A stretch of 64,000 nucleotides of DNA from Gammaproteobacteria bacterium (GTDB lineage: Bacteria; Pseudomonadota; Gammaproteobacteria; UBA4575), in NCBI GenBank assembly GCA_965243395.1, contig CBDEUS010000001.1:1056001-1120000 (forward strand). Reading direction: 5' to 3'. Made by a program: the position numbers and the translations under genes. Below are positions 1-64,000 of this stretch, in pieces (the stretch's first letter is position 1; each line of letters starts with the position of its first letter). A model generated the notes under the pieces. It ran no database searches, was not told the DNA's origin, and was given only the letters and a program-made list of their open reading frames with translations.

Positions 1-22
1 TATGATGTCCTAAGTTTTAGCA

Positions 23-817
23 TCAGAAAAAAAATGAAACCCCTGCGCTGAATTCATCAAACTCATCATTTCGATCGTCTTCTGATAAAACGATGTAGCG
101 TCGATAATCTCCACGCAAAAAGAATCTTTTAGTTAAGTAATAGCGAACCCCCAGCCCTAAGTTTGCCAAGTCATCTTCCGTTTCAATGTCTTGTATAAGT
201 GCACCTTTAGGCTCATTTTCAAAACGCCCGTAACCAACCGTAAAATGTGGTGTAAGACGCCAATCCGGAAAAGGTGTTGAAACCAAATTTACTGCGTAAA
301 TATCTGAACTTGATAATTTCCCTGCAACTTTTGAAACCTGAAATTCAAGCGCGATATTTTCAGTAAATTTGTATGCGAGTCTGGCAGAAACAATTGGGTC
401 ACTATCAAATTCACCTGCAGAAATTCCAAATTCAATTCGTCTATGCAAGTAATCATCGTATAAAACATCTCTAAACGATTTCGGTATACCTGCAACTGTT
501 AATGTTTGTTCGATTTGTTTACGACTTACCCAACCTTCAACACCACGATCGTCTTTTATCTTGAACCAATCCGTTTTGCGTTTCATGATGTCAATCCAAG
601 TGTGTCGCTTTACAACATGAAAGATCGGGTAACCACGACCAGGACCGGTATGTAATTCAATATAGGGGTCAACTATTTTTACGCGTTGGTATTCCTTTTC
701 ACCAAAAAGATCTGCTAGAGCAGTTGAGAAAGGTATAAATAATAAAATCACTATAAATAAGTGAGTTACACTCTTTGTCAGGCCAAAATAATCTCTATGC
801 TTATTTGCTATTAACAT
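23..817 (-). CDS. SH3b-domain / outer-membrane beta-barrel protein
   Basis: Signal-like N-terminus (..STALA), SH3b-like segment (ELHTGPGRGYPIF...WFKI...GWV), alternating beta-strand C-terminal half ending GVSFFF (aromatic BAM-type terminus). True start may be downstream of 817. Confidence 0.75.
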   Translation of the reverse strand: MLIANKHRDYFGLTKSVTHLFIVILLFIPFSTALADLFGEKEYQRVKIVDPYIELHTGPGRGYPIFHVVKRHTWIDIMKRKTDWFKIKDDRGVEGWVSRKQIEQTLTVAGIPKSFRDVLYDDYLHRRIEFGISAGEFDSDPIVSARLAYKFTENIALEFQVSKVAGKLSSSDIYAVNLVSTPFPDWRLTPHFTVGYGRFENEPKGALIQDIETEDDLANLGLGVRYYLTKRFFLRGDYRRYIVLSEDDRNDEFDEFSAGVSFFF

Positions 818-823
818 TGAGTT

Positions 824-1348
824 TTATAGTCCGCAGGCGTTAATTAGAATGGCAGGGTTTGCGGCATTACTAATGGCTGTACAACTTGGAATTGTTGCAG
901 GAGCAACCATGCATGCTGAACCATCCGTAGGAGCAGGTGTTGAAGCCCATTCAGAAATTGCGTTGTAACATAAATCCCCAACCGTAAGTTGTTGCCCACC
1001 ACCATGAGAATTTCCAGTAGCTTTGCTTAGAAGTAAGCTGTTATTAAGAGTCCTTGCTTCTACTTGAGGAAAATTGTTAGTCATTAATTGTGTTGGGGTA
1101 GGAGGGTTAAATAAGAAAAATCCACCTTGTCCAATTGGAGGTGCATGGCAACCTGACTGCGAGCATGAATTGCCTGTGACAGCATTCTTTGTTCGATTGT
1201 GCATAATAGGTTCAATACACATTTCATAAAGATTGATGCATAGACTTATGCCACTGTTAGGCAGCTCTTCATTCGATGTGCTGTCACATCCTTGGATAAG
1301 ACACACGGGTGCTACTACAGCTAGTAGCACCAGCCGTATTAACTTCAC
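824..1348 (-). CDS. Cys-rich lipoprotein with atypical CX4CH heme-binding motif (cytochrome c-like)
   Basis: GTG start with GAGG upstream; lipobox-like IQGC; SCSQSGCH; SLLLSK..HGGG..Y..I..W pattern shared with the heme domains of the upstream gene. Confidence 0.65.
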   Translation of the reverse strand: MKLIRLVLLAVVAPVCLIQGCDSTSNEELPNSGISLCINLYEMCIEPIMHNRTKNAVTGNSCSQSGCHAPPIGQGGFFLFNPPTPTQLMTNNFPQVEARTLNNSLLLSKATGNSHGGGQQLTVGDLCYNAISEWASTPAPTDGSACMVAPATIPSCTAISNAANPAILINACGL

Positions 1349-1369
1349 GACAAACCTCTGTTTTAATTA

Positions 1370-4294
1370 CTAATTTAGACAGGTTGGATTACTAGCAGCA
1401 CCCATGCTAATCCAGGTCAAAATGGTGTCATAGGAGGATCCTGGACCGGTGTCTGAAAATACCGGCTGAGTGGCACTGTTAGGATCATTGATATCAGACA
1501 AGATCTGAGGATGCGGCAAATTCGGTGCTACATTGTTAGAAATAGGTCTTAATAGCAAATCATTATTTTGCGGATCACAAAGATTATTAATCATTGCGCG
1601 TGCCATATTAAAGTCACCTGCTTGATTTCCTGTTAACACAAATAGGTTGAAATTATTTGCGTCTTCATCATCTAGCGGATCAACTGTTGACTCGATATTC
1701 GAACCTTCAGCAACGTGACACGATAAACATTCAGCATTCAGTATTGGATGAATTTGATCATTAAATACTTGGCGACTCACACTTCGGCTTGAAACGATCG
1801 CATCACGAACTATGTATTGCCCATTAACCAATTCGTATGGCTCATTTGTATATTGAGCACCCACATCCACCCATGTAGAAATGAACCACTTTTCATCAGC
1901 CGTTAACATCGAAGCATGATCAGTAGGTCCTAATGCGAAACGCGAACCTGCTCGGAGCTTAGTATTATATATAGTCTCAATTAGATGGCTCGTTCTTGAA
2001 CTATGTGCGGCATTTCCTACATATGCTAATGATGGGCCTCGCTGAAAATATACCAACCCACTTTCTGAAACCACAGGTGGTAGCGGTACGCCATTTTCAT
2101 CTAGTAATAAAGAACCACGTAAAATATTCTGATAAGAAATTACTCGTCCGGCAAATCCTGATAATCCACCCTCTAAACTTAAGCCGGCTGAAACTGGATC
2201 TGCCAACAAACTATTTCGGTGACAGTTTGTACACGTATTTGCACCACGATCTTTATCCCATAACGGTTGAATATGATTTACATAATCAATACGGCCGTTA
2301 TCTGGAACGGGCGTTTCAATATTTGCTAATGAGAATGAAAAGTCTGCTTCAAGACCTACTGACCAATACTCTGCAAAGTCAACACTTTGACTTAAACTTG
2401 GTGCAGATTCATTATTTAAACGTGCGCGTGTTTCTGCCATGGTTTCTGCACCATTGGCATTCGCATGGCTTCCAGCAATAGGAGCAATGTTGATCGAACT
2501 CAATGCACGTCTTGGTGAGTGACATCCATTACAAGTGCGTGTTTCACCAGGACGAACTTGCAACCAATTGGTGTGTGTTTGAAAAGCACGACCAGATTTA
2601 TCTATAACAGAAATTGTTAATGCGCTATCCGCAGGAACTTTTGCCAAAATTGAACCATCAGGTTCAACAGGCACATAACCTAGGATTTCCTGCATCTCAA
2701 ATTTATTACGACTAATTGCACCTTTTGAAATTCCAGGAGGAGTAGGCAAAGCACGGGTTACACGTGCAAAATATCCAGGACGATTCAAATAACTTGGGTT
2801 ATTTGGATCCTTCATGGCTAATAAATCAGGAACATCATCACCAACAGTAGGTATATTTTCTCCTAATGCAGACACCAATACACGATCACCCATGATGTCC
2901 AAAAAGTCAGTGTGGTAAACAGAACGCACACCCAATACACCCATACCTTGTCCACCCAAACCATTTGGTTCAGTCGCCATAACAGGGTCGACTGGTTTAT
3001 TAGGGAGAATGGCAGGTACATCACTCAATGGGCGTGGGAAAAGTGCTACAGGGTCTAAATAAGCTAGTCCATTTGCAGGGGCGGTCTCAACAGGTCTTGC
3101 ATCGCCGTTAAAATCTACCATCCAAATACGATAGTTTGATGGACCAAATACTTGTTTTTGGCTGCCATCCAATGGATGTGTTTCTATTGGAATGGGGTTA
3201 AATGTTCCATCTGGAGCCAATGCACGTGATAACAATACGCGCCCTGTTCCATCCCATAATGGATCCGGAGTGGTGTAACGACCACCAGGTGAAAAACTTC
3301 CATCAAATGTAACTTCGGCCAGATTTACTAAACCATCTGGTTTCACTTGACCGTTGCAACCTGGCGCTATACCCGGAGCAGGCTCACAGTTTTCCGAATA
3401 ATTGACTGCATCAATCGCAAATAATGCGCCGCCTTCGTCCGTACCCGATAAAGGCATGGCAGTAGTCAAAATGGTTCCATTTTGCTGTTCCATTGGATGC
3501 AAATAAGAATTACCAGGACTAAATGCTCCATAAAGAACAAATAAATCTGTTCCATCAGGATTTATTGTAAAAATTGGAAAATGATTTCGAGTGGCTAAAT
3601 GATCCCAACGACTAAACATAATTCGACCATCTCTTAAAACCGATGGATTTCGATCGTGACTTTGGTTAAATGATATTTGTGTAATATCTTGTGTAAGCGG
3701 ATCTAGAACATGTAAATTCAGGGTTTCTTCACGTTCATATTCATCTAATGTTTTATGTTGGGCAATATTTTGTTCCAACAACATCTCTTGCATGCGCTTT
3801 TGACGGTTTGAAGTAAATACAATGCGTCCGTCAGGCAAGTATGCGGGATCTACATCATCACCAAGTTCTGCTAATACGGGATCTAAAACTAAACGTGTAT
3901 ACTGTCTAGTTGCAACATCCATCTCCCAAAGGCTGAAAGTTTCATCATCTGGGCCACGCATAGAAAACGCAACTTTTGTTGCATCATAATTTACTGCTGG
4001 ATCTGAAACATCACCTTGGCCTTGTGTATATGCCGATGTAATGTTTATAGGTACGATGGAACCGGTAGATGCATCTTTGTACATAAGATCACCACCAGGA
4101 GCAAAAGTCACACCATCGGTTGGATTACCCAATGCAGACATACTTCTTTGTACGTACACCATTGGATAATTGCCATTTACAGTGGCAAACCCGTCGGTAG
4201 ACTCTGACGAACCTGTCTTACAACCTTGCATAATTCCAAGTGATGCACACAAGGAAATTATTACAACCCAAATTTGACCAAAGTTCCTTTTCAT
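1370..4294 (-). CDS. Large lipoprotein: PD40/TolB-like propeller + hydrazine synthase alpha (HzsA)-like middle domain + three CxxCH heme-c motifs
   Basis: Lipobox-like MQGC; propeller repeats (DPAYLPDGRIVFTSNR, NPSVLRDGRIMFSRWDH); LGYVPVEPDGS..KVPA...WLQVRPGETRTCNGCH; also CTNCH and CLSCH. ATG at 4294 is preceded by GGAG (ORF track starts at TTG 4306). Confidence 0.8.
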   Translation of the reverse strand: MKRNFGQIWVVIISLCASLGIMQGCKTGSSESTDGFATVNGNYPMVYVQRSMSALGNPTDGVTFAPGGDLMYKDASTGSIVPINITSAYTQGQGDVSDPAVNYDATKVAFSMRGPDDETFSLWEMDVATRQYTRLVLDPVLAELGDDVDPAYLPDGRIVFTSNRQKRMQEMLLEQNIAQHKTLDEYEREETLNLHVLDPLTQDITQISFNQSHDRNPSVLRDGRIMFSRWDHLATRNHFPIFTINPDGTDLFVLYGAFSPGNSYLHPMEQQNGTILTTAMPLSGTDEGGALFAIDAVNYSENCEPAPGIAPGCNGQVKPDGLVNLAEVTFDGSFSPGGRYTTPDPLWDGTGRVLLSRALAPDGTFNPIPIETHPLDGSQKQVFGPSNYRIWMVDFNGDARPVETAPANGLAYLDPVALFPRPLSDVPAILPNKPVDPVMATEPNGLGGQGMGVLGVRSVYHTDFLDIMGDRVLVSALGENIPTVGDDVPDLLAMKDPNNPSYLNRPGYFARVTRALPTPPGISKGAISRNKFEMQEILGYVPVEPDGSILAKVPADSALTISVIDKSGRAFQTHTNWLQVRPGETRTCNGCHSPRRALSSINIAPIAGSHANANGAETMAETRARLNNESAPSLSQSVDFAEYWSVGLEADFSFSLANIETPVPDNGRIDYVNHIQPLWDKDRGANTCTNCHRNSLLADPVSAGLSLEGGLSGFAGRVISYQNILRGSLLLDENGVPLPPVVSESGLVYFQRGPSLAYVGNAAHSSRTSHLIETIYNTKLRAGSRFALGPTDHASMLTADEKWFISTWVDVGAQYTNEPYELVNGQYIVRDAIVSSRSVSRQVFNDQIHPILNAECLSCHVAEGSNIESTVDPLDDEDANNFNLFVLTGNQAGDFNMARAMINNLCDPQNNDLLLRPISNNVAPNLPHPQILSDINDPNSATQPVFSDTGPGSSYDTILTWISMGAASNPTCLN

Positions 4295-4556
4295 AACCAA
4301 CTCCAAAATGTAGCAAGATCCTTCTTATCAAAAACTCACGTAGATTCAGCCACTAATATTTAATTTAGTGTGTCCACAACGTCCTTTATCAAATAGCCCT
4401 ATCTCCTTGATTTTTAAGGACTATACGGTATCGATTATTTCTCGATTAAATGAATCAAACCGCGACAGGCGCATCAACGGGTTAAAGAAACAGATAGAAG
4501 GTAAGGAGCTTTACCCTTTGAAATTAGATACGAGATTTAAGCAGGTTAAACGTGAA

Positions 4557-5573
4557 TCAATTCACGTTTGCATTGTGATTTACAGCACTCTCGGGCTGTT
4601 GAAGCCCTTCTGAATAGTAGAGTTTTCGATTCTGATCAACCACTACACCTTCAACCCCTTCCAAACGATTGAGTAATTCAAGACCTTTGCTAACACCCAT
4701 AACAAATATGCTTGTTGATAATGCATCTGTAGTTGTAGCATCACTCGCAATAATTGACACGCTTCGCACTTCGCTTACAGATTTGCCTGTGCTTGGATGA
4801 ATGATATGGTGATATTTTTCACCATCTTCTATGAAAAAGCGTTCGTAATCGCCGGAAGTCGACAATGCTTCATCCTCTAGTGGCAACATCGCAATGACCT
4901 CTTCTGTATTAGCAGGATCACGTATCCCCACTAGCCATGCGCGCCCACGGCGATCACCCAATAACCGTGTGTCTCCTCCTGCAGAAACTAAAGCATGTTC
5001 TATTCCTAAATCTTGTAAATGTTGAATCGATTGATCCACTGCAAAACCTTTTGCAATTCCTCCCAAATCAATTTTTACACCATGCTTTAAAAAGCTAACA
5101 GTAAATTGATTTTTATCTATAACTACATTTTTATAGTCGATTAATTCTTTAGCTTGTTCAATTTCAGCATCCGTAGGTTTAATTTCTTTTCTATAATTGA
5201 ATAAATGTCCAACACTTGCATAGGTAATATCAAATGCACCATCCGTGAGACGCGAAACTTCTAATGATTTTTCAATTACATGGAATAAATCACGGTCAAC
5301 TTCTACTGGCTTCTCATGTGCTACTTTGTTGATTTTAGAAAGTTGACTATCCTCAATATACGGGCTCATTAAATGGTTAACTCGCTCCATTTCATTTAAA
5401 ACACTATCAATACCCTCTTGTCGTTTGTCTGCATCTGAGTGCCAAATTTCAACACGAATTTTTGTACCCATTATTGCCGCATCTTCTGTCTGCCACTCCG
5501 CTGCCAGCGGTAAGGAAAACAGCGACAAAATTAAACTAAATAATTGAAATTTGACTAATTGCTTAAATCGCAT
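4557..5573 (-). CDS. apbE: FAD:protein FMN transferase
   Basis: MGT, GAFDIT, IDLGGIAKG, STSGDYER, HHIIHP, DALSTS motifs; signal peptide. Confidence 0.95.
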   Translation of the reverse strand: MRFKQLVKFQLFSLILSLFSLPLAAEWQTEDAAIMGTKIRVEIWHSDADKRQEGIDSVLNEMERVNHLMSPYIEDSQLSKINKVAHEKPVEVDRDLFHVIEKSLEVSRLTDGAFDITYASVGHLFNYRKEIKPTDAEIEQAKELIDYKNVVIDKNQFTVSFLKHGVKIDLGGIAKGFAVDQSIQHLQDLGIEHALVSAGGDTRLLGDRRGRAWLVGIRDPANTEEVIAMLPLEDEALSTSGDYERFFIEDGEKYHHIIHPSTGKSVSEVRSVSIIASDATTTDALSTSIFVMGVSKGLELLNRLEGVEGVVVDQNRKLYYSEGLQQPESAVNHNANVN

Positions 5574-5694
5574 TGGTTAGATATAGATTAATACTAAAAA
5601 TATGAATCAGCTGTTTGACACTAGATTGAAGTTCACGTTCATACATGGTTACCATTATACTAAGAAATGTTAGGGCATGAACTGACAAAACAAA

Positions 5695-6978
5695 ATGACC
5701 TCTATGAACACCAAAACCATAAAGCATGACCCAAGTTGTATGGATGACTTTGATCCAGCATCACTTGATGCCGATAAAGCGTTACAAAATATTATAGATA
5801 CAATTACCTCTTCGGATGAGATCGAAAAATTACCTATTCGTGACATACTTGGCCGTGTTTTAGCCGAAGATATTAGTTCTAAAATCAATGTCCCGGGACA
5901 TACCAATTCTGCAATGGATGGCTACGCCATTAATGGATCTGAAATCCCTCAACAAGGTACCACCACACTAAAAAATATTGGCACTGCTTGGGCAGGAAAG
6001 CCCTATTCTGGTGAAGCCAATAAAGGTGAATGCGTACGAATTATGACGGGTGCGGCAATGCCTGCTAATACTGACACTGTGATCATGCAAGAACATGTCC
6101 AAGTGAATGGTGATGACATCACTATTGATCACACTAATAAACTTGGTCAAAACGTACGTTTAGCCGGTGAAGATATTCCAATGGGTGGGCAAGTTCTTAG
6201 TAAAGGCAAACTTTTAACACCGGCAGATATAGGACTCATTGCCTCTGTTGGTATTAGTGAAGTAAAAGTTAATAAAAAAACACGCGTGGCTTTTTTTTCT
6301 ACGGGTGATGAATTACGTCCGGTAGGGAGTAAATTAGAGGTTGGACAAATTTATGACAGCAATCGTTACACATTACATGGCATGCTTTCTAAATTGCGCG
6401 TTGAAATAATTGATTTAGGCGTAATCGAAGATAAACGCGAAGCTGTTGAACAAGCTTTTTTAAATGCCGCCAACAAAGCAGATGTCATTATAACTTCTGG
6501 CGGGGTATCGGTTGGCGAAGCTGATTTTGTTAAAGAAACGCTTGAAAAGATAGGTAAAGTTAATTTTTGGAAAGTTGCAATGAAACCTGGGCGACCTCTT
6601 GCATTTGGAAAAATCAAAAACGCATGGTTTTTTGGTTTACCGGGGAACCCTGTATCTGTAATGGTGACTTTTTATATGTTTGTTCAACCAGCACTTAAAA
6701 AATTAATGGGATTAGAATACAAAGAGCCGTTAATGATAAATGCAAGTTGCAAAACGAAGCTACGTAAACGACCTGGTCGTGTCGAATATCAACGCGGAAT
6801 ACTTACACGAAATCATGACAATCCTACTGGATATGATGTAGTTAAAACCGGAGCACAGGGTTCTGGAATTTTGCGTTCAATGTCTGATGCGAACTGTTTT
6901 ATCATATTACCTATGGAGTCAAGTGGAGTAGAGGTTGAGGACCAAGTTCAAGTACTCCCCTTTGAAGCAATAATTTAA
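5695..6978 (+). CDS. moeA: Molybdopterin molybdotransferase
   Basis: NSAMDGYA, STGDEL, SGGVSVGEADF, KPGRP, GLPGNP. Confidence 0.97.
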   Translation: MTSMNTKTIKHDPSCMDDFDPASLDADKALQNIIDTITSSDEIEKLPIRDILGRVLAEDISSKINVPGHTNSAMDGYAINGSEIPQQGTTTLKNIGTAWAGKPYSGEANKGECVRIMTGAAMPANTDTVIMQEHVQVNGDDITIDHTNKLGQNVRLAGEDIPMGGQVLSKGKLLTPADIGLIASVGISEVKVNKKTRVAFFSTGDELRPVGSKLEVGQIYDSNRYTLHGMLSKLRVEIIDLGVIEDKREAVEQAFLNAANKADVIITSGGVSVGEADFVKETLEKIGKVNFWKVAMKPGRPLAFGKIKNAWFFGLPGNPVSVMVTFYMFVQPALKKLMGLEYKEPLMINASCKTKLRKRPGRVEYQRGILTRNHDNPTGYDVVKTGAQGSGILRSMSDANCFIILPMESSGVEVEDQVQVLPFEAII

Positions 6979-6985
6979 AAATTCT

Positions 6986-7423
6986 TTAAGCTGGAGTATT
7001 TTTCTCTACCCAACGATCTTCATCTTTGGTTAAAGTTTCTTTTTTCCAAAATGGCGCTTTAGATTTTAAATCCTCCATAATAAATCGATTTGCATCATAA
7101 GCAGGTCCACGATGTATAGACCACACTACTACACATACAATCGGGTCACTGGGAAACACTTCTCCAACACGATGTAATATATACACATCTAAAATATCAA
7201 ACTTGTTCAATGCTTGGTTCGCGATTGTTTCCAAGTGCTTTTGCGTCATTTCTGGGTAATGCTCCAGCACCATTGAAGCAACCAAGTCCCCTTCATTCAT
7301 ATCGCGCATTGATCCAATAAAAATTGATTTAGCGCCATGCTCGCCCTTACGCAGAAACTCATTTTCATATTCACAAGCCTCCTGCCATGGATCAAATTGT
7401 GATTCTCTTATCTCGACTTTCAT
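6986..7423 (-). CDS. moaE: Molybdopterin synthase catalytic subunit
   Basis: LEHYPEMT, HRVG, HR..A, LKSKAPFWKKE. Confidence 0.95.
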   Translation of the reverse strand: MKVEIRESQFDPWQEACEYENEFLRKGEHGAKSIFIGSMRDMNEGDLVASMVLEHYPEMTQKHLETIANQALNKFDILDVYILHRVGEVFPSDPIVCVVVWSIHRGPAYDANRFIMEDLKSKAPFWKKETLTKDEDRWVEKNTPA

Positions 7424-7489
7424 TTTCTATGACATTAAATGCTAAGTACGCTACATTAAGACAATAAATTAACTGAAACACTATTATAT

Positions 7490-8014
7490 ATGAGCAGCAA
7501 AGAACGTTCTTTCAAGCCTTTAAATATTGCCGTTCTGACGATTTCGGATTCCCGCACAGAAGCTGATGATAAATCAGGCAAGCTTTTATGTGATCGGTTA
7601 ACTTCAGCGGGCCATGATTTACGTGAAAAGATAATCGTACCTGATGATATATACAAAATCCGTGCAGTAGTTGCTGCATGGATTGCAGAAGAAAAACCAG
7701 ATGTCGTGTTGACGACAGGCGGCACAGGTGTAACCGGAAGAGATGGGACCCCTGAAGCTATTCGCCCATTATTAGACAAAGAAATTTCGGGTTTTGGTGA
7801 AATGTTTCGTGTACTTTCTTTTGAAACCATTAAAACTTCTACCCTTCAATCTCGTGCGTTTGCGGGAGTGGCGAATGCCACTTATATCTTTTGTTTGCCG
7901 GGGTCTGCAGGCGCTTGTGCAGAAGCATGGGATAAATTGATTTCACATCAATTGGATTACAGGAGTCGGCCCTGTAATTTGGTTGAGTTGATGCCGAGAT
8001 TGAAAGAAAAATGA
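7490..8014 (+). CDS. moaB: Molybdenum cofactor biosynthesis protein B
   Basis: LTISDSR..DDKSG, TTGGTG..GRDGTPEA, LQSRA, LPGS, RPCN. Confidence 0.95.
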   Translation: MSSKERSFKPLNIAVLTISDSRTEADDKSGKLLCDRLTSAGHDLREKIIVPDDIYKIRAVVAAWIAEEKPDVVLTTGGTGVTGRDGTPEAIRPLLDKEISGFGEMFRVLSFETIKTSTLQSRAFAGVANATYIFCLPGSAGACAEAWDKLISHQLDYRSRPCNLVELMPRLKEK

Positions 8015-8043
8015 ATGTACGCTTATGGTCAATCGCAGCCATT
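8014..8043. repeat. Palindrome P1 (28-30-bp family, 12-nt spacer)
   Basis: AATGTACGC-TTATGGTCAATC-GCAGCCATT directly after the moaB stop; similar to P2-P4. Confidence 0.6.
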
Positions 8044-8227
8044 TTAAATTTTCACCATAGCTATGATTACAGTATGTTTCTCAGTAAGTTAAAAGCCACT
8101 TTGAATAAACTGCTCCCTTAGACAAACGATATATGGTAACGAATGAATAGGTTTAGTTTCACATCTATCCTTTAATAGTTACAAAATCTAATTAAAATAC
8201 GCAATCATCCTGTTGTATCTATATTGC

Positions 8228-8623
8228 ATGACACCAGAGAAGGACATCATTGCTGGTTGTATCGCAGCCATTGAAGCATTACAAACGGAAGGTTCAGCTT
8301 CCCTGAGCTTTAATCATATGCAAATTCTAATGCATATCTTTTTAAATGATGGAATTAGTAGAAAAGAATTAAGGGAACGTATCAAAAATTCCTCAAAAGA
8401 AGCAATTCAACGACATACGAAAGACTTACTATTTAAGCACAAATATATATCGGAAACTGAAAGCAAACAGGATTCTAGATATAAAGATCTTCATCTAACA
8501 GAAGAAGGTTATTCAGTAATCATCACCGTAGTCAAAAAAATGCAAGATTGTGCAACATGCTTGCAGCCCGACTACAATCCAAATGCTAGGTTAAACTTAT
8601 TTGCAGACGAAGAAATACATTAA
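8228..8623 (+). CDS. MarR-like winged-helix protein
   Basis: LSFNHMQIL..I...DGIS.KEL and D-S-R wing motif (QDSRYKDLHLTEEG); C-terminal CATC. ATG at 8228 preferred over TTG 8213. Confidence 0.7.
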   Translation: MTPEKDIIAGCIAAIEALQTEGSASLSFNHMQILMHIFLNDGISRKELRERIKNSSKEAIQRHTKDLLFKHKYISETESKQDSRYKDLHLTEEGYSVIITVVKKMQDCATCLQPDYNPNARLNLFADEEIH

Positions 8624-8686
8624 TCTAAGTCGTATTTCTCAAACAATCCAAAGAGGATAATTTTCTCTCAAATTTTTTTAAAAAGA

Positions 8687-8714
8687 GTTGCTGCTTTCGG
8701 CTAATAGCAGTCAT
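8687..8714. repeat. Palindrome P2
   Basis: GTTGCTGC-TTTCGGCTAATA-GCAGTCAT; overlaps the stop codon of the 8711-9166 gene. Confidence 0.6.
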
Positions 8715-9166
8715 AAAATCTCAAAGAAAATATGCCTTAGATAGATAATTGAATAAGGGATATCAAAAATAAATGAAAATAGCATTACAACAGTAATTAC
8801 GCCTGACCAGATTGAGAAAGCCGACAACTTCTTGGATAAGAACGGTCGTTTAGTTAGTAATAAATACAAAGATGGAGACCAGAAAATAACGTGGATTAAT
8901 GCGTTGAATCCCGCGAGCTTTAGCTGAACTAGACCAAATACAGATGAAAAAACCAAAGTCAAAAATCCTGCTATATAGCCACCAACTACCCAACGCGCAA
9001 TAGAATGTCGCTTAACAAAAAATATTCCGACTACAAAACAGGCTGTCGCTAACACTATCCAAATCATCACCCAAAGTGGTGTAGCTTCCATTCCTTGAGC
9101 ATCAAAAATTTCTAAAGCACGATAACCTTTTTGATAATCGATTGATTGTCCAAGTAGCTCAATCAT
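8711..9166 (-). CDS. Hypothetical membrane protein (about 4 TM)
   Basis: 151-aa ORF with several hydrophobic segments. Confidence 0.7.
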   Translation of the reverse strand: MIELLGQSIDYQKGYRALEIFDAQGMEATPLWVMIWIVLATACFVVGIFFVKRHSIARWVVGGYIAGFLTLVFSSVFGLVQLKLAGFNALIHVIFWSPSLYLLLTKRPFLSKKLSAFSIWSGVITVVMLFSFIFDIPYSIIYLRHIFFEIL

Positions 9167-9174
9167 TATTTTTG

Positions 9175-9240
9175 ATCACCTAACTTTAATCTGCTGCATC
9201 GTCCCTGATGGAAATCTTATTCGCACATCCATGTGCTCAC
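9175..9240 (-). repeat. Double-hairpin repeat R1
   Basis: Minus strand GTGAGCAC-ATGGAT-GTGCGAATAAGATTTCCATC-AGGGAC-GATGCAGCAGATTAAAGTTAGGTGAT; 53/66 identical to R2 without gaps; abuts the moaA stop. Confidence 0.8.
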
Positions 9241-10262
9241 TAACCGCCAATATATGACATCTCCACTTTTGGAAGCAAAACGGTTTCTGACGTTCTTAAT
9301 TCAGAGTAACGGTCATTTCGTTTTTTCCAAATAGCGCTAATCACTTCTTGGATATGATCTTCCTCTGCGCCTTCACGAAGGAGATGACGCAAATCTTTAC
9401 CTTGCGTAGCAAATAAGCAGGTATACAACTTTCCTTCTGCTGAAAGTCTTGCACGCGTGCAGGATTGGCAAAATGGTTGGGTCACGGATGAAATAATTCC
9501 AATTTCACCTCCACCATCTTTGTATTGCCAACGTTTGGCGACTTCTCCGTGGTAATTTGCTTCCGCAGGTTCGATAGGTAATTCCTGGTTTATTACATTA
9601 GAAATTTCTTTTGCCGAAAACACATCATCCATTTGCCATTGGTTGGTACTGCCGACATCCATGAATTCAATAAAGCGCAAGATAATTCCGCTGTTATGAA
9701 AATGTTTCGCCATTGGAAGAATAGAGTGTTCATTTACACCTTTTTTTACCACCATATTAATTTTAATGGGATCTAGACCTACAGTTTGCGCATGTTCAAT
9801 TGCAGTTAAAACTTTATCTACATCAAAAGCTACATCACTAATATTTTTAAATGTTTCATCATCTAGCGCATCTAGACTAATGGTTATGCGTTGCAACCCT
9901 GCACTTTTTAGTTGTTTAGCAACATCAGAAGTAAGCAATACACCATTTGTGGTTAAACTAATATCTTCAATACCATCAATCTTGGAAAGCTGTTGAATAA
10001 GGACAGGAAGATTTTTCCTTAATAAGGGTTCGCCACCTGTTAAACGTATTTTTTTCACGCCAAGTCGGGCGAATATTTTGGAGATTCTGGTAATTTCTTC
10101 AAAACTGAGTAAATCATCTCTGCGTAAAAACTCATATTCAGAATTAAAAACCTCTTTCGGCATACAATACGTGCAACGGAAGTTACAGCGATCCGTGACC
10201 GATATTCTTAGATCCCGAATAGGTCGTGATAAGGTGTCTTGAATTTGAGTATTTGTTTGCAT
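9240..10262 (-). CDS. moaA: GTP 3',8-cyclase (radical SAM)
   Basis: SVTDRCNFRCTYCMP, TGGEPLLR, FCQSCTRARL...C, C-terminal MSYIGG. Confidence 0.98.
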   Translation of the reverse strand: MQTNTQIQDTLSRPIRDLRISVTDRCNFRCTYCMPKEVFNSEYEFLRRDDLLSFEEITRISKIFARLGVKKIRLTGGEPLLRKNLPVLIQQLSKIDGIEDISLTTNGVLLTSDVAKQLKSAGLQRITISLDALDDETFKNISDVAFDVDKVLTAIEHAQTVGLDPIKINMVVKKGVNEHSILPMAKHFHNSGIILRFIEFMDVGSTNQWQMDDVFSAKEISNVINQELPIEPAEANYHGEVAKRWQYKDGGGEIGIISSVTQPFCQSCTRARLSAEGKLYTCLFATQGKDLRHLLREGAEEDHIQEVISAIWKKRNDRYSELRTSETVLLPKVEMSYIGG

Positions 10263-10343
10263 CGCAAAGTAAGCCAGTATCCAACTGATATTCTATCGAA
10301 TGGAAATTTTTAAAGGTATATCAAAGCATTAGACTAAAGAGAT

Positions 10344-11855
10344 ATGAATTCAGCTCAATTCAAGGTTATTTGGCTTATCACAGGCCCTATATTGGCTTTG
10401 GCAATCTATTGGTGGCTACCTGACCAATATATTGCTAGTGATGGTAAGAAAACACTCCTCACACATCCTGCCAAGGCCACCATAGCCTTGTTGGTGTGGA
10501 TGGCTACCTGGTGGTTGACCGAAGCAACTCATATCACAGTTACGGCATTACTTCCTATCGCATTGTTTCCATTATTTGAGGTGGCTTCCATAAAAGATGC
10601 AACAGCTCCCTATGCTTCTCATATTATCTTTTTGTTCTTAGGCGGCTTTATTATTGCTATTGCTATTCAGCGCTGGAAATTAGATAAACGCATCGCGTTG
10701 GGCATTCTCACAAAAATTGGTAGCTCTCCTTCAAGAATTGTAGGGGGTTTCATGTTGGCTACTGCTTTTCTAAGTGCCTTTATCTCAAATACCGCAACTA
10801 CAGCAATGATGCTACCAATTGGTTTAAGTGTTATCGCATTGCTAACAGGAAAAGAATTTAAACAACGCGCTTTTGCGACTTGTATTATGTTAAGCATTGC
10901 ATACGCCGCCAATATTGGAGGAATTGCAACCGTGATTGGTACCGCACCCAATCTATTTGTAGCTTCTTTTATTAGAGATGCAATTGATACACCTTTTCAG
11001 CAAGATATTAGTTTTTTGCAATGGTCTAAAGTTGGTGTGCCCGTTGTATGTGTTTTATTACCAATTGCTTGGTGGCTATTAACCAAGCTTATTTACAAAG
11101 TAGACAAAATTACATTGCAAAACTCTTCACAATCTCTGCTAGAACAAAAGCACGCACTCGGAAAAATGAGTTATGAAGAAAAAATGGTTTGCATGATTTT
11201 TTCTTTTACTGTTTTTTTATGGTTAAGTCGCACATTTCTACAAGGTTTAGAGTTTTCGTTCAACGAAAATAGCTATAAACCACTATTGGGTCTTACAGAT
11301 TCCAGTATTGCAATTTTTTCCGCTATTTTGTTATTTCTAATCCCGACCAAATCAACCAACGATTCCTTTATTTTGCAATGGGAGAATTTAAAAGAGTTAC
11401 CCTGGGGAATATTAATATTGCTAGGTGGAGGATTAAGTTTGGCAGCTGCTGTAAAAGCAAATGGTGTAACTGAATTTATTGGAGCGCAAGCTACGATTCT
11501 TTCAGTGTTACCACCATTGTTAATTCTTTTAGTTATTGTAACTGCTGTAGTCTTTTTAACCGAGCTCACTTCAAACACTGCGACTACGGCAACACTTGTA
11601 CCAGTTCTCGCCGCTATTGCCCCTGTTCTAAATTTACATCCTTATGTGCTCATCATACCTGCAGCTATTGCAGCAAGTTGTGCATTCATGTTGCCTATCG
11701 CAACACCGCCTAACGCAATTGTATTTGGATCAGGTCATATCTCAATGCAAGAGATGCGCAAAACCGGTTTTTGGTTGAATTTGTTAAGTTTGCTGATCCT
11801 CACCTCTCTAGCGTATGGATTAAGCACTTATTTAATAAAGATACTGGAAGCTTAA
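10344..11855 (+). CDS. DASS/SLC13 family Na+/dicarboxylate or sulfate symporter
   Basis: ISNTATT and TSNTAT (SNT motifs), IGTAPN, MLPIATPPNA; many TM helices. Confidence 0.92.
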   Translation: MNSAQFKVIWLITGPILALAIYWWLPDQYIASDGKKTLLTHPAKATIALLVWMATWWLTEATHITVTALLPIALFPLFEVASIKDATAPYASHIIFLFLGGFIIAIAIQRWKLDKRIALGILTKIGSSPSRIVGGFMLATAFLSAFISNTATTAMMLPIGLSVIALLTGKEFKQRAFATCIMLSIAYAANIGGIATVIGTAPNLFVASFIRDAIDTPFQQDISFLQWSKVGVPVVCVLLPIAWWLLTKLIYKVDKITLQNSSQSLLEQKHALGKMSYEEKMVCMIFSFTVFLWLSRTFLQGLEFSFNENSYKPLLGLTDSSIAIFSAILLFLIPTKSTNDSFILQWENLKELPWGILILLGGGLSLAAAVKANGVTEFIGAQATILSVLPPLLILLVIVTAVVFLTELTSNTATTATLVPVLAAIAPVLNLHPYVLIIPAAIAASCAFMLPIATPPNAIVFGSGHISMQEMRKTGFWLNLLSLLILTSLAYGLSTYLIKILEA

Positions 11856-11867
11856 AGAAATACTTAT

Positions 11868-12746
11868 TTACTTAACTCCGTATTTTTCTGACTGCTTATA
11901 CTTATCCTCCACCCCAATCAAATCGTTAAATTCTTCAAAGTTTAATAAATTGCTCTCCATTCCAAGCGTAGTACCATCATTGTGTAACTTGGTATAAATA
12001 TCATTCATGATTTTACCTGCAGCGTACAAGCCTGTAAGAGGATAAAGAATTAGATGAAACCCCATAGCAGCGAGTTCATCTTTTTGTAGTACGGGTGTTT
12101 TTCCACCCTCTATCATATTTGCAACATTCGGATGTGGTGATTCCTGACCAATCCTTTTTAACTGCTCTAGTGAACCCGGCGCTTCTACAAAACTTGCATT
12201 TGCACCAATTTCACGTGCAGCCTTTACTCTTGCGATCGCTTCATCTAATCCTAAAACCGCTTCTGCATCGGTGCGTGCAACAATAAAAAAATCATTTTCT
12301 CCTCTTGCATCCACTGCAGCCTGGATTTTATATAAGTATTCATCACGTTCGATTACTTTTTTATTACGCATATGTCCACATTTTTTAGGCCAGACTTGAT
12401 CTTCCAAAAAGCAACCCTTTGCGCCAGCATCGATTAATTGCCTAACGGTTCGATGAACATTAAGTGGATTTCCATAGCCTGTATCAGCGTCCACGATAAT
12501 AGGCATGGAAACACTACTGCATATTGCGCGTGCACGATCCACCACTTCAGTTTGTGTAAGCAAACCAAAATCGGGTTCGCCTATGGTCGCGGCGGCTAAT
12601 GAATAACCCGAGATAAACCCCATTGGAAACCCGACTTGTTCAGCTATTTTTGCAGAAAGTGTGTCGTAGATTCCGGGGAATGCTAAAGACCCTACTTCAT
12701 CTAACACACTTTGAATACTACTATTTGGAACGTTTTTATTAGACAT
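11868..12746 (-). CDS. Isocitrate lyase/PEP mutase family enzyme (PrpB- or 2,3-dimethylmalate-lyase-like)
   Basis: IVDADTGYG, EDQVWPKKCGH, ARTDA, NMIEGGKTP. Confidence 0.9.
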   Translation of the reverse strand: MSNKNVPNSSIQSVLDEVGSLAFPGIYDTLSAKIAEQVGFPMGFISGYSLAAATIGEPDFGLLTQTEVVDRARAICSSVSMPIIVDADTGYGNPLNVHRTVRQLIDAGAKGCFLEDQVWPKKCGHMRNKKVIERDEYLYKIQAAVDARGENDFFIVARTDAEAVLGLDEAIARVKAAREIGANASFVEAPGSLEQLKRIGQESPHPNVANMIEGGKTPVLQKDELAAMGFHLILYPLTGLYAAGKIMNDIYTKLHNDGTTLGMESNLLNFEEFNDLIGVEDKYKQSEKYGVK

Positions 12747-12871
12747 ATTTGTTAGCTCAGAGTTAGTTCTGTATATTAGTACACTGTATCGGAACTATCG
12801 AATTATCCACAAAATCTAAGTTAAATTCAGCGTACAATCTGCTTAGATCGCTAAAATTTTTACCTGCCAAA

Positions 12872-13381
12872 ATGACCATGAAACCCATATTTTCAAATTT
12901 AAAGATTCGGTTATCTCTATTTATTGCAATATTGCTACTTTGCAGTATTTCAATAGCATCCGACTGGACAGAGGTAAGAACATTAGAAGGCAAATTTACA
13001 ACTTTATCCCAACACTTTGAAAAAGATAAATGGACACTTGTAATGCTGTGGACTATGGATTGTGGGATTTGCCAGCGTGAATACCCTATTATTTCAGAAT
13101 TTCATGACAAGCATAAAGACACTAAGGCAAAAGTAATCGGGGTATCTTTAGACGGTTATTCTAAACTGGATAAAATTACTGAACATATTGAAGAGATGCC
13201 CATGACTTTTGGTAATCTCATCGGCGAACTTACGGTTGTTGCGTTTAATTATCAAACTGCTACCGAAGAGACTCTTCGTGGAACTCCTACTTTTTTAATG
13301 TTCAACCCGGACGGTTACTTAGTTGGTCACAACCCAGGACCTGTTAAACCTGAAGCACTTGAAGCATTTATTTCGCGATAA
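12872..13381 (+). CDS. Exported TlpA/ResA-like thioredoxin
   Basis: Signal peptide, WTMDCGIC (CxxC), GTPT cis-Pro motif. Confidence 0.85.
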   Translation: MTMKPIFSNLKIRLSLFIAILLLCSISIASDWTEVRTLEGKFTTLSQHFEKDKWTLVMLWTMDCGICQREYPIISEFHDKHKDTKAKVIGVSLDGYSKLDKITEHIEEMPMTFGNLIGELTVVAFNYQTATEETLRGTPTFLMFNPDGYLVGHNPGPVKPEALEAFISR

Positions 13382-13397
13382 AATTAGATCAACCAAA

Positions 13398-13763
13398 TCA
13401 ATTTCTATCTAAAGCATATTTAGCCAATACTTCTAGTTCTACATACTCCAGAACTGAGCTATGTGTTGCTTTTAAATAAATGTTTGGCGCTTTATTTTCT
13501 TCCAAAGCTTCGATCCAACGCTGCACACACAAACACCATTTATCACCGGGCTTTAATCCAGGAAAATCTGCATCCGGATAAGGCGTGGTTAAATCATTAC
13601 CTTTTGCTTTAGAAAATTCCAAGAATTCTTTTGTTACATTCGCACAAACAGTATGCATTCCTATATCATGTTCATCTGTATCACAACGCCCATTTCGATA
13701 ATATCCTGTCAGTAACTCTTCACAACAACTTTGCAAATCCCCACCAAGTACATTTTTTTGCAT
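13398..13763 (-). CDS. DUF2237 family protein
   Basis: NVLGG.L..C, TGYYRNG.C, HTVCA, GNDL.TP, PGLKPGDKWCLC. Confidence 0.9.
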   Translation of the reverse strand: MQKNVLGGDLQSCCEELLTGYYRNGRCDTDEHDIGMHTVCANVTKEFLEFSKAKGNDLTTPYPDADFPGLKPGDKWCLCVQRWIEALEENKAPNIYLKATHSSVLEYVELEVLAKYALDRN

Positions 13764-13786
13764 TCTATTTCCCTTTAGTTTTATTT

Positions 13787-14689
13787 TTAAAATCTAGCAA
13801 ATGATAATTTCTTTCGCTGTGCAATCGCAATTCCAAGCAATATTATAATCAATGCAATTATCGCATTAACACCTATCTTTTCATTTAAAAACATAACGCC
13901 AATTATAACGGCCCAAACAGGTATCAAATAATTTATCTGCGATAAAAATGATGGTCCTACTCTGGCAATAACTGCAAAATAAATAATTGTGGCTAATGCA
14001 GTGGGGAAAATTCCTAATAACAACAGAGAAACAAATTCAATACTGTTCACAGAAAAGTCCCAATCAAAATTTGATAAAAATACTATTGGCAACATAAGTA
14101 CACTGGCAATCAACAGCACTGCACCGGACATTGCAACAAAACTTTCTTTCGGTAGTTTTTTGGCAATTATTGTATTAATTGCATAGCTAACAGCTCCCCC
14201 TAAAATCGCTATCATTGCAAGCAACCTGGCCATATCATTTTCAAAATTTGCTAGCGCACTTTCACCAAACAAAACAAGTATTCCAATAAACCCTAAAATA
14301 AACCCAATGACTTTATTCAGCGACAGTTTTTCTCCAGCGACGAAAAAGTGCGCTAAAACAATAGTCGTTAAAGGCATGACGGCCATTAGAATTCCTGCAA
14401 TGCTGCTATCTACTGTTTGCTGGCCCCAGCTAATAAGGTAAAAAGGCAGACAATTACCAAAAAAGGCTAACGCAACTAACAAACCGACGCGCCCTTTTAT
14501 AAATGCAAAAGAATCACGTCTTAAAATCGAAACTAAAACCAAAAAAATAGCAGCAATAGTAATTCTTCCTCCAGCAACAACAGCAGGCGGATACTCCTGT
14601 ACAGAAATTTTGATAAGCATGAAGGCACTTCCAAACATGATGACGAGAGCCGCCATACCGAGCCAGTCTAGCGGCTTTGCATTATACAT
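13787..14689 (-). CDS. DMT/EamA family transporter
   Basis: About 10 TM helices in two EamA-like halves (PFYLISWG, YLIPVWA..IG..FLNE). Confidence 0.9.
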   Translation of the reverse strand: MYNAKPLDWLGMAALVIMFGSAFMLIKISVQEYPPAVVAGGRITIAAIFLVLVSILRRDSFAFIKGRVGLLVALAFFGNCLPFYLISWGQQTVDSSIAGILMAVMPLTTIVLAHFFVAGEKLSLNKVIGFILGFIGILVLFGESALANFENDMARLLAMIAILGGAVSYAINTIIAKKLPKESFVAMSGAVLLIASVLMLPIVFLSNFDWDFSVNSIEFVSLLLLGIFPTALATIIYFAVIARVGPSFLSQINYLIPVWAVIIGVMFLNEKIGVNAIIALIIILLGIAIAQRKKLSFARF

Positions 14690-14728
14690 TGTAAATAAGA
14701 ATCCCTAGAGATTAATTAGAAAATGCCA

Positions 14729-16189
14729 TTAGTAGCGGATTAATACATCATAACTTAATGTAGTTTTTCCTTCAGCAGGAATTTTAATTCTCCACTCTGC
14801 AGTGCCTGCTGCTACTTTTTTATGTTTATGACTTTCTTGCTTCATTTTCCAATCACCAGGAATAGGTTCTTGAACTACTACTTCAATATCTTCGTCCTTA
14901 GCATTTTTAAGATCGATTTGGAAGCTCGCTGTATATGCGTAGTTATATTTCCCTATTGCATGGGCCTTCTTGAATTGAGTTTGTTTCTTGTCAGCCGTAA
15001 CATCAAATGCATCGCCCAGTTTTAACTTTACCTCTTCATTTTTAGGCGTATGATCAATATGGTCCTCACCTATAAATTGCGCATTGCCTGATTTATCGTT
15101 TTTATATACGCGCACAATACCTTTAGGTAAAGGAAGGCCTAGATTGGATTTTTTATCGTTTTTGAGCTCTACAAAAACCCCTACTTTCATTTTTTGACCA
15201 ATTGATCCATAAGAACTCTGATAGTAGTAATTTTGACCTTTAAGCAAAAATTCTTTTTTAACCGGAATTTTGGTCGCACTTAATAATGAAACTTGTTTTG
15301 TTTGATTTTCTTTTATAGTTGTCGGTCGTTGTAATGTATATAAGTGATATTCAAACAAAGCCTCTTCAACCATATCAGCTTCTGCAGCCACCGACTTTTG
15401 AGCAAGCATTTCAAATCTCCTTTTAGCTTCTCTAAAATCATCTTGAACTCGATTTACATCACCTGCGACCAATTGTAATTTGGCATTTTTGTATGTAGCA
15501 CCACTTTGATTATTTAACGTTACCCAGCCTGTCAGATCAATAAACTGATCTGATTCATCAAGCTCGGCTACATAATCAGCCTTCCAAGACAGTCCACCAG
15601 TTAAATAACTAAGCTGTAATTGTTGGGCTTTTGATGTTGCACTATTAAGTTCCATCACCAGTGTCGGACGGTCGCGTAAATTGCCTGGGACTTCGTCGAA
15701 TACAATGCGTCCTGGAACACCCGTCTCAATGCGGTCTCCGATTTTTAATACCACTCCATTATTTACACTCAATACAATAGCATCGAGTAATTTTTCTTTG
15801 CCAGTCGTGGGGTGTGTTTTAACAATCTTAACTTTCTTGCCGACATATTTTTCTAATAGTTTTTGAGGCGTTAACAAATCAAAATCGAAATTTTGCTCAA
15901 TTAAACGAAAACCATCTGAATAATTCAGACTGCGGAGTAAGGCAGTTTCAGGACGTATTTGAGCGCTTACCTCGCGAAATGCAAGTTTATTAAAACCACT
16001 ATCTAAGCGAATGGTGCGCACATCTTTTACCAGGGCTAGTTGATCGTTATAAATCGTAACCGCCACTTCGGTTTGATCCTGTAATGTACTTCGATATTCA
16101 GTTACATGAGTTTTAGCGCTCACCTGACCCAATATGAGGCTGAATAGAAAAGTAATAATGAATACAGACTTGGTTTTAGCTCGTTTCAT
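14729..16189 (-). CDS. Exported DUF4139 domain protein
   Basis: VTIYND.ALV, EQNFDFDLL, SYLTGGLSW.ADY, YHLY.L, IGED.IDHTP. Confidence 0.85.
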   Translation of the reverse strand: MKRAKTKSVFIITFLFSLILGQVSAKTHVTEYRSTLQDQTEVAVTIYNDQLALVKDVRTIRLDSGFNKLAFREVSAQIRPETALLRSLNYSDGFRLIEQNFDFDLLTPQKLLEKYVGKKVKIVKTHPTTGKEKLLDAIVLSVNNGVVLKIGDRIETGVPGRIVFDEVPGNLRDRPTLVMELNSATSKAQQLQLSYLTGGLSWKADYVAELDESDQFIDLTGWVTLNNQSGATYKNAKLQLVAGDVNRVQDDFREAKRRFEMLAQKSVAAEADMVEEALFEYHLYTLQRPTTIKENQTKQVSLLSATKIPVKKEFLLKGQNYYYQSSYGSIGQKMKVGVFVELKNDKKSNLGLPLPKGIVRVYKNDKSGNAQFIGEDHIDHTPKNEEVKLKLGDAFDVTADKKQTQFKKAHAIGKYNYAYTASFQIDLKNAKDEDIEVVVQEPIPGDWKMKQESHKHKKVAAGTAEWRIKIPAEGKTTLSYDVLIRY

Positions 16190-16344
16190 ATGTAATCCTT
16201 TATATTTAGTAGATTTACATACTTAAACGATAGAAATAGCCATATGGGTTAAAATAAGGCTAAATTATTTTACAGACACAAAACAACACACTAAATTTGA
16301 GTAACGGAACCTCTAATTATCTCTCTTGAGTATTTATCTTCTCT

Positions 16345-16824
16345 ATGAATCAAATCTTAATTATTGCTGGAATTGTAGGCATTTTGCTGTTCCTAAGATG
16401 GCTACGTAAACAACCAAAAAATAAGCAAATACAAGCCATTCTTATATTTGCGGCTATTGTATTGATCATAATGGCCGCCACAGGAAGACTACATTGGCTA
16501 TTTGCGATCATTGCAGCTGCTGTAGCAATGTTTCAGAAATTTGCAGGTCTATTGAGGTTTCTTCCTTTTCTACAAAGAATTTTTACAAGATCTCCTACTG
16601 AGAACTCCTCTTATGAAGCCAGCAATAGCCAAAATTCCAACATGACAATTGAGGAGGCATGCAAAGTATTAGGTATTGAAAAAGATGCTACTGAAGAAGA
16701 AATTATTGAAGCGCACCGAAAATTAATTCAAAAAATTCATCCTGATCGCGGCGGAAATGATTATCTCGCTACAAAAATTAATCAGGCAAAAGAGTTTATG
16801 CTTAAAAATTTACATAAAAGATGA
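16345..16824 (+). CDS. Membrane-anchored J-domain co-chaperone
   Basis: N-terminal TM helices; C-terminal J domain with HPD (KIHPDRGG). Confidence 0.9.
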   Translation: MNQILIIAGIVGILLFLRWLRKQPKNKQIQAILIFAAIVLIIMAATGRLHWLFAIIAAAVAMFQKFAGLLRFLPFLQRIFTRSPTENSSYEASNSQNSNMTIEEACKVLGIEKDATEEEIIEAHRKLIQKIHPDRGGNDYLATKINQAKEFMLKNLHKR

Positions 16825-16840
16825 AAGGAATATACTAATT

Positions 16841-19099
16841 ATGTTTTGGAAAAAACAATGGAAGAAACTCCAAAACAAAGATGGAAGTGAAGAATATGAA
16901 ATTCCTGCCTACAGTAAAGATGGCGGACATATTAAATCACTTGAAAGGCAAGGAGGTTTAACAACTAGCGCAACATATGGAGGAATGGGTGTTCGTGAAC
17001 TGCAATTGCGAATGGAGCTTATTGTTGAACCTATATTATCAAAGCAAAACAGTGTTTTTGAACCTGCAAAAGAACTCGCTGTATTCTCTAAAGTTGATCA
17101 AGATCGATTTTTACAGTCAGTCGAAAAAATATCTAAAACCGATACTGCTCTAGCTTTTAAGTTTTGCCATTTTGGGCCACTAAGCTTGCAATTAGTAGAC
17201 GAAGAAAATTGGAACGATTGGACAAGTGAAATCCTAACTGTTTATAACAAAGAAGGACTAGATTCAGCAATAAATACAATAAAGGATGTCAATCACTACA
17301 TTGAATCCTATACACATGCTCCTTCAAACGTTGCCTTAAATGAAGTTTCAAGAATTTTAGAAAGTTTCATTATTGGATTAAGCGGAAGACAACTATCTAT
17401 TGAAGCGAGCGAAAGTTTTTATACTGATACAGAATCAGTAAGACTGCCTGAAAACGTATCTCAATTTGATCGTCAAGAAGATAATTTTGCCTTATATAAA
17501 GCCATGGCGGTTCACCAATGGGCACAGACCTGGTTTGGTACTTGGAGAATGAATATAGATGCCATGGCTAAAACATATCAAGACCCAGATCGTGCACTGA
17601 AATTATTTCATAAGTTAGAAACTATAAGATTAGACGCTTGCATTAAACGCGAACTACCAGGTATTGCAAAAACCGTAAAAAATTTATTTGGAGAACTGGA
17701 TACAACAAAACTATCAAAAAAATGGCAGTTTGCTATCGAAAAAATGCGGGAAAGTGATACCACTGTAAGAGACACTTTTTTTCTCTTAGAAACAATCTAT
17801 AAAGAAAATGATTCACCTGAAGATAGGCCATACCAAGGTGAATTAAGGCCACGAGAAACCTGGAAAACAATTCAAGAAAGAACAGATAAAGAAAGAGAAT
17901 TATTTAAAGCTAAACTTGCAGAGCTAAAAAATGATCTACAGCAAAAATCATCTGAGGCTTCTATGAGTAATGATTCAGATGAAAATGATGATGGCTTCTC
18001 TATAGATGTAAATGAAAATGATTCCATGTCAGAGGGCTATAACATCGAACTACGCTTTGATGATGAAGCAGTTGAGCCTCCAGAAGAGTTGCAGGAGCTA
18101 TTAGAGTCAATTTTACAAGATCTAGGTGAAATTCCTGATGATTATTTATTACCTAGCACATATCAAACTGATGATATTGAAGATGAAAATGACGATCAGA
18201 ATTTATCCCCTTCATTAGACAATGAAGAAAATGTTTATATTTATGATGAATGGGATCATTCAAGGCAAAAATATAGAAAGGAATGGTGCTACTTAAAAGA
18301 ATTAGAAATTAAACCTGTTTATGACAATTTTGCTAACTCGACTATACATAAGCATCGAAACTTACTAAAACATTTACGTAGAACATTTGAAGCTCTGCGT
18401 GAAGACGATAAACGTCTAAAACGGCAACCATATGGAGATGACATAGATTTAGATGCTGTCATTGAGTCCTATACAGATATTAAAATAGGGCTCGAAGCCT
18501 CACAAAATCTTTTTACCAAATCCAGAAAGATCGATCGAAATATAGCGGTAATGTTTATGATTGATATGAGCGGATCAACTGCTGGTTGGATAAATGAAAT
18601 GGAACGCGAAGCTTTGGTTTTATTATGTGAGTCGCTGCAACTATTAGGCGATCGTTATGCAATCTATGGTTTTTCCGGTATTACGCATGAGCGTTGCGAG
18701 CTCTATGTCATTAAGGAGTTTGACGAAGGATATGATGACCAAGTTAAAGCGCGTATTAGCGGTATTCAACCACAAGACTATACTCGCATGGGCGCCGCTA
18801 TTCGGCATTTAACAAAAAAACTTCATCAAGTAGAAGCGCGCACGAAATTACTCATTACACTTTCTGATGGAAGACCCGATGACAAAGATGGGTATCGTGG
18901 ACCATATGGAATTGAAGACACAAGACGCGCCTTAATAGAAGCAAAATTTTTAGGTATACATCCTTTTTGCATAACGATAGATGAAGAAGCAATGGATTAT
19001 TTACAACATATGTATGGAGCAGTTAACTTTGCTGTAATTGATCATGTCGATAAATTGCCTTATAAAGTATCTGATATCTATCGACGTATCACAGTTTAA
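16841..19099 (+). CDS. CbbO/NorD-family VWA adaptor protein
   Basis: YDEWD...Y...WC, GDDIDLDA, MIDAS motif DMSGS, YTRMGAAIRH, LSDGRPDD. ATG at 16841 avoids overlap with the J-domain gene. Confidence 0.9.
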   Translation: MFWKKQWKKLQNKDGSEEYEIPAYSKDGGHIKSLERQGGLTTSATYGGMGVRELQLRMELIVEPILSKQNSVFEPAKELAVFSKVDQDRFLQSVEKISKTDTALAFKFCHFGPLSLQLVDEENWNDWTSEILTVYNKEGLDSAINTIKDVNHYIESYTHAPSNVALNEVSRILESFIIGLSGRQLSIEASESFYTDTESVRLPENVSQFDRQEDNFALYKAMAVHQWAQTWFGTWRMNIDAMAKTYQDPDRALKLFHKLETIRLDACIKRELPGIAKTVKNLFGELDTTKLSKKWQFAIEKMRESDTTVRDTFFLLETIYKENDSPEDRPYQGELRPRETWKTIQERTDKERELFKAKLAELKNDLQQKSSEASMSNDSDENDDGFSIDVNENDSMSEGYNIELRFDDEAVEPPEELQELLESILQDLGEIPDDYLLPSTYQTDDIEDENDDQNLSPSLDNEENVYIYDEWDHSRQKYRKEWCYLKELEIKPVYDNFANSTIHKHRNLLKHLRRTFEALREDDKRLKRQPYGDDIDLDAVIESYTDIKIGLEASQNLFTKSRKIDRNIAVMFMIDMSGSTAGWINEMEREALVLLCESLQLLGDRYAIYGFSGITHERCELYVIKEFDEGYDDQVKARISGIQPQDYTRMGAAIRHLTKKLHQVEARTKLLITLSDGRPDDKDGYRGPYGIEDTRRALIEAKFLGIHPFCITIDEEAMDYLQHMYGAVNFAVIDHVDKLPYKVSDIYRRITV

Positions 19100-19109
19100 C
19101 TAATTTAGT

Positions 19110-20270
19110 ATGCAAAACAGTAAACGGCTGGATGCTGTTCAAGCTCCTATTATTCCTTACATAGGTGAACTAAGCCGTAATAACCCGGGCACTATTTCGT
19201 TTGGACAAGGCATTGCGTTTTATGGCCCTCCCAAACAAGCATTTGAATATGTGCAAAAACACCTTGATGATGATTCGATTAACCGTTATGGGCCAGTTGA
19301 AGGCATTCCTGAGCTGCAACTAGCACTGATTAACAAATTAAGCTCTGTAAACAAAATAATTATTAACGATGACAATGCCGTTGTTGTTACCGCCGGATCA
19401 AATATGGCTTTTAATACCGCCATTCTTGCTATTACAGACCCTGGTGATGAGGTTATTTTAACTCTCCCTTATTATTTTAATCATGAAATGTCTTTAGTTA
19501 TGGAACGCTGCGTTCCGGTATTGATACCAAGCCAAGAAAATTTTCACCTAGACATTAATAAAATAGAAGCTGCTATAACTAAAAAAACAAAAGCCATTGT
19601 TACGATTAGTCCAAACAATCCAAGTGGGGCGGTCTACTCAAAAAAAGAATTAATTGAAATAAATACTTTGTGCAAACAACATGGTATTTATCATATTAAT
19701 GACGAAGCCTATGAAGATTTTTATTATGAGAGTTACCAACATTTTTCGCCCGCATCCATAGAAGATGCGCGCTCACATACCATTTCATTATTCTCATTTT
19801 CTAAAGGTTATGGTTTTGCCGGCTGGCGAATTGGTTATATGGTCATTCCTGTGACATTACTTGCTGCGGTTAAAAAAATTCAAGATACAATATTAATTTC
19901 GCCCCCTATTATCTCTCAATATGCCGCAATTGGTGCATTAAGCGCAGAGACATCTTTTCTCGAAGATAAACGCATCACCATGAATACAAAACGCGATTTA
20001 GTTATTAATAAATTAAGTAAATTAAAACATTTAAATAAACAACCCATTTCTGAAGGAGCTTTCTATACTCTCTTAAGTGTAGACTCTAATCAAAACGACA
20101 TGGCTCTAGCGGAACAATTAATTAAAAAATACAAAGTAGCTACTATTCCAGGCTCAGCATTTGGAATTGAATCGGGATGTTATTTGCGGTTGTCTTATGG
20201 CGCTCTATTAGATAATGAAATTAATGAAGGCCTCAATAGAATTATTCAAGGCCTAAACGAATTAATGTGA
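19110..20270 (+). CDS. PLP-dependent aminotransferase class I/II
   Basis: SPNNPSG, DEAY, SFSKGYGFAGWRIG (PLP lysine). Confidence 0.92.
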   Translation: MQNSKRLDAVQAPIIPYIGELSRNNPGTISFGQGIAFYGPPKQAFEYVQKHLDDDSINRYGPVEGIPELQLALINKLSSVNKIIINDDNAVVVTAGSNMAFNTAILAITDPGDEVILTLPYYFNHEMSLVMERCVPVLIPSQENFHLDINKIEAAITKKTKAIVTISPNNPSGAVYSKKELIEINTLCKQHGIYHINDEAYEDFYYESYQHFSPASIEDARSHTISLFSFSKGYGFAGWRIGYMVIPVTLLAAVKKIQDTILISPPIISQYAAIGALSAETSFLEDKRITMNTKRDLVINKLSKLKHLNKQPISEGAFYTLLSVDSNQNDMALAEQLIKKYKVATIPGSAFGIESGCYLRLSYGALLDNEINEGLNRIIQGLNELM

Positions 20271-20633
20271 TTCTGGCATAAGCGATGAATGATGATCTAT
20301 GATTTTAAATTCCCCATTATCTTGCTTATAAATCACAAACGAAAAGCGTGCAGGGCATTTTACTAACTCTTCACTTTGATAGGAAAATTCATACTCGCCA
20401 GAATAAATTGCAGCCTGACCAAAACTTCTTACATTAGTGGCGCCAAAATTCACCTTTAAATCTTGCATTAAAAACAAAGCTTCAAAATATTCATGAATCA
20501 ATTTATGGTTGTCACGTATAATTTCTGAAAAAGTTCCCCACAACACAGCATTCTCTGCATACAAATTTACAATACCATCCAGGTCGCAATTATTTAAACA
20601 AGCTTCCCATTTTCGGAGTATGTTCTCTGGCAT
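20262..20633 (-). CDS. NTF2/SnoaL-fold protein (COG4875-like, iota-carbonic-anhydrase-like)
   Basis: LY...AVL.GT.S, YF..L, SG.Y.F, ARFSFV, C-terminal IIDHHSSLMPE. Confidence 0.75.
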   Translation of the reverse strand: MPENILRKWEACLNNCDLDGIVNLYAENAVLWGTFSEIIRDNHKLIHEYFEALFLMQDLKVNFGATNVRSFGQAAIYSGEYEFSYQSEELVKCPARFSFVIYKQDNGEFKIIDHHSSLMPESH

Positions 20634-20641
20634 TGTTGAAA

Positions 20642-22132
20642 TTACCTGCCCTTAAATATCGAACCCATTATTCCACGAATAATGGATTGACCTAACCTTG
20701 AGGTTACAACTTTAGTTGCACTCTTAATTACAGTTTGTGTAGTTGTTTCACGTCTTGAACGCGATTTGCGTTTACTAGCAGAACGTTTAGGTTTATTTGC
20801 TTTATATTCTCTTTCTTTATCAATTTGTTTTTCTGCCTTTTCAGCGGCATCTTCTGTGCGTGCTCTCAATTTTTCAGCCGCACTTTCACGATCCACACGT
20901 TTATCGTAAACGTCTTTTATTGGACTCTTGTCAAATACTTCTTTGCGCTCAGGTTTGGTCGCGGGCCCCATACGAGATTCTGGGGGACGGATTTTTGTTT
21001 GCTGCACTATCGTAGGCACACCATCAGGGTCTAGAACCGATACCAAAGCCTCACCCACACCTAATTCAGTAATTACTTTTTCTGTATTTAAATCTGGGTT
21101 TTCTCTAAAAGTTGTTGCAGCCGCTTTAACAGCTTTTTTATCGCGTGGTGTATATGCACGCAAGGCGTGTTGAATTCGATTACCAAGTTGCCCTAACACT
21201 TCATCCGGAACATCAATAGGATTTTGGGTTACGAAATATACGCCGATACCTTTGGAGCGAATGAGCCTTACAACCTGCTCTACTTTCTGGATTAAAGCTT
21301 TTGGAGCATCGTTAAACAACAAATGAGCTTCATCAAAGAAAAACACCAATTTGGGTTTATCCGGATCACCCACTTCTGGGAGCTCTTCAAATAATTCTGA
21401 TAAAAGCCAAAGTAAGAATGTTGAATAGAGGCGTGGATTTTGCATCAATTCATCTGCTGCAAATAAATTGATGTATCCTTGACCTTCCTCCGTCGTACGC
21501 ATCAGGTCTTTTAGTTCCAATGCGGGCTCGCCAAAAAAATTCTTTGCGCCTTGCTGCTCGAGAACTAATAATCGTCTTTGTATGGCCCCTATCGATTGTT
21601 TACTGACATTACCGTAGTCCACAGTAAATGATGCTGCATTCTCACCAACGTGATTAAGAATAGCTCGTAAATCCTTGAAATCTAGTAGCAATAGCCCTTG
21701 ATCATCCGCTAATTTAAAAGCGATATTTAAAACGCCTTCTTGTGTGTCGTTTAAATCTAGCAGGCGCGACAGAAGCAATGGTCCCATTTCAGAAATTGTG
21801 GTGCGAACGGGATGACCTTGCTTGCCGAAAATATCCCAGAAGATGGTCGGAAACCCTCGAGGAGAATAACCTTCTACCCCCGTTTTAGACGCACGCTCTA
21901 CAAGTTTAGGTTTCTCTTCAATCGCTTGACTGATCCCACTTAAATCACCTTTTATATCGGCTGCAAATACTGGCACACCGGCTTGGGAAAAGCCTTCTGC
22001 CAGAATCTGTAAGGTAACGGTTTTACCTGTCCCGGTTGCACCCGCGATCAAGCCATGCCGGTTAGCACGCGAAAGAAAAAGACGCTGTACAGCATCGCTC
22101 TTTCCAACAACGATTGTATTTTCTGAAATCAA
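20642..22132 (-). CDS. DUF853 / YjgR HerA-like ATPase
   Basis: [15 protein letters not shown] (Walker A), FFDEAHLLF (Walker B), RSKG.GVYFVTQ. Confidence 0.93.
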
Positions 22133-22472
22133 AGGATTTTTCTATTATTTTTATGGTCTTTATTCTAGTACGCTAAAGGGCCTACTGTGAGAACTTAGCT
22201 TCTGCCAGCTTATCGTATTTGAGTAGCCCTTCATGCTGCTTTATTAGTAAAAGCATAGCAAGTTAAATATAGTCCTTACAATCAATTGCTTACAACTATA
22301 TACTGAATAATTTAAGGCAAAATAAGGCAAAAACCAAAATAGATCACTTCACTGATCAAGTTTGAAGTATAAAATTTAATCTATATTAATCATCTATAAA
22401 GATTCGCACCAAGTACTGGAATATCTAGTTATCAAAATCGCATAGCAAAAACGCTGACCTAATAATACTATT

Positions 22473-24548
22473 TTGAAAAAACTATCACACAAATTGAAGT
22501 TTCTAAGCATTGTTGTAATTACTTTTTGTATCACCAGCAGTATAAGTTACAGCAATACAAACGATATCCTTGCGCCAGAGAAACAACATAATCGTGCAAC
22601 CAAACTTATTGCGCATTTTTTAGATAAGTATCACTACAAAGAATTTAATATTAACAACTCGCTTTCAAGCGAAATTCTTAATGCTTATCTTGAAGCTCTA
22701 GATCCTAATCGAAGCTACTTCTATCAAAAAGATATTAATAGTTTTCAAATTTTTCGATTCAAACTTGATGAAGCCATTACAAAACCCGAACTCAGCGCCC
22801 CATTTCAAATATTTCGCTTGTATCAAGCACGTGTTGAAGAACGTGTGTTATTTGCTCTAGAGCTCTTAGATACTAAATTTAATTTTAAAATTGATGAAGA
22901 GCTCAGATTTGACCGCATTGACTTACCTTGGGCAAAAAATAGTAATGAATTAAACGAAATATGGCGCAAACGCGTTAAAAATGATGTTCTCACTTTAAAA
23001 CTAGCAGACAAGAAGCCTGCAGAAATTAAAGAAACGTTAGAAAAACGTTATAACGGAATCGCAAAACGAAGTACTCAAGTAGATGCGGAAGACGTTTATC
23101 AACTATTTATTAATGCTTTTGCTAGCACCTTAGAACCACACACTAATTATTTATCGCCAAGAACATCTGAAAATTTCGAAATTCGCATGAGTCTTTCCCT
23201 AGAAGGAATTGGTGCACTATTACGAACAGATGGAGAATATACTGTAGTAGAAAAAGTAATTCCTGGTGGTCCAGCAGACTTAAGTGATTTACTTCATAGC
23301 TCGGATAGAATCGTTGGTATATCACAAGATGGTGATAAAGAATTTAAAGATGTAGTTGGCTGGCGATTAGAAGAAGTCGTAGCACTAATTCGTGGTGCAA
23401 AAGGTACTAAGGTAAATTTACAAATATTACCTGGTGACGAAGGTCAAGCCGCGAAAATAAAAGAAATTCAAATCACTCGCGATAAAATTAAATTAGAAGA
23501 ACAAGCTGCCAAAAGCGAAATCATTGAAATAGAGGAAGATTCTTTAAAGTATAGAATTGGCATTATAGATGTGCCAACTTTCTATATAGATTTTGCAGCT
23601 TATCAACGTGGTGATAAAGATTACCGTAGTACAACACGTGATGTAGATAATCTTATCACTGATCTTAAAGAACAAAAGATCGATTCACTTATACTTGATC
23701 TACGTGGTAACGGCGGCGGTTCACTTACTGAAGCGACTCAGCTGGCCGGATTATTCATTGATGAAGGACCTATTGTTCAAGTTCAGGATTCCAGTGGACA
23801 CATTGAAGTTCATCGTGATCGTGATTCAAAAATTTCTTATTACGGCCCTTTAGTTGTTTTAGTAGATCGATATAGCGCTTCAGCATCTGAAATTGTTGCT
23901 AGTGCCATTCAAGATTACCATCGAGGTATCGTCGTAGGTGAAACTACTTTTGGTAAAGGTACGGTACAGCAGTTAGTTGACTTAAATAACTTCAGCACCA
24001 GTGATGATGAAAAACTTGGCCAACTGAAAGCCACAATCGCTCAATACTTTCGAATTAACGGTAGCAGTACTCAACATAGTGGTGTTATTCCAGACATAGA
24101 CTTTCACACACTTTTTGAAGATGAAGAATATGGTGAACGTGCATTAAAAAACGCATTACCCACAAACACTATCACGCCTGTTAAACACCACTATGGCGAC
24201 ATAGACGAAAGAATCATTATACAAACTGCCGAGATGCACAGAAATAGAACTCACACAGATGAAAAATTTAATTCCCTTATCGAAATGTTTCAGCTTGATT
24301 ATGATGTAAGAAACCAGAAAACCATTTCTTTATTAGAGTCCACACGAAAAGCTGAATATCAACGCGTTGAATCAACCCGCTCAGAGTACGAGGCGTTGCT
24401 AAAAGACACTGAAGAAAACCTAAACAAACTGGATGACGACGAAGCGTTTATAGATGTGCTCTTAGACGAAACGGCACATATTGCAACCGATCTTGCCAAG
24501 CTATTAAAAGCACAAAACTCAAGTTCCTTTGTTTATAGAAATTATTAA
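22473..24548 (+). CDS. prc: Tail-specific (C-terminal processing) protease
   Basis: PDZ GIGA, DLRGNGGGSL, SASASEI, TFGKGTVQ. Confidence 0.95.
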   Translation: MKKLSHKLKFLSIVVITFCITSSISYSNTNDILAPEKQHNRATKLIAHFLDKYHYKEFNINNSLSSEILNAYLEALDPNRSYFYQKDINSFQIFRFKLDEAITKPELSAPFQIFRLYQARVEERVLFALELLDTKFNFKIDEELRFDRIDLPWAKNSNELNEIWRKRVKNDVLTLKLADKKPAEIKETLEKRYNGIAKRSTQVDAEDVYQLFINAFASTLEPHTNYLSPRTSENFEIRMSLSLEGIGALLRTDGEYTVVEKVIPGGPADLSDLLHSSDRIVGISQDGDKEFKDVVGWRLEEVVALIRGAKGTKVNLQILPGDEGQAAKIKEIQITRDKIKLEEQAAKSEIIEIEEDSLKYRIGIIDVPTFYIDFAAYQRGDKDYRSTTRDVDNLITDLKEQKIDSLILDLRGNGGGSLTEATQLAGLFIDEGPIVQVQDSSGHIEVHRDRDSKISYYGPLVVLVDRYSASASEIVASAIQDYHRGIVVGETTFGKGTVQQLVDLNNFSTSDDEKLGQLKATIAQYFRINGSSTQHSGVIPDIDFHTLFEDEEYGERALKNALPTNTITPVKHHYGDIDERIIIQTAEMHRNRTHTDEKFNSLIEMFQLDYDVRNQKTISLLESTRKAEYQRVESTRSEYEALLKDTEENLNKLDDDEAFIDVLLDETAHIATDLAKLLKAQNSSSFVYRNY

Positions 24549-24552
24549 ATGA

Positions 24553-24618
24553 GTGAGCGCAAGAATGCGCGAGTAAGAGTTGCATCTGGGATGATACAAG
24601 AGATTAAAGTTAGATGAT
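24553..24618 (+). repeat. Double-hairpin repeat R2
   Basis: GTGAGCGC-AAGAAT-GCGCGAGTAAGAGTTGCATC-TGGGAT-GATACAAGAGATTAAAGTTAGATGAT, 4 nt after the prc stop. Confidence 0.8.
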
Positions 24619-24624
24619 TTCCAT

Positions 24625-24652
24625 ATGACCGCTTTCGACTGATCGCGGTTAA
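24625..24652. repeat. Palindrome P3
   Basis: ATGACCGC-TTTCGACTGATC-GCGGTTAA; spacer resembles that of P2. Confidence 0.6.
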
Positions 24653-24777
24653 CCACGTGTTACATTTCACCGATGGGGCGTATAAATAATTGGTCCAAGT
24701 TATTTACTTATCTATTTAGAACCAACAATTTTAGCCGTTAAAGATAATTGATCAAATTTCAATTACTTTAGCTATAT

Positions 24778-25224
24778 ATGGATACTACGATACATCAGTT
24801 AGTCTACATCAGTGCTGCAAAGCACGAATTCTCAGAAGAAGAATTACAGGATTTATTAATTAAAGCGCGTACTAATAACCAAAAGCTTGGAATTTCTGGG
24901 ATGCTATTATTTCATCAAGGGTCATTCATTCAAGCCTTAGAAGGCCCCAAAGAAGATGTTGAAAGACTATATGAAAAGATAGGAGAAGATCGACGTCATA
25001 CTGAATCCAGAGTGTTATTTCGTGGCGACTTAGATGAACGAGATTTTGATGGTTGGTCTATGGGATTCTATCGATCAAATCAAAGTACCAAAGAGAACCT
25101 AGATGGATTTCATCGATTTTTAAAAACAGGTTTTCGTAGAGAAGTTAAAGAGGATGAAAGTCTTGCGCGTAAAGCACTTTTACAATTCAGAGAGGGAAAT
25201 TGGAGACAAAGTGTAGAAACATAG
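24778..25224 (+). CDS. Short BLUF-domain blue-light photoreceptor
   Basis: LVYIS (Tyr), RTNN, ISGMLL, FIQALEG (Gln), DRRH, F.GWSM (Trp-Met). Confidence 0.95.
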   Translation: MDTTIHQLVYISAAKHEFSEEELQDLLIKARTNNQKLGISGMLLFHQGSFIQALEGPKEDVERLYEKIGEDRRHTESRVLFRGDLDERDFDGWSMGFYRSNQSTKENLDGFHRFLKTGFRREVKEDESLARKALLQFREGNWRQSVET

Positions 25225-25227
25225 CTT

Positions 25228-25255
25228 AATGTCCGCTTTGGGTTGTGTATACATT
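25228..25255. repeat. Palindrome P4 (degenerate right arm)
   Basis: AATGTCCGC-TTTGGGTTGTGT-ATACATT, 3 nt after the BLUF stop. Confidence 0.5.
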
Positions 25256-25263
25256 TTAAGTAT

Positions 25264-25327
25264 ACCTGACTTTATATTGTTCACGTCATCCATGACGTGA
25301 CTCGTATTCGCACTTCCCTGTGCTCAC
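25264..25327 (-). repeat. Double-hairpin repeat R3
   Basis: Minus strand GTGAGCAC-AGGGAA-GTGCGAATACGAGTCACGTC-ATGGAT-GACGTGAACAATATAAAGTCAGGT; inverted relative to R2. Confidence 0.8.
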
Positions 25328-25500
25328 CACTTATCGTGAAAACTTACATCAATATTATTCATGTAAGACATAAGTAAAAAATTATCAGTCCAAGTGTCTG
25401 TAAATCCAAACCCTTTGGATAATATAGAGTATTAATGCTTAGCTTTTAATCACACCGGCCGCTTAAGATGTTAGCACCACTCTGTTAAAGGGAGTTAACA

Positions 25501-25863
25501 ATGTCAAAGGCTATAAGTGTCTTTTCAATTTTATTCTTCATTATTGCCATTCCTAACCAGGCTCTTTCAGAAGAACATCCTGAACTTAATAGATTTTGCA
25601 TGTGGAAAGCGAGCGCTGCGCAAGTAATTGCTATGAATCGTGATATTGGACTTGATGAGATAAAAATTACAGCACAATATCTTAAACAAGAAGCTGATTA
25701 TAATGAACAGTTAATTGTTCTGGGCTTAATCGACAGAATTTATGGTACTTATGAGTTTGTCACACATGACACAATATATTCACAAACTAAAAAAACTTGT
25801 TTGCGTGATTTTTATATTGACAAAACTCAAGAAGTCTTTTTATCGCAGAATACTGGCAAATAA
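25501..25863 (+). CDS. Hypothetical exported protein
   Basis: GGGAG RBS, signal peptide, two Cys. Confidence 0.7.
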   Translation: MSKAISVFSILFFIIAIPNQALSEEHPELNRFCMWKASAAQVIAMNRDIGLDEIKITAQYLKQEADYNEQLIVLGLIDRIYGTYEFVTHDTIYSQTKKTCLRDFYIDKTQEVFLSQNTGK

Positions 25864-25869
25864 CATTAG

Positions 25870-27051
25870 CTAAGTTAGTTGCCCGAAAATTCTGAATCCA
25901 GCTACGTAAGTTCCGATTGCAGATCCTAACGAACTTAGCACGAAAATTAATAATATTCGTGCAACTCTGTTTTTACGCCAACCCAATGCCGTTGAAGTAT
26001 CTTTGCGTAAATCGCTAAAATCACTCACAGTTGGCTTACGTATAAATAACTCCATTGCTGCAGTAACCATGCCTGCACCAATCGTTGGGTTAAGTGAAGT
26101 GATCGGAGCCGCTATAAATGCAGTTATTATCGTCAACAAATGTGCACCCGCAATAGCTGCGCCTAAGGCCGATAAACTTCCATTAATAATTACCCACTGC
26201 CAAATTAAACTCCAACCTAAATCAGGACCTTTTTGAAAACCCAGGTAAAAACCAAATAAAATTAAGGCAACAATTACCCAAGGTATAAATTTTAACCATG
26301 ATCTTTTCTTTGGAATTACATCTAATTCTGTAATAACCTCGTCTACCTGCATAGCATCATCTTGAAGATAGTTCATCATACCTTTCATATGCCCTGCCCC
26401 GACAATTGCTAACAAATTTTTACCAGGATTTTGCAGAAGCACTTTACGTATCTTTGCAGCCATATATTGATCACGTTCGTCAATCAAGGGAACAAACAAA
26501 TCATTTGCATCTTCAGAAAATTGAGCAAACGTAGTCTCTAACAAATCTCCGCTTTTTAATTTTTCAATTTCTTCCTCTGATACTGTCTCACGCGAAACCA
26601 CACTCGTAAACAAACCTGAGATTATATAAAGACGCTTCCAAAAGGGAACATTATGATAAACACGTTTAAGTGTTGTACCCACTTCTCTATCAATAAGTTC
26701 TAAAATTAAATTTTGTTCGTTCGAAAATTTAATTGCAGTTTTCATTTCTAAACCAGGTTCAATTCCTAATTGTTCAGCCATACGCTGTTGATAAGAACCT
26801 AATGCTAAACTCGCGGTTACCATGCTTGCTTTGCCGCTACGTATCACATCAAACAAATCCATTTTTGCTAATGCATTTGGATCTGTTATGGCATTAAATC
26901 TGCTTTGACAAAGCTCAATGCATACCACATCAAATTCCCCAGACTGGATAAGCTCTTGTGTTTTTTCAGCACTTACCCGCGAGACATGCGCAGTGCCTAA
27001 AATGGTAAGTTTGCTCTCGCCAAAAGAGAGCGATTGAATGGGTTCTTGCAC
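25870..27051 (-). CDS. TraB/GumN family (pheromone-shutdown-type) membrane protein
   Basis: LGTAHVS, CIELC..R, PG.EM, LIDERD, IVGAGH, C-terminal TM helices. Confidence 0.9.
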   Translation of the reverse strand: MQEPIQSLSFGESKLTILGTAHVSRVSAEKTQELIQSGEFDVVCIELCQSRFNAITDPNALAKMDLFDVIRSGKASMVTASLALGSYQQRMAEQLGIEPGLEMKTAIKFSNEQNLILELIDREVGTTLKRVYHNVPFWKRLYIISGLFTSVVSRETVSEEEIEKLKSGDLLETTFAQFSEDANDLFVPLIDERDQYMAAKIRKVLLQNPGKNLLAIVGAGHMKGMMNYLQDDAMQVDEVITELDVIPKKRSWLKFIPWVIVALILFGFYLGFQKGPDLGWSLIWQWVIINGSLSALGAAIAGAHLLTIITAFIAAPITSLNPTIGAGMVTAAMELFIRKPTVSDFSDLRKDTSTALGWRKNRVARILLIFVLSSLGSAIGTYVAGFRIFGQLT

Positions 27052-27102
27052 GACTTGAATTAAATAAAGAAGTTATAAATGTAATTGAAAGGCTATATAA
27101 AT

Positions 27103-27465
27103 TTATGCCTCATCATACTCATTATATTTTTTTGAACTGCCTTTCACTTTATCAACTGGATAACGTTTTTCATTAAGTTCCATTTTACGTTTCGTGATTT
27201 CCATTAAATCAATATTAAGTTGATCCGATAAACGAAGTAAAAAAATAAATATATCCGCCATTTCAAATGCCACGGCTGCATGTCGTTGAGGTTCAAGCTC
27301 ACAACTATCTTTCTCACTCATCCATTGAAAATGTTCTAGTAATTCAGATGCTTCTACTGATAAAGCCATAGAAAGGTTTTTAGGGCAATGAAATTGTTCC
27401 CAGTCTCTAACTTGAGCAAATTCTTTTAATTTTAGCTTCAATTCCTCAATTGCCGGTTCACTCAT
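27103..27465 (-). CDS. MazG-like nucleotide pyrophosphohydrolase
   Basis: RDWEQFH.PKNL.MAL.VEA.ELLE.FQW, EMAD. Confidence 0.92.
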   Translation of the reverse strand: MSEPAIEELKLKLKEFAQVRDWEQFHCPKNLSMALSVEASELLEHFQWMSEKDSCELEPQRHAAVAFEMADIFIFLLRLSDQLNIDLMEITKRKMELNEKRYPVDKVKGSSKKYNEYDEA

Positions 27466-27467
27466 AT

Positions 27468-28862
27468 CTATTTATTCCTAACTTTTGAAATTTCAGTTAC
27501 TGAATTATTCTTTTTACTATCAAGGTCATTAGCATCTGAATAATCAGATGATTTAACAACATCTCGAATTGTTTTACTACCAAGCAGTTGCTCAAGGCTG
27601 TAATCCATATCTTTAATCAGTTTGTTTATTAGTGAGTGGCTTCGGCTTTGCATAGATTTCAAATAATTATTTGGACCAGGCTCACGAACCGTATCAATAA
27701 CAGACTTTAAATTAAGTTCTTCGAGAGGTCTGGCAGGTGTATATGCCAACGTATCTGATTCGACTTTTATTAATAAACCATGTTCTTCAAACAAACTTAA
27801 CTGCTCTTCAATTGACTGCTTAGGCTGCTTTAGATCATATACAATACTATCAATTTCAATTGGTGATTGATTGTTATAAAAACGCTTACCAATTGCTGTC
27901 ATGATCTGTAAGGCCAGCTCCTCTTTTTGCCGATTCGTTAAGCTAAGGTCATGTGAATTAATGTATAGATATTCAGGGTGTTGTTTATAAAAAGCGACAC
28001 TTGATCCAATAAGCAAAATCAACCAACTCCACCATAACCAAATCATAAACACAAACAAAAAGGCGAAACTTGAATAAATAGCTGTGTAGCTGGTAGACAT
28101 GGATGCTGAAATAAATGTTGCAAACACCCAACCAATGGTTTGCCATAAGATACCTGCAACAATCCCGCCCACCAACGCTGGTATAAATCTAACTCTTGTA
28201 TTTGGTGTAAATAAATATGCTGCAGTAAAGGCTGCGATAATCATTAAGTAAGGAAGCAAGCGAGTTGCAAAACTTAATAAGGTCCCAAAAGGTTCAACTG
28301 CCAAAATAGCTTGCGCCACGTTTGAGTTCAATGCAGTACCTGTTACGGCTATCGCGCCAAACACTAATACAAACCCAAACATAATAACGACATAATTGCC
28401 TAGTCTTCTAATCAAAGAGCCTGTTTGTTTTATTCTCCAGGTATAGTTAAACGAAAACTCAATTTTTTTAATAAGTCGTGCGATTACATAAAATAATACT
28501 AACAATCCCAAAATTCCTAACGCACCTACTTTTATATTATTTACAAATCCCATTATCTGTTGTGCAATTTCTTCTCCTTGCGCACCCAGAGGTGCAAGAT
28601 ATTGTAATAACATAGGTTCCATTTGATTATGCATGCCAAATGCTTTCATCACTGCAAAACTTACTGCTATAAGTGGCACAATTGAAAGCATAGTTGTGAA
28701 AACTAAACTCATTGCACGCAGATTTAATTGCCCATCCAGAAAATCAACCATTAAGATATACATAAAACGCACAATGCTTAATAGAGATGCCTGCCACCAT
28801 GGAAGTGAGTTGATGTCCACGTTCCAGATTTTGTTGTCTATTTTTTCTTTTATGGGCAGCAT
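27468..28862 (-). CDS. YihY/BrkB family membrane protein with C-terminal wHTH-like domain
   Basis: RAMSL.FTT.LS.VP, PNTRV, YS.FA..F.FMIW..WSW. Confidence 0.9.
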   Translation of the reverse strand: MLPIKEKIDNKIWNVDINSLPWWQASLLSIVRFMYILMVDFLDGQLNLRAMSLVFTTMLSIVPLIAVSFAVMKAFGMHNQMEPMLLQYLAPLGAQGEEIAQQIMGFVNNIKVGALGILGLLVLFYVIARLIKKIEFSFNYTWRIKQTGSLIRRLGNYVVIMFGFVLVFGAIAVTGTALNSNVAQAILAVEPFGTLLSFATRLLPYLMIIAAFTAAYLFTPNTRVRFIPALVGGIVAGILWQTIGWVFATFISASMSTSYTAIYSSFAFLFVFMIWLWWSWLILLIGSSVAFYKQHPEYLYINSHDLSLTNRQKEELALQIMTAIGKRFYNNQSPIEIDSIVYDLKQPKQSIEEQLSLFEEHGLLIKVESDTLAYTPARPLEELNLKSVIDTVREPGPNNYLKSMQSRSHSLINKLIKDMDYSLEQLLGSKTIRDVVKSSDYSDANDLDSKKNNSVTEISKVRNK

Positions 28863-29063
28863 AGATTATGGTTTATGGCTTATATTCGGATATGAATTGT
28901 AGCAGATACCTAGATATCCCCTAGAAATCAATCATTCATCGATAATTAGACGAATGATAGTTATTGGCGGCAGATTATTGAGACTATTGTTAGATAACCC
29001 CTTATAGAAGGTTCTAACTAAACGAAACGATACTGCAATGAAAAATAGCTAATTTTTATGAAT

Positions 29064-29681
29064 CTATTTCTGAACCCAGTTGCCAGAACCATCCTGATAC
29101 CAGGTACCCGCCGCAACTTCTTCGATCCAGACACGTGCAAAAGTTGAACGGATATCCGCTTCCCATTCTGGATGATTATTTGCACGAGCAATTTCGGCAT
29201 ACAATGCCCCTCGTTCTTTATTTTCATCCGCAACTAATTTTTTAACCTGATTTCGCTCTTTTAGTGAAATTAAAGATTGATCTCTAATTTGCACATTTGC
29301 ATTTGAGGTAAGACCCACCGCTCCACTTGCATAATGTGGTTTCAAAGCGATTGCACGTTTTTTCAAACTAGCACGCAATGCACTAATTGCAGGGGTGTTA
29401 ATATTTATATCCGCTTCTGCGTGCGCGGGTGTTATAAGTAAATTTAAAAGTGTACCTGCAACCAAATAAGTCAAATTACCAAAACTTTCAACACTGCTTT
29501 GTTCGTTAGATGTTTCTTGCTTTTCTTTTGAAATATCAGCTTCTTCTTCATTCAATACATCGCGAACAATAATTCTTGCAGCATCTTCTGCGGCGGCTGC
29601 TGGAAAATAAATATTGATCGTTACACATGCTGACAACATCAATCCAAATAGAAAACTACTTATTATTGACTTATGCTTCAT
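29064..29681 (-). CDS. ydbL: YdbL (DUF1318) protein with N-terminal YnbE-like lipoprotein segment
   Basis: Lipobox LSAC-VTINIYFPAA; C-terminal LV.DEN.ER..LY.EIA.AN...G.WYQ..G.W. Confidence 0.8.
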   Translation of the reverse strand: MKHKSIISSFLFGLMLSACVTINIYFPAAAAEDAARIIVRDVLNEEEADISKEKQETSNEQSSVESFGNLTYLVAGTLLNLLITPAHAEADININTPAISALRASLKKRAIALKPHYASGAVGLTSNANVQIRDQSLISLKERNQVKKLVADENKERGALYAEIARANNHPEWEADIRSTFARVWIEEVAAGTWYQDGSGNWVQK

Positions 29682-29767
29682 TGTCTTACCACCCTAAATA
29701 ATCCATGTACAAATTTGACATAGTTAATGAATATTAAGTTCCTAGCTCTTAGTTACCTAAATTTATA

Positions 29768-31840
29768 TTAATTTACAATAACTTCCTTAGTACTTATAAC
29801 GCGTTTCAGACGTGCGGTTAATACAGACCAGGATACTTCATCTGTGAACCCCACAATATCAATTCGCGGTACACCGCTGCCCTTAACGATATAAAAACCT
29901 TGTTTATTTGCTGCACTAAAGCCCTCTACTCCACGCATTTTGCAAACATTATTATTTAAGCTACACCCTAGACCTAACTTATCATAACCAAAGCTATCGA
30001 AGAATTTAAGAAAACTCTTCGACAGAACATTCGAGGTACCGTTACCAACTTGCGTTAGATTATCTACTGCCGTTTGACTGATTCGATGCCTTGAATTGTC
30101 ATTTTCGGGAGTTCCAAACCACGCATCAAATTTTACGGGCGACCAGCTAACAAATTGCAACCCATTAATCATGCCACTCATCTTTCCGGTAATTTCGCCA
30201 AATGAAAACGTTTCTGTTAATGAACTTAAATCTAAATTGTTAAGCTGAATATCAGCATATAATTTTGGCGTTATACTGAATATATCTTGTACTTTTAAAT
30301 TATGAATCGTTGTGGTTCCTCCAAACCCTCTCACCAGCAAAGCCCCACCAACTTCAATATCACCTTTCTTATAATGAACTTTGGGAGCATAACCTGCCAA
30401 ATTCCCACTCATCTCTGGCCAACCTAATGATGTGGAAAATTTTGACATGGACACCGGAGTAAGGCTGATATCCATCGTTGCATACTGACTATCTTTACCT
30501 GGCTGGTTAATTTGAAAAGATTCTATATTAATAGAACCATCAAATAGCGGCACTTTTACCGGCTTTGAAAGCTCTAAAGCTGACCCATGATTTATAAATG
30601 AAAACGAACTAGACCCTAATTTTATTTTATATAAATCCGCTAATTCAAAACTGAGCGAATAATGTTGATCGACGTAAACATCTCCCCATCCGATAGCTCC
30701 GTTCAGATTAGTGATGGAAAAGCGTTTCTGATTATCTGCCAGCGACAAATTATCTAAACTCAGATCAACCTGTGTTACTTTAAAATCATCTATGAGCACT
30801 TGCCCGGATAAGCGTCCACTAGTAGCAAGATCGGCAGCATTAGTTTCAAATAAAAATGGCTGAATATAAGAATCATAAACATTTGGGAATAAAGCATAAT
30901 TAACTTTTGCTTGAATTGGGCTAATTATTTTCTTTTTTTCATAATCAAATATTGTTGATAAGTCTACATGCATCGAGTTTTGATCTTCAAAATTAAAATC
31001 GAACAATTCAACTTGTTTAGATCCTATTTCCCAATTTATATTTCCAAAAAGATCCTTTGAGTTCTCATTAGCATCTAGAAATATAGGATCTAAATATAAC
31101 TCTCCCTTGAATATCGTTGAATCTAGCTTTGTTCTCCAAACATCGCCAGATCGTTGACTAACAAACGTAAATCGGGAAGCAACATCTTCACCAACCATTG
31201 TGCTTTCTTCATTTGCGAAGCTGATATTTTTAAGTGACACGTCACCATTAATCATTGTTAAAGTATTATGCTTGCCAAAAAAGCTAACTGTACTCTTTGC
31301 TAAACCAGAAAAGAGCATTTTCGGAAACAATGGAAATTGTTCACGCAGATTTATAAATGATATTTCTTCGCTAATGATTGTTGCCAGCCACCCATCTGTG
31401 TTCATTTCTGCTTTTAATCTTGCAGAACCACCAGCCAAACTAAACTCATCTAATTGCAAATCAATATTGCCACCCTCTCTCCAATAGAACTGAATAGTAG
31501 TTTTTTCTGCGCTAGCCAATGAATCATTAAATGATAGTTCACCTTCGTCACATATGATTTCAAGATTTGAAATAAATCCTTTGTGACATTGCAATAAAAT
31601 ATCTTCAATATCGCCATAATTTTCAGGCAAATTTATAGAACCAATTTGAATTGAATATGATGAGCTTCTTTTGAATAAAGAATCAAAACTTAACACTACA
31701 TCACTAAGCTTGATTCCATGACCATCTATAGTTTCTATATTAATAGATGTTTTTATATCAAAGTTTTCAGCTAAACAATATATTGGTGAACAGCACAGAA
31801 GTAATGCTATTAGATAGTATTTACGATGAGCACGTTGCAC
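29768..31840 (-). CDS. YdbH-like (AsmA-like) intermembrane lipid-bridge protein
   Basis: Beta-rich body; C-terminal FGG, LT..F.FG.ITG, ISQ.AV..L, F..FGY..LG; upstream of ydbL. Confidence 0.75.
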   Translation of the reverse strand: MQRAHRKYYLIALLLCCSPIYCLAENFDIKTSINIETIDGHGIKLSDVVLSFDSLFKRSSSYSIQIGSINLPENYGDIEDILLQCHKGFISNLEIICDEGELSFNDSLASAEKTTIQFYWREGGNIDLQLDEFSLAGGSARLKAEMNTDGWLATIISEEISFINLREQFPLFPKMLFSGLAKSTVSFFGKHNTLTMINGDVSLKNISFANEESTMVGEDVASRFTFVSQRSGDVWRTKLDSTIFKGELYLDPIFLDANENSKDLFGNINWEIGSKQVELFDFNFEDQNSMHVDLSTIFDYEKKKIISPIQAKVNYALFPNVYDSYIQPFLFETNAADLATSGRLSGQVLIDDFKVTQVDLSLDNLSLADNQKRFSITNLNGAIGWGDVYVDQHYSLSFELADLYKIKLGSSSFSFINHGSALELSKPVKVPLFDGSINIESFQINQPGKDSQYATMDISLTPVSMSKFSTSLGWPEMSGNLAGYAPKVHYKKGDIEVGGALLVRGFGGTTTIHNLKVQDIFSITPKLYADIQLNNLDLSSLTETFSFGEITGKMSGMINGLQFVSWSPVKFDAWFGTPENDNSRHRISQTAVDNLTQVGNGTSNVLSKSFLKFFDSFGYDKLGLGCSLNNNVCKMRGVEGFSAANKQGFYIVKGSGVPRIDIVGFTDEVSWSVLTARLKRVISTKEVIVN

Positions 31841-32579
31841 ATTTAGGGTCTTTTTTAATTTCTATACTACGCCACTCCATATTTAGTGCATCCACTAGTA
31901 ATAATTTGTTTGAAAGCGTTTGACCAATATTAATTAGCAGTTTAATAGTCTCAGTGGCTTGTATGCTACCAATTAGACCAGTGACAGAGCCAAGGATTCC
32001 TGTTTCTGAACAACTTTCTTCGAGTTCGCCTGAATTAGAATCTATATTTGGAAATAAACAGTGATAACATGCGCTATTGTCTTGCATGTTAAATACTGCA
32101 ACTTGCCCTTCAAAACGAATTGCGGCACCAGTTATTAATGCTTTTTTATGTTTAACACAGGCAGCATTGATTGCAAATCGCGATTCAAAGTTATCGGTAG
32201 CATCAACTACTACATCAGATCTTTGCACTTCTTTTGCAAGCGCTTCATTTGTTAACACTTGATTGATTGTGCGTACTGTGCACTGAGAATTAATTGCACT
32301 TAGTGTTTGTTGTGCAGAATCTACCTTATTTTTACCGACGTCCTCTGTATGATGGAGTATCTGCCTTTGTAAGTTTGATAAATCGACGGTGTCCGGATCG
32401 ACTATCGTTAGCTCACCGACACCGCTGGCAGCCAGATACATAGATACAGGAGAACCCAAGCCACCAGCACCAAATATCAATACTTTAGAATTAAGTAACT
32501 TTTCTTGCCCATTAATATCAATTTGCGGCAACATTATTTGGCGATCATAGCGAAGCAACTGATCATCACTTAAATCCAT
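31821..32579 (-). CDS. moeB: Molybdopterin-synthase adenylyltransferase (MoeB/ThiF family)
   Basis: RYDRQI, GAGGLG, SNLQRQ, CYHC and CATC zinc sites. Confidence 0.88.
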   Translation of the reverse strand: MDLSDDQLLRYDRQIMLPQIDINGQEKLLNSKVLIFGAGGLGSPVSMYLAASGVGELTIVDPDTVDLSNLQRQILHHTEDVGKNKVDSAQQTLSAINSQCTVRTINQVLTNEALAKEVQRSDVVVDATDNFESRFAINAACVKHKKALITGAAIRFEGQVAVFNMQDNSACYHCLFPNIDSNSGELEESCSETGILGSVTGLIGSIQATETIKLLINIGQTLSNKLLLVDALNMEWRSIEIKKDPKCATCSS

Positions 32580-32591
32580 CTTTATCAGACC

Positions 32592-32927
32592 TTACTCACC
32601 TTTGCGTCTTTTCTCTGCTTCTGCAAATGCAGCCAGCTGTTCCGGAGTAGCTTCTTTCTGAAATTTATCTTTCCATTCAGAATAAGGCATACCGTAGACT
32701 ATTTCCCTTGCTTGTTCATATTCCAAGTTAATATTCCTTTCTTCTGCTGCAGCAACATACCACTTAGATAAACAGTTCCTGCAAAAATCCGCCAAATTCA
32801 TTAAATCAATATTCTGAACTTCAGTTTTAGCCTGTAAATGTGCTACTAACCTTCTGTATACTGCGGCTTCAATTTCCAGCTGCTGTTGATCATTCATTTC
32901 TTCACTCACCATAAAGTCCTCAAACAA
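32592..32927 (-). CDS. DUF1244 protein
   Basis: EAAVYRRL..HL, VQNIDLMNLA.FCRNCL.KWY, YGMPY.EWK; start uncertain. Confidence 0.9.
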   Translation of the reverse strand: MFEDFMVSEEMNDQQQLEIEAAVYRRLVAHLQAKTEVQNIDLMNLADFCRNCLSKWYVAAAEERNINLEYEQAREIVYGMPYSEWKDKFQKEATPEQLAAFAEAEKRRKGE

Positions 32928-32990
32928 GTTAATTTACAATATTATATTTGTATTTTCTCATAATACTTGGATCAAACCGCAATTAACTAA

Positions 32991-33593
32991 ATGACTACAA
33001 TTTATAATGAAAATGTAACAGGTGTGATTCTTGCCGGTGGCAAAGCAAGACGCATGGGAGGTTGCGATAAAGGACTAATAAAAATTAACAATCAGGCAAT
33101 GATTCAATATGTAATTGATGCTCTCAGACCTCAAGTAGCAGATATCTTAATTAATGCTAATCGCAATACAGAGCTTTATGAAAAGTTTGGTTATAGTGTA
33201 GTTGCAGATCAACTAGACGATTTTCAAGGCCCCCTCGCAGGGATTGCAGCTGCTATGAACAAAGCCAAAACAGAATACATCTGTACATGTCCATGTGATG
33301 GACCATTGGTTGCCCAAGATCTGGTTAGTCGATTATTGTCAGCATTTGATGATGAAAATACAGAAATTGCAGTTGCACATGATGGCAAGCGAATCCAACC
33401 TGTATATGCCTTGATGACCTGTAACTTACATACAAGCTTAATAAATTATCTTGAGAATGGAGAGCGTAAAATAGATCGTTGGTTTGCTCTGCATAACTGT
33501 ATAGAAATTGACTTTAGTGATAAACAAGATTGCTTTGTTAATATCAATACGCCAGAAGAACAAATCATTATTTCAGAAAAACTTTCGAATTAG
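32991..33593 (+). CDS. mobA: Molybdenum cofactor guanylyltransferase
   Basis: ILAGG.ARRMGG.DKG, GPLAGI, PCD.P, NINTPE. Confidence 0.95.
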   Translation: MTTIYNENVTGVILAGGKARRMGGCDKGLIKINNQAMIQYVIDALRPQVADILINANRNTELYEKFGYSVVADQLDDFQGPLAGIAAAMNKAKTEYICTCPCDGPLVAQDLVSRLLSAFDDENTEIAVAHDGKRIQPVYALMTCNLHTSLINYLENGERKIDRWFALHNCIEIDFSDKQDCFVNINTPEEQIIISEKLSN

Positions 33594-33594
33594 T

Positions 33595-34125
33595 ATGCAA
33601 CAAATTTCATTTATCAAGCCTGTGATTGGCCTCTCTGCCTATAGCGGTTCAGGAAAAACAACACTACTAGGAAAACTCATTCCTATTTTCAATAGCCATA
33701 AACTTAGAGTAGCTGTGATTAAGCATGCACATCACTCATTTGATATCGATCATCCAGAAAAGGACAGTTACAAAATTCGAAAAGCGGGCGCCCAACAAAT
33801 TTTAATCTCGTCGCAAAATCGTTGGGCAATGATTCATGAACTAGAAGAAAATCAAGCAGAGCTTCAATTAGAGGATGCATTAGAAAAATTAGATACAGAA
33901 AATATAGATTTTGTCATTGTCGAAGGCTATAAAGCCGCTGCAATTCCCAAAATAGAGATCCACCGTCCCGCTTTAGGAAAACCATTAATCTCATCTGAGG
34001 ATTCACATGTCATTGCCATTGCAACAGATGATCCAGATAAGATAGACAGCACACTTCCTTTGCTGGATCTTAATCATCCTGAAATGATTGCGAGCTATAT
34101 TGAACGATTTATTGACAGTAATTGA
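33595..34125 (+). CDS. mobB: Molybdopterin-guanine dinucleotide biosynthesis protein B
   Basis: SGSGKTTL, IKHAHH.FDID, KDSY, VEGYK; ATG immediately after the mobA stop. Confidence 0.95.
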   Translation: MQQISFIKPVIGLSAYSGSGKTTLLGKLIPIFNSHKLRVAVIKHAHHSFDIDHPEKDSYKIRKAGAQQILISSQNRWAMIHELEENQAELQLEDALEKLDTENIDFVIVEGYKAAAIPKIEIHRPALGKPLISSEDSHVIAIATDDPDKIDSTLPLLDLNHPEMIASYIERFIDSN

Positions 34126-34390
34126 TAAAGTATTTCGTACATTCCTTAGCCAAGTATGAGATCTCTCTCCACTGGCCAGTTAAAAAAATGCTATAATTTG
34201 CTTATATTTAGGCACGTTGGTGCAATGAATAATAACAATGCATTGATATGTAACTCATGAATTTTCAGTTAGTTACATATACTTTTTAATCTTTATTATT
34301 ACGAAACTGGCTAACTGATTACCCATTAATTTGGGTAGCGTCCAGTTTTGGATGCAAATTAACTAATTAGACCTATTAGGAGAAGGCAAC

Positions 34391-35695
34391 ATGGCAGATC
34401 GTACCGTCACAGTAACCGACAATACGACAGGGAAAAAAGTCGACTTAGCGATTCATGATGGCACTAATGGCCCAAGCGTTATCGATATTGGCAAACTTTA
34501 CAAAGAGCTAGGATATTTCACCTTTGATCCTGGTTTTGTTTCTACAGGTAGTTGTAACAGCACCATTACATTCATTGATGGCGATATCGGCCTACTGCGA
34601 TATCGGGGATACCCTATCGAACAACTCGCTGAGAAAAGCACTTTCTTAGAAGTATGCTACCTGCTGCTTAACGGAGAGCTACCTACTCAAGCTGAGTTTG
34701 ATAGATTTGAATCCAGATTACGTGTGCATACTTTACTGGATGAAAAGATGCGCCGGTTTTATCTTGGCTTTCATAATGACGCTCACCCTATGGCCATGAT
34801 GGTAGCCACTGTAGGCGCATTATCTGCGTTCTATCATGATCATATTGATGTACATGATGCTGAATCACGGCAAATAGCTGCAAATCGCTTAATTGCAAAA
34901 ATGCCTACTATGGCTGCATGGGTACACAAATATTCAATTGGCCAACCATTCATATATCCAGATAATAATTTGGATTATGTATCAAACTTCTTACACATGA
35001 TGTTTGGTTTACCCACTATGGATTACAAGCCAAGCCCAACGTTTGTAAAAGCAATGGATGTAATCTTAATTTTACATGCTGACCATGAACAGAATGCCTC
35101 TACTTCTACAGTTAGACTGGCGGGAAGCTCTGGAGCCAACCCATATGCAGCACTTTCGGCTGGAATTAGTTCGCTTTGGGGACCAGCACATGGTGGTGCA
35201 AATGAAGCTGTTATTCGCATGCTTGAAGATATTGTTGAATCTGATAATGATGTTGCGTACTACATTGATCGCGCAAAAGACAAAGATTCGCCTTTCCGTC
35301 TAATGGGATTTGGGCACCGCGTATATAAAAACTATGATCCGCGTGCAAAAATTATTCGTGAAGTTTGTCACGAGTTATTAGCTGAATTGGGCGACGACAA
35401 TCCAAACAAACCATTGTTTGATACGGCAATGGAGCTTGAAAAAATTGCTCTGGAAGATGATTACTTTGTTGAACGTAAGCTTTATCCAAACGTAGATTTC
35501 TACTCTGGAATAATTTTGCGTGCCATGGGCATTCCAATGGAAATGTTTACTGTAATTTTTGCTTTAGCAAGAACAGTGGGCTGGATTTCGCATTGGAAAG
35601 AACATATGAGTGATCCTGCTGCAAAGATCGGCCGCCCGCGTCAGTTGTATACAGGTTCTGACGAAAGAGATTACGTTGATATCAAAAATAGATAA
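34391..35695 (+). CDS. gltA: Citrate synthase (type II)
   Basis: GGAG RBS; [39 protein letters not shown]. Confidence 0.98.
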
Positions 35696-35697
35696 AA

Positions 35698-36852
35698 TCA
35701 GATCTCGGCAAAGAAGTTTGCTAATACCGGACTAAACAACTCATCATCGACCAAGAATGCATCGTGTCCTTTATTGGACGCGATGCGCTCAAACTGAACA
35801 TTACGCCCAGCATTTTTAACCCCTTCATATATTTCTTCCTGCTGCTGGATCGGGAATAAAATATCTGTATCAACTCCTACCACTAACGTTTTCTTGGCAT
35901 GAATTTTTGCTAAACCTGCATTTACTGATCCGCCATGTTCTGCAACATCAAACAAATCCATTGCACGAGATAAATAAAGATAACTATTTGCATCAAATGT
36001 ATCGACAAATTTATGCGCGTTATAATCAAGGTAGGATTCAACCTCGAATTCAATGCCAAATTTCCCTTTGCCTTTCCTACTGGGATCTACCCTTGCACGA
36101 TTAAAACGTTCGTTCCACTCTTCCGCTGCACGATAGGTTACTAACCCAAGCTTACGAGCTAACACCATGCCACGTTTGGGCTCTTCATCTGGTTCATAAC
36201 AACCACTTTTCCAGTCAGGATCACAAATGACAATTTCGCGCTGTAATGAACGCATGGCAATCGCTAATGGTAAGGAGCGGCATGCGCCAGAAATCGTAAC
36301 CAGATAATCTAGCTCATCAGGAAATTGTAAAGCATAAGCAAGTGAAGACATCCCTCCCATTGATGCACCGACAACAGCACGCAAATGATCAACACCCAGC
36401 TCTTGCATCGCATGATGTCCCGCTTTCGCGATATCTTCGATAGTCAATTCTGGAAAGTCAGAGCAATATTGACTTCCGGTTTTTGGATTTATGGAATTTG
36501 GACTTGTCGAACCAAAACAGCTACCTAATGAATTTACACAAACAACAAAGAAGCGATTTGTATCAATCGGCTTGCCTGGACCAATCATGTATTCCCACCA
36601 ACCAGGTGACGGATCTTCCTCTGAAGAACATGCATGAGCCGAAGGCGACAAACCTGTAAATACCAATACTGCATTATCGTGTGTTTCAGATAGCTTGCCC
36701 CAAGACTCATATGCCACTTGTACTTCTGGCAAGCTTTCGCCCCGGCGCATAATAAAATCTGTTGTTCCATAGTCGCCATGTAACTCAACTAACCGAGTTG
36801 CTGGTGGCATACGGTTTGGTATGGGATGGATTTCTTTAGCAGTCGAGCTCAC
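35698..36852 (-). CDS. MetX-family acyltransferase, probably serine O-succinyl/acetyltransferase subtype
   Basis: TGLSPSAH, GWWE, GASMGGM nucleophile, D.LFP, GHDAFL. Confidence 0.85.
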   Translation of the reverse strand: MSSTAKEIHPIPNRMPPATRLVELHGDYGTTDFIMRRGESLPEVQVAYESWGKLSETHDNAVLVFTGLSPSAHACSSEEDPSPGWWEYMIGPGKPIDTNRFFVVCVNSLGSCFGSTSPNSINPKTGSQYCSDFPELTIEDIAKAGHHAMQELGVDHLRAVVGASMGGMSSLAYALQFPDELDYLVTISGACRSLPLAIAMRSLQREIVICDPDWKSGCYEPDEEPKRGMVLARKLGLVTYRAAEEWNERFNRARVDPSRKGKGKFGIEFEVESYLDYNAHKFVDTFDANSYLYLSRAMDLFDVAEHGGSVNAGLAKIHAKKTLVVGVDTDILFPIQQQEEIYEGVKNAGRNVQFERIASNKGHDAFLVDDELFSPVLANFFAEI

Positions 36853-36935
36853 GATTATCCTTTCAGAAACTATTTAATAACTTATCAAATAAAAAGAAGT
36901 AAATTCTAGCAGTAACTAATATTTGAAGCTCTGAA

Positions 36936-37433
36936 TTAAACAGACTTTCTTGGGCGTAATGACTGAATAACGGACAAAATCAGCAAAAATACAAATAAAA
37001 TTAGCGTTTGCTCGGGAATAGTTAATTTTGCAAATGTCCAACTTACTTCTGCACATGATCCTGAACCCGTCAGCGTTTTCTTTAATACATCGAATAATGG
37101 CAATGTATCGAGCATATAATACAGATCTGGGCCACATTCCGGCACTTGGTCTTTTGGCAAATTTTGAAGCCATATATGTCTCGACGCCAATGCAATTCCA
37201 ATAGAACTTAGCACGATCCCTAAAAATCCATAAAACTTTGCAAAGATTGTTTTAGGGCCATGCAACAAGGCAATTAAAAATACGATTCCAAGTGCGATTA
37301 TTACCACTCGGTCCAAAATACAAAGTGGGCAGGGATCTAGATATAAGATATTTTCTAAATACAATATTGCAAATAACATTGCGGCAATACATGTTAGCAA
37401 CCCTAGGAATGCCAGCGAACGATAACTAAACAT
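36936..37433 (-). CDS. dsbB: Disulfide bond formation protein B
   Basis: PCPLC, RH.WLQ, C..GSG.C; 4 TM. Confidence 0.95.
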   Translation of the reverse strand: MFSYRSLAFLGLLTCIAAMLFAILYLENILYLDPCPLCILDRVVIIALGIVFLIALLHGPKTIFAKFYGFLGIVLSSIGIALASRHIWLQNLPKDQVPECGPDLYYMLDTLPLFDVLKKTLTGSGSCAEVSWTFAKLTIPEQTLILFVFLLILSVIQSLRPRKSV

Positions 37434-37448
37434 AAAAGCTATAAAAAA

Positions 37449-37988
37449 TTATTCTTCGATGGCTTGTTGTAAAGTTTCTTCTATTACCTGCTCTACAGGT
37501 TGATCATACTCAACCAAGGAATAACCTTCAGGAGGCTCTTGTAGTTGAAACGAATCAACTGTTTTTGTTTCTTGAATATTTGCGATGCCTACTCTTTCGG
37601 AAATATTATATTCAAACCAGTCATCTTTAACTGAGTAAACATCATATACGACTTGGTCACCGTTACCATTTACTTCGTAATACACTCCGTTTTCGTAAGA
37701 CCATGTTCCTTTATCGGATGACAATTCATAAAGTTTTTCTTTATCATTCAAAATCAAGTAATCAACAGAATATTTGCCATTGGCTTCACGTACTATTTTC
37801 CAAGACTCCGTCCAGCCGGCATCTTCCTCTCCTTCGTATCCGCCTTCTCCGCGCCACACACCAATCAAGGCTTGTTTTGACTTAGTATCATCATCCTTTA
37901 CTTCAGGATTTTGAGAACATGAGCTAATAAAAATAGCTGACATTAGAAACGCAGATAGTAAGAAAAATTTTATTACAAACAACTTCAT
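37449..37988 (-). CDS. Hypothetical lipoprotein (lipocalin-like)
   Basis: Lipobox-like ISSC; LIGVW and KGTW motifs. Confidence 0.7.
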   Translation of the reverse strand: MKLFVIKFFLLSAFLMSAIFISSCSQNPEVKDDDTKSKQALIGVWRGEGGYEGEEDAGWTESWKIVREANGKYSVDYLILNDKEKLYELSSDKGTWSYENGVYYEVNGNGDQVVYDVYSVKDDWFEYNISERVGIANIQETKTVDSFQLQEPPEGYSLVEYDQPVEQVIEETLQQAIEE

Positions 37989-38031
37989 TATATTGACCTA
38001 ATGCCTAGTGAATATTGAATGGCAAGTGTAA

Positions 38032-38574
38032 CTACTCATCACTCATCTCACAATGCAAGGCGTGAAGCTTTTTATACCATTCAATTAGAACTGACAACGA
38101 ATATGCTGCATTTGCAGGACTTGGATTTGGTGTGACAAATACCAGTGAATTCCCTATCTGAAATTCTTGCAATCCCCATTGAATCTGATTTTTCTTCAAA
38201 TCAGAATATTGTTGGAATTTTTGTATGGCAACTTTGCCATGAAACCAGCATATTTTTGGTTGATATTGCATGATCGTATTAAATAGTACGGGTGCCCATT
38301 TTTTATAGTCTTTCGCGCATAAATCTTTGCCCATTGATGAATGCCGTTTAACAACATCTGTGAATCCAATTTTATATTCTTGAAATAATTTTTGCTGTGA
38401 AGATACAGATGGAATTAATTGTTTCGAAACCAGCCCGCTTGCATTCAATGCTTTCCAAAAACGATTCCTGGGATTAGCAAAGTAATACCCTCGTTCTACG
38501 GATATAGTTGAGGGATTAAGTCCAATTGAAAGAATCTCTAAATCAAATTCAATATAATCTAATAGCGTTTTCAT
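38032..38574 (-). CDS. mug: Mismatch-specific (G:T/U) DNA glycosylase
   Basis: GLNP, FANPRNRFW, G.TDVVKR, PNPSPAN. Confidence 0.92.
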   Translation of the reverse strand: MKTLLDYIEFDLEILSIGLNPSTISVERGYYFANPRNRFWKALNASGLVSKQLIPSVSSQQKLFQEYKIGFTDVVKRHSSMGKDLCAKDYKKWAPVLFNTIMQYQPKICWFHGKVAIQKFQQYSDLKKNQIQWGLQEFQIGNSLVFVTPNPSPANAAYSLSVLIEWYKKLHALHCEMSDE

Positions 38575-38623
38575 TTATAAAAATTGTTACAATTGAGCTT
38601 CATTGATTGCTTAAATAATAATT

Positions 38624-39355
38624 ATGCCTACAAACAAAATCGGTCACACCATTCATGCCATGGAACTAGGTCCAATGGAAAACTTTATCTATTTACTAGT
38701 AGATGAAAATAGTAAAACAGCAGCTGTTGTAGATCCCGCATGGGATGTCGACACAATTGTACAAAATGCAAAGCAACTCGATATTACTATTACTGACGTA
38801 TTATTAACTCATAGCCACCATGATCACATCAATGGCGTAGAAGAGTTATTAAACCATTATGATGCCCAAGTTCATTTATTAAAAAGCGAAGCTGATTTTT
38901 GGGGTAAAGAATTAGCTAAACCCAATATTCACCATGGTGGAGATCAAATTAAACTAGGTCAAACTGAAATAGAAATCATGCATACACCTGGTCATACACC
39001 TGGTTCAGCATGTTACCGATTAGGGAATGATTTGATTACAGGCGATACATTATTTGTATTTGGTTGCGGGCGTTGCGATTTGCATGGCGGAGACCCTGAA
39101 CAAATGTACAAGACCTTAAAACATTTTAAAACAGATTTGCCTAACGATATTGTAATCCATCCAGGCCATAACTATGCAGTGCAAAAATCTTCTACCTTAA
39201 GAGAAGAAATCGAAGGTAATCCATTTATGCATTTTACCGATGTAGACCAATTTGTACGTTATCGCATGAAAATTCATGATCAAATCAGAAACTCTCCCTA
39301 TTCATCACAAAGCGAGAGCGCTTTAAAGAAACAACTCGATACAGCAGAGCATTAA
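38624..39355 (+). CDS. MBL-fold hydrolase (glyoxalase II-like)
   Basis: THSHHDH, HTPGHTPG, GDTLF..GCGR, PGHNY. Confidence 0.9.
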   Translation: MPTNKIGHTIHAMELGPMENFIYLLVDENSKTAAVVDPAWDVDTIVQNAKQLDITITDVLLTHSHHDHINGVEELLNHYDAQVHLLKSEADFWGKELAKPNIHHGGDQIKLGQTEIEIMHTPGHTPGSACYRLGNDLITGDTLFVFGCGRCDLHGGDPEQMYKTLKHFKTDLPNDIVIHPGHNYAVQKSSTLREEIEGNPFMHFTDVDQFVRYRMKIHDQIRNSPYSSQSESALKKQLDTAEH

Positions 39356-40437
39356 AATATCTCTAACTGCTTTACGCTTTTATTAGTTCGTACAAATTTA
39401 GTTTCGTCCAACTGGTGCAAGTCTTTATATAAATTGTGTTTTTTACAGGCGAGTACGAAACGATCTTCAATTAAATTTGCATACTTACCAGAACCACGCA
39501 TACGCATACCAAAATTAGATTGGTATAACTCACCGCCATGCATTTCTTTTAGTCGATTTAATATATGCTCAGCTTTATATGGATATTCTTTTTCAAGCCA
39601 GTCTACAAACAATGTCTTTAACTCGTGCGGCAATCTCAGCATTACAAAATTTGCACCAACAGCGCCTGCATCACTTGCTGTTGCAATAATATTCTCAAGT
39701 TCACCGTCGGTAAGTACGGGGATTATCGGAGCAACTAAAACACTTACAGGTATATTTGCCTCTGATAGAGATTGAACTACTTTCAATCTTCGTTGTGGCG
39801 TTGCTGCACGCGGCTCTAATTGTTGCGCTAACCTTTTATCCAAGGTTGTTATCGTAACCGCTACATGCACTAAATTCAGCTCCGCTAATTTCGTCAAAAT
39901 ATCAATATCACGCTCTACTAAAGCAGATTTAGTCACTAGACTTACGGGATGCTTATACTCCAGCATTAGTTGCAAAATTTTTCTTGTAATTCCTAACTTT
40001 TTTTCAACAGGTTGATAAGTGTCTGTAATATTCCCTAACGAGATCGTTTTAACTTCATAACTGGATTTTAAAAATTCTTTTTTGAGCAGCTCTACCGCAT
40101 TAGATTTATAAAATATCTTTTGCTCAAAATCGAGGCCGGGCGATAGGTCTAAATATGAATGTGTTGGTCTTGCGAAGCAATAAACGCATCCGTGCTCACA
40201 GCCACGATAAATATTCAAACTACGTTCAAATGGAACATCTGGTGAATGATTTTTACTTAAGATTGATTTTGCTGAAGACGAAGAAATTTCTGTTAAAACA
40301 ATTTTTGAATCATATTCAGAAATCCCAGAATCTAATTCAGTAACCGTTTTTTCAAATCTGCCTGGTATGTTAGTGCTATGCCCGCGTCCCCTATAATTTT
40401 GCGTCGACTTTTTGTTTGGTGAAATTCTAGTAACCAA
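39352..40437 (-). CDS. PA0069-family radical SAM protein (SPL-like)
   Basis: YRGCEHGCVYCFARPTH, TD.YQP.E, LEPRA, LRLP. Confidence 0.93.
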   Translation of the reverse strand: MVTRISPNKKSTQNYRGRGHSTNIPGRFEKTVTELDSGISEYDSKIVLTEISSSSAKSILSKNHSPDVPFERSLNIYRGCEHGCVYCFARPTHSYLDLSPGLDFEQKIFYKSNAVELLKKEFLKSSYEVKTISLGNITDTYQPVEKKLGITRKILQLMLEYKHPVSLVTKSALVERDIDILTKLAELNLVHVAVTITTLDKRLAQQLEPRAATPQRRLKVVQSLSEANIPVSVLVAPIIPVLTDGELENIIATASDAGAVGANFVMLRLPHELKTLFVDWLEKEYPYKAEHILNRLKEMHGGELYQSNFGMRMRGSGKYANLIEDRFVLACKKHNLYKDLHQLDETKFVRTNKSVKQLEIF

Positions 40438-40441
40438 GATA

Positions 40442-40810
40442 TCAAGATGCTTGCTTGCTAAGCGAAACTAAAATATTACTAATTTCTTCAGCGGAACCAA
40501 GGTAAGGCGCCATTTTAATTTTTATATTTGGATGCTGGATCTGAGATTTTTGCAATTCTTCAGGAATATCCGTAGCGACATGTCGGCCCGCAGAGAGAAA
40601 ATACGGCAATACGGTAACTGCCTTCGCTCCTTTCGCCACACAGCTTGTAACACCTTCTGGAATGGAAGGTTCTGCTAGCTCCAGAAAAGCGCATTCGACA
40701 ATCGGGAATTCATGATCGCTATGGCCTGCCAGACGCTCTGTAAGTGTCCTGACCTCATCATTTGAGGCCTGACGACGGCTCCCATGCGCAATAAGTAGTA
40801 GAGCATTCAT
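40442..40810 (-). CDS. Small sirohydrochlorin chelatase (CbiX/SirB)
   Basis: AHGSRR, AFLELAEP, PYFL.AGRHV..DIP. Confidence 0.9.
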   Translation of the reverse strand: MNALLLIAHGSRRQASNDEVRTLTERLAGHSDHEFPIVECAFLELAEPSIPEGVTSCVAKGAKAVTVLPYFLSAGRHVATDIPEELQKSQIQHPNIKIKMAPYLGSAEEISNILVSLSKQAS

Positions 40811-40881
40811 GCATAAATGCTATCACAGACCAAAATGAAGCTTTACGGCTGTGCTACACAAACAAGGGATAGTTATTAGGC

Positions 40882-40919
40882 AAAAAAAACCCACGTTTTG
40901 AGATTTTCTAAACGTGGGT
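40882..40919 (-). terminator. Rho-independent terminator
   Basis: ACCCACGTTT / AAACGTGGGT stem with a U8 tail on the minus strand. Confidence 0.85.
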
Positions 40920-40945
40920 CAGTTTCAGAAGGAGAGAAACTACAA
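40882..40945 (-). ncRNA. Candidate small regulatory RNA
   Basis: TATAAT at 40951-40956 (minus), hairpin AGUUUC-UCUCCUUCU-GAAACU, then the terminator. Confidence 0.45.
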
Positions 40946-41044
40946 TCTGTATTATAAAACTGGACCGAGATGTTAAATTTACAGCTCATCCGTGTTTATC
41001 TGCCTTTTAGCCAGAGATATACAAAATATATGGCCTAAGAAGAC

Positions 41045-41416
41045 CTATACGACACCAAATTCCTGCTTGAGGAACTCCTCTTCTCGTAGCACTTCAGGCT
41101 GGGAGTCCAAATCCTGTTTTTTGTAAGTCACCATGGCAACCCCCCGATCATCTATGCGGATAATAATGCCCATCATCCTGCTCATACGTCGCAACGGACC
41201 ATCCTTACTGACCAGTACAATCTCCACTTTTTTACCACGATCCAGGTCATGTTCTGGAATCTGAACATACAAACCACCATCACTGATATTGCCCTGATTT
41301 GAGCGTAATGTCGTATAGCCCGAGCGCTTGATGTACACATCGCCCTTTATCGCTATCCGCTCTTTTCGTGGATAAAATGAGCTGCGTAATTTCTTTTTCC
41401 TAAAAATCCCGAACAT
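41045..41416 (-). CDS. PilZ domain protein
   Basis: NISDGG ((D/N)xSxxG); PRKER is a degenerate RxxxR. Confidence 0.75.
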   Translation of the reverse strand: MFGIFRKKKLRSSFYPRKERIAIKGDVYIKRSGYTTLRSNQGNISDGGLYVQIPEHDLDRGKKVEIVLVSKDGPLRRMSRMMGIIIRIDDRGVAMVTYKKQDLDSQPEVLREEEFLKQEFGVV

Positions 41417-41590
41417 ATGTAAATAGATCGTTTAGATCGAACTTTTTCAACTTAGACTAATTAAAAATATTGCTTTAAATTGTAAGTTACCATAGGTAGA
41501 AGTTATGTTTTGTGACAGCATGCGCCGATGGCAAGCGAGTTATTCCTGTCAAACGGATTGAGGCAAAAGACATTGACAGGCAGATATTAT

Positions 41591-41899
41591 CTACCTGTTT
41601 AACATGGCAGCATCACGGAATATTTTCCAATCTGCGCCCAATATGGAACATTTTTCGGGATTATTCTTATATTTACTTTTCAATAAGCGATAGCTGATAT
41701 GAGGGATCTTGAAGGTAAATGCCGCGAGCAGCATAAACATAAGCCCCATCAAAGTGGTTCTTTCGCCTTTTAAATCGACATTAAATATCCAAATTATTAA
41801 TGCTGCTAAACATACCAGCGCAATAGTCATATAGGTTAAATTACGATTAAGTACATGATATTCGCTATAAAGGCTCTGAGATATTTTACTTTCAGACAT
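41591..41899 (-). CDS. Hypothetical membrane protein (2 TM)
   Basis: Start overlaps the rhombosortase stop by 1 nt (translational coupling). Confidence 0.65.
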   Translation of the reverse strand: MSESKISQSLYSEYHVLNRNLTYMTIALVCLAALIIWIFNVDLKGERTTLMGLMFMLLAAFTFKIPHISYRLLKSKYKNNPEKCSILGADWKIFRDAAMLNR

Positions 41900-42483
41900 T
41901 ACTGTAACTTCTTATTTTTATTGGATGTAAAGAATAATATACTTATCGAACTTAGCAAGCCGCCAATAAAGCCATAAAAATGAGCTTGCACAATCACTGG
42001 ACCTCCCGCTGTTTGTTCACTTCCTGGTATGGGACCCATCCAAGCCTCCCAAACTAATTTAGCCAATAACACAACAAACAACACTAAGTTTAATAAATGC
42101 TTATGAGTAATAAAGTCAAGTAACAGTAAGACGACCACAAGACCATGTAAGGTGCCGGATAAACCTACATACCAATAAATTTGTGGGCTAAAGAGCCAAA
42201 TGCCCATGGTGACAGTTATGCAACTTATGAGAAAAACCAGTATCCATCCTGTTATTTTCAACACGTCCGGGAAAAGGATAAAAATTGCAACCATAGCCAC
42301 TGCGTTCATCGCAAAATGACGCCAATTTAAATGTACCAAGTTTCCTGTAATAAAACGCCACCACTGTCCAGCCTCTATATCTGCCCTTGCGAATTGAAAC
42401 CAATCTATTCCTGACTTCAGGCTAAATTGGGCGAATATACATAAAACCAATACTGTAAGGATAAAATAGCTGTTTTTATTCAT
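41899..42483 (-). CDS. rrtA: Rhombosortase
   Basis: GQWWR..TG..VHLNW.H..MN, YVGLSG.LHG, AH.YG. Confidence 0.9.
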   Translation of the reverse strand: MNKNSYFILTVLVLCIFAQFSLKSGIDWFQFARADIEAGQWWRFITGNLVHLNWRHFAMNAVAMVAIFILFPDVLKITGWILVFLISCITVTMGIWLFSPQIYWYVGLSGTLHGLVVVLLLLDFITHKHLLNLVLFVVLLAKLVWEAWMGPIPGSEQTAGGPVIVQAHFYGFIGGLLSSISILFFTSNKNKKLQ

Positions 42484-42600
42484 GAGGTTACAATAAATAT
42501 CTAATTTAATTTATCAGAAATAAAGTTGTCTAAAAACAGCATTTTTAATTCGCGGGTTACACTACTAAACTGCAAACAGGACTAAATAACAAGGATACCT

Positions 42601-43095
42601 TTGAATAAACGAAACTTTTTAATCGTGGCAGGCGGATTCACAATATTTACTCTGTTACAAGTTGGCTCCAAGCACAATAAAGTAGCCATTAAAGCCGCAC
42701 CTGATATCACTAAATTAAACTATGATAACCAATATTGGCGGAATAAATTGAGCGAAGCCGAGTATGCCATCTTGCGTACAGGCGCCACCGAACCACGATA
42801 TTCCAGCAAGCTTACGAATTTTTATGAAAATGGCACATACTCTTGCGTTGCCTGTGGTCTAGAACTATTTCATTCTGATATGAAATATGACAGCAACACT
42901 GGCTGGCCTAGTTTTAATGACCATATTCATGGTCATTTTGAAACCTATACGGACTTAAAAGGAATTTGGCCAAGGACAGGTTATCGCTGTGCCCGATGTG
43001 GCGGTCACCATGGCCATCTAATTATGGATGGACCATTACCCACAGGACAACGCTGGTGCAATAATGGACAGGTTCTTACGTTCAAACCTGCTTAA
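42601..43095 (+). CDS. msrB: Peptide-methionine (R)-S-oxide reductase, probably exported
   Basis: ATE, CVAC/CARC, KYDS.TGWPSF, HGH, DGP.PTG.RWC.NG; Tat-like NKRNFL leader. Confidence 0.93.
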   Translation: MNKRNFLIVAGGFTIFTLLQVGSKHNKVAIKAAPDITKLNYDNQYWRNKLSEAEYAILRTGATEPRYSSKLTNFYENGTYSCVACGLELFHSDMKYDSNTGWPSFNDHIHGHFETYTDLKGIWPRTGYRCARCGGHHGHLIMDGPLPTGQRWCNNGQVLTFKPA

Positions 43096-43144
43096 ATTCC
43101 CAATACAAAAGATTCTTCGCTCTTATAAAACTTAAATAATGTAA

Positions 43145-43501
43145 ATGAATAACGAAAAAGATAAATTTAATTTAAACGACCCAGCACCTATTCCTGCATT
43201 AAATGAAGAATTAGATGAATTTCTTCAACATAGTCTGCATGAAACCCTGGCAGAATTTACTACCCAAGCTCAAATATATTTTCCACAAATATTAGATGAT
43301 GAACGCGACCAAGCCGCTGCAAAAATTCATTTAGATAATTTACAAGAACAAATCAGTCGTTCAAGCAAGGATTCAGAGAAAGTTGTTTCCGCGTTAACAG
43401 CTTTATCAAAAATTGGCGACAAAAAACAAGACGATATGATGGCCTGTGCCTTACTGGATTATATTGATGAAATTCTGGAATTAGTAAATGCCGAGAAATA
43501 G
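43145..43501 (+). CDS. Hypothetical acidic helical protein
   Basis: 118-aa ORF filling the gap between msrB and fadA. Confidence 0.6.
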   Translation: MNNEKDKFNLNDPAPIPALNEELDEFLQHSLHETLAEFTTQAQIYFPQILDDERDQAAAKIHLDNLQEQISRSSKDSEKVVSALTALSKIGDKKQDDMMACALLDYIDEILELVNAEK

Positions 43502-43529
43502 TCTTCTATTTATGAATGATGCCTTACTT

Positions 43530-46881
<3,352 letters not shown>

Positions 46882-47356
46882 AGTAGAAATTTCACAATGA
46901 ATAATGTCATGGAGCGAAAAGAGGTAATTATTTATATTTAGTTATAGTTATGAGCTTATTTTACTAATATGTTAGCTAAATGCATATATAAAAAAACAAG
47001 TTGTACAGCATAAAAGCTAAAAACATACCGTCATTACACTCGAGCAAGCCAATATGATTATCAAAGCAGCAAATTAAGATAGACAAAGACGTAAACAATC
47101 ACCATAAACTGTGGTTGTGCTTGATAGAGGCAGAAATAAACGCTCTTTCTAGAGCCAATAACTACAATTTCACGCGGTCACAAATTGCGATGACAAATGT
47201 TTGGGAAAACGTTGGTTGAATTGAAGTTATAAGCGACTTATCAGATAAGCATGAACAATGCGCAGTATCGGGCATACTAACCCTGGGTTAGTTACTAACC
47301 CATGAAATTAAATTAAAAAAATAAATTTAAATCGAATAGACGAAAATCTGACAAAA

Positions 47357-47599
47357 TCAGTCAGTATTTTTTTCGTCTTGAATATATTCTGAAATATCGT
47401 CTATATCGACAAAGTTATTGCGACGATCTTTCTGAGCACGCCGATCTTGGGCAACCAACTCGCCATTGTTATCAGTCAGAGGAAATTCTTTAGCCTCTAA
47501 ATGACGACGATCGTTTCCTTTACGAGTGTCTTCTGTGGTCTGGATATTCTCAAATTCATCTACAATCGTGTTGATCGCAGTATCAAAGTAGTCATTCAT
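47357..47599 (-). CDS. Small hypothetical protein with DRR repeats
   Basis: RKGNDRR...FPL.D..G..V..DRR...DRR. Confidence 0.6.
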   Translation of the reverse strand: MNDYFDTAINTIVDEFENIQTTEDTRKGNDRRHLEAKEFPLTDNNGELVAQDRRAQKDRRNNFVDIDDISEYIQDEKNTD

Positions 47600-47924
47600 A
47601 TTACTTTGCCCATCCGTGTTTGATTGATAAATAATCTCACAATTTATGTAATGAAATTGAGCAATAGCTCAGATAATTAATGATAATTACTTCAAAAAAT
47701 CCGTCTCCTTTAAGTCGAACTGCAATATAATTGAATTAATCAACTAAATTACTATGTATAGCTAAATAGATTTGAATCAAACAAGCATACTAATAGGACT
47801 ATTAAGAGATTCGACTGGCTCGGATATCGATTTCATACTGTAATTTAACGAGAATAAAAAGTGACGTAGATACATTACGATCACTAAAAAAACTACCTTA
47901 TAGACAATCTTTCAGGAGATAAAA

Positions 47925-49112
47925 ATGATCAAGCCACATGGATCGGACGCTTTGACGCCTTTATATGTAGAAGATGAAGCACTTCGTAAAGAATTAGAAA
48001 AAGAAGCTGAAGGATTGCCATCCATAGTCGTGAACTCTGCAGCTGCCTCTAATGCAGTGATGCTGGGTGCAGGATACTTCACCCCACTAAAGGGGTTTAT
48101 GACAGCTACCGATGCAATTTCAGTAGCTAACAACATGCAAACTAGTGAGGGATTATTCTGGCCTACTCCTGTACTCAATTTAGTGCAAGACCAAAGTGTG
48201 ATTGGCGATGCTAAACGCATTGCATTACGTGACCCCAATGTTGAGGGTAACCCTGTATTGGCAATTCAAGATATTGAATCCATCGAAGTGCTAACCGATG
48301 AACAAGTTAACAACATTACCGAAAAAGTTTATCGCACAACGGATCCTGAACACATAGGTGCGGCAACCTTTATGTCTTTAGGTAAAACTGCTCTTTCCGG
48401 ACCAATTCAGGTCTTAAACTACAGTTACTTTAGTGAAGAGTTTAAAGGTACGTTTAAAACTGCCGGTGAAATTCGTAAAGAAATTGCGGAACGCGGATGG
48501 AACACTGTTGTTGGTTTCCAAACACGTAACCCAATGCACCGAGCACATGAAGAACTTTGCAAAATGGCACAAGAAGCTGTCAATGCAGATGGTGTGTTAA
48601 TACACATGTTGTTAGGAAAATTAAAAAAGGGAGATATCCCTGCACCCATACGTGATGCAGCTATTCGTAAAATGGTAGAAGTATACTTTCCACCTAATAG
48701 CGTTATGGTTACGGGTTATGGTTTTGACATGTTGTATGCTGGCCCACGCGAAGGTGTGTTACACGCAGTGTTTAGACAAAATTGTGGATGCACACATTTT
48801 ATTATTGGTCGTGATCACGCTGGTGTGGGTGATTACTATGGTGCATTTGATGCACAAACCATATTTGATGATGAAGTTCCTGCCGATGCTTTAGAAATTG
48901 AAATTTTCCGTGCTGACCATACTGCATACTCTAAAAAATTAAATAAAGTTGTCATGATGCGTGATGCCCCGGATCATGAAAAAGAAGACTTTGTACTTCT
49001 TTCTGGTACAAAAGTTCGTGCAATGCTCGCTGCTGGAGAAGATCTTCCTAAAGAATTTGCTAGACCTGAAGTTGCTAAGATTTTAATGGAGTACTATCAA
49101 AGCATTAATTGA
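47925..49112 (+). CDS. sat: Sulfate adenylyltransferase (ATP sulfurylase), sulfur-oxidizer type
   Basis: AGGAG RBS; FQTRNPMHRAHE, YAGPRE, GRDHAGVG, LSGTKVR; N-terminus resembles Chromatiales/symbiont Sat. Confidence 0.97.
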   Translation: MIKPHGSDALTPLYVEDEALRKELEKEAEGLPSIVVNSAAASNAVMLGAGYFTPLKGFMTATDAISVANNMQTSEGLFWPTPVLNLVQDQSVIGDAKRIALRDPNVEGNPVLAIQDIESIEVLTDEQVNNITEKVYRTTDPEHIGAATFMSLGKTALSGPIQVLNYSYFSEEFKGTFKTAGEIRKEIAERGWNTVVGFQTRNPMHRAHEELCKMAQEAVNADGVLIHMLLGKLKKGDIPAPIRDAAIRKMVEVYFPPNSVMVTGYGFDMLYAGPREGVLHAVFRQNCGCTHFIIGRDHAGVGDYYGAFDAQTIFDDEVPADALEIEIFRADHTAYSKKLNKVVMMRDAPDHEKEDFVLLSGTKVRAMLAAGEDLPKEFARPEVAKILMEYYQSIN

Positions 49113-49127
49113 TTTGGTGAGCACAAT

Positions 49128-49892
49128 TTAAATATCAATTTCGATTGAGCTTGCCACGCGTTCTTGCACTCGGCTGATAATTTCAGGATCTTCAGAAAAG
49201 ATCACGAAGCTGCCTTTTTGATTGCTAAGTAGAACGCCTTTGAATTTGTCATCACCAATTTTTTCGCGCTCGGGCATTTTCTTCCAGGGAATATACATAA
49301 CCGTTACCGGCTGTCCATTTTCTGATAATACAAAATGTGGTGCTTTTTTATCATCGATAGGGCAATTACTTGCGTAACGAATATGCCCGATACTTTCACT
49401 CACTTTTACACCATGTGGCGCAAGCATTTCATTGAATGAAGCTAGCTTAATATTTTTATCTTTGATCAATGCATCCTTATGCTCATATAAGTGAGCAAGA
49501 ATCTGTTGTTCCAACCCTTGCGATTCACCAAACTTAAACATACCCAGTGATAAACCAACCGCTAATACTAAAGCAGCGGCTATCGACATCCATCTATAAT
49601 CACGTTGCGGTTTATTTTCAGATTTTTTAAAAGCGACTACATTGTCATTTTGCTGCACAACATCAGCTTCTGCATACTCACCACTCAATCTTTGTGCGAG
49701 TATGATTCTAGACTCCAAGCCTTCTGGCACATCAATGTGTATCGCAGATTTAAGTTTGTCATCAAACTGCTTGAGCTTTTGAGAAAGCTCAGAATACTCT
49801 TCACTAGCAGCAACTTCCTTTAATACATCCGGATCACGTGTATTCGGGTCACTTATGAGTACTTGTTTGATTGTTAAACTGTCTTTTTCCAT
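49128..49892 (-). CDS. DUF3379 protein, putative anti-sigma factor
   Basis: DP..., VPEGL.SRI, single TM (SIAAALVLAV), periplasmic domain; follows the ECF sigma gene. Confidence 0.8.
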   Translation of the reverse strand: MEKDSLTIKQVLISDPNTRDPDVLKEVAASEEYSELSQKLKQFDDKLKSAIHIDVPEGLESRIILAQRLSGEYAEADVVQQNDNVVAFKKSENKPQRDYRWMSIAAALVLAVGLSLGMFKFGESQGLEQQILAHLYEHKDALIKDKNIKLASFNEMLAPHGVKVSESIGHIRYASNCPIDDKKAPHFVLSENGQPVTVMYIPWKKMPEREKIGDDKFKGVLLSNQKGSFVIFSEDPEIISRVQERVASSIEIDI

Positions 49893-49913
49893 TCTTGCAA
49901 ATTTTTTAAAAAA

Positions 49914-50474
49914 TTAAATTTCAGTCACTTTATCTTGATTATCTAGTTCAAGGTCTGGTCCATCGTCTTCCAATATTGCACGTAATTTTTTTCGTGCACG
50001 AAATAATCGAGTCATCACTGCACCAGATTTAATCCCAATAATTTCTCCTATCTCATCACAGCTGTAACCGCCTATTACTTGTAACAGTAATGGCTCTAAA
50101 TATTCTTCCGGTAAATCTTTTAAACTTTTACGCAAAGCAATGACCTCTGCTTTAGCAAAACTGTCATCAATTTGTGCAAATTGATCTACATTTACATCAT
50201 CAATGGGTGTGGTATCTGGCCTTATCTTTTCAAAACGCCTAGCATTTTCACGGCGATATATCGTAAATAGCCAACTTTTTACTGCGTTAGGATCCTTTAG
50301 TGAATCCATCGCTTTCCAAGCTCTTAAAAATGTCTCTTGAACTAAGTCTTCAGAAACTTGTGCATCCTTGGTTAACCACAAACCATAACGGTAAAGATCC
50401 TTCGAGTAGGCATTTACCATTGCCTCGAACTGCGAAGTTCTTTTAGCGTCACTATATAGACCAGAGGTTGCCAT
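49914..50474 (-). CDS. ECF sigma-70 factor
   Basis: EDLVQETFLRAW, WLFTI.RRENAR, EPLLLQVIGGYS..EI, V.TRLFRAR. Confidence 0.95.
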   Translation of the reverse strand: MATSGLYSDAKRTSQFEAMVNAYSKDLYRYGLWLTKDAQVSEDLVQETFLRAWKAMDSLKDPNAVKSWLFTIYRRENARRFEKIRPDTTPIDDVNVDQFAQIDDSFAKAEVIALRKSLKDLPEEYLEPLLLQVIGGYSCDEIGEIIGIKSGAVMTRLFRARKKLRAILEDDGPDLELDNQDKVTEI

Positions 50475-50547
50475 CAATCCTTACAATCGGTAGGTATAAT
50501 TATTAGTTAGAAATTGAGATTAAGATATTTATATATATTACTGATAT

Positions 50548-51432
50548 CTATCGCTTTTTACTATTGTCTTCGTTTTCAACAAGCAAGCCTGGATCAATAC
50601 GCTGTGTGTGCCAGTTCATGCGCCAATCTAAATGCGCACCCGTTACTCTACCGGTTGCACCGACAAGTGCAATGGTCTCCCCTTGCTGAACTCGGTCTCC
50701 CACTTGAACCAGCACTTTATCAAGATGCAAAAAGGACGAAGATAAACGGTGGCCATGGTCTAAAACCACAGTCCAGCCTGAAAAATACATATCATCAACA
50801 TAGCTTACAACTCCGGCTGCAGGAGCAACTACGGACGTTCCGACAGGAGCTGCCACATCGATTCCATAGTGTGGCTGTCGAGGTTGACCATTTAGGATTC
50901 GCTGACTTCCATAAACGCCTGTGATCGGTCCTTTAGTCGGCCAAATAAACTTCTGTTTAAAATCAAGTCGGCCTTCATCCATGTTCCGTGCTAAACGAAT
51001 TTCTCTTTGTTCTTGTTTAATTCTGACCAGTGTATCTGCATCAGGGTTCACTTGAGCATTAGGTAATCCATCTATACGCTGTATTTTGTACTCTCGCTGA
51101 GCAATCTTCAGTTCATGCTGCTTTGATGAGCCATTACTATAAATAAATTTTAAAATAGCACGTGAAGGATAATCACGCCCAAAACCTATAATAAAATCAC
51201 CACTTTTAGAAACTCGCACCTCATAATCATTAACGATTACTTTTGCACCAGGAGTAACTTGTCCATAGACCAAACCGCCCTGAATAAAATCACCATTTAG
51301 TTTAAACGTATTATCTGCAGCCATAACATTACAAGCCACGGATAAACTAATTATGATAGATAAAAAAATATTACTAAAAAACATAGCTGCGGATGAATTT
51401 GACCGCAGCAATTTTGCCATATGGCCCTGCAA
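50548..51432 (-). CDS. M23 family metallopeptidase
   Basis: HYGID, HLD, GATGRVTGAHLDW; start uncertain. Confidence 0.92.
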   Translation of the reverse strand: MQGHMAKLLRSNSSAAMFFSNIFLSIIISLSVACNVMAADNTFKLNGDFIQGGLVYGQVTPGAKVIVNDYEVRVSKSGDFIIGFGRDYPSRAILKFIYSNGSSKQHELKIAQREYKIQRIDGLPNAQVNPDADTLVRIKQEQREIRLARNMDEGRLDFKQKFIWPTKGPITGVYGSQRILNGQPRQPHYGIDVAAPVGTSVVAPAAGVVSYVDDMYFSGWTVVLDHGHRLSSSFLHLDKVLVQVGDRVQQGETIALVGATGRVTGAHLDWRMNWHTQRIDPGLLVENEDNSKKR

Positions 51433-51548
51433 CTAGGAAATAGTGGCTATCAAAGGTGAAAGCGTGATTAGCAGGTAATAGAAACTTAGAATGGTTTAAA
51501 TTAAATAAAGAAATCTAAGCGAATCAAGACAACACTTACGGAGATACT

Positions 51549-51782
51549 CTAGTTATTATTCTGCTTCGAGATTTTTTCCGCAATCCGATCACGGAGTATC
51601 TGAGTATCAATTCTGGGATTGTGTTCTGCTTTAGGTTTTCGAGCGTCTATATCTTCTTTCATCCACAAATGATCTACATCTCCAACAATTTGGTTATTAG
51701 CTTCCAAATTTTTATTCGTAGACGCCGCAGTTTTTGCTGATTTCTTTCCGGTAAGCTTGTCTAAAAATGATTTTTTTTCCAT
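51549..51782 (-). CDS. Small hypothetical protein
   Basis: GGGGA RBS-like sequence; 77 aa in an otherwise empty gap. Confidence 0.5.
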   Translation of the reverse strand: MEKKSFLDKLTGKKSAKTAASTNKNLEANNQIVGDVDHLWMKEDIDARKPKAEHNPRIDTQILRDRIAEKISKQNNN

Positions 51783-52143
51783 CTCAATTCGTCCCCATAA
51801 TATATATCTATGACTCGATTTTACTAGAACTAATGCAATAATAAGCAGCCATTAATCACATATTCAGCATCCCTTATCAGCGAAAATCAATCAAATCTGA
51901 AGTTATCAAACGAGTTCTAGATCCAGTGTTCATAAATAATATTATGAATGAAAAATCAATAATTTAATTTACGTGTCACCCATATTTTGACTTTCATTTA
52001 TTCTTATCAGTAAAAAATATTTAATTTGAACTTAATGGAACAACTTCTATAATTCAATAAATGCAAATTGCATCGATTAAACTAAAGAAAATCAGAGAAT
52101 ATAATAACCATAATCTTTACCCCAGTTATAGGAGGTATTTAAA

Positions 52144-52329
52144 ATGATCGAAAATGTTGGTGAAACAGATCGAATGTTAAGAATTCTTGTTGGACTATTA
52201 CTGATTGGCTTAGCACTCGCCTTTGGTGGTGCTTGGTGGATCGGATTAGTTGGAATCATACCCGTATTTACAGGAGTTACGGGCTGGTGCCCAGGCTATC
52301 TTCCTTTTGGAATTTCAACCTGTAATTGA
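52144..52329 (+). CDS. DUF2892 (YgaP-like) membrane protein
   Basis: AGGAGG RBS; NVG..DR..R..G, TG..GWCP.Y..FG.STC. Confidence 0.92.
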   Translation: MIENVGETDRMLRILVGLLLIGLALAFGGAWWIGLVGIIPVFTGVTGWCPGYLPFGISTCN

Positions 52330-52436
52330 CAGCGTTAGTCAATTTAATTTAACAAATCGCTCAAAAAAATCCGAGAATATATTCCTGAGACTATATAGTT
52401 TCAGCCTGAATTAATATAAGCAAAGTACAGGGAAGA

Positions 52437-53000
52437 ATGGCTTTAAATACTGAAGAATTCCGCGACTACCTTGAGAGCGAGTACCCAATCGATGTTTTGA
52501 GCATTTTCATCGATCGCATTGGTATACGTATTCAGTATCGTGAACAACTTGGTGATGGCCAAATAGACCGACAACTTCGCAAAGCTCATATCAAAGAATC
52601 TGCAGAAACTTTTATTAAAAAAGCAGCCTATATGGATGCTCAGTTAGACCGTAATAGTGAAATGATGATGCAATTAAGTACAGGCAGTGTAGACATAACA
52701 GTTCAACGCGTGAGTAACAAATCTGAATTAAACACGAGCAGTGAATATCGATTACGTCAAGATACAATCCGCAGTACTGAAGAACAATATATATTCGCTA
52801 CAAAATACTATCCATTAGTATGTAAAGACGAGGCAGATATTACAGCGCAGACATTGAGAGAACATGTATGTGGCGATGATGAAAAAAAATATATATTAGA
52901 GGTTCAACTATTAAACACTTCCGAACATTACTCCTCGATCGCAAGATTTCATACGGCCGAGTCTTATTCTACAATTATGGAACTTGAAACATTAGGCTGA
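52437..53000 (+). CDS. Hypothetical protein
   Basis: 187-aa ORF with AGGGA RBS; no family recognised. Confidence 0.65.
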   Translation: MALNTEEFRDYLESEYPIDVLSIFIDRIGIRIQYREQLGDGQIDRQLRKAHIKESAETFIKKAAYMDAQLDRNSEMMMQLSTGSVDITVQRVSNKSELNTSSEYRLRQDTIRSTEEQYIFATKYYPLVCKDEADITAQTLREHVCGDDEKKYILEVQLLNTSEHYSSIARFHTAESYSTIMELETLG

Positions 53001-53027
53001 CGATTTATACGTTAGCTTTTTTTGCAA

Positions 53028-55934
53028 TTATCCTCCACCCGCTGCAAAAATCTTGCGCATTTTTGGCGTAATAACCTTAAACTGTGAAGATTCAAAAAAT
53101 TCTAGTATGGGTTCTGGTCTACCTGCATGGAAACCTTGCGCAAAATCCACACCGATTTCTTTTAATGTTTTTAGGATTTCTTCATTTTCAACATATTCAG
53201 CAATAGTCTGCTTTCCAAGTACATGGCCCATATCATTTATAGCTTTAACCATTGCACGACTTACATCATCATGGTGAATATCTTTGACAAACATTCCGTC
53301 AATTTTTAGAAAATCAACAGGAAGTGTTTTTAGATATGCGAATGAAGAAAGTCCTGCGCCAAAATCATCCAGCGCGAAATAACAACCTAATTCTTTAAGT
53401 TTCTGCACAAATGAAGTCGCTTGATCTAAATTGGCAATAGCGGCTGTCTCGGTAATCTCAAAACATATTTTACTAGGCTCAATCTGGTATTCTTTCAGCT
53501 TGGCCATAATAAAAGGTAGAAAACCTTCAGATACTAAAGATTGACCTGAAAGATTTATGGAACACTTATCAATTTGTGATAACACATCCCTATTATCAGA
53601 TAATTGCAATAACACCTTATCCAATATCCATCGATCAAGCTTGGGCGCACGATTGTAACGTTCAACAGCGGGTAAAAATGCATTTGGCGGGACTAACCTT
53701 CCATTGTCATCTTCCATTCTAATTAAAATTTCAAATCCATTTTTATCTACTTCAACATCTTTATTAGCCTTAATATTTATTATGGATTGTGCAGTAACTA
53801 CTAAACGTCCTTCATTTAAGGCTTTATCAAAGCGTTGTAACCAACGTTCTTGACCTCTTCGACGATTAATATTTTCATCGCCTTCTCTGAATACACGCAC
53901 ACAGTTTCGACCTGACTCTTTTGCTAAATAACATGCGCTATCTACTGCAGATAAGGCATAAGATAGGTCAAAACATTTTTGATTAACTTCGGCAACACCG
54001 ATACTTGCCTCTACATTGAAACTTTTTTGCTCCCAAATAAATTTATATTCTTGAATAGATTTTAAGATTTCATGTGCTTTCTCTTCTGCTTGATCCAATG
54101 AACACTCAGGTAACAACAATGCAAATTCATCACCACCCAAACGCGCCAGGATATCGCTACCTCTTAATTTACTTTTCACCAAGTTACTAAATTGAATTAA
54201 TAGTTCATCACCCGCGGCATGTCCATACAAATCATTCACCATTTTAAAACGGTCAAGATCCAAATATATCAACGAACTTTTCTTGTGCTTGGTTTTAGCA
54301 TTGAGAATGGCTTTACGTACATTGCGCTCGAACTCTGATCGATTAATCAAATTCGTCAACGAATCATGGCTTGCCTGATAACGCAAACGTCTTGCTAATA
54401 ACCGCAAATTGGTAACATCGTTCATCACGGTTACTGCACCATATAACTTGCCTGATTGTGAAATTAATGGTGTCACCATCAACTGCACTGTGTACTTAGT
54501 TCCTGTTTTAGTTACGATATCTGCATTCAATTTTTGATTTTTCTTCTGATTGCCCGATAAACAGGAAAGAATCGGATTTTCTATTTTTTCATCTGATTCT
54601 TCTTCATAAAGATCAATAACATTTTCAATATGCTTGCCACGCGCATGTTCTTCCGAACAATTTAAAAATCTTGCCGCTGCCTGATTTATATATTGAACTT
54701 CACCACGTTCATTTGTTGTTATTACAGCATCTACAATCGATCGTAATGTTGCTACAACTTTATCTTTTTCTTCTGCTAGTTGGACCTGCGACTGTTTTTG
54801 TAGATGAATATCACTAATTGATCCAACAACTTTTTTTGCATTACCGGTATAGTCATAATCAGCTGTTCCTCGGATAACGAACCATCGATAGCCTTTTTGC
54901 TTTACAGCAATACGCGCCTCAACAATAAACTGCTTGCCTTTATCATTGATTAATCTTGCCCATGCATTTGCAAATATTTCACGATCTTCCGGGTGTATTA
55001 AACGCTGTAATTGAGATAGCCCTATTTTACTCTCATCAACTTTTAGCCCAAGCAATTCATACATGGGTTGAGACCACCATTCAGAACCCTCCAAGCCTGC
55101 TTGCCATTCCCAAATCCCTTCTTGTGCACCTTGAATAACATTTTGAAATTTATTCTCGCTCTCGAGCAATGCAGCTTCAGTTTGTGACCCCGTGGTGTAA
55201 TCTGTAAATGTCCAGATAAGAAACGAGCCTTCCAATTTTCGAATTAGTTTGATATTAACTTGCAGCGACTTTTCATCTTTGTCCCAGCGACTGTTATTTG
55301 TCCCACGTGCGGAAACCTTAAGGTCTCTAACAAATCCCTGCTCAATAAGTAACTGGTTAATTTTTTTAATTGTATTAGCATTGGTAAATACATCACGAAG
55401 TTTAGTTTGATATTCATTACCAGGAGTAATATTCAAAACACGGCATGCTAATTGATTTATGTATTTAATCTGATCACTGTTATTTTCGGTTACACAAACT
55501 GCAACTGGAATAGAATCAATAAAATTAGACCAACCTTCAATAGTTACTAGACTTTTATCAATATCACTTTGTTTGGTTTGGGTATACTTAATACTTTCAA
55601 TTCGTATTGTTTTACTTCTTTGATCCAAATAGTACTTCCATTCAAAATCAAAGCCGTAAATATGATTTGCAGAGACCACAACATCTCCACTATGAAGAGC
55701 ACGACTTACTAGCTCAAAATGATCATCAGGTAATAGACGGTTAACTTTTGGAGCATTTACAGATTTTGCTAAATCTCTGGCTGCTTTATTTGCATCAACG
55801 ATTCTTCCATCAAAGCGACACATCAACTCGATAGGCACTACTCCTTCTGCCCTACTCGAAGACAAATTTGATGTGGACTTTTTAATGCCACCTAGCTTTG
55901 ATACTTTAATTGACACGGCTATATCTAGGACCAT
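53028..55934 (-). CDS. PAS-GGDEF-EAL diguanylate cyclase/phosphodiesterase
   Basis: Several PAS domains (IHPEDR, VITTN..G); RGSD I-site + GGDEF; EIL, EITE, DDFGAG, KIDG. Confidence 0.95.
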   Translation of the reverse strand: MVLDIAVSIKVSKLGGIKKSTSNLSSSRAEGVVPIELMCRFDGRIVDANKAARDLAKSVNAPKVNRLLPDDHFELVSRALHSGDVVVSANHIYGFDFEWKYYLDQRSKTIRIESIKYTQTKQSDIDKSLVTIEGWSNFIDSIPVAVCVTENNSDQIKYINQLACRVLNITPGNEYQTKLRDVFTNANTIKKINQLLIEQGFVRDLKVSARGTNNSRWDKDEKSLQVNIKLIRKLEGSFLIWTFTDYTTGSQTEAALLESENKFQNVIQGAQEGIWEWQAGLEGSEWWSQPMYELLGLKVDESKIGLSQLQRLIHPEDREIFANAWARLINDKGKQFIVEARIAVKQKGYRWFVIRGTADYDYTGNAKKVVGSISDIHLQKQSQVQLAEEKDKVVATLRSIVDAVITTNERGEVQYINQAAARFLNCSEEHARGKHIENVIDLYEEESDEKIENPILSCLSGNQKKNQKLNADIVTKTGTKYTVQLMVTPLISQSGKLYGAVTVMNDVTNLRLLARRLRYQASHDSLTNLINRSEFERNVRKAILNAKTKHKKSSLIYLDLDRFKMVNDLYGHAAGDELLIQFSNLVKSKLRGSDILARLGGDEFALLLPECSLDQAEEKAHEILKSIQEYKFIWEQKSFNVEASIGVAEVNQKCFDLSYALSAVDSACYLAKESGRNCVRVFREGDENINRRRGQERWLQRFDKALNEGRLVVTAQSIINIKANKDVEVDKNGFEILIRMEDDNGRLVPPNAFLPAVERYNRAPKLDRWILDKVLLQLSDNRDVLSQIDKCSINLSGQSLVSEGFLPFIMAKLKEYQIEPSKICFEITETAAIANLDQATSFVQKLKELGCYFALDDFGAGLSSFAYLKTLPVDFLKIDGMFVKDIHHDDVSRAMVKAINDMGHVLGKQTIAEYVENEEILKTLKEIGVDFAQGFHAGRPEPILEFFESSQFKVITPKMRKIFAAGGG

Positions 55935-56700
55935 GTGTAGAGACTGATATCGTCGGTATAAATCACCCCATAGATACAGAAATCTGACTGGATAAAGTCC
56001 TTTTACTCCAACTCCAATGTATTGATTCAGAGTAAAATTTTAGCGCTTTCAGCGAGAAAAACAGTGACCGAGTAGAACGAGTGAAGCATTTGGCTTATCA
56101 ACTGTGCGCAGATATAAATGGACTATATGGCCCAAAATTCTAATTTTTTCATTACAAACAATAAGTTATATTATTTTTGTCGAAAGTTTGCTTTTGGTAC
56201 GTATTTTAAGTTTAGTTTGTTGTTTGATTCTTAAAATAAGAAACCTTAGGGCATGAATTCAATTAGAATTTAGCTCAATTTAGGTATGAATTTCTTGTAG
56301 TTCATAATTAAATTAATGAGCATATTGGTTATTTTTTGACGAATGAAATTTTGAAGTCGGTCAATCAGATAGCATCAATATACGACTGGCTAGTACGATA
56401 GAATTTTATGGTTAATTAAGGCGTGCACAATACTCAGTGTCAATTTAACACTACATATTTATCATGCAAAAACGTCAACTATTATGCTACAGATCTCTAA
56501 ACTAATAGTGTACAAGGCTTAGTGTGCTATCAAAAAGGTATAGATAAACATTCATTATTGGATGTACTGTTATATGCAATAAGACATTTTATGCTAAAAA
56601 TATTCGACATAATGCTCGAAAACGTTATGATGCAAGCTAGAATTAAAAGCGGCCAACTAGAAAAAGCTGCTACACAACCCTACTTATAGGAGAATGAACT

Positions 56701-57033
56701 ATGTTTGGATTAGGTGGGAAAAATAAGGACTTCAATGTAACAATCAAAAATACCGGCCAGACATTTGAAGTTAAAGGCGGTATTAACCTATTACAAGCAG
56801 CTAAAAATGCTGGTATTGACTGGCCCTGCGACTGCAAAGTTGGCTCATGCGGTTCATGTCGCGCTAAATTAATTAGTGGCAAAGTAAAAGAGTTAACTGA
56901 TTTTGCATACACATTGGATGGCGACATGTTAAAAGAAAACTACATTCTTGCATGTCAATCGCGTCTGAAGACTGATTTAGAAGTCGAAGTAGATTTTGAC
57001 CAAGGCGCTATTAACCCTGACTACAAATCTTAA
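56701..57033 (+). CDS. [2Fe-2S] ferredoxin
   Basis: AGGAG RBS; CKVGSCGSC...LACQ. Confidence 0.92.
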   Translation: MFGLGGKNKDFNVTIKNTGQTFEVKGGINLLQAAKNAGIDWPCDCKVGSCGSCRAKLISGKVKELTDFAYTLDGDMLKENYILACQSRLKTDLEVEVDFDQGAINPDYKS

Positions 57034-57051
57034 GCGATTTCTTTATTTAAT

Positions 57052-57083
57052 AAAGCGTGGCATCTTTTCTGTCACGCTTTTTT
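57052..57083 (+). terminator. Rho-independent terminator
   Basis: AAAGCGTGGCA / TGTCACGCTTT stem plus T-tract after the ferredoxin gene. Confidence 0.8.
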
Positions 57084-57116
57084 ATTGCGTGAATGTTTTA
57101 CAAATATAATTGAAGA

Positions 57117-57545
57117 ATGTCCTTTTGGAGCAACATACAAACCTGGAAAGAAAGCGCATACAATACCATGTGGTGTTTAATAGGCTGCTCTATCGGTGAT
57201 TTTGGCACAATAGCATTTTTTCAATTCTCAAAATTTAGTCTTCCTCCATTGTATGTTTTAACTCTTGCTATTATTAATGGTCTTATTACTAGCATACTCT
57301 TAGAAACTTATATTCTCAGCCGTAGAGGTATGGAGTTTATGCAAGCACTAAATACTGCTTTAGGAATGAGTTTTATATCGATGATTTCAATGGAAGCAGC
57401 CATGAATATTACCGACTATTATTTAACCGGTGGCGCCAAATTAACTTGGTGGGTAGTACCGATAATGCTTATAGTAGGGTTTTTAACTCCATGGCCCTAT
57501 AATTATTGGCGTCTAAAAAAGTTTGGCCATGCTTGCTGTCACTAA
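57117..57545 (+). CDS. DUF4396 membrane protein
   Basis: T.WCL.GC.IGD, MSF.SM..ME, GF..P.PYNY.RL. Confidence 0.85.
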   Translation: MSFWSNIQTWKESAYNTMWCLIGCSIGDFGTIAFFQFSKFSLPPLYVLTLAIINGLITSILLETYILSRRGMEFMQALNTALGMSFISMISMEAAMNITDYYLTGGAKLTWWVVPIMLIVGFLTPWPYNYWRLKKFGHACCH

Positions 57546-57547
57546 AA

Positions 57548-59440
57548 GTGCCCACGAACTCCGAATCTAACACACACAACCAGTTTCAATTACTCAAAGA
57601 AAGACGTTTTCGCCCTTTTTTTCTCACGCAATTTTTCGGTGCATTTAACGACAATGTTTTTAAAAATGCATTGTTCATTTCGATTGCATTTCAAAGTAGC
57701 TATTCGGGTTCGGATAAATCCAGTTATATTATTAATCTAGGTGCAATTTTATTTATTATTCCTTTTTTATTGTTTTCATCAACCGCAGGACAAATTGCTG
57801 ATCGCTATGAAAAATCATTATTAATTAGACGAATTAAATTAGCTGAAATTGGCATTATGATTTTGGCAACGATAGGCTTTTATATACAAAGCATACCGTT
57901 ACTTTTATTTGCCCTTTTCTTGATGGGCACTCAATCTTCATTATTTGGACCTATAAAATATTCCATCATTCCTCAACACCTCAATAAGTATGAACTTGTC
58001 GGTGGCAATGCGCTTGTTGAAACCGGTACTTTTGGCGCTATTATATTAGGAACAATGCTTGGCGGTATTTTGGTTGGTTTACCTGATGGAACAAAACTAC
58101 TCATACCTATAACTATAATTGCATTAGCTACATTAGGCTTTTTAAATAGTTTAAGAATTCCTCTAGCACCCGCTGTAGACCCGAATCATAAAATTAAATG
58201 GAATGTTTTATCAGAGACCTTTAATAATTTAAATACATTAAGAAAAAATCGAACTGTATTTAACTCCGTTTTGGGTGTGTCGTGGTTCTGGTTTCTTGGT
58301 GCAACCTATTTAACACAATTGCCTAATTTCACCCGCCTATCAGTTGGCGGAAACGAGCAAGTTGTAACATTTTTCCTGGCATTATTTTGTATAGGCATTG
58401 GAATAGGTTCCCTTACTTGTGAGCGGCTTTCCAATCGCACAATCGAACTAGGTTTGGTCCCCATAGGTTCTATCGGGCTTACGTTATTTGGTACGGATTT
58501 ATTCTTTGCTACTACGGCGCAAACAAGTTCTGAATTAATTGGTTTCAAAGAATTTATTTTGAATCGCGCTAATTGGCGTTTAGTGTTGGATATTTTCTTA
58601 TTAGGTGTATTCGGAGGTATTTATATCGTACCACTATATGCACTTATTCAAGCGCGCTCAAATCCTAAACGTCGTTCTCGAGTGATTGCTGGCAACAATA
58701 TTTTGAATGCATTACTCATGATTACTGCTGCGATATACGCAATTATATTAATTAATATAGGTTTAACAATCCCACAAATATTTTTGATTGCAGCAATACT
58801 AAATGCAGTGGTTGCTATTTATATATATACACTTGTACCAGAATTTTTTATGCGCTTTGTAACCTGGATATTAGTCCACCTCGTATATCGAATTAAGAAA
58901 GTTGATTTAGATAATATTCCCGAAGAAGGCCCTGCGGTAATTGTTTCTAATCACGTTAGCTTAATGGATGCGCTCATAATTGGTGGCAGCGTAAGAAGAC
59001 CTATTCGTTTTGTGATGTACCATAAAATTTTCAATATTCCTTTTTTACGCTTTATTTTCAAAACTGCTAATGCAATTCCTATTGCGCCAAAAAAAGAAAA
59101 TCCTGAATTATTAGAACATGCCTACAAAAAAATCTCTGAAGAGCTACGAAACGGCAATGTCGTCGGTATATTTCCAGAAGGTAAACTTTCTTCTGATGGA
59201 AATGTAGATGCTTTCAAACCTGGAATTGAGCGCATACTAAAAGAAACACCTGTGCCTGTTATTCCTATTGCACTGAAAGGTATGTGGGGAAGCTTTTTCA
59301 GCAATAAGCATGGCAAGCCTTTAAGTGGATTTCCCCGTAGAATGTTAGCAAAAATCAAAATAACAGCAGGCAAACTATTACCGGCTAATCAAGTAAGTGC
59401 AACCAAACTACAGCAAATTGTGATTAAAATGCTAGATTAA
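57548..59440 (+). CDS. MFS (LplT-like) transporter fused to a PlsC-type acyltransferase
   Basis: TQF.GAFNDN.FK, FGP.KY, NHVS..D, FPEG; GTG at 57548 preferred. Confidence 0.9.
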   Translation: MPTNSESNTHNQFQLLKERRFRPFFLTQFFGAFNDNVFKNALFISIAFQSSYSGSDKSSYIINLGAILFIIPFLLFSSTAGQIADRYEKSLLIRRIKLAEIGIMILATIGFYIQSIPLLLFALFLMGTQSSLFGPIKYSIIPQHLNKYELVGGNALVETGTFGAIILGTMLGGILVGLPDGTKLLIPITIIALATLGFLNSLRIPLAPAVDPNHKIKWNVLSETFNNLNTLRKNRTVFNSVLGVSWFWFLGATYLTQLPNFTRLSVGGNEQVVTFFLALFCIGIGIGSLTCERLSNRTIELGLVPIGSIGLTLFGTDLFFATTAQTSSELIGFKEFILNRANWRLVLDIFLLGVFGGIYIVPLYALIQARSNPKRRSRVIAGNNILNALLMITAAIYAIILINIGLTIPQIFLIAAILNAVVAIYIYTLVPEFFMRFVTWILVHLVYRIKKVDLDNIPEEGPAVIVSNHVSLMDALIIGGSVRRPIRFVMYHKIFNIPFLRFIFKTANAIPIAPKKENPELLEHAYKKISEELRNGNVVGIFPEGKLSSDGNVDAFKPGIERILKETPVPVIPIALKGMWGSFFSNKHGKPLSGFPRRMLAKIKITAGKLLPANQVSATKLQQIVIKMLD

Positions 59441-59513
59441 TATATATAGTATCCAATGTGATTTCGTATAAAATATATAGATTGCTTACCACTCAATTTA
59501 TTCATCGACGTTC

Positions 59514-60122
59514 ATGACGCTATATAAAGTTAAACACCATACATTAGATCCCTACTCTTCAAAGGCGATACGTAAAATATTGGCAGATAATAAGAAGTAT
59601 ATTGTTGATGAATTTATACAACAAATTGAAAAATACATTGAAGATTATAATGCTGTAGTGAAAAACAGCCTCAATATCCCTCAGGCTCAAATAACCGCAG
59701 ATAATCTTGATAATACTGCCAAAGATATAAATAAAGTACTAAATGATTTACAAACGTTGCCTACATTTGGCATACCTTTACTAAAAGCCAAAGCATCATT
59801 CTCTGGTTTAGGCTATTTACCTGAAATATTAGATCGTACAAGGACTGATCTTATGCACGTAAGAGATATCATCAATTGGGCAACAGATAATATTCGTGGG
59901 CAAACTAATCAAGATGCTTTATATCGCTTGAAAATATTGATTTCAAATATTGCCAAACTTTATAAGGATAAGTTTAATAAAACTTTGACCACGAATGAAA
60001 AATCTGAATTCATGCAAATTATGCAAATTGTTTTTATAGAAATCGACGAAACATTCTCAAGGACAATCATCCAAAATGAAATCGATGAATTACAACAAGC
60101 CGATTTATCTACAAAATATTAA
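59514..60122 (+). CDS. Hypothetical protein
   Basis: 202-aa helical ORF; no family recognised. Confidence 0.6.
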   Translation: MTLYKVKHHTLDPYSSKAIRKILADNKKYIVDEFIQQIEKYIEDYNAVVKNSLNIPQAQITADNLDNTAKDINKVLNDLQTLPTFGIPLLKAKASFSGLGYLPEILDRTRTDLMHVRDIINWATDNIRGQTNQDALYRLKILISNIAKLYKDKFNKTLTTNEKSEFMQIMQIVFIEIDETFSRTIIQNEIDELQQADLSTKY

Positions 60123-60252
60123 TAACACTTCTACTTTCAAAGCTAACAAGTAACTGTAAAAAAATGCAATCAAATATTGCTGTATACATTTGATATATTA
60201 TTCAGCAATTGCTTCAGTATCATTGCCTTAAGCAAAATCAAATAATTCTCAG

Positions 60253-61242
60253 CTATTGTATTGTAATTCCTTCTACACGCATTAAATGTGTCAATGCTTC
60301 TTCTAACATCGACCGTGCTTGTGCTGTAGTTGCATGCAGATATGAATGAAGTGCAGCATCTTGCTTGTTTTCGTTTTCACATTCAGCACTATAGATTTCA
60401 AATGCTACTAAATGGCGAACTAATTCTGTTATATGCTTTGGGCATTCACATTTAATCGTATCGGATTGTTTAGCGAGCTCGAGTAATTGCTTATTACTAA
60501 AGCTCCTTGTCGGTATTGTTTGCTCAAAGTGCAAAGTTGACCCCACTTCTAAACTAGGTAACCTACCACTGCCTCCGGAGTGATAAATACATAAACGGCC
60601 TAACTCTTGAACATCGATAGATGTGCGGACTACTGTAGTTTGAGATGACTGAATTTGTTCAATGAATTCTTGATTACTAAATCCATAAATTAAAATAACA
60701 TGCCAAGCACCGCTGATCTCACGAATTTTTTGAATTTCTGAGTTAGTAAACTGGTTAATAGTTGGCTTTTCAACTACAACTACTTCGGGTTGTTTTGATT
60801 GCGCAATATCTAACTCTAACTCTTCAATTGTTTCATATACACCAACAATATTAATACCATTTACTTCTGGCAAACCATCCATTATCCGTAACGGTATACT
60901 GTCTCCCAACAATGCAACGTGGCAAATCTCAGTATCAGAAAAAGTTTCTTTTGAACTTGCACGTTTATGGTCGCTAATAACAACTGCATCTAGCTCTGCA
61001 CGGGCTTTAAGTTGCTCCATGTTTAAACGTGCAATCGTTCCTATCGAAATTCCAGCGTCTACGAGTGATTTTAGTAGAAGTAATTTTGCAACATCATCAC
61101 GTGAATAGTTACGATCACCAGATTCGGTACGTGATGGCGTCACTGCATTATATCTGCGTTCCCATGCACGCAAGGTTTCGGAACCTATTCCAGTAATTCT
61201 TGATACCGCTCCAATTTTATATGTAGTTAATTGGCTATCCAT
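60253..61242 (-). CDS. MerR-family regulator (LitR/CarH-like HTH, C-terminal CECP domain)
   Basis: YKIGAVS..TGI...TLRAWERRY..V.P.R...G.R.YS; C-terminal CECPKH...FE.YS..C; no clear B12-binding motif. Confidence 0.88.
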   Translation of the reverse strand: MDSQLTTYKIGAVSRITGIGSETLRAWERRYNAVTPSRTESGDRNYSRDDVAKLLLLKSLVDAGISIGTIARLNMEQLKARAELDAVVISDHKRASSKETFSDTEICHVALLGDSIPLRIMDGLPEVNGINIVGVYETIEELELDIAQSKQPEVVVVEKPTINQFTNSEIQKIREISGAWHVILIYGFSNQEFIEQIQSSQTTVVRTSIDVQELGRLCIYHSGGSGRLPSLEVGSTLHFEQTIPTRSFSNKQLLELAKQSDTIKCECPKHITELVRHLVAFEIYSAECENENKQDAALHSYLHATTAQARSMLEEALTHLMRVEGITIQ

Positions 61243-61275
61243 TTTTGTAACCCTTGATATTTTTCATTACGTATT

Positions 61276-61348
61276 TGTACAGATTTAATTACATTTATCT
61301 GTACATATAATGTAAATCAAAGATTATTTGTTAGCAAATATCTGTACA
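61276..61348. promoter_or_regulatory. TGTACA repeats, putative operator of the MerR/LitR-like gene
   Basis: TGTACA at 61276, 61300 and 61343; variants ATTACA at 61288 and TGTAAA at 61311. Confidence 0.5.
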
Positions 61349-61518
61349 GTATATAGATATTTAGCTCAGGTTAGTGCCTATAAAAGCTATGCCTACTTAG
61401 ATATAAGTCACTGTTTTTATGATATTATTTGAATTTTATTCGTTTATTAGCAGGAGCGAGATTGAGTCGTATGACCCAACTCTAATGAACTTGTACAGAA
61501 TTTATATAAAGCCTTTAA

Positions 61519-61752
61519 TCAAGAGCTTGAAGATCGTTTTTGTTGCTCACGAATACTGGTATCACTCGCTTCTTGCAGGATGGTATTCGCTTCATCTTCA
61601 TTAAACTCGTAAACGAGGCTATCGCGATAATAATCTACTACTTTGTTCATAATGCGGATAATCTCAAAATCTTTGAGATCATTTGTTGTCCTTATACCTT
61701 CCATATATTTAAGAACCTTATGTTCTAAGGTACTTTCACCAAAATAGCTCAT
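61519..61752 (-). CDS. Small hypothetical protein
   Basis: AGGGG RBS-like sequence; 77 aa. Confidence 0.55.
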   Translation of the reverse strand: MSYFGESTLEHKVLKYMEGIRTTNDLKDFEIIRIMNKVVDYYRDSLVYEFNEDEANTILQEASDTSIREQQKRSSSS

Positions 61753-62121
61753 GGATAAACCCCTAAATTTTCTAGCATTATTGCTATATGTTATTGAGCC
61801 TTATTAAGGTATGTGAATCTATATATGGCCGAACGTAATGTTAAAAGTGACGAGGGGATCTAAACTAGGCACTCTAGCAATCTAGCCTGCTCTAAAAATA
61901 ACTAACGCCACAATAGTGTTTTAGAGGATTCAAGCACTTTTAACGCCCTAATAATCCACGCAAATATTCAAAAATTAACTGTTTTTTCAACTAAATATTT
62001 ATTTAAATAAAAACTGTATTCGCAAATTATTTGAATAACAGACTTTTAATATGCTTTATATTACTTCAAAAAATCAAACTGATGACTAAGACTCATAACT
62101 CTAAACTTGATACATAAAATT

Positions 62122-62137
62122 TGTTAATTTGCTCACA
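62122..62137. promoter_or_regulatory. CRP-family-like site
   Basis: TGTTA-ATTTGC-TCACA with AT-rich flanks (9/10 match to TGTGA-N6-TCACA). Confidence 0.45.
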
Positions 62138-62175
62138 TATTCTGGAATCTATAACGTCTACTGTGTCACTATATA

Positions 62176-62195
62176 TAGTTGTTTAATAACAACTA
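62176..62195. promoter_or_regulatory. Putative MarR operator
   Basis: Perfect inverted repeat TAGTTGTT-TAAT-AACAACTA upstream of the marR-like gene. Confidence 0.55.
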
Positions 62196-62290
62196 CTAGA
62201 CTATGTATAAATTTAGACTATGTATAAAACATAGCAACGGGGGAGAGTTGGTAAAAAACGGAAATTTTTACAACTACACTTGAGAGTCAA

Positions 62291-62782
62291 ATGAACATTA
62301 CTGAAGAAGAAAATGATTTCACAAAGCGAGTGCTTGAGAGCAGACAATCAGAAAATGATGCTGACATCATTACTTATATTGAAACAATACACAGTATTGC
62401 TAGAAAAAAGACGACTGGTTACTTAAAAAAGCATCAAGTTAATTATCAACAATGGCGCATCTTAAAATCCATTTACCTTGAGCTTGCAATCACGCCAGCA
62501 AAAGTTTCAGCAGCAACGTTTACAGATTCTGGCACTATCAGCAGACAGCTAGAATTGCTAGAAACTAAAGGATTGGTACAAAGAGAACACAGCAAACAAG
62601 ACCGTCGGGTAGTAAATTTAAGACTGACCCCAAAAGGTGAAAATGTTGCGAAAGATGGGATTAAGTTTAGTGAAAAATTAATAGACTGTGTGCGCGAAAA
62701 AATCGGTGATGACAAAACAGAAGAATTTCATCAAGCATTAATCGGTGCTTTAAAATGTTCTGCATTCAGCACTGATAAATGA
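62291..62782 (+). CDS. MarR family transcriptional regulator
   Basis: QWRIL, TISR.L..LE.KGLV.R...DRR...L.LT.KG. Confidence 0.92.
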   Translation: MNITEEENDFTKRVLESRQSENDADIITYIETIHSIARKKTTGYLKKHQVNYQQWRILKSIYLELAITPAKVSAATFTDSGTISRQLELLETKGLVQREHSKQDRRVVNLRLTPKGENVAKDGIKFSEKLIDCVREKIGDDKTEEFHQALIGALKCSAFSTDK

Positions 62783-62815
62783 TCCATAATTTTTCATAAA
62801 TTAATTTAAATAATA

Positions 62816-62841
62816 AAAAGCCTCCGGAACCGGAGGCTTTT
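62816..62841. terminator. Bidirectional Rho-independent terminator
   Basis: AAAAGCCTCCGG-AA-CCGGAGGCTTTT. Confidence 0.9.
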
Positions 62842-62892
62842 ATCTAAATGCGTAATTAGAATACGCATGGAGTTGGACTCGGTAATATTTTA

Positions 62893-62991
62893 TTAATGAA
62901 GTTTATGCTTGTGTAAGTACACAGTGCTAGCAATAATAATTCCCACTAAAGCAATAACATCAAACATAAGAATTGTGTGTGTAACTTCCAT
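62893..62991 (-). CDS. Unannotated 32-aa single-TM small protein
   Basis: MEVTHTILMFDVIALVGIIIASTVYLHKHKLH*; GGGA upstream; terminator downstream. Confidence 0.5.
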   Translation of the reverse strand: MEVTHTILMFDVIALVGIIIASTVYLHKHKLH

Positions 62992-63045
62992 TTTATTTTC
63001 CCATTGATAGTTTATTTAATGTTTGTAATATTTAATTCCACCAAA

Positions 63046-63249
63046 TTACTCATATACCTTTGATTGCGAATTTAGCTGCGAGATCCAATCGTATATCTCT
63101 AATACCTGATCACGACTTAAATTCGTATCACTTGCAACGCTTTCAGTAGAATTCTGACGAGCTTTTAATGAACTCAGTTTTTTAACTGTTGGGAACTTAT
63201 GCAATCGAGAAGGCTTGCACAGCCTTTGAATACTTTTAAATGACAGCAT
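63046..63249 (-). CDS. Small hypothetical protein
   Basis: Strong AAGGAG RBS; 67 aa. Confidence 0.55.
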   Translation of the reverse strand: MLSFKSIQRLCKPSRLHKFPTVKKLSSLKARQNSTESVASDTNLSRDQVLEIYDWISQLNSQSKVYE

Positions 63250-63603
63250 GAATGCTCCTTTTCAATACGTTAGTTATATCCTATAACTTAGCCATACTTA
63301 TCCTGTATGACTGTAACTCATTGTATCGGCGTGCTATTCAATTACTTTAGGTTTAACCCTAAATGGTTGCTTATGCTAGATAATTGGTAGTAAGTCACGG
63401 ATTCTAGGTGCATTTTATATTAATTATTTAGATATTTTATAACCACAGCATCTGTTTCATTGATATTGCTTTACATTGCCTATCGGATACATTCAAAGCC
63501 CTCTTACACTGCACTACGATGTTCTTGGGTTCACCTTAAATCAAACAAGTTTGCTTATACCGTCTTACGCACCCTTGGACCTACTTTGAATCTAAAAACT
63601 TAC

Positions 63604-64000
63604 TCATACTGTTCGACGATGTCCGTCTGGCTTCCACGAGGGTGCAATTACATTCGGCATATCTGAACGATGCAAAAGATTAGCTGGTGCTAAAGTAAAC
63701 TCGCCATAACGCTGGTTAATTTTGTCCATTGCCTGATTAATACCGTCTCGTTTAAGATCCTTCTGAGTAAACAAAGAAAGCTGGTTACCTTTTTTTTTCG
63801 GATCAATTGCAGTAATTTGCACTTGAAAACATCCTTCTCCATGCCAGTAATTATTTAGCAAATCATTCGCGAGCTTTTTAATTTCACGACTATCGTCTGT
63901 AGGTTCAATAGTTTTCATCTTTAACGCTAACCATCCCTGTTTAGTGCGAAAACCAATAAAAAAACGTTGTCCTTCTAAATCATGTTTTCGCAAACGAGCT
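63604..64000 (-). CDS. dinB: DNA polymerase IV, C-terminal part (truncated by window edge)
   Basis: Little-finger-like region, QLSLF clamp-binding motif, MDKIN.RYG. Confidence 0.8.
   Translation of the reverse strand, partial: ARLRKHDLEGQRFFIGFRTKQGWLALKMKTIEPTDDSREIKKLANDLLNNYWHGEGCFQVQITAIDPKKKGNQLSLFTQKDLKRDGINQAMDKINQRYGEFTLAPANLLHRSDMPNVIAPSWKPDGHRRTV

Follow-up and report, generated by a model that had tools for sequence, protein, structure and literature searches.

The window, a stretch of 64,000 nucleotides from a 2.58-Mb genome, contains three copies (R1, R2 and R3) of a short repeat with two hairpins, here called DH, a module within a mosaic repeat, coupled to a 28-nt palindrome, P. 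Comparison of sister genomes shows that DH-P units sit at gene ends and are apparently spread and exchanged by a recombination process that is not based on RAYT. Both loops of DH resemble the docking site of CsrA, and the repeat may therefore spread predicted CsrA-binding sites around the genome. Judging from the sequence, we prefer to regard DH as a recombination-prone mosaic repeat whose transcript would act in 3' UTRs as a two-site CsrA clamp, a reading to which we give about even weight.

An iterated nhmmer profile built from the three window copies converged at 34 DH copies in the genome, and R1, R2 and R3 were themselves recovered by their own three-copy profile at E-values of 1e-19 to 3e-21. 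DH is repeated in the genome well above chance expectation. The genome-wide count with a covariance model, proposed in the preliminary description, returned the identical 34 copies plus one weak overlapping match. Each of the 14 further genomes searched from the genus also contains DH (4-69 copies), as does one sister genus, and it was absent from all 16 other families searched. The host group, in whose genomes DH is dispersed some 30-70 times and mainly just behind genes, is an uncultured, marine-type gammaproteobacterial lineage. Copies are evenly distributed with respect to replication (16 vs 18), without replication-strand bias. No Rfam family matched the 64,000-nt window at gathering score and nothing relevant was found around R2 and R3 at E up to 10, so that these searches revealed no match to a family already described. 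In particular, DH did not match the CsrB, RsmY and RsmZ covariance models (all three in the window, at gathering score; RF00018 alone also genome-wide).

The module has a length of about 62-68 nt and is composed, from the 5' end, of GUGAG, hairpin 1 (4 bp, with an A-N-G-G-A-N hexaloop), the linker CGAAUAWGAG, hairpin 2 (5-6 bp, with the same loop type) and a variable tail, after which a spacer and P usually follow. The covarying stems noticed at the outset (GCAC/GUGC vs GCGC/GCGC; CAUC/GAUG vs CGUC/GACG) read as claimed, and both-sided (compensatory) changes were revealed at 10 of 10 pairs among the 34 copies. Standard pairs occupy 88.2% of 339 pair cells, compared with 72.6% in shuffles; none of 500 shuffled alignments reached the observed pairing, which drops to 15-49% when the partners are slid. 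RNAalifold predicted the same two hairpins from the alignment. Since folding of single sequences is weak (z 0.15, -1.27 and -2.35), the structure is supported by covariation and not by stability. In the second genus the tail is unrelated, yet GUGAG, linker, stems and loops are retained, with double changes at 9 of 10 pairs. Among 75 distinct copies from relatives, the GTGAG ahead of hairpin 1 has T4 in 73 and A6 in all 75.

The hexaloops of the window copies are indeed AUGGAU and AGGGAC in R1, AAGAAU and UGGGAU in R2, and AGGGAA and AUGGAU in R3. Across the full copy set, 24 of the 34 first loops and 28 of the 34 second loops retain GGA; among the loops that could be parsed in the second genus, 30 of 32 and 24 of 29 do so. 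In the 75 distinct copies from relatives, counted with a search pattern that left four loop columns (two A, two N) unfixed, the loop A's were A in 66 of 72 (A11) and 63 of 75 (A37), and the N positions were free (T40/G14/A14/C3 and G23/T32/A19/C1). Excerpts of published work give the optimal RsmE/CsrA site as A/UCANGGANGU/A (PMC6849547; PMC5864733), and both consensus hairpins of DH, ACAUGGAUGU and UCAGGGAUGA, match the optimum as given there. The full 10-mer site is present in 9 of 34 first and 17 of 34 second hairpins of this genome, and DH loops are closed by C-G. The two GGA motifs are 26 nt apart in the DH alignment. One CsrA dimer bridges sites about 10-63 nt apart, and the predicted sites of DH lie within reach of a single dimer. 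Of the 102 ANGGAN hexaloop hairpins in intergenic DNA of the genome, 32 belong to DH, and where 2-3 units stand in tandem, 4-6 GGA hairpins follow one another. Against the CsrA-clamp reading, the genome as a whole shows no enrichment of the 10-mer motif (245 found vs 254 expected), and, because DH was selected for its loop motif from among many repeats scanned, it may resemble CsrA sites by chance.

A single csrA gene, with a product of 63 aa, was found in the genome. Host CsrA differs from 1vpz_A in 7 of 56 aligned residues and is identical to it at residues 1-13 and 40-48, stretches that cover the RNA-binding regions (residues 2-7 and 40-47) given in an excerpt of PMC5864733. The check for csrA suggested earlier was thus positive, with the RNA-contact regions conserved. 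The gene is present in 30 of 31 family genomes, including genera without DH, and its co-occurrence with DH is therefore uninformative. A candidate Csr-type sRNA, conserved in the genus, carries A-N-GGA-N hexaloops like those of DH.

Table 1. Positions of DH, P and associated features in the window
Feature	Position	Strand	Details
P palindrome (ATGACTGCT-centre-AGCAGCAAC), weak copy	8689..8716	-	C1:1064691-1064714, E 0.008
DH copy R1	9175..9242	-	hairpins GCAC-AUGGAU-GUGC and CAUC-AGGGAC-GAUG
DH copy R2	24553..24618	+	left end of inverted DH pair; first loop degenerate (AAGAAU)
Degenerate P palindrome, directly 3' of R2	24625..24653	+	resembles P family; under nhmmer threshold
BLUF-domain gene, cargo between R2 and R3	24778..25224	+	PF04940, E 1.4e-31
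P half-site (…CCCAAAGCGGACATT on minus strand)	25228..25248	-	after R3 on R3's strand
DH copy R3	25264..25329	-	right end of inverted pair
GTGAGCAC, first 8 nt of DH, alone	49117..49124	+	in 15-nt spacer of two convergent genes

The coordinates and strands of the three copies (Table 1) agree with the preliminary description, as does the location of R1 at, and R2 4 nt after, stop codons in the sense orientation. R1 starts on the G of the TAG stop codon that ends a moaA-like gene (340-aa ORF, 9240..10262, minus strand); the next ORF (151 aa) begins 9 nt past the R1 tail and its TGA stop is overlapped by the weak P copy, the layout being gene - DH - small ORF - P. When 12 loci were compared, R1 was revealed at the orthologous site only in genomes G000, G012 and G002. 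R2 follows a prc-like tail-specific protease gene (691-aa ORF, end 24548), is conserved at the same site in G012 and forms with R1 an inverted repeat with 67-nt arms that are 81% complementary. R3 is located between the BLUF gene and a conserved 120-aa gene, antisense to both and with no sense ORF ahead; 8 species retain the site, together with a 40-nt block upstream, and its stems show compensatory changes among them. Sister species G012 carries the same BLUF gene in a different DH-bracketed site, 24 kb away, and at the GTGAGCAC site it has a full DH-P-BLUF-P-DH insert of ~870 nt. Promoter-like sites near R2 and R3 were not above chance (3 vs 3.9 expected), and no terminator-like sites were called there.

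As to the position relative to genes, the stop of a co-oriented ORF lies within -26 to +13 nt of 22 of the 34 copies in this genome, and in 18 of the 34 an ORF of at least 118 aa ends at -16 to +5. The proposed sense placement in 3' UTRs holds for these 22 copies and is not general: in relatives a long ORF adjoins only 18 of 69 copies (18 of 69 are located inside P palindromes), and copies whose 5' neighbour is on the opposite strand keep GGA equally well (13 of 16 loops). The placement next to co-oriented stops in this genome and the even distribution over the replication strands favour the CsrA-clamp reading; the counts in relatives, the well-kept copies behind opposite-strand genes, the retention of the antisense R3 in 8 species, the modest excess of sense over antisense copies in tandem-gene spacers (only 14 vs 6) and the thermodynamically weak stems speak against it. 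One array (L061) is located behind the canonical terminator of its upstream gene.

According to the CsrA-clamp reading, a DH fused to a co-oriented stop codon would necessarily be co-transcribed with that gene; its RNA would present two consensus CsrA sites, and their spacing means that a single dimer could clamp both. Each copy would turn the 3' end of its host mRNA into a putative CsrA-binding site. Such sites could titrate CsrA; alternatively, CsrA could control through them what becomes of the 3' end or of the cassette genes that lie downstream. With hairpin 1 beginning 4-7 nt past the stop, a ribosome could not terminate without melting it, and CsrA binding might then, more speculatively, track the translation of the host gene. 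If DH RNA does bind CsrA, the family would have copied the high-affinity site of a global regulator onto dozens of mRNA 3' ends, an undescribed route to rewire or buffer the Csr network; the parts of the literature reached by a full-text search gave no earlier account linking CsrA with REP or MITE repeats.

Inverted, outward-facing DH-P pairs often flank accessory genes whose identity or location varies from one sister species to another, and the homology between sister genomes ends at or inside DH or P. The same locus often carries a different DH subtype (34-45 of 66 positions identical, compared with 84-90% in the flanks); G000 and G012 carry one DH unit in opposite orientations, and a loop of G012 reads ATCCAT through inversion. 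The BLUF gene is found in DH-P brackets at two distinct loci in two species, the "empty" site retaining only GTGAGCAC. DH was also found within P, where it separates the centre from the right arm and the left arm is repeated, and 5 of the 34 copies have a form with a 14-nt left-arm-plus-loop duplication. Arrays consist of small, mostly unannotated, co-oriented genes with structured palindromic sites between them. The bracketed cargoes seen are ordinary genes and not transposases, and no target-site duplication was revealed at the junctions read. The RAYT/Y1 transposase (PF01797), a gene that the REP-like interpretation had suggested looking for, was not found in this genome; it occurs in one of 14 other genus genomes, with no DH or P within 1.5 kb, so that no RAYT accompanies the repeat. 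The best match to the integron integrase (TIGR02249) scored 83 bits vs a cut-off of 265, and no GTTRRRY core was recognised by eye at the junctions. Since DH-P coincides with differences between sister genomes in content, orientation and copy subtype, we infer spread and exchange by recombination of a kind not based on RAYT. Thus, the view of DH as a REP-like mobile repeat is broadly right (it is genus-wide, intergenic and hairpin-forming, and makes mosaics with a second palindrome), except that the RAYT partner and the strand bias are missing.

The main rival to the CsrA clamp is a purely DNA-level role, in which the hairpins, formed in single-stranded or cruciform DNA, would be the recombinase or transposase site moving the DH-P-bracketed cassettes, GUGAG, the loop bases and the linker would be protein contacts on DNA, and the likeness to CsrA sites would be coincidental. 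The homology breaks, the subtype swaps, the inverted unit and loop, the BLUF gene at two loci with GTGAGCAC as the empty site, and the nesting in P with its repeated left arm and 14-nt duplication all favour such an element. So do the stem mismatches of 107 distinct copies, in which G-U (28) and A-C (23) are about equally common and hence do not mark the sense RNA as the selected strand, as well as GUGAG and the linker, which are conserved to the same degree as the loops and left unexplained by CsrA binding, and the antisense-placed copies, which are kept equally well. However, a candidate enzyme was not found, given that the single Y1_Tnp gene among the 14 other genomes does not adjoin the repeats and that the integrase score is below cut-off; target-site duplications are absent at the junctions read; and the replication-strand bias that single-strand HUH elements usually show is absent. 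Moreover, both loops, their closing pairs and their spacing would all have to fit the CsrA optimum by coincidence, and we consider this explanation somewhat unlikely.

A generic REP-like RNA element acting without CsrA appears quite unlikely to us. Its stop-codon hairpins would block 3' exonucleases or, as E. coli REPs close to stop codons are reported to do, slow the terminating ribosome and lower expression; this would suit the 22 copies at or within a few nucleotides of stops and the mosaic with a longer palindrome, as in BIMEs, but stems of 4-6 bp would be weak blocks, few copies adjoin an ORF in relatives, and the loop A, G, G, A, kept despite stem change, would have no explanation. Highly improbable is that DH and its downstream P form multicopy genes of independent Rsm-like sRNAs, each driven by its own promoter and terminated by P. 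The length of DH + P does fit known Rsm sRNAs, which are about as long, and R3, with its conserved upstream block and no sense gene ahead, and the L061 array behind a terminator would agree with such genes; yet most copies in this genome overlap a stop codon, which leaves no space for a promoter, the site counts near R2 and R3 give no support, and P has no clear U run. Combining the CsrA clamp with a DNA-level role, DH-P units could be recombination sites of an undescribed cassette system without integron integrase, which would plug accessory genes (a BLUF sensor, nucleases, immunity proteins and many ORFans) directly behind core-gene stops, the DH end doubling in RNA as the two-site clamp. 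We regard this combination as unlikely; if true, read-through expression of cassettes and the free CsrA pool would be tied to the Csr circuit and to host-gene translation.

Among known systems, the REP/BIME elements of enterobacteria and pseudomonads (REPtrons with RAYT) are likewise short imperfect palindromes in tens of copies, intergenic and mostly at gene 3' ends, that form mosaics and tandem clusters with other motifs and have a conserved short motif 5' of the hairpin. This motif is a GTAG-type tetranucleotide, similar to the GTGAG of DH in position and not identical in sequence. DH differs from REPs in the lack of RAYT and of strand bias, in having two short hairpins with sequence-conserved loops instead of one long stem, and in its inverted pairs bracketing swappable genes. 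With CsrB, RsmY, RsmZ and paired CsrA sites of mRNAs it shares A(N)GGA hexaloops, closed by C-G, at a spacing that a dimer can bridge; its arrays multiply such hairpins in a similar way, and its host encodes a canonical CsrA along with a distinct, conserved candidate for a Csr-like sRNA. Unlike a single-copy regulated sRNA gene, however, DH is repeated at dispersed sites and joined to the ends of genes with housekeeping roles (moaA-like, prc-like), and its CsrA sites are predicted.

Integron attC cassettes resemble the DH arrays in their small co-oriented genes, in sites whose structure is kept over sequence, and in cargo that varies between close relatives. Unlike integrons, the DH genome has no recognised integron integrase, its sites consist of two short hairpins and a 28-nt palindrome instead of one long attC hairpin, and its brackets are scattered behind many core genes and not gathered at one attI. 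Cassettes of the dif-module type are flanked by inverted recombinase sites, and DH pairs are similar in flanking swappable genes in inverted orientation. MITEs, such as the Correia elements of Neisseria, which carry regulatory or RNA-processing signals, are also short non-autonomous repeats at gene borders, with inverted terminal modules and able to alter the expression of neighbours; DH differs from them in having neither target-site duplication at the junctions read nor a cognate transposase, and in occurring also singly and in head-to-tail arrays. Regardless of CsrA, DH-P brackets mark points of exchange of small accessory genes between sister genomes and point to a cassette-shuffling mechanism in this uncultured gammaproteobacterial lineage. 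Host CsrA is near-identical to E. coli CsrA, and the RNA claim is therefore cheaply testable.

Reading of the window sequence bore out the three copies of the double-hairpin repeat (DH), R1 to R3, with the positions and strands listed in the table, and all six of their loops read as in the preliminary description. The likeness between R1 and R2 was recovered as an inverted match extending over 67 nt, with complementarity of 81%. Both copies stand at stop codons, as had been claimed: the first base of R1 is the G of the TAG of a 340-aa ORF (the gene before R1 is moaA-like), and R2 begins 4 nt past the stop of a 691-aa ORF (the gene before it encodes a prc-like protease). No sense ORF precedes R3. 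An iterated nhmmer search of the whole genome (2.58 Mb, two contigs, 38% G+C) with a profile of R1–R3 converged at 34 copies, and a covariance model recovered all 34, with a single weak, overlapping match in addition. Contigs from four DNA runs, all of them short pieces, contained no join skipping a DH; their loose ends at 9240/9242 and 9165–9202 merely correspond to repeat borders. Rfam detected no family in the window at its gathering threshold and nothing relevant around R2 and R3 at E values up to 10; the repeat does not match the Csr families of Rfam. Interpretation of DH as a small-peptide gene was rejected: by reading, stops occur in all three frames and are placed variably by variant.

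Coordinates of the repeats and associated features (G000, genome of the window, with contigs C1 and C2; G012, another genome of the genus; L, loci)
Feature	Location	Strand	Description
R1	window 9175..9242	-	DH copy
R2	window 24553..24618	+	DH copy
R3	window 25264..25329	-	DH copy
BLUF gene	window 24778..25224	+	cargo between R2 and R3
Block at R3	window 25330-25400	-	40-nt conserved block just upstream of R3
Short spacer	window 49113-49127		15 nt, TTTG-GTGAGCAC-AATT only; equivalent of the L215 site
BLUF insert	G012 L215:654-1524		~870 nt, between two convergent genes
R2 orthologue	G012 L137:2147-2214		DH copy with inverted loop
Candidate Csr-type sRNA	G000 C2:355,890-356,040 (L161:290-440)		outside window; ~150 nt, conserved non-coding
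P gene array	G000 C1:232,000-236,500 (L163)		7 small genes
P gene array	G000 C2:535,000-544,000 (L164)		14 small genes
40-nt repeat	G000 C2:1,045,757-1,045,875 (L162)		two units directly past gene stop

The consensus of the 34 copies is TA|GTGAGCAC-ATGGAT-GTGC-GAATAWGAGTT-GCATC-AKGGAT-GATGC-AACAGATTAAAGTTAGGT. Its two hairpins are paired in 88.2% of 339 cells versus 72.6% in shuffles (0 of 500 reached the observed value), and pairing falls to 15–49% when the partners are slid. The covariation noticed earlier in both stems holds for the family, with double-sided changes at all 10 pairs, and RNAalifold returned the same two hairpins from the alignment; single copies fold weakly (z of 0.15, -1.27 and -2.35). 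GGA is conserved in loop 1 of 24 and in loop 2 of 28 of the 34 copies. In the distinct copies of relatives, the first two loop bases, which were left free by the search pattern, behave differently: the first is A in 66/72 (loop 1) and 63/75 (loop 2), while the second is free (T40/G14/A14/C3 and G23/T32/A19/C1, respectively). In five of the 34 copies, 14 nt comprising the left arm and loop of hairpin 1 are duplicated, and one copy has lost 26 nt. In the G012 orthologue of R2, hairpin 2 has unchanged stems and a loop that reads ATCCAT, exactly complementary to the usual ATGGAT; such a loop inversion is what DNA hairpin or cruciform events would be expected to produce.

To describe the distribution of DH, we searched 41 genomes including that of the window. 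Every one of the 14 further genomes from the genus carried the family (4–69 matches each). One other genus of the family had 29 matches and another had two weak ones, and there were none in the eight remaining genera or in 16 genomes from 16 other families of the class. The DH of the sister genus has an unrelated tail and keeps GUGAG, the linker (CGAAUGAGAG there), the covarying stems and the A-N-GGA-N loops; GGA was found there in 30/32 and 24/29 of the loops that the script could parse, counts that lean toward GGA because the alignments were fitted to a GGA-containing model. When 185,579 species genomes were scanned with an exact pattern, 58 loci were obtained, all of them from metagenome-assembled genomes. 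The covariance model, applied to 69 loci (these 58 and 11 of the 12 loci from the 41-genome search), found 83 matches, of which 75 are distinct. One locus, the only one of a Bacteroidetes-labelled record, had no model match and was taken as chance. Two true copies (L066 and L074; 75.6 and 79.7 bits) came from a metagenome bin titled as an unrelated actinobacterial genus; this label looks wrong, since the L074 copy matches locus L040 of the genus genome G006 in place and score.

Many DH copies are followed, 10–70 nt downstream, by P, a 28-nt palindrome with arms ATGWCYGCT/AGCRGWCAT and an asymmetric 10-nt centre of two types, which occurs at 86 places in the genome. The spacer motif GGTTGGAA... 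is common to DH-P and P-P links. Among 69 copies of relatives, the left arm and centre of P directly precede DH in 18 (8/2000 random positions) and a full P follows it in 31 (39/2000); the same strict patterns gave 1/34 before and 8/34 after DH in our genome. In the closed genome G001, three units stand head to tail at L097, L090 and L104, repeating every ~81–92 nt, and an array of two units (L061) lies behind a canonical terminator of the upstream gene. In all four arrays the left arm and centre of P stand before each DH and a single complete P closes the array, which lines up four to six consecutive GGA hairpins. In our genome P is concentrated in arrays of small genes (see table). All but one of their genes are co-oriented, with one or two P between neighbours and junctions of ~110 nt consisting of P, the GGTTGGAA spacer and P; 16 of the 21 products have no Pfam family, and among the others are two nucleases and an immunity protein of the Rap1a type. 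These arrays resemble those of integrons, but no integron integrase scored above its cut-off in the genome, and the DH/P system differs from integrons in having no IntI.

Orthologous sites were compared between genomes. The C-terminus (...MSYIGG) and stop position of the moaA-like gene are alike in 12 species, of which only the three closest have a sense DH behind it and a fourth has a degenerate antisense copy. R3 is found at the same site in eight species, with compensated stem changes (GCAC, GUAC, GCGC; CAUC, CAAC, CGUC), GGA kept in 6/8 and 7/8 loops and an unalignable tail; the gene facing R3 is real and conserved in 9/10 loci. R2 and R3 enclose the BLUF gene in our genome and other DNA in G012, and the genes outside the bracket are 9 nt apart in G001. 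The BLUF gene of G012 is located in a different inverted bracket, with the order DH, P, BLUF gene, P, spacer, inverted degenerate DH, and the equivalent site of the window, 24 kb from its own BLUF gene, has the short spacer only. This is a clean case of presence versus absence. Of 15 DH copies of G012, 13 are in loci with flank homology of at least 120 nt to our genome; in most of these loci the homology breaks off at DH or P or shortly beyond. Often the DH of a given locus belongs to another subtype (34–45/66 identical), and one unit is inverted between genomes. What these comparisons show is behavior at the DNA level: DH spreads, is replaced and brackets genes that can be swapped.

The repeat works like REP/BIME mosaics, and its preliminary description as REP-like stands in the broad sense, but the REPtron test failed: a Y1 transposase gene (RAYT) was not found in our genome, and in the rest of the genus it was found in only one of 14 genomes and not beside the DH or P repeats. 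The RAYT of G001 was rejected as driver of DH for the same reason. The repeat also differs from MITEs, having no transposase and no target duplication at the compared sites.

Placement was counted for the 34 copies on our own ORF map. The stop of a co-oriented ORF lies within -26..+13 nt of the first base of DH in 22 copies, and an ORF of at least 118 aa ends at -16..+5 in 18. Since the usual arrangement is TA|G or G|TGA, DH supplies or overlaps the stop. Tandem spacers contain 14 sense and 6 antisense copies, convergent spacers 12 and divergent ones two. The raw count of 26/34 copies with a same-strand 5' neighbor overstates the sense bias, because convergent spacers score as same-strand automatically; the informative contrast is 14 versus 6. 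There was no replication-strand bias (judged by GC skew, 16 copies run with the leading strand and 18 against it). In relatives, contact with stop codons is rarer (18/69 copies; 4/32 in the sister-genus set), and a clearly coding upstream flank shares the strand of DH in 30 cases and has the opposite one in seven, with 30 further cases unclear. Solo GTGAGY behind stops, outside tagged DH, was not enriched (13 versus 10–11 for control hexamers), with a filter that tagged only nine DH copies, fewer than expected, and may be imperfect. E. coli REPs near stop codons have reportedly been described in earlier work. The 40-nt block at R3 is conserved in eight species and is readable as the last part of a short open frame (...NIDV..DKW) whose stop falls within DH; it may act as a promoter, a small ORF or a leader. 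Relative to a gene for a conserved secreted 120-aa protein, the block is antisense and ~175 nt upstream.

The loops bear on a possible role in RNA. Excerpts of PMC6849547 and PMC5864733 give A/UCANGGANGU/A as the optimal RsmE/CsrA site; the consensus hairpins of DH read ACAUGGAUGU and UCAGGGAUGA, 26 nt apart, and are predicted to work like paired CsrA sites. The genome has one csrA gene. Its 63-aa product differs from solved RsmA (1vpz_A) at 7 of 56 aligned residues and is identical to it over residues 1–13 and 40–48, stretches that include the RNA-binding regions 2–7 and 40–47 named in an excerpt of PMC5864733. E. coli CsrA has the same contact regions. Because csrA occurs in 30/31 genomes of the family, genera without DH included, its co-occurrence with DH is uninformative. 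The 10-mer CsrA motif shows no enrichment across the genome (245 found against 254 expected), and of the 102 ANGGAN hexaloop hairpins in intergenic DNA, 32 are provided by DH. Full-text literature searches joining CsrA with REP or MITE terms matched an Rfam update and a review. Outside the window we found a candidate sRNA (see table) with homologues in 13/14 other genomes of the genus (70–91% identity). It has five GGA motifs, three of them in hairpin loops (hexaloops AAGGAU and ACGGAA, pentaloop AGGAU), and a closing stem followed by a U run; from these features it looks like the genus's ordinary Csr/Rsm-type sponge sRNA. Rfam searches around it and the csrA locus returned nothing relevant at E values up to 10 apart from two tRNAs. 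A GacA-box search gave one perfect palindrome only, which was dropped since it lies inside a coding region without GGA-rich RNA behind it.

Whether DH, besides being a mosaic repeat, really binds CsrA is in our estimate evenly balanced. The RNA-level reading draws on the double match to the CsrA optimum, in which the free positions fall exactly at the N of the motif, on the conserved CsrA, and on co-transcription, as a stop-fused DH must be transcribed together with its gene. Three observations count against a selected role in RNA: G-U and A-C stem mismatches are equal (28 versus 23 in 107 distinct copies), GUGAG and the linker, which CsrA does not explain, are equally conserved, and copies in the wrong orientation keep GGA equally well (13/16 loops). 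They would fit a purely DNA-level site, an explanation that makes the double match a coincidence and to which we give distinctly less weight than to CsrA binding. The remaining probability is divided between a generic REP-like role in RNA and independent sRNA genes; around R2 and R3 promoters were not above chance and no terminators were found.

Another repeat was observed elsewhere in the genome, at L162. Each of its two 40-nt units contains GAAGGGAGAAC and a GCGC-AUGGAU-GCGC hairpin of the same form as hairpin 1 of DH, and a degenerate DH-like stretch follows them. This repeat may be related to the DH family or be its precursor.

Follow-up and report, generated by a model that had tools for sequence, protein, structure and literature searches.

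Two families of structured intergenic repeats, here called R and P, surround a gene for a short BLUF photoreceptor immediately downstream of prc, the gene for a tail-specific protease. The reading that we favor, with modest confidence, is that these are new repeat families of the REP/BIME kind that mark a plastic slot downstream of prc. On this reading, R and P would belong to separate families, both situated between genes in a marine gammaproteobacterial lineage that is uncultured and low in GC. The DNA just 3' of prc would be the plastic slot, the R copies at its edges (R2 and R3) would be old, and the BLUF gene would be an ordinary resident of the slot in this genome. The content of the slot may have turned over when DNA recombined at the repeats or close to them, or via homologous exchange through the conserved flanks, and probably not because the entire R-to-R unit transposed; R and P may mark, and perhaps promote, a recombination-prone slot. 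The evidence does not support the claim of a demonstrated new gene-moving element.

Layout of the prc-BLUF interval

The original prediction, drawn from the 64-kb stretch of DNA analyzed here (the window), placed the BLUF gene in a symmetric cassette of nested repeats after prc. That order is present: the prc stop codon (24546-24548) is followed by R2 on the plus strand, P3, the BLUF gene, P4, and R3 on the minus strand (Table 1). R2 and R3 had been described as inverted copies of one element, each within about 10 nt of its palindrome, and the spacing is indeed 3 nt for R2-P3 and 1 nt for P4-R3. Their description as copies of one element stands insofar as both carry the R pattern, but the copies are about 72 nt long and identical at 43 of 73 positions (59%), and the palindrome beside R3, P4, is decayed. 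The unit of ~775 bp was also correctly said to encode no transposase, the BLUF gene being its sole ORF of at least 50 amino acids (aa).

Table 1. Coordinates of repeats, genes, and conserved DNA in the window
Feature	Position	Strand	Basis or remark
P copy directly after MoCF_biosynth (moaB-like) gene	8015..8042	+	P model, 30.8 bits
Two small genes (136-aa SarA/MarR-like, +; 151-aa membrane protein, -)	8213..9166		bracketed by P, P, R1
P copy at stop of 151-aa membrane-protein gene	8687..8714	+	P model, 22.7 bits, E 1.9e-4
R1, solo R between moaA stop and 151-aa membrane-protein gene	9172..9243	-	R model, 88.2 bits
R-pattern matches	9214-9240; 24553-24579; 25301-25327	-; +; -	degenerate 27-nt pattern
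prc (tail-specific protease), conserved left flank of slot	22473..24548	+	Pfam TSP_NTD, PDZ, Peptidase_S41, DUF3340
R2, ~72-nt repeat	24550..24621	+	conserved GTGAGC from 24553
P3, 28-nt REP-like palindrome, type a loop	24625..24652	+	P model, 29.8 bits
BLUF gene, 148 aa	24778..25224	+	Pfam PF04940
P4, decayed P copy, type b loop	25229..25256	+	P model, 22.8 bits, E 1.7e-4
R3, inverted R copy	25258..25330	-	ends with GCTCAC at 25327
Highly conserved noncoding block (outer R3 and upstream region of 120-aa ORF)	25306..25500		180/195 (92%) identical to L001
120-aa ORF, signal-peptide-like N terminus, conserved right flank of slot	25501..25863	+	88% identical in L001

The BLUF protein matches Pfam family PF04940 over residues 6-96 with 108.9 bits (cut-off 25; E 1.4e-31). 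A search of solved structures aligned residues 5-102 (E 1.4e-16), the nearest being the short BLUF proteins Tll0078 (TePixD, 1x0p) and Slr1694 (PixD, 2hfn). Like these, the window protein is a single domain, of 148 aa, and nearly all of the 121 homologs found by protein search have 145-170 aa. Its motifs LVYIS, FIQALEG, and GWSM align with LIYLS, FLQTLEG, and NWSM of Tll0078, and the Tyr, Gln, and Trp-Ser-Met positions coincide; the Tyr, Gln, and Trp/Met positions are those that we take to be the flavin-site residues of BLUF. The gene is apparently intact and is predicted, from its sequence, to be an ordinary short-BLUF photoreceptor gene. The slot contains no output domain or obvious partner gene for it.

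No mobility function was detected in or around the unit. When the flanks were compared for either choice of ends (AATTATTAAA before R2 and TTATCGTGAA after R3, or AATGA before GTGAGC and CACTT after GCTCAC), neither gave a target-site duplication. The 784-nt unit had no match in plasmid or phage collections (blastn, E≤0.01). Transposase and recombinase domains were absent from the 65 ORFs of the 64-kb window, as were mobility genes, including RAYT, from these ORFs and 18 further ORFs of two relatives (L002 and L003, below). The window and the ORFs downstream of prc in L002 and L003 contain no integron integrase (Phage_integrase type); the gene array in L002 reaches the contig end. Neither a second copy of the unit nor another inverted R pair, which the original prediction had led one to look for, occurs in the 121,819 nt searched (the window plus 58 kb of relatives). 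The remnant of a tRNA or tmRNA integration site was also considered and ruled out, there being no such gene in the 64-kb window.

Different content between the same repeats in a close relative

A genome scan with prc as the query gave three loci, L001, L002, and L003, all from metagenome-assembled gammaproteobacterial genomes, with prc identities of 93%, 86%, and 82%, respectively. The gene order upstream of prc is common to all four genomes. L001 also has the genes that the window carries from the 120-aa ORF on, and it is the interval between prc and this ORF that differs. An R copy follows prc in L001 (12074-12145) and an inverted one precedes the 120-aa ORF (13120-13191); they score 80.2 and 85.7 bits in the R model, of which both are training sequences. 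Between them lie 975 nt of 29% GC with short minus-strand ORFs, one P, and one decayed P. Compared by blastn and tblastx, the two slot interiors have no similarity except P-like fragments. A tblastn search of the three loci for BLUF (E≤10) gave nothing credible, the L001 interior included, and the idea of a BLUF remnant in L001 to L003 was discarded. The comparison downstream of prc that had been proposed thus turned up an allele with alternative cargo, 975 nt without BLUF between the same R pair.

L001 nevertheless has a BLUF gene. An ortholog (P0001), 91% identical to the window BLUF, sits on a 385,492-nt contig of the same size as that of L001 and outside the 22 kb examined, positions 153362-175434 of JANQOB010000006.1, and all five L001 proteins found by exact look-up likewise come from a 385,492-nt contig. 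BLUF is therefore present in L001 more than 10 kb from prc and, since the prc slot there lacks it, BLUF is not stably syntenic with prc, which agrees with the original prediction. The proposal that the R-to-R unit itself moves single genes fares worse: both R copies are in place in L001 while the content differs, so movement of that unit is unsupported. In L002 and L003, synteny stops at the prc stop. There, prc is followed in L002 by a weak R (26.2 bits, E 0.0033) and a P and then by a gene array, and in L003 by a P and then by unrelated genes.

The limits of the variable segment can be placed by comparing the window with L001. On the left the limit is at or just past R2, which is 68% identical to its L001 counterpart. 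On the right, the outer 25 nt of R3 are identical in L001, and together with the next 170 nt, which reach to the 120-aa ORF, they form a stretch with 180 of 195 identical positions, but the inner 48 nt of R3 match at only 26 positions (54%); this drop puts the right-hand limit inside R3, between its two hairpins. For comparison, three ordinary intergenic regions are 77-86% identical between the two genomes, and identity at fourfold-degenerate sites is 55-58% in four of five flanking genes and 67% in the MazG-like gene. Because the lineages are this old, the R copies at the slot edges appear to be long-lived and not recent insertions. Judged by this comparison, they are old and positionally conserved and were probably not carried along with BLUF.

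As a proxy for synteny more widely, equal contig sizes were sought between lists of protein hits, in which each 90% cluster is represented by one (the longest) contig and matches at short sizes may be due to chance. No contig size was common to the 120 listed BLUF hit clusters and the best 120 prc clusters; among the top 45 prc clusters, which have 80% identity or more, 30 lie on contigs ≥10 kb long. The list for the 120-aa ORF, which has 39 homologs by protein search and no Pfam family match, has four sizes in common with the prc list (63609, 20569, 69945, and 91255), and the MazG-like cluster has three (96141, 28581, and 218093). None of these seven sizes is in the BLUF list, which suggests that linkage between prc and the genes to the right of the slot commonly occurs without BLUF. 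The BLUF and 120-aa ORF lists have the sizes 929 and 1533 nt in common, against ~0.3 expected by chance (our own estimate), so BLUF may adjoin the 120-aa ORF in more distant relatives. The BLUF proteins on these two contigs are 76% and 66% identical to that of the window, and we take the coincidence as a weak hint that the link of BLUF to its right-hand gene is old.

The R repeat

R is longer than its conspicuous 27 nt: a copy of ~72 nt is made up of a pair of small hairpins plus the conserved tail AGATTAAAGTTAGG. In R2 these parts are hairpin 1 (GCGCA/TGCGC), hairpin 2 (CATC/GATG), and the tail AGATTAAAGTTAG. What might pass for a further site, the strong palindrome CACGTCATCCATGACGTG at 25283-25300, belongs to R3 and forms its second hairpin. 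A degenerate 27-nt pattern, with two or fewer mismatches allowed, matches three times in the window against 0.01 expected, and none of 100 shuffles reached three matches. R1 and R2 are identical at 55 of 72 positions (76%; 81% over a 67-nt match), and R2, a training sequence of the R model, scores 86.1 bits in it. Two copies within one genome thus resemble each other more (76%) than R2 resembles the copy at its position in L001 (68%), which implies some turnover or conversion among R copies.

Across six aligned R copies, 83.3% of the hairpin pair cells are standard pairs, compared with 3-42% when the partners are slid, and both hairpins keep their pairing through double-sided changes in 4 of 11 stem pairs (7 cells); these counts lean toward structure because five of the six aligned copies had gone into the model to which the alignment was fitted. 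Folded singly against shuffles, R3 is more stable (z -3.52), and R1 (z +0.64) and R2 (z -1.04) are not.

Such features raise the alternative that R is a functional element of transcripts (a stabilizer or processing site in a 3' untranslated region or between cistrons, or a segment of a small RNA) that selection maintains for this role, in which case the symmetry around BLUF would be incidental and the variability of the slot unrelated to the repeats. We consider this unlikely, although several observations agree with it. Four of the six R copies lie directly 3' of a gene on the same strand (moaA, and prc in the window, L001, and L002); the tail of R1 carries the AGGTGA Shine-Dalgarno-like motif of the next gene; the compensatory changes affect both hairpins; and R persists although neutral divergence is near saturation, as selection on R might explain. 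A minus-strand promoter-like site (25449-25421), unchanged in L001 by eye, lies upstream of R3. Against this, the whole window matches no Rfam family at gathering thresholds, only R3 among the three folds is more stable than its shuffles, and a transcript function leaves unexplained why R and P are restricted to variable DNA and bracket small genes.

Other origins of the hairpins were tried and set aside. At E≤10, the Rfam matches around R2/R3 and R1 were snR71 (a snoRNA), Yfr10, AsxR, and rliA, all implausible and far below thresholds. Sigma-70-type promoter-like sites number three, all on the minus strand, compared with 4.7 expected, and the promoter/terminator scan found no intrinsic-terminator-like site; neither a sigma-70-type promoter nor a terminator was retained as the origin. 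R as a dif-like or IHF-like site was weighed by eye alone and dropped.

The P repeat and the distribution of both families

P is a 28-nt imperfect, REP-like palindrome with a 9-bp stem and a 10-nt loop. It was found by a search with 9-nt half-sites and then modeled from 30 aligned copies, which have a mean column identity of 83%. Besides the four window copies (8015, 8687, 24625, and 25229), all of them intergenic, there are one good copy in L001, 25 within 9 kb in L002, and two, plus a weak one (E about 0.08), in L003. P3, P4, and the 8015 copy are training sequences of the P model, and the 8687 copy is not. The L002 copies score 36-45 bits on their better strand, except that at 13947 (33.5 bits). 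P3 is partly decayed, with 5 of 9 stem pairs; P4 retains its left arm and loop, but its right arm has been replaced, so the hairpin no longer forms.

R and P had been treated as parts of one system, and here the evidence goes the other way. P begins 1-7 nt beyond the R tail in four of six R copies, but R1 and the L001 counterpart of R2 have no adjoining P. Conversely, P occurs without R at 8015 and 8687 in the window, and L002 has 25 P copies and one weak R. R and P are therefore separable families, and their independent distribution is largely borne out.

Both families are limited to variable DNA. The block of ~10 kb upstream of prc has no R or P hit (E≤0.01) in any of the four genomes, nor does the block downstream of the slot that the window shares with L001; every hit is in the slot, in the nonsyntenic DNA after prc, or in the window locus 8015-9243. 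At that locus, a pair of small genes (136 and 151 aa) interrupts a molybdenum-cofactor gene cluster. The window's seven repeat copies occupy 5 of ~64 intergenic gaps and bracket three small genes, and a simple random-placement simulation gave p ~0.0008 for three adjacent gap pairs with repeats. Scattered REPs would bracket accessory-looking genes less tightly than these repeats do, an observation that runs counter to the reading of R and P as REP/BIME-like families.

A gene array in L002 and the possibility of a cassette system

Downstream of prc in L002, P occurs as two subtypes, with the loops TTCGGCCAAT and TTGGGTCGTT, arranged in 11 doublets of 87-111 nt in the order P(b)-linker-P(a) (linker, 31-55 nt). 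The doublets separate unrelated, tightly packed small ORFs, among them genes for a Rieske protein, an M23 peptidase, and several membrane proteins, and all are on one strand except the first. In most cases the stop codon is 5-27 nt and the start codon 14-44 nt from the repeats. The array ORFs have no homologs in the other loci except for a weak M23 paralog. As an observation on L002 by itself, and again counter to the reading that we favor, the doublets resemble a cassette array more than they resemble scattered REPs.

P, with or without R as an accessory module, could accordingly be read as the recombination site of an undescribed cassette system whose recombinase is encoded elsewhere, with a function like that of integrons or dif modules and sites of another kind; L002 would hold the array and the BLUF slot a one-cassette outpost. 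We think this quite improbable. In its favor are the 11 doublets between unrelated small ORFs, mostly on one strand, and one of the three doublets folded as single-stranded DNA, in which P(a) and P(b) form one long hairpin. BLUF has a type a P on its left and a type b P on its right, the same plus-strand order that surrounds the L002 ORFs, and the cargo at the prc slot differs, with BLUF elsewhere in L001. However, the other two folded doublets form separate small hairpins, and inspection by eye shows no paired attC core motifs. Neither the window nor the loci yielded an integrase or recombinase domain. The BLUF locus has no P doublet, only single P copies that adjoin R; those copies (P3, 29.8 bits; P4, 22.8 bits) are decayed, and P4 lacks its hairpin, which would be unexpected of active sites. 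BLUF is oriented, relative to the P frame, opposite to the L002 ORFs, and the limits of the window/L001 slot are asymmetric and lie at or in R, not P. Inverted REP doublets of ~100 nt are also the appearance of REPINs, to judge from the available part of PMC3337134.

R2 and R3 could alternatively serve as terminal inverted repeats of a 775-bp nonautonomous, MITE- or MIC-like composite that carries BLUF and is moved by a transposase in trans. This would account for the inverted R at both ends, the subterminal palindromes, the lack of an internal transposase, and the different position of BLUF in L001, but it is hardly credible. The ends are only 59% identical, and no direct repeat abuts them. 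The L001 slot keeps both R copies around other cargo, so that it is not an empty site and the ends did not move with BLUF. The outer 25 nt of R3 run on into the flank as continuous orthologous sequence (92%), no second unit occurs in 121,819 nt, and the unit has no plasmid or phage similarity.

Comparison with known systems

Minimal mobile elements comprise alternative contents between conserved flanking genes, carry no mobility genes, and spread when transformation brings in DNA that recombines homologously with the flanks. The slot resembles them, since what lies between prc and the 120-aa ORF differs between the two genomes and includes no mobility genes. By this analogy, the Neisseria elements (the term is used in the available parts of PMC3082526 and PMC1538595) appear to be the best match to the behavior of the slot. 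The window slot differs from them in having structured repeats at both of its edges.

The repeats themselves are comparable to REP/BIME-type repeats. The BIMEs of Escherichia coli are mosaic elements that contain REPs plus extra motifs, and R beside P resembles the motifs that accompany REPs. P is likewise a short, extragenic, imperfect palindrome, and the copies are long-lived and apparently vertically kept. REPINs, as the available parts of PMC3337134 and PMC3116915 describe them, are paired inverted REPs moved by RAYT transposases, and the inverted L002 doublets of ~100 nt appear to have the size and layout of REPINs. In contrast to REPs, R is a two-hairpin element of 72 nt; moreover, R and P occur here only in variable DNA, where they bracket single small genes, and no RAYT is encoded among the ORFs examined.

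Systems that move single genes were also compared. The layout of a dif site is 11-6-11, unlike that of P, whose palindromic arms are the terminal 9 nt on each side of a 10-nt center; the setting of P is chromosomal and not a plasmid, and its length of 28 nt is that of a dif site. In the dif modules of Acinetobacter plasmids, inverted 28-nt Xer sites bound gene modules that move without a recombinase of their own (PMC6449649 and PMC13141974, available parts). Mobile insertion cassettes, such as those of qnrD and qnrS2, have a single gene between inverted repeats and no transposase (PMC3913671 and PMC5444012, available parts), and with one passenger gene, inverted repeats, and no internal transposase, the BLUF unit as originally predicted corresponds to this known form. 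The ends of mobile insertion cassettes are derived from insertion sequences and travel with the cargo; the window ends stay in place, are 59% identical, and have no target duplication. Clusters of attC sites without an integrase (CALIN) are common, according to the available part of PMC4889954. L002 is similar to these in its co-oriented, packed, unrelated small ORFs, its palindromic sites of ~100 nt, and the lack of an integrase nearby. It differs in that each half-site is itself palindromic and attC motifs are not evident by eye, and the BLUF locus differs in being a single gene with decayed sites.

Implications

Transposase-less single-gene units between inverted sites have already been published (PMC3913671, PMC6449649, and PMC4889954, in the parts available). 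With mobile insertion cassettes, dif modules, and integron cassettes and CALIN in print, to call the system undescribed, as the original prediction did, was too strong, and a unit of this sort is no new idea; the kind of site could be what is new. If the reading of R and P as REP/BIME-like families is true, the finding amounts to two new intergenic repeat families and a hot spot of gene turnover 3' of prc in an uncultured marine lineage, which would be useful for annotation and unsurprising. A cassette system, if true, would account for the different places of BLUF in two close relatives. If the repeats are recombination sites, they would represent a new form of accessory-gene shuffling in small-genome marine bacteria, one without integron integrase sites or transposases, and the L002 array would be a place for studying it.

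The BLUF gene, in the variable slot between prc and the 120-aa ORF (25501-25863, + strand), is not the only gene in the window to be enclosed by repeats. The molybdenum-cofactor cluster (moeA, moaE, moaB-like ... moaA) is broken at 8015-9243 by two small genes, both of which are bracketed by copies of the REP-like palindrome P (8015 and 8687) and by R1 (9172-9243), a copy of the two-hairpin repeat R. This is a second repeat-bounded islet. R1 and the R copy following prc, R2, are 76% identical, whereas R2 and its positional counterpart in L001, a locus from a related metagenome-assembled genome, are 68% identical (24553-24579 versus L001 12077-12100). Because copies within one genome are closer than positional counterparts, conversion or turnover among R copies is hinted at.

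Features of the window and of the related locus L002
Feature	Coordinates	Description
978-aa ORF	1373-4306	PF18582 (hydrazine-synthase alpha middle domain), E 1.7e-19; PD40 repeat
Islet gene 1	within 8015-9243	136 aa, SarA/MarR-like
Islet gene 2	within 8015-9243	151-aa membrane protein; no Pfam family
Non-coding block	25306-25500	upstream of 120-aa ORF; 92% identity to L001
ORFs of L002 array		Rieske, M23 peptidase, membrane proteins, glutamate-synthase fragment

Between the window and L001, the non-coding block is 92% identical, compared with ~57% at fourfold sites. Two hairpins lie within it, one at 25343-25367 and the other (CCAAACCCTTTGG) near 25405, together with a promoter-like - strand site (25449-25421) that is conserved. 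The block has no Rfam match and could act as a leader or regulatory RNA. L001 also carries two overlapping - strand ORFs of 63 and 56 aa (12179-12494) in which G-[IV]-T-x-Y-[TS]-D motifs recur; the two ORFs look like a single small secreted protein broken by frameshift or assembly error. Elsewhere in the window, the hydrazine-synthase match of the 978-aa ORF is unusual for a gammaproteobacterium.

In L002, from another related genome, positions 13947-20833 hold 11 doublets of 87-111 nt, each a P of loop type b, a linker, and a P of loop type a. Mutually unrelated, closely packed small ORFs lie between them, all but the first on a common strand. The array continues up to the contig end, which cuts it, and no integrase was seen nearby on the sequence available to that point. 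In appearance it resembles a cassette array, either integron-like or rich in REPINs.
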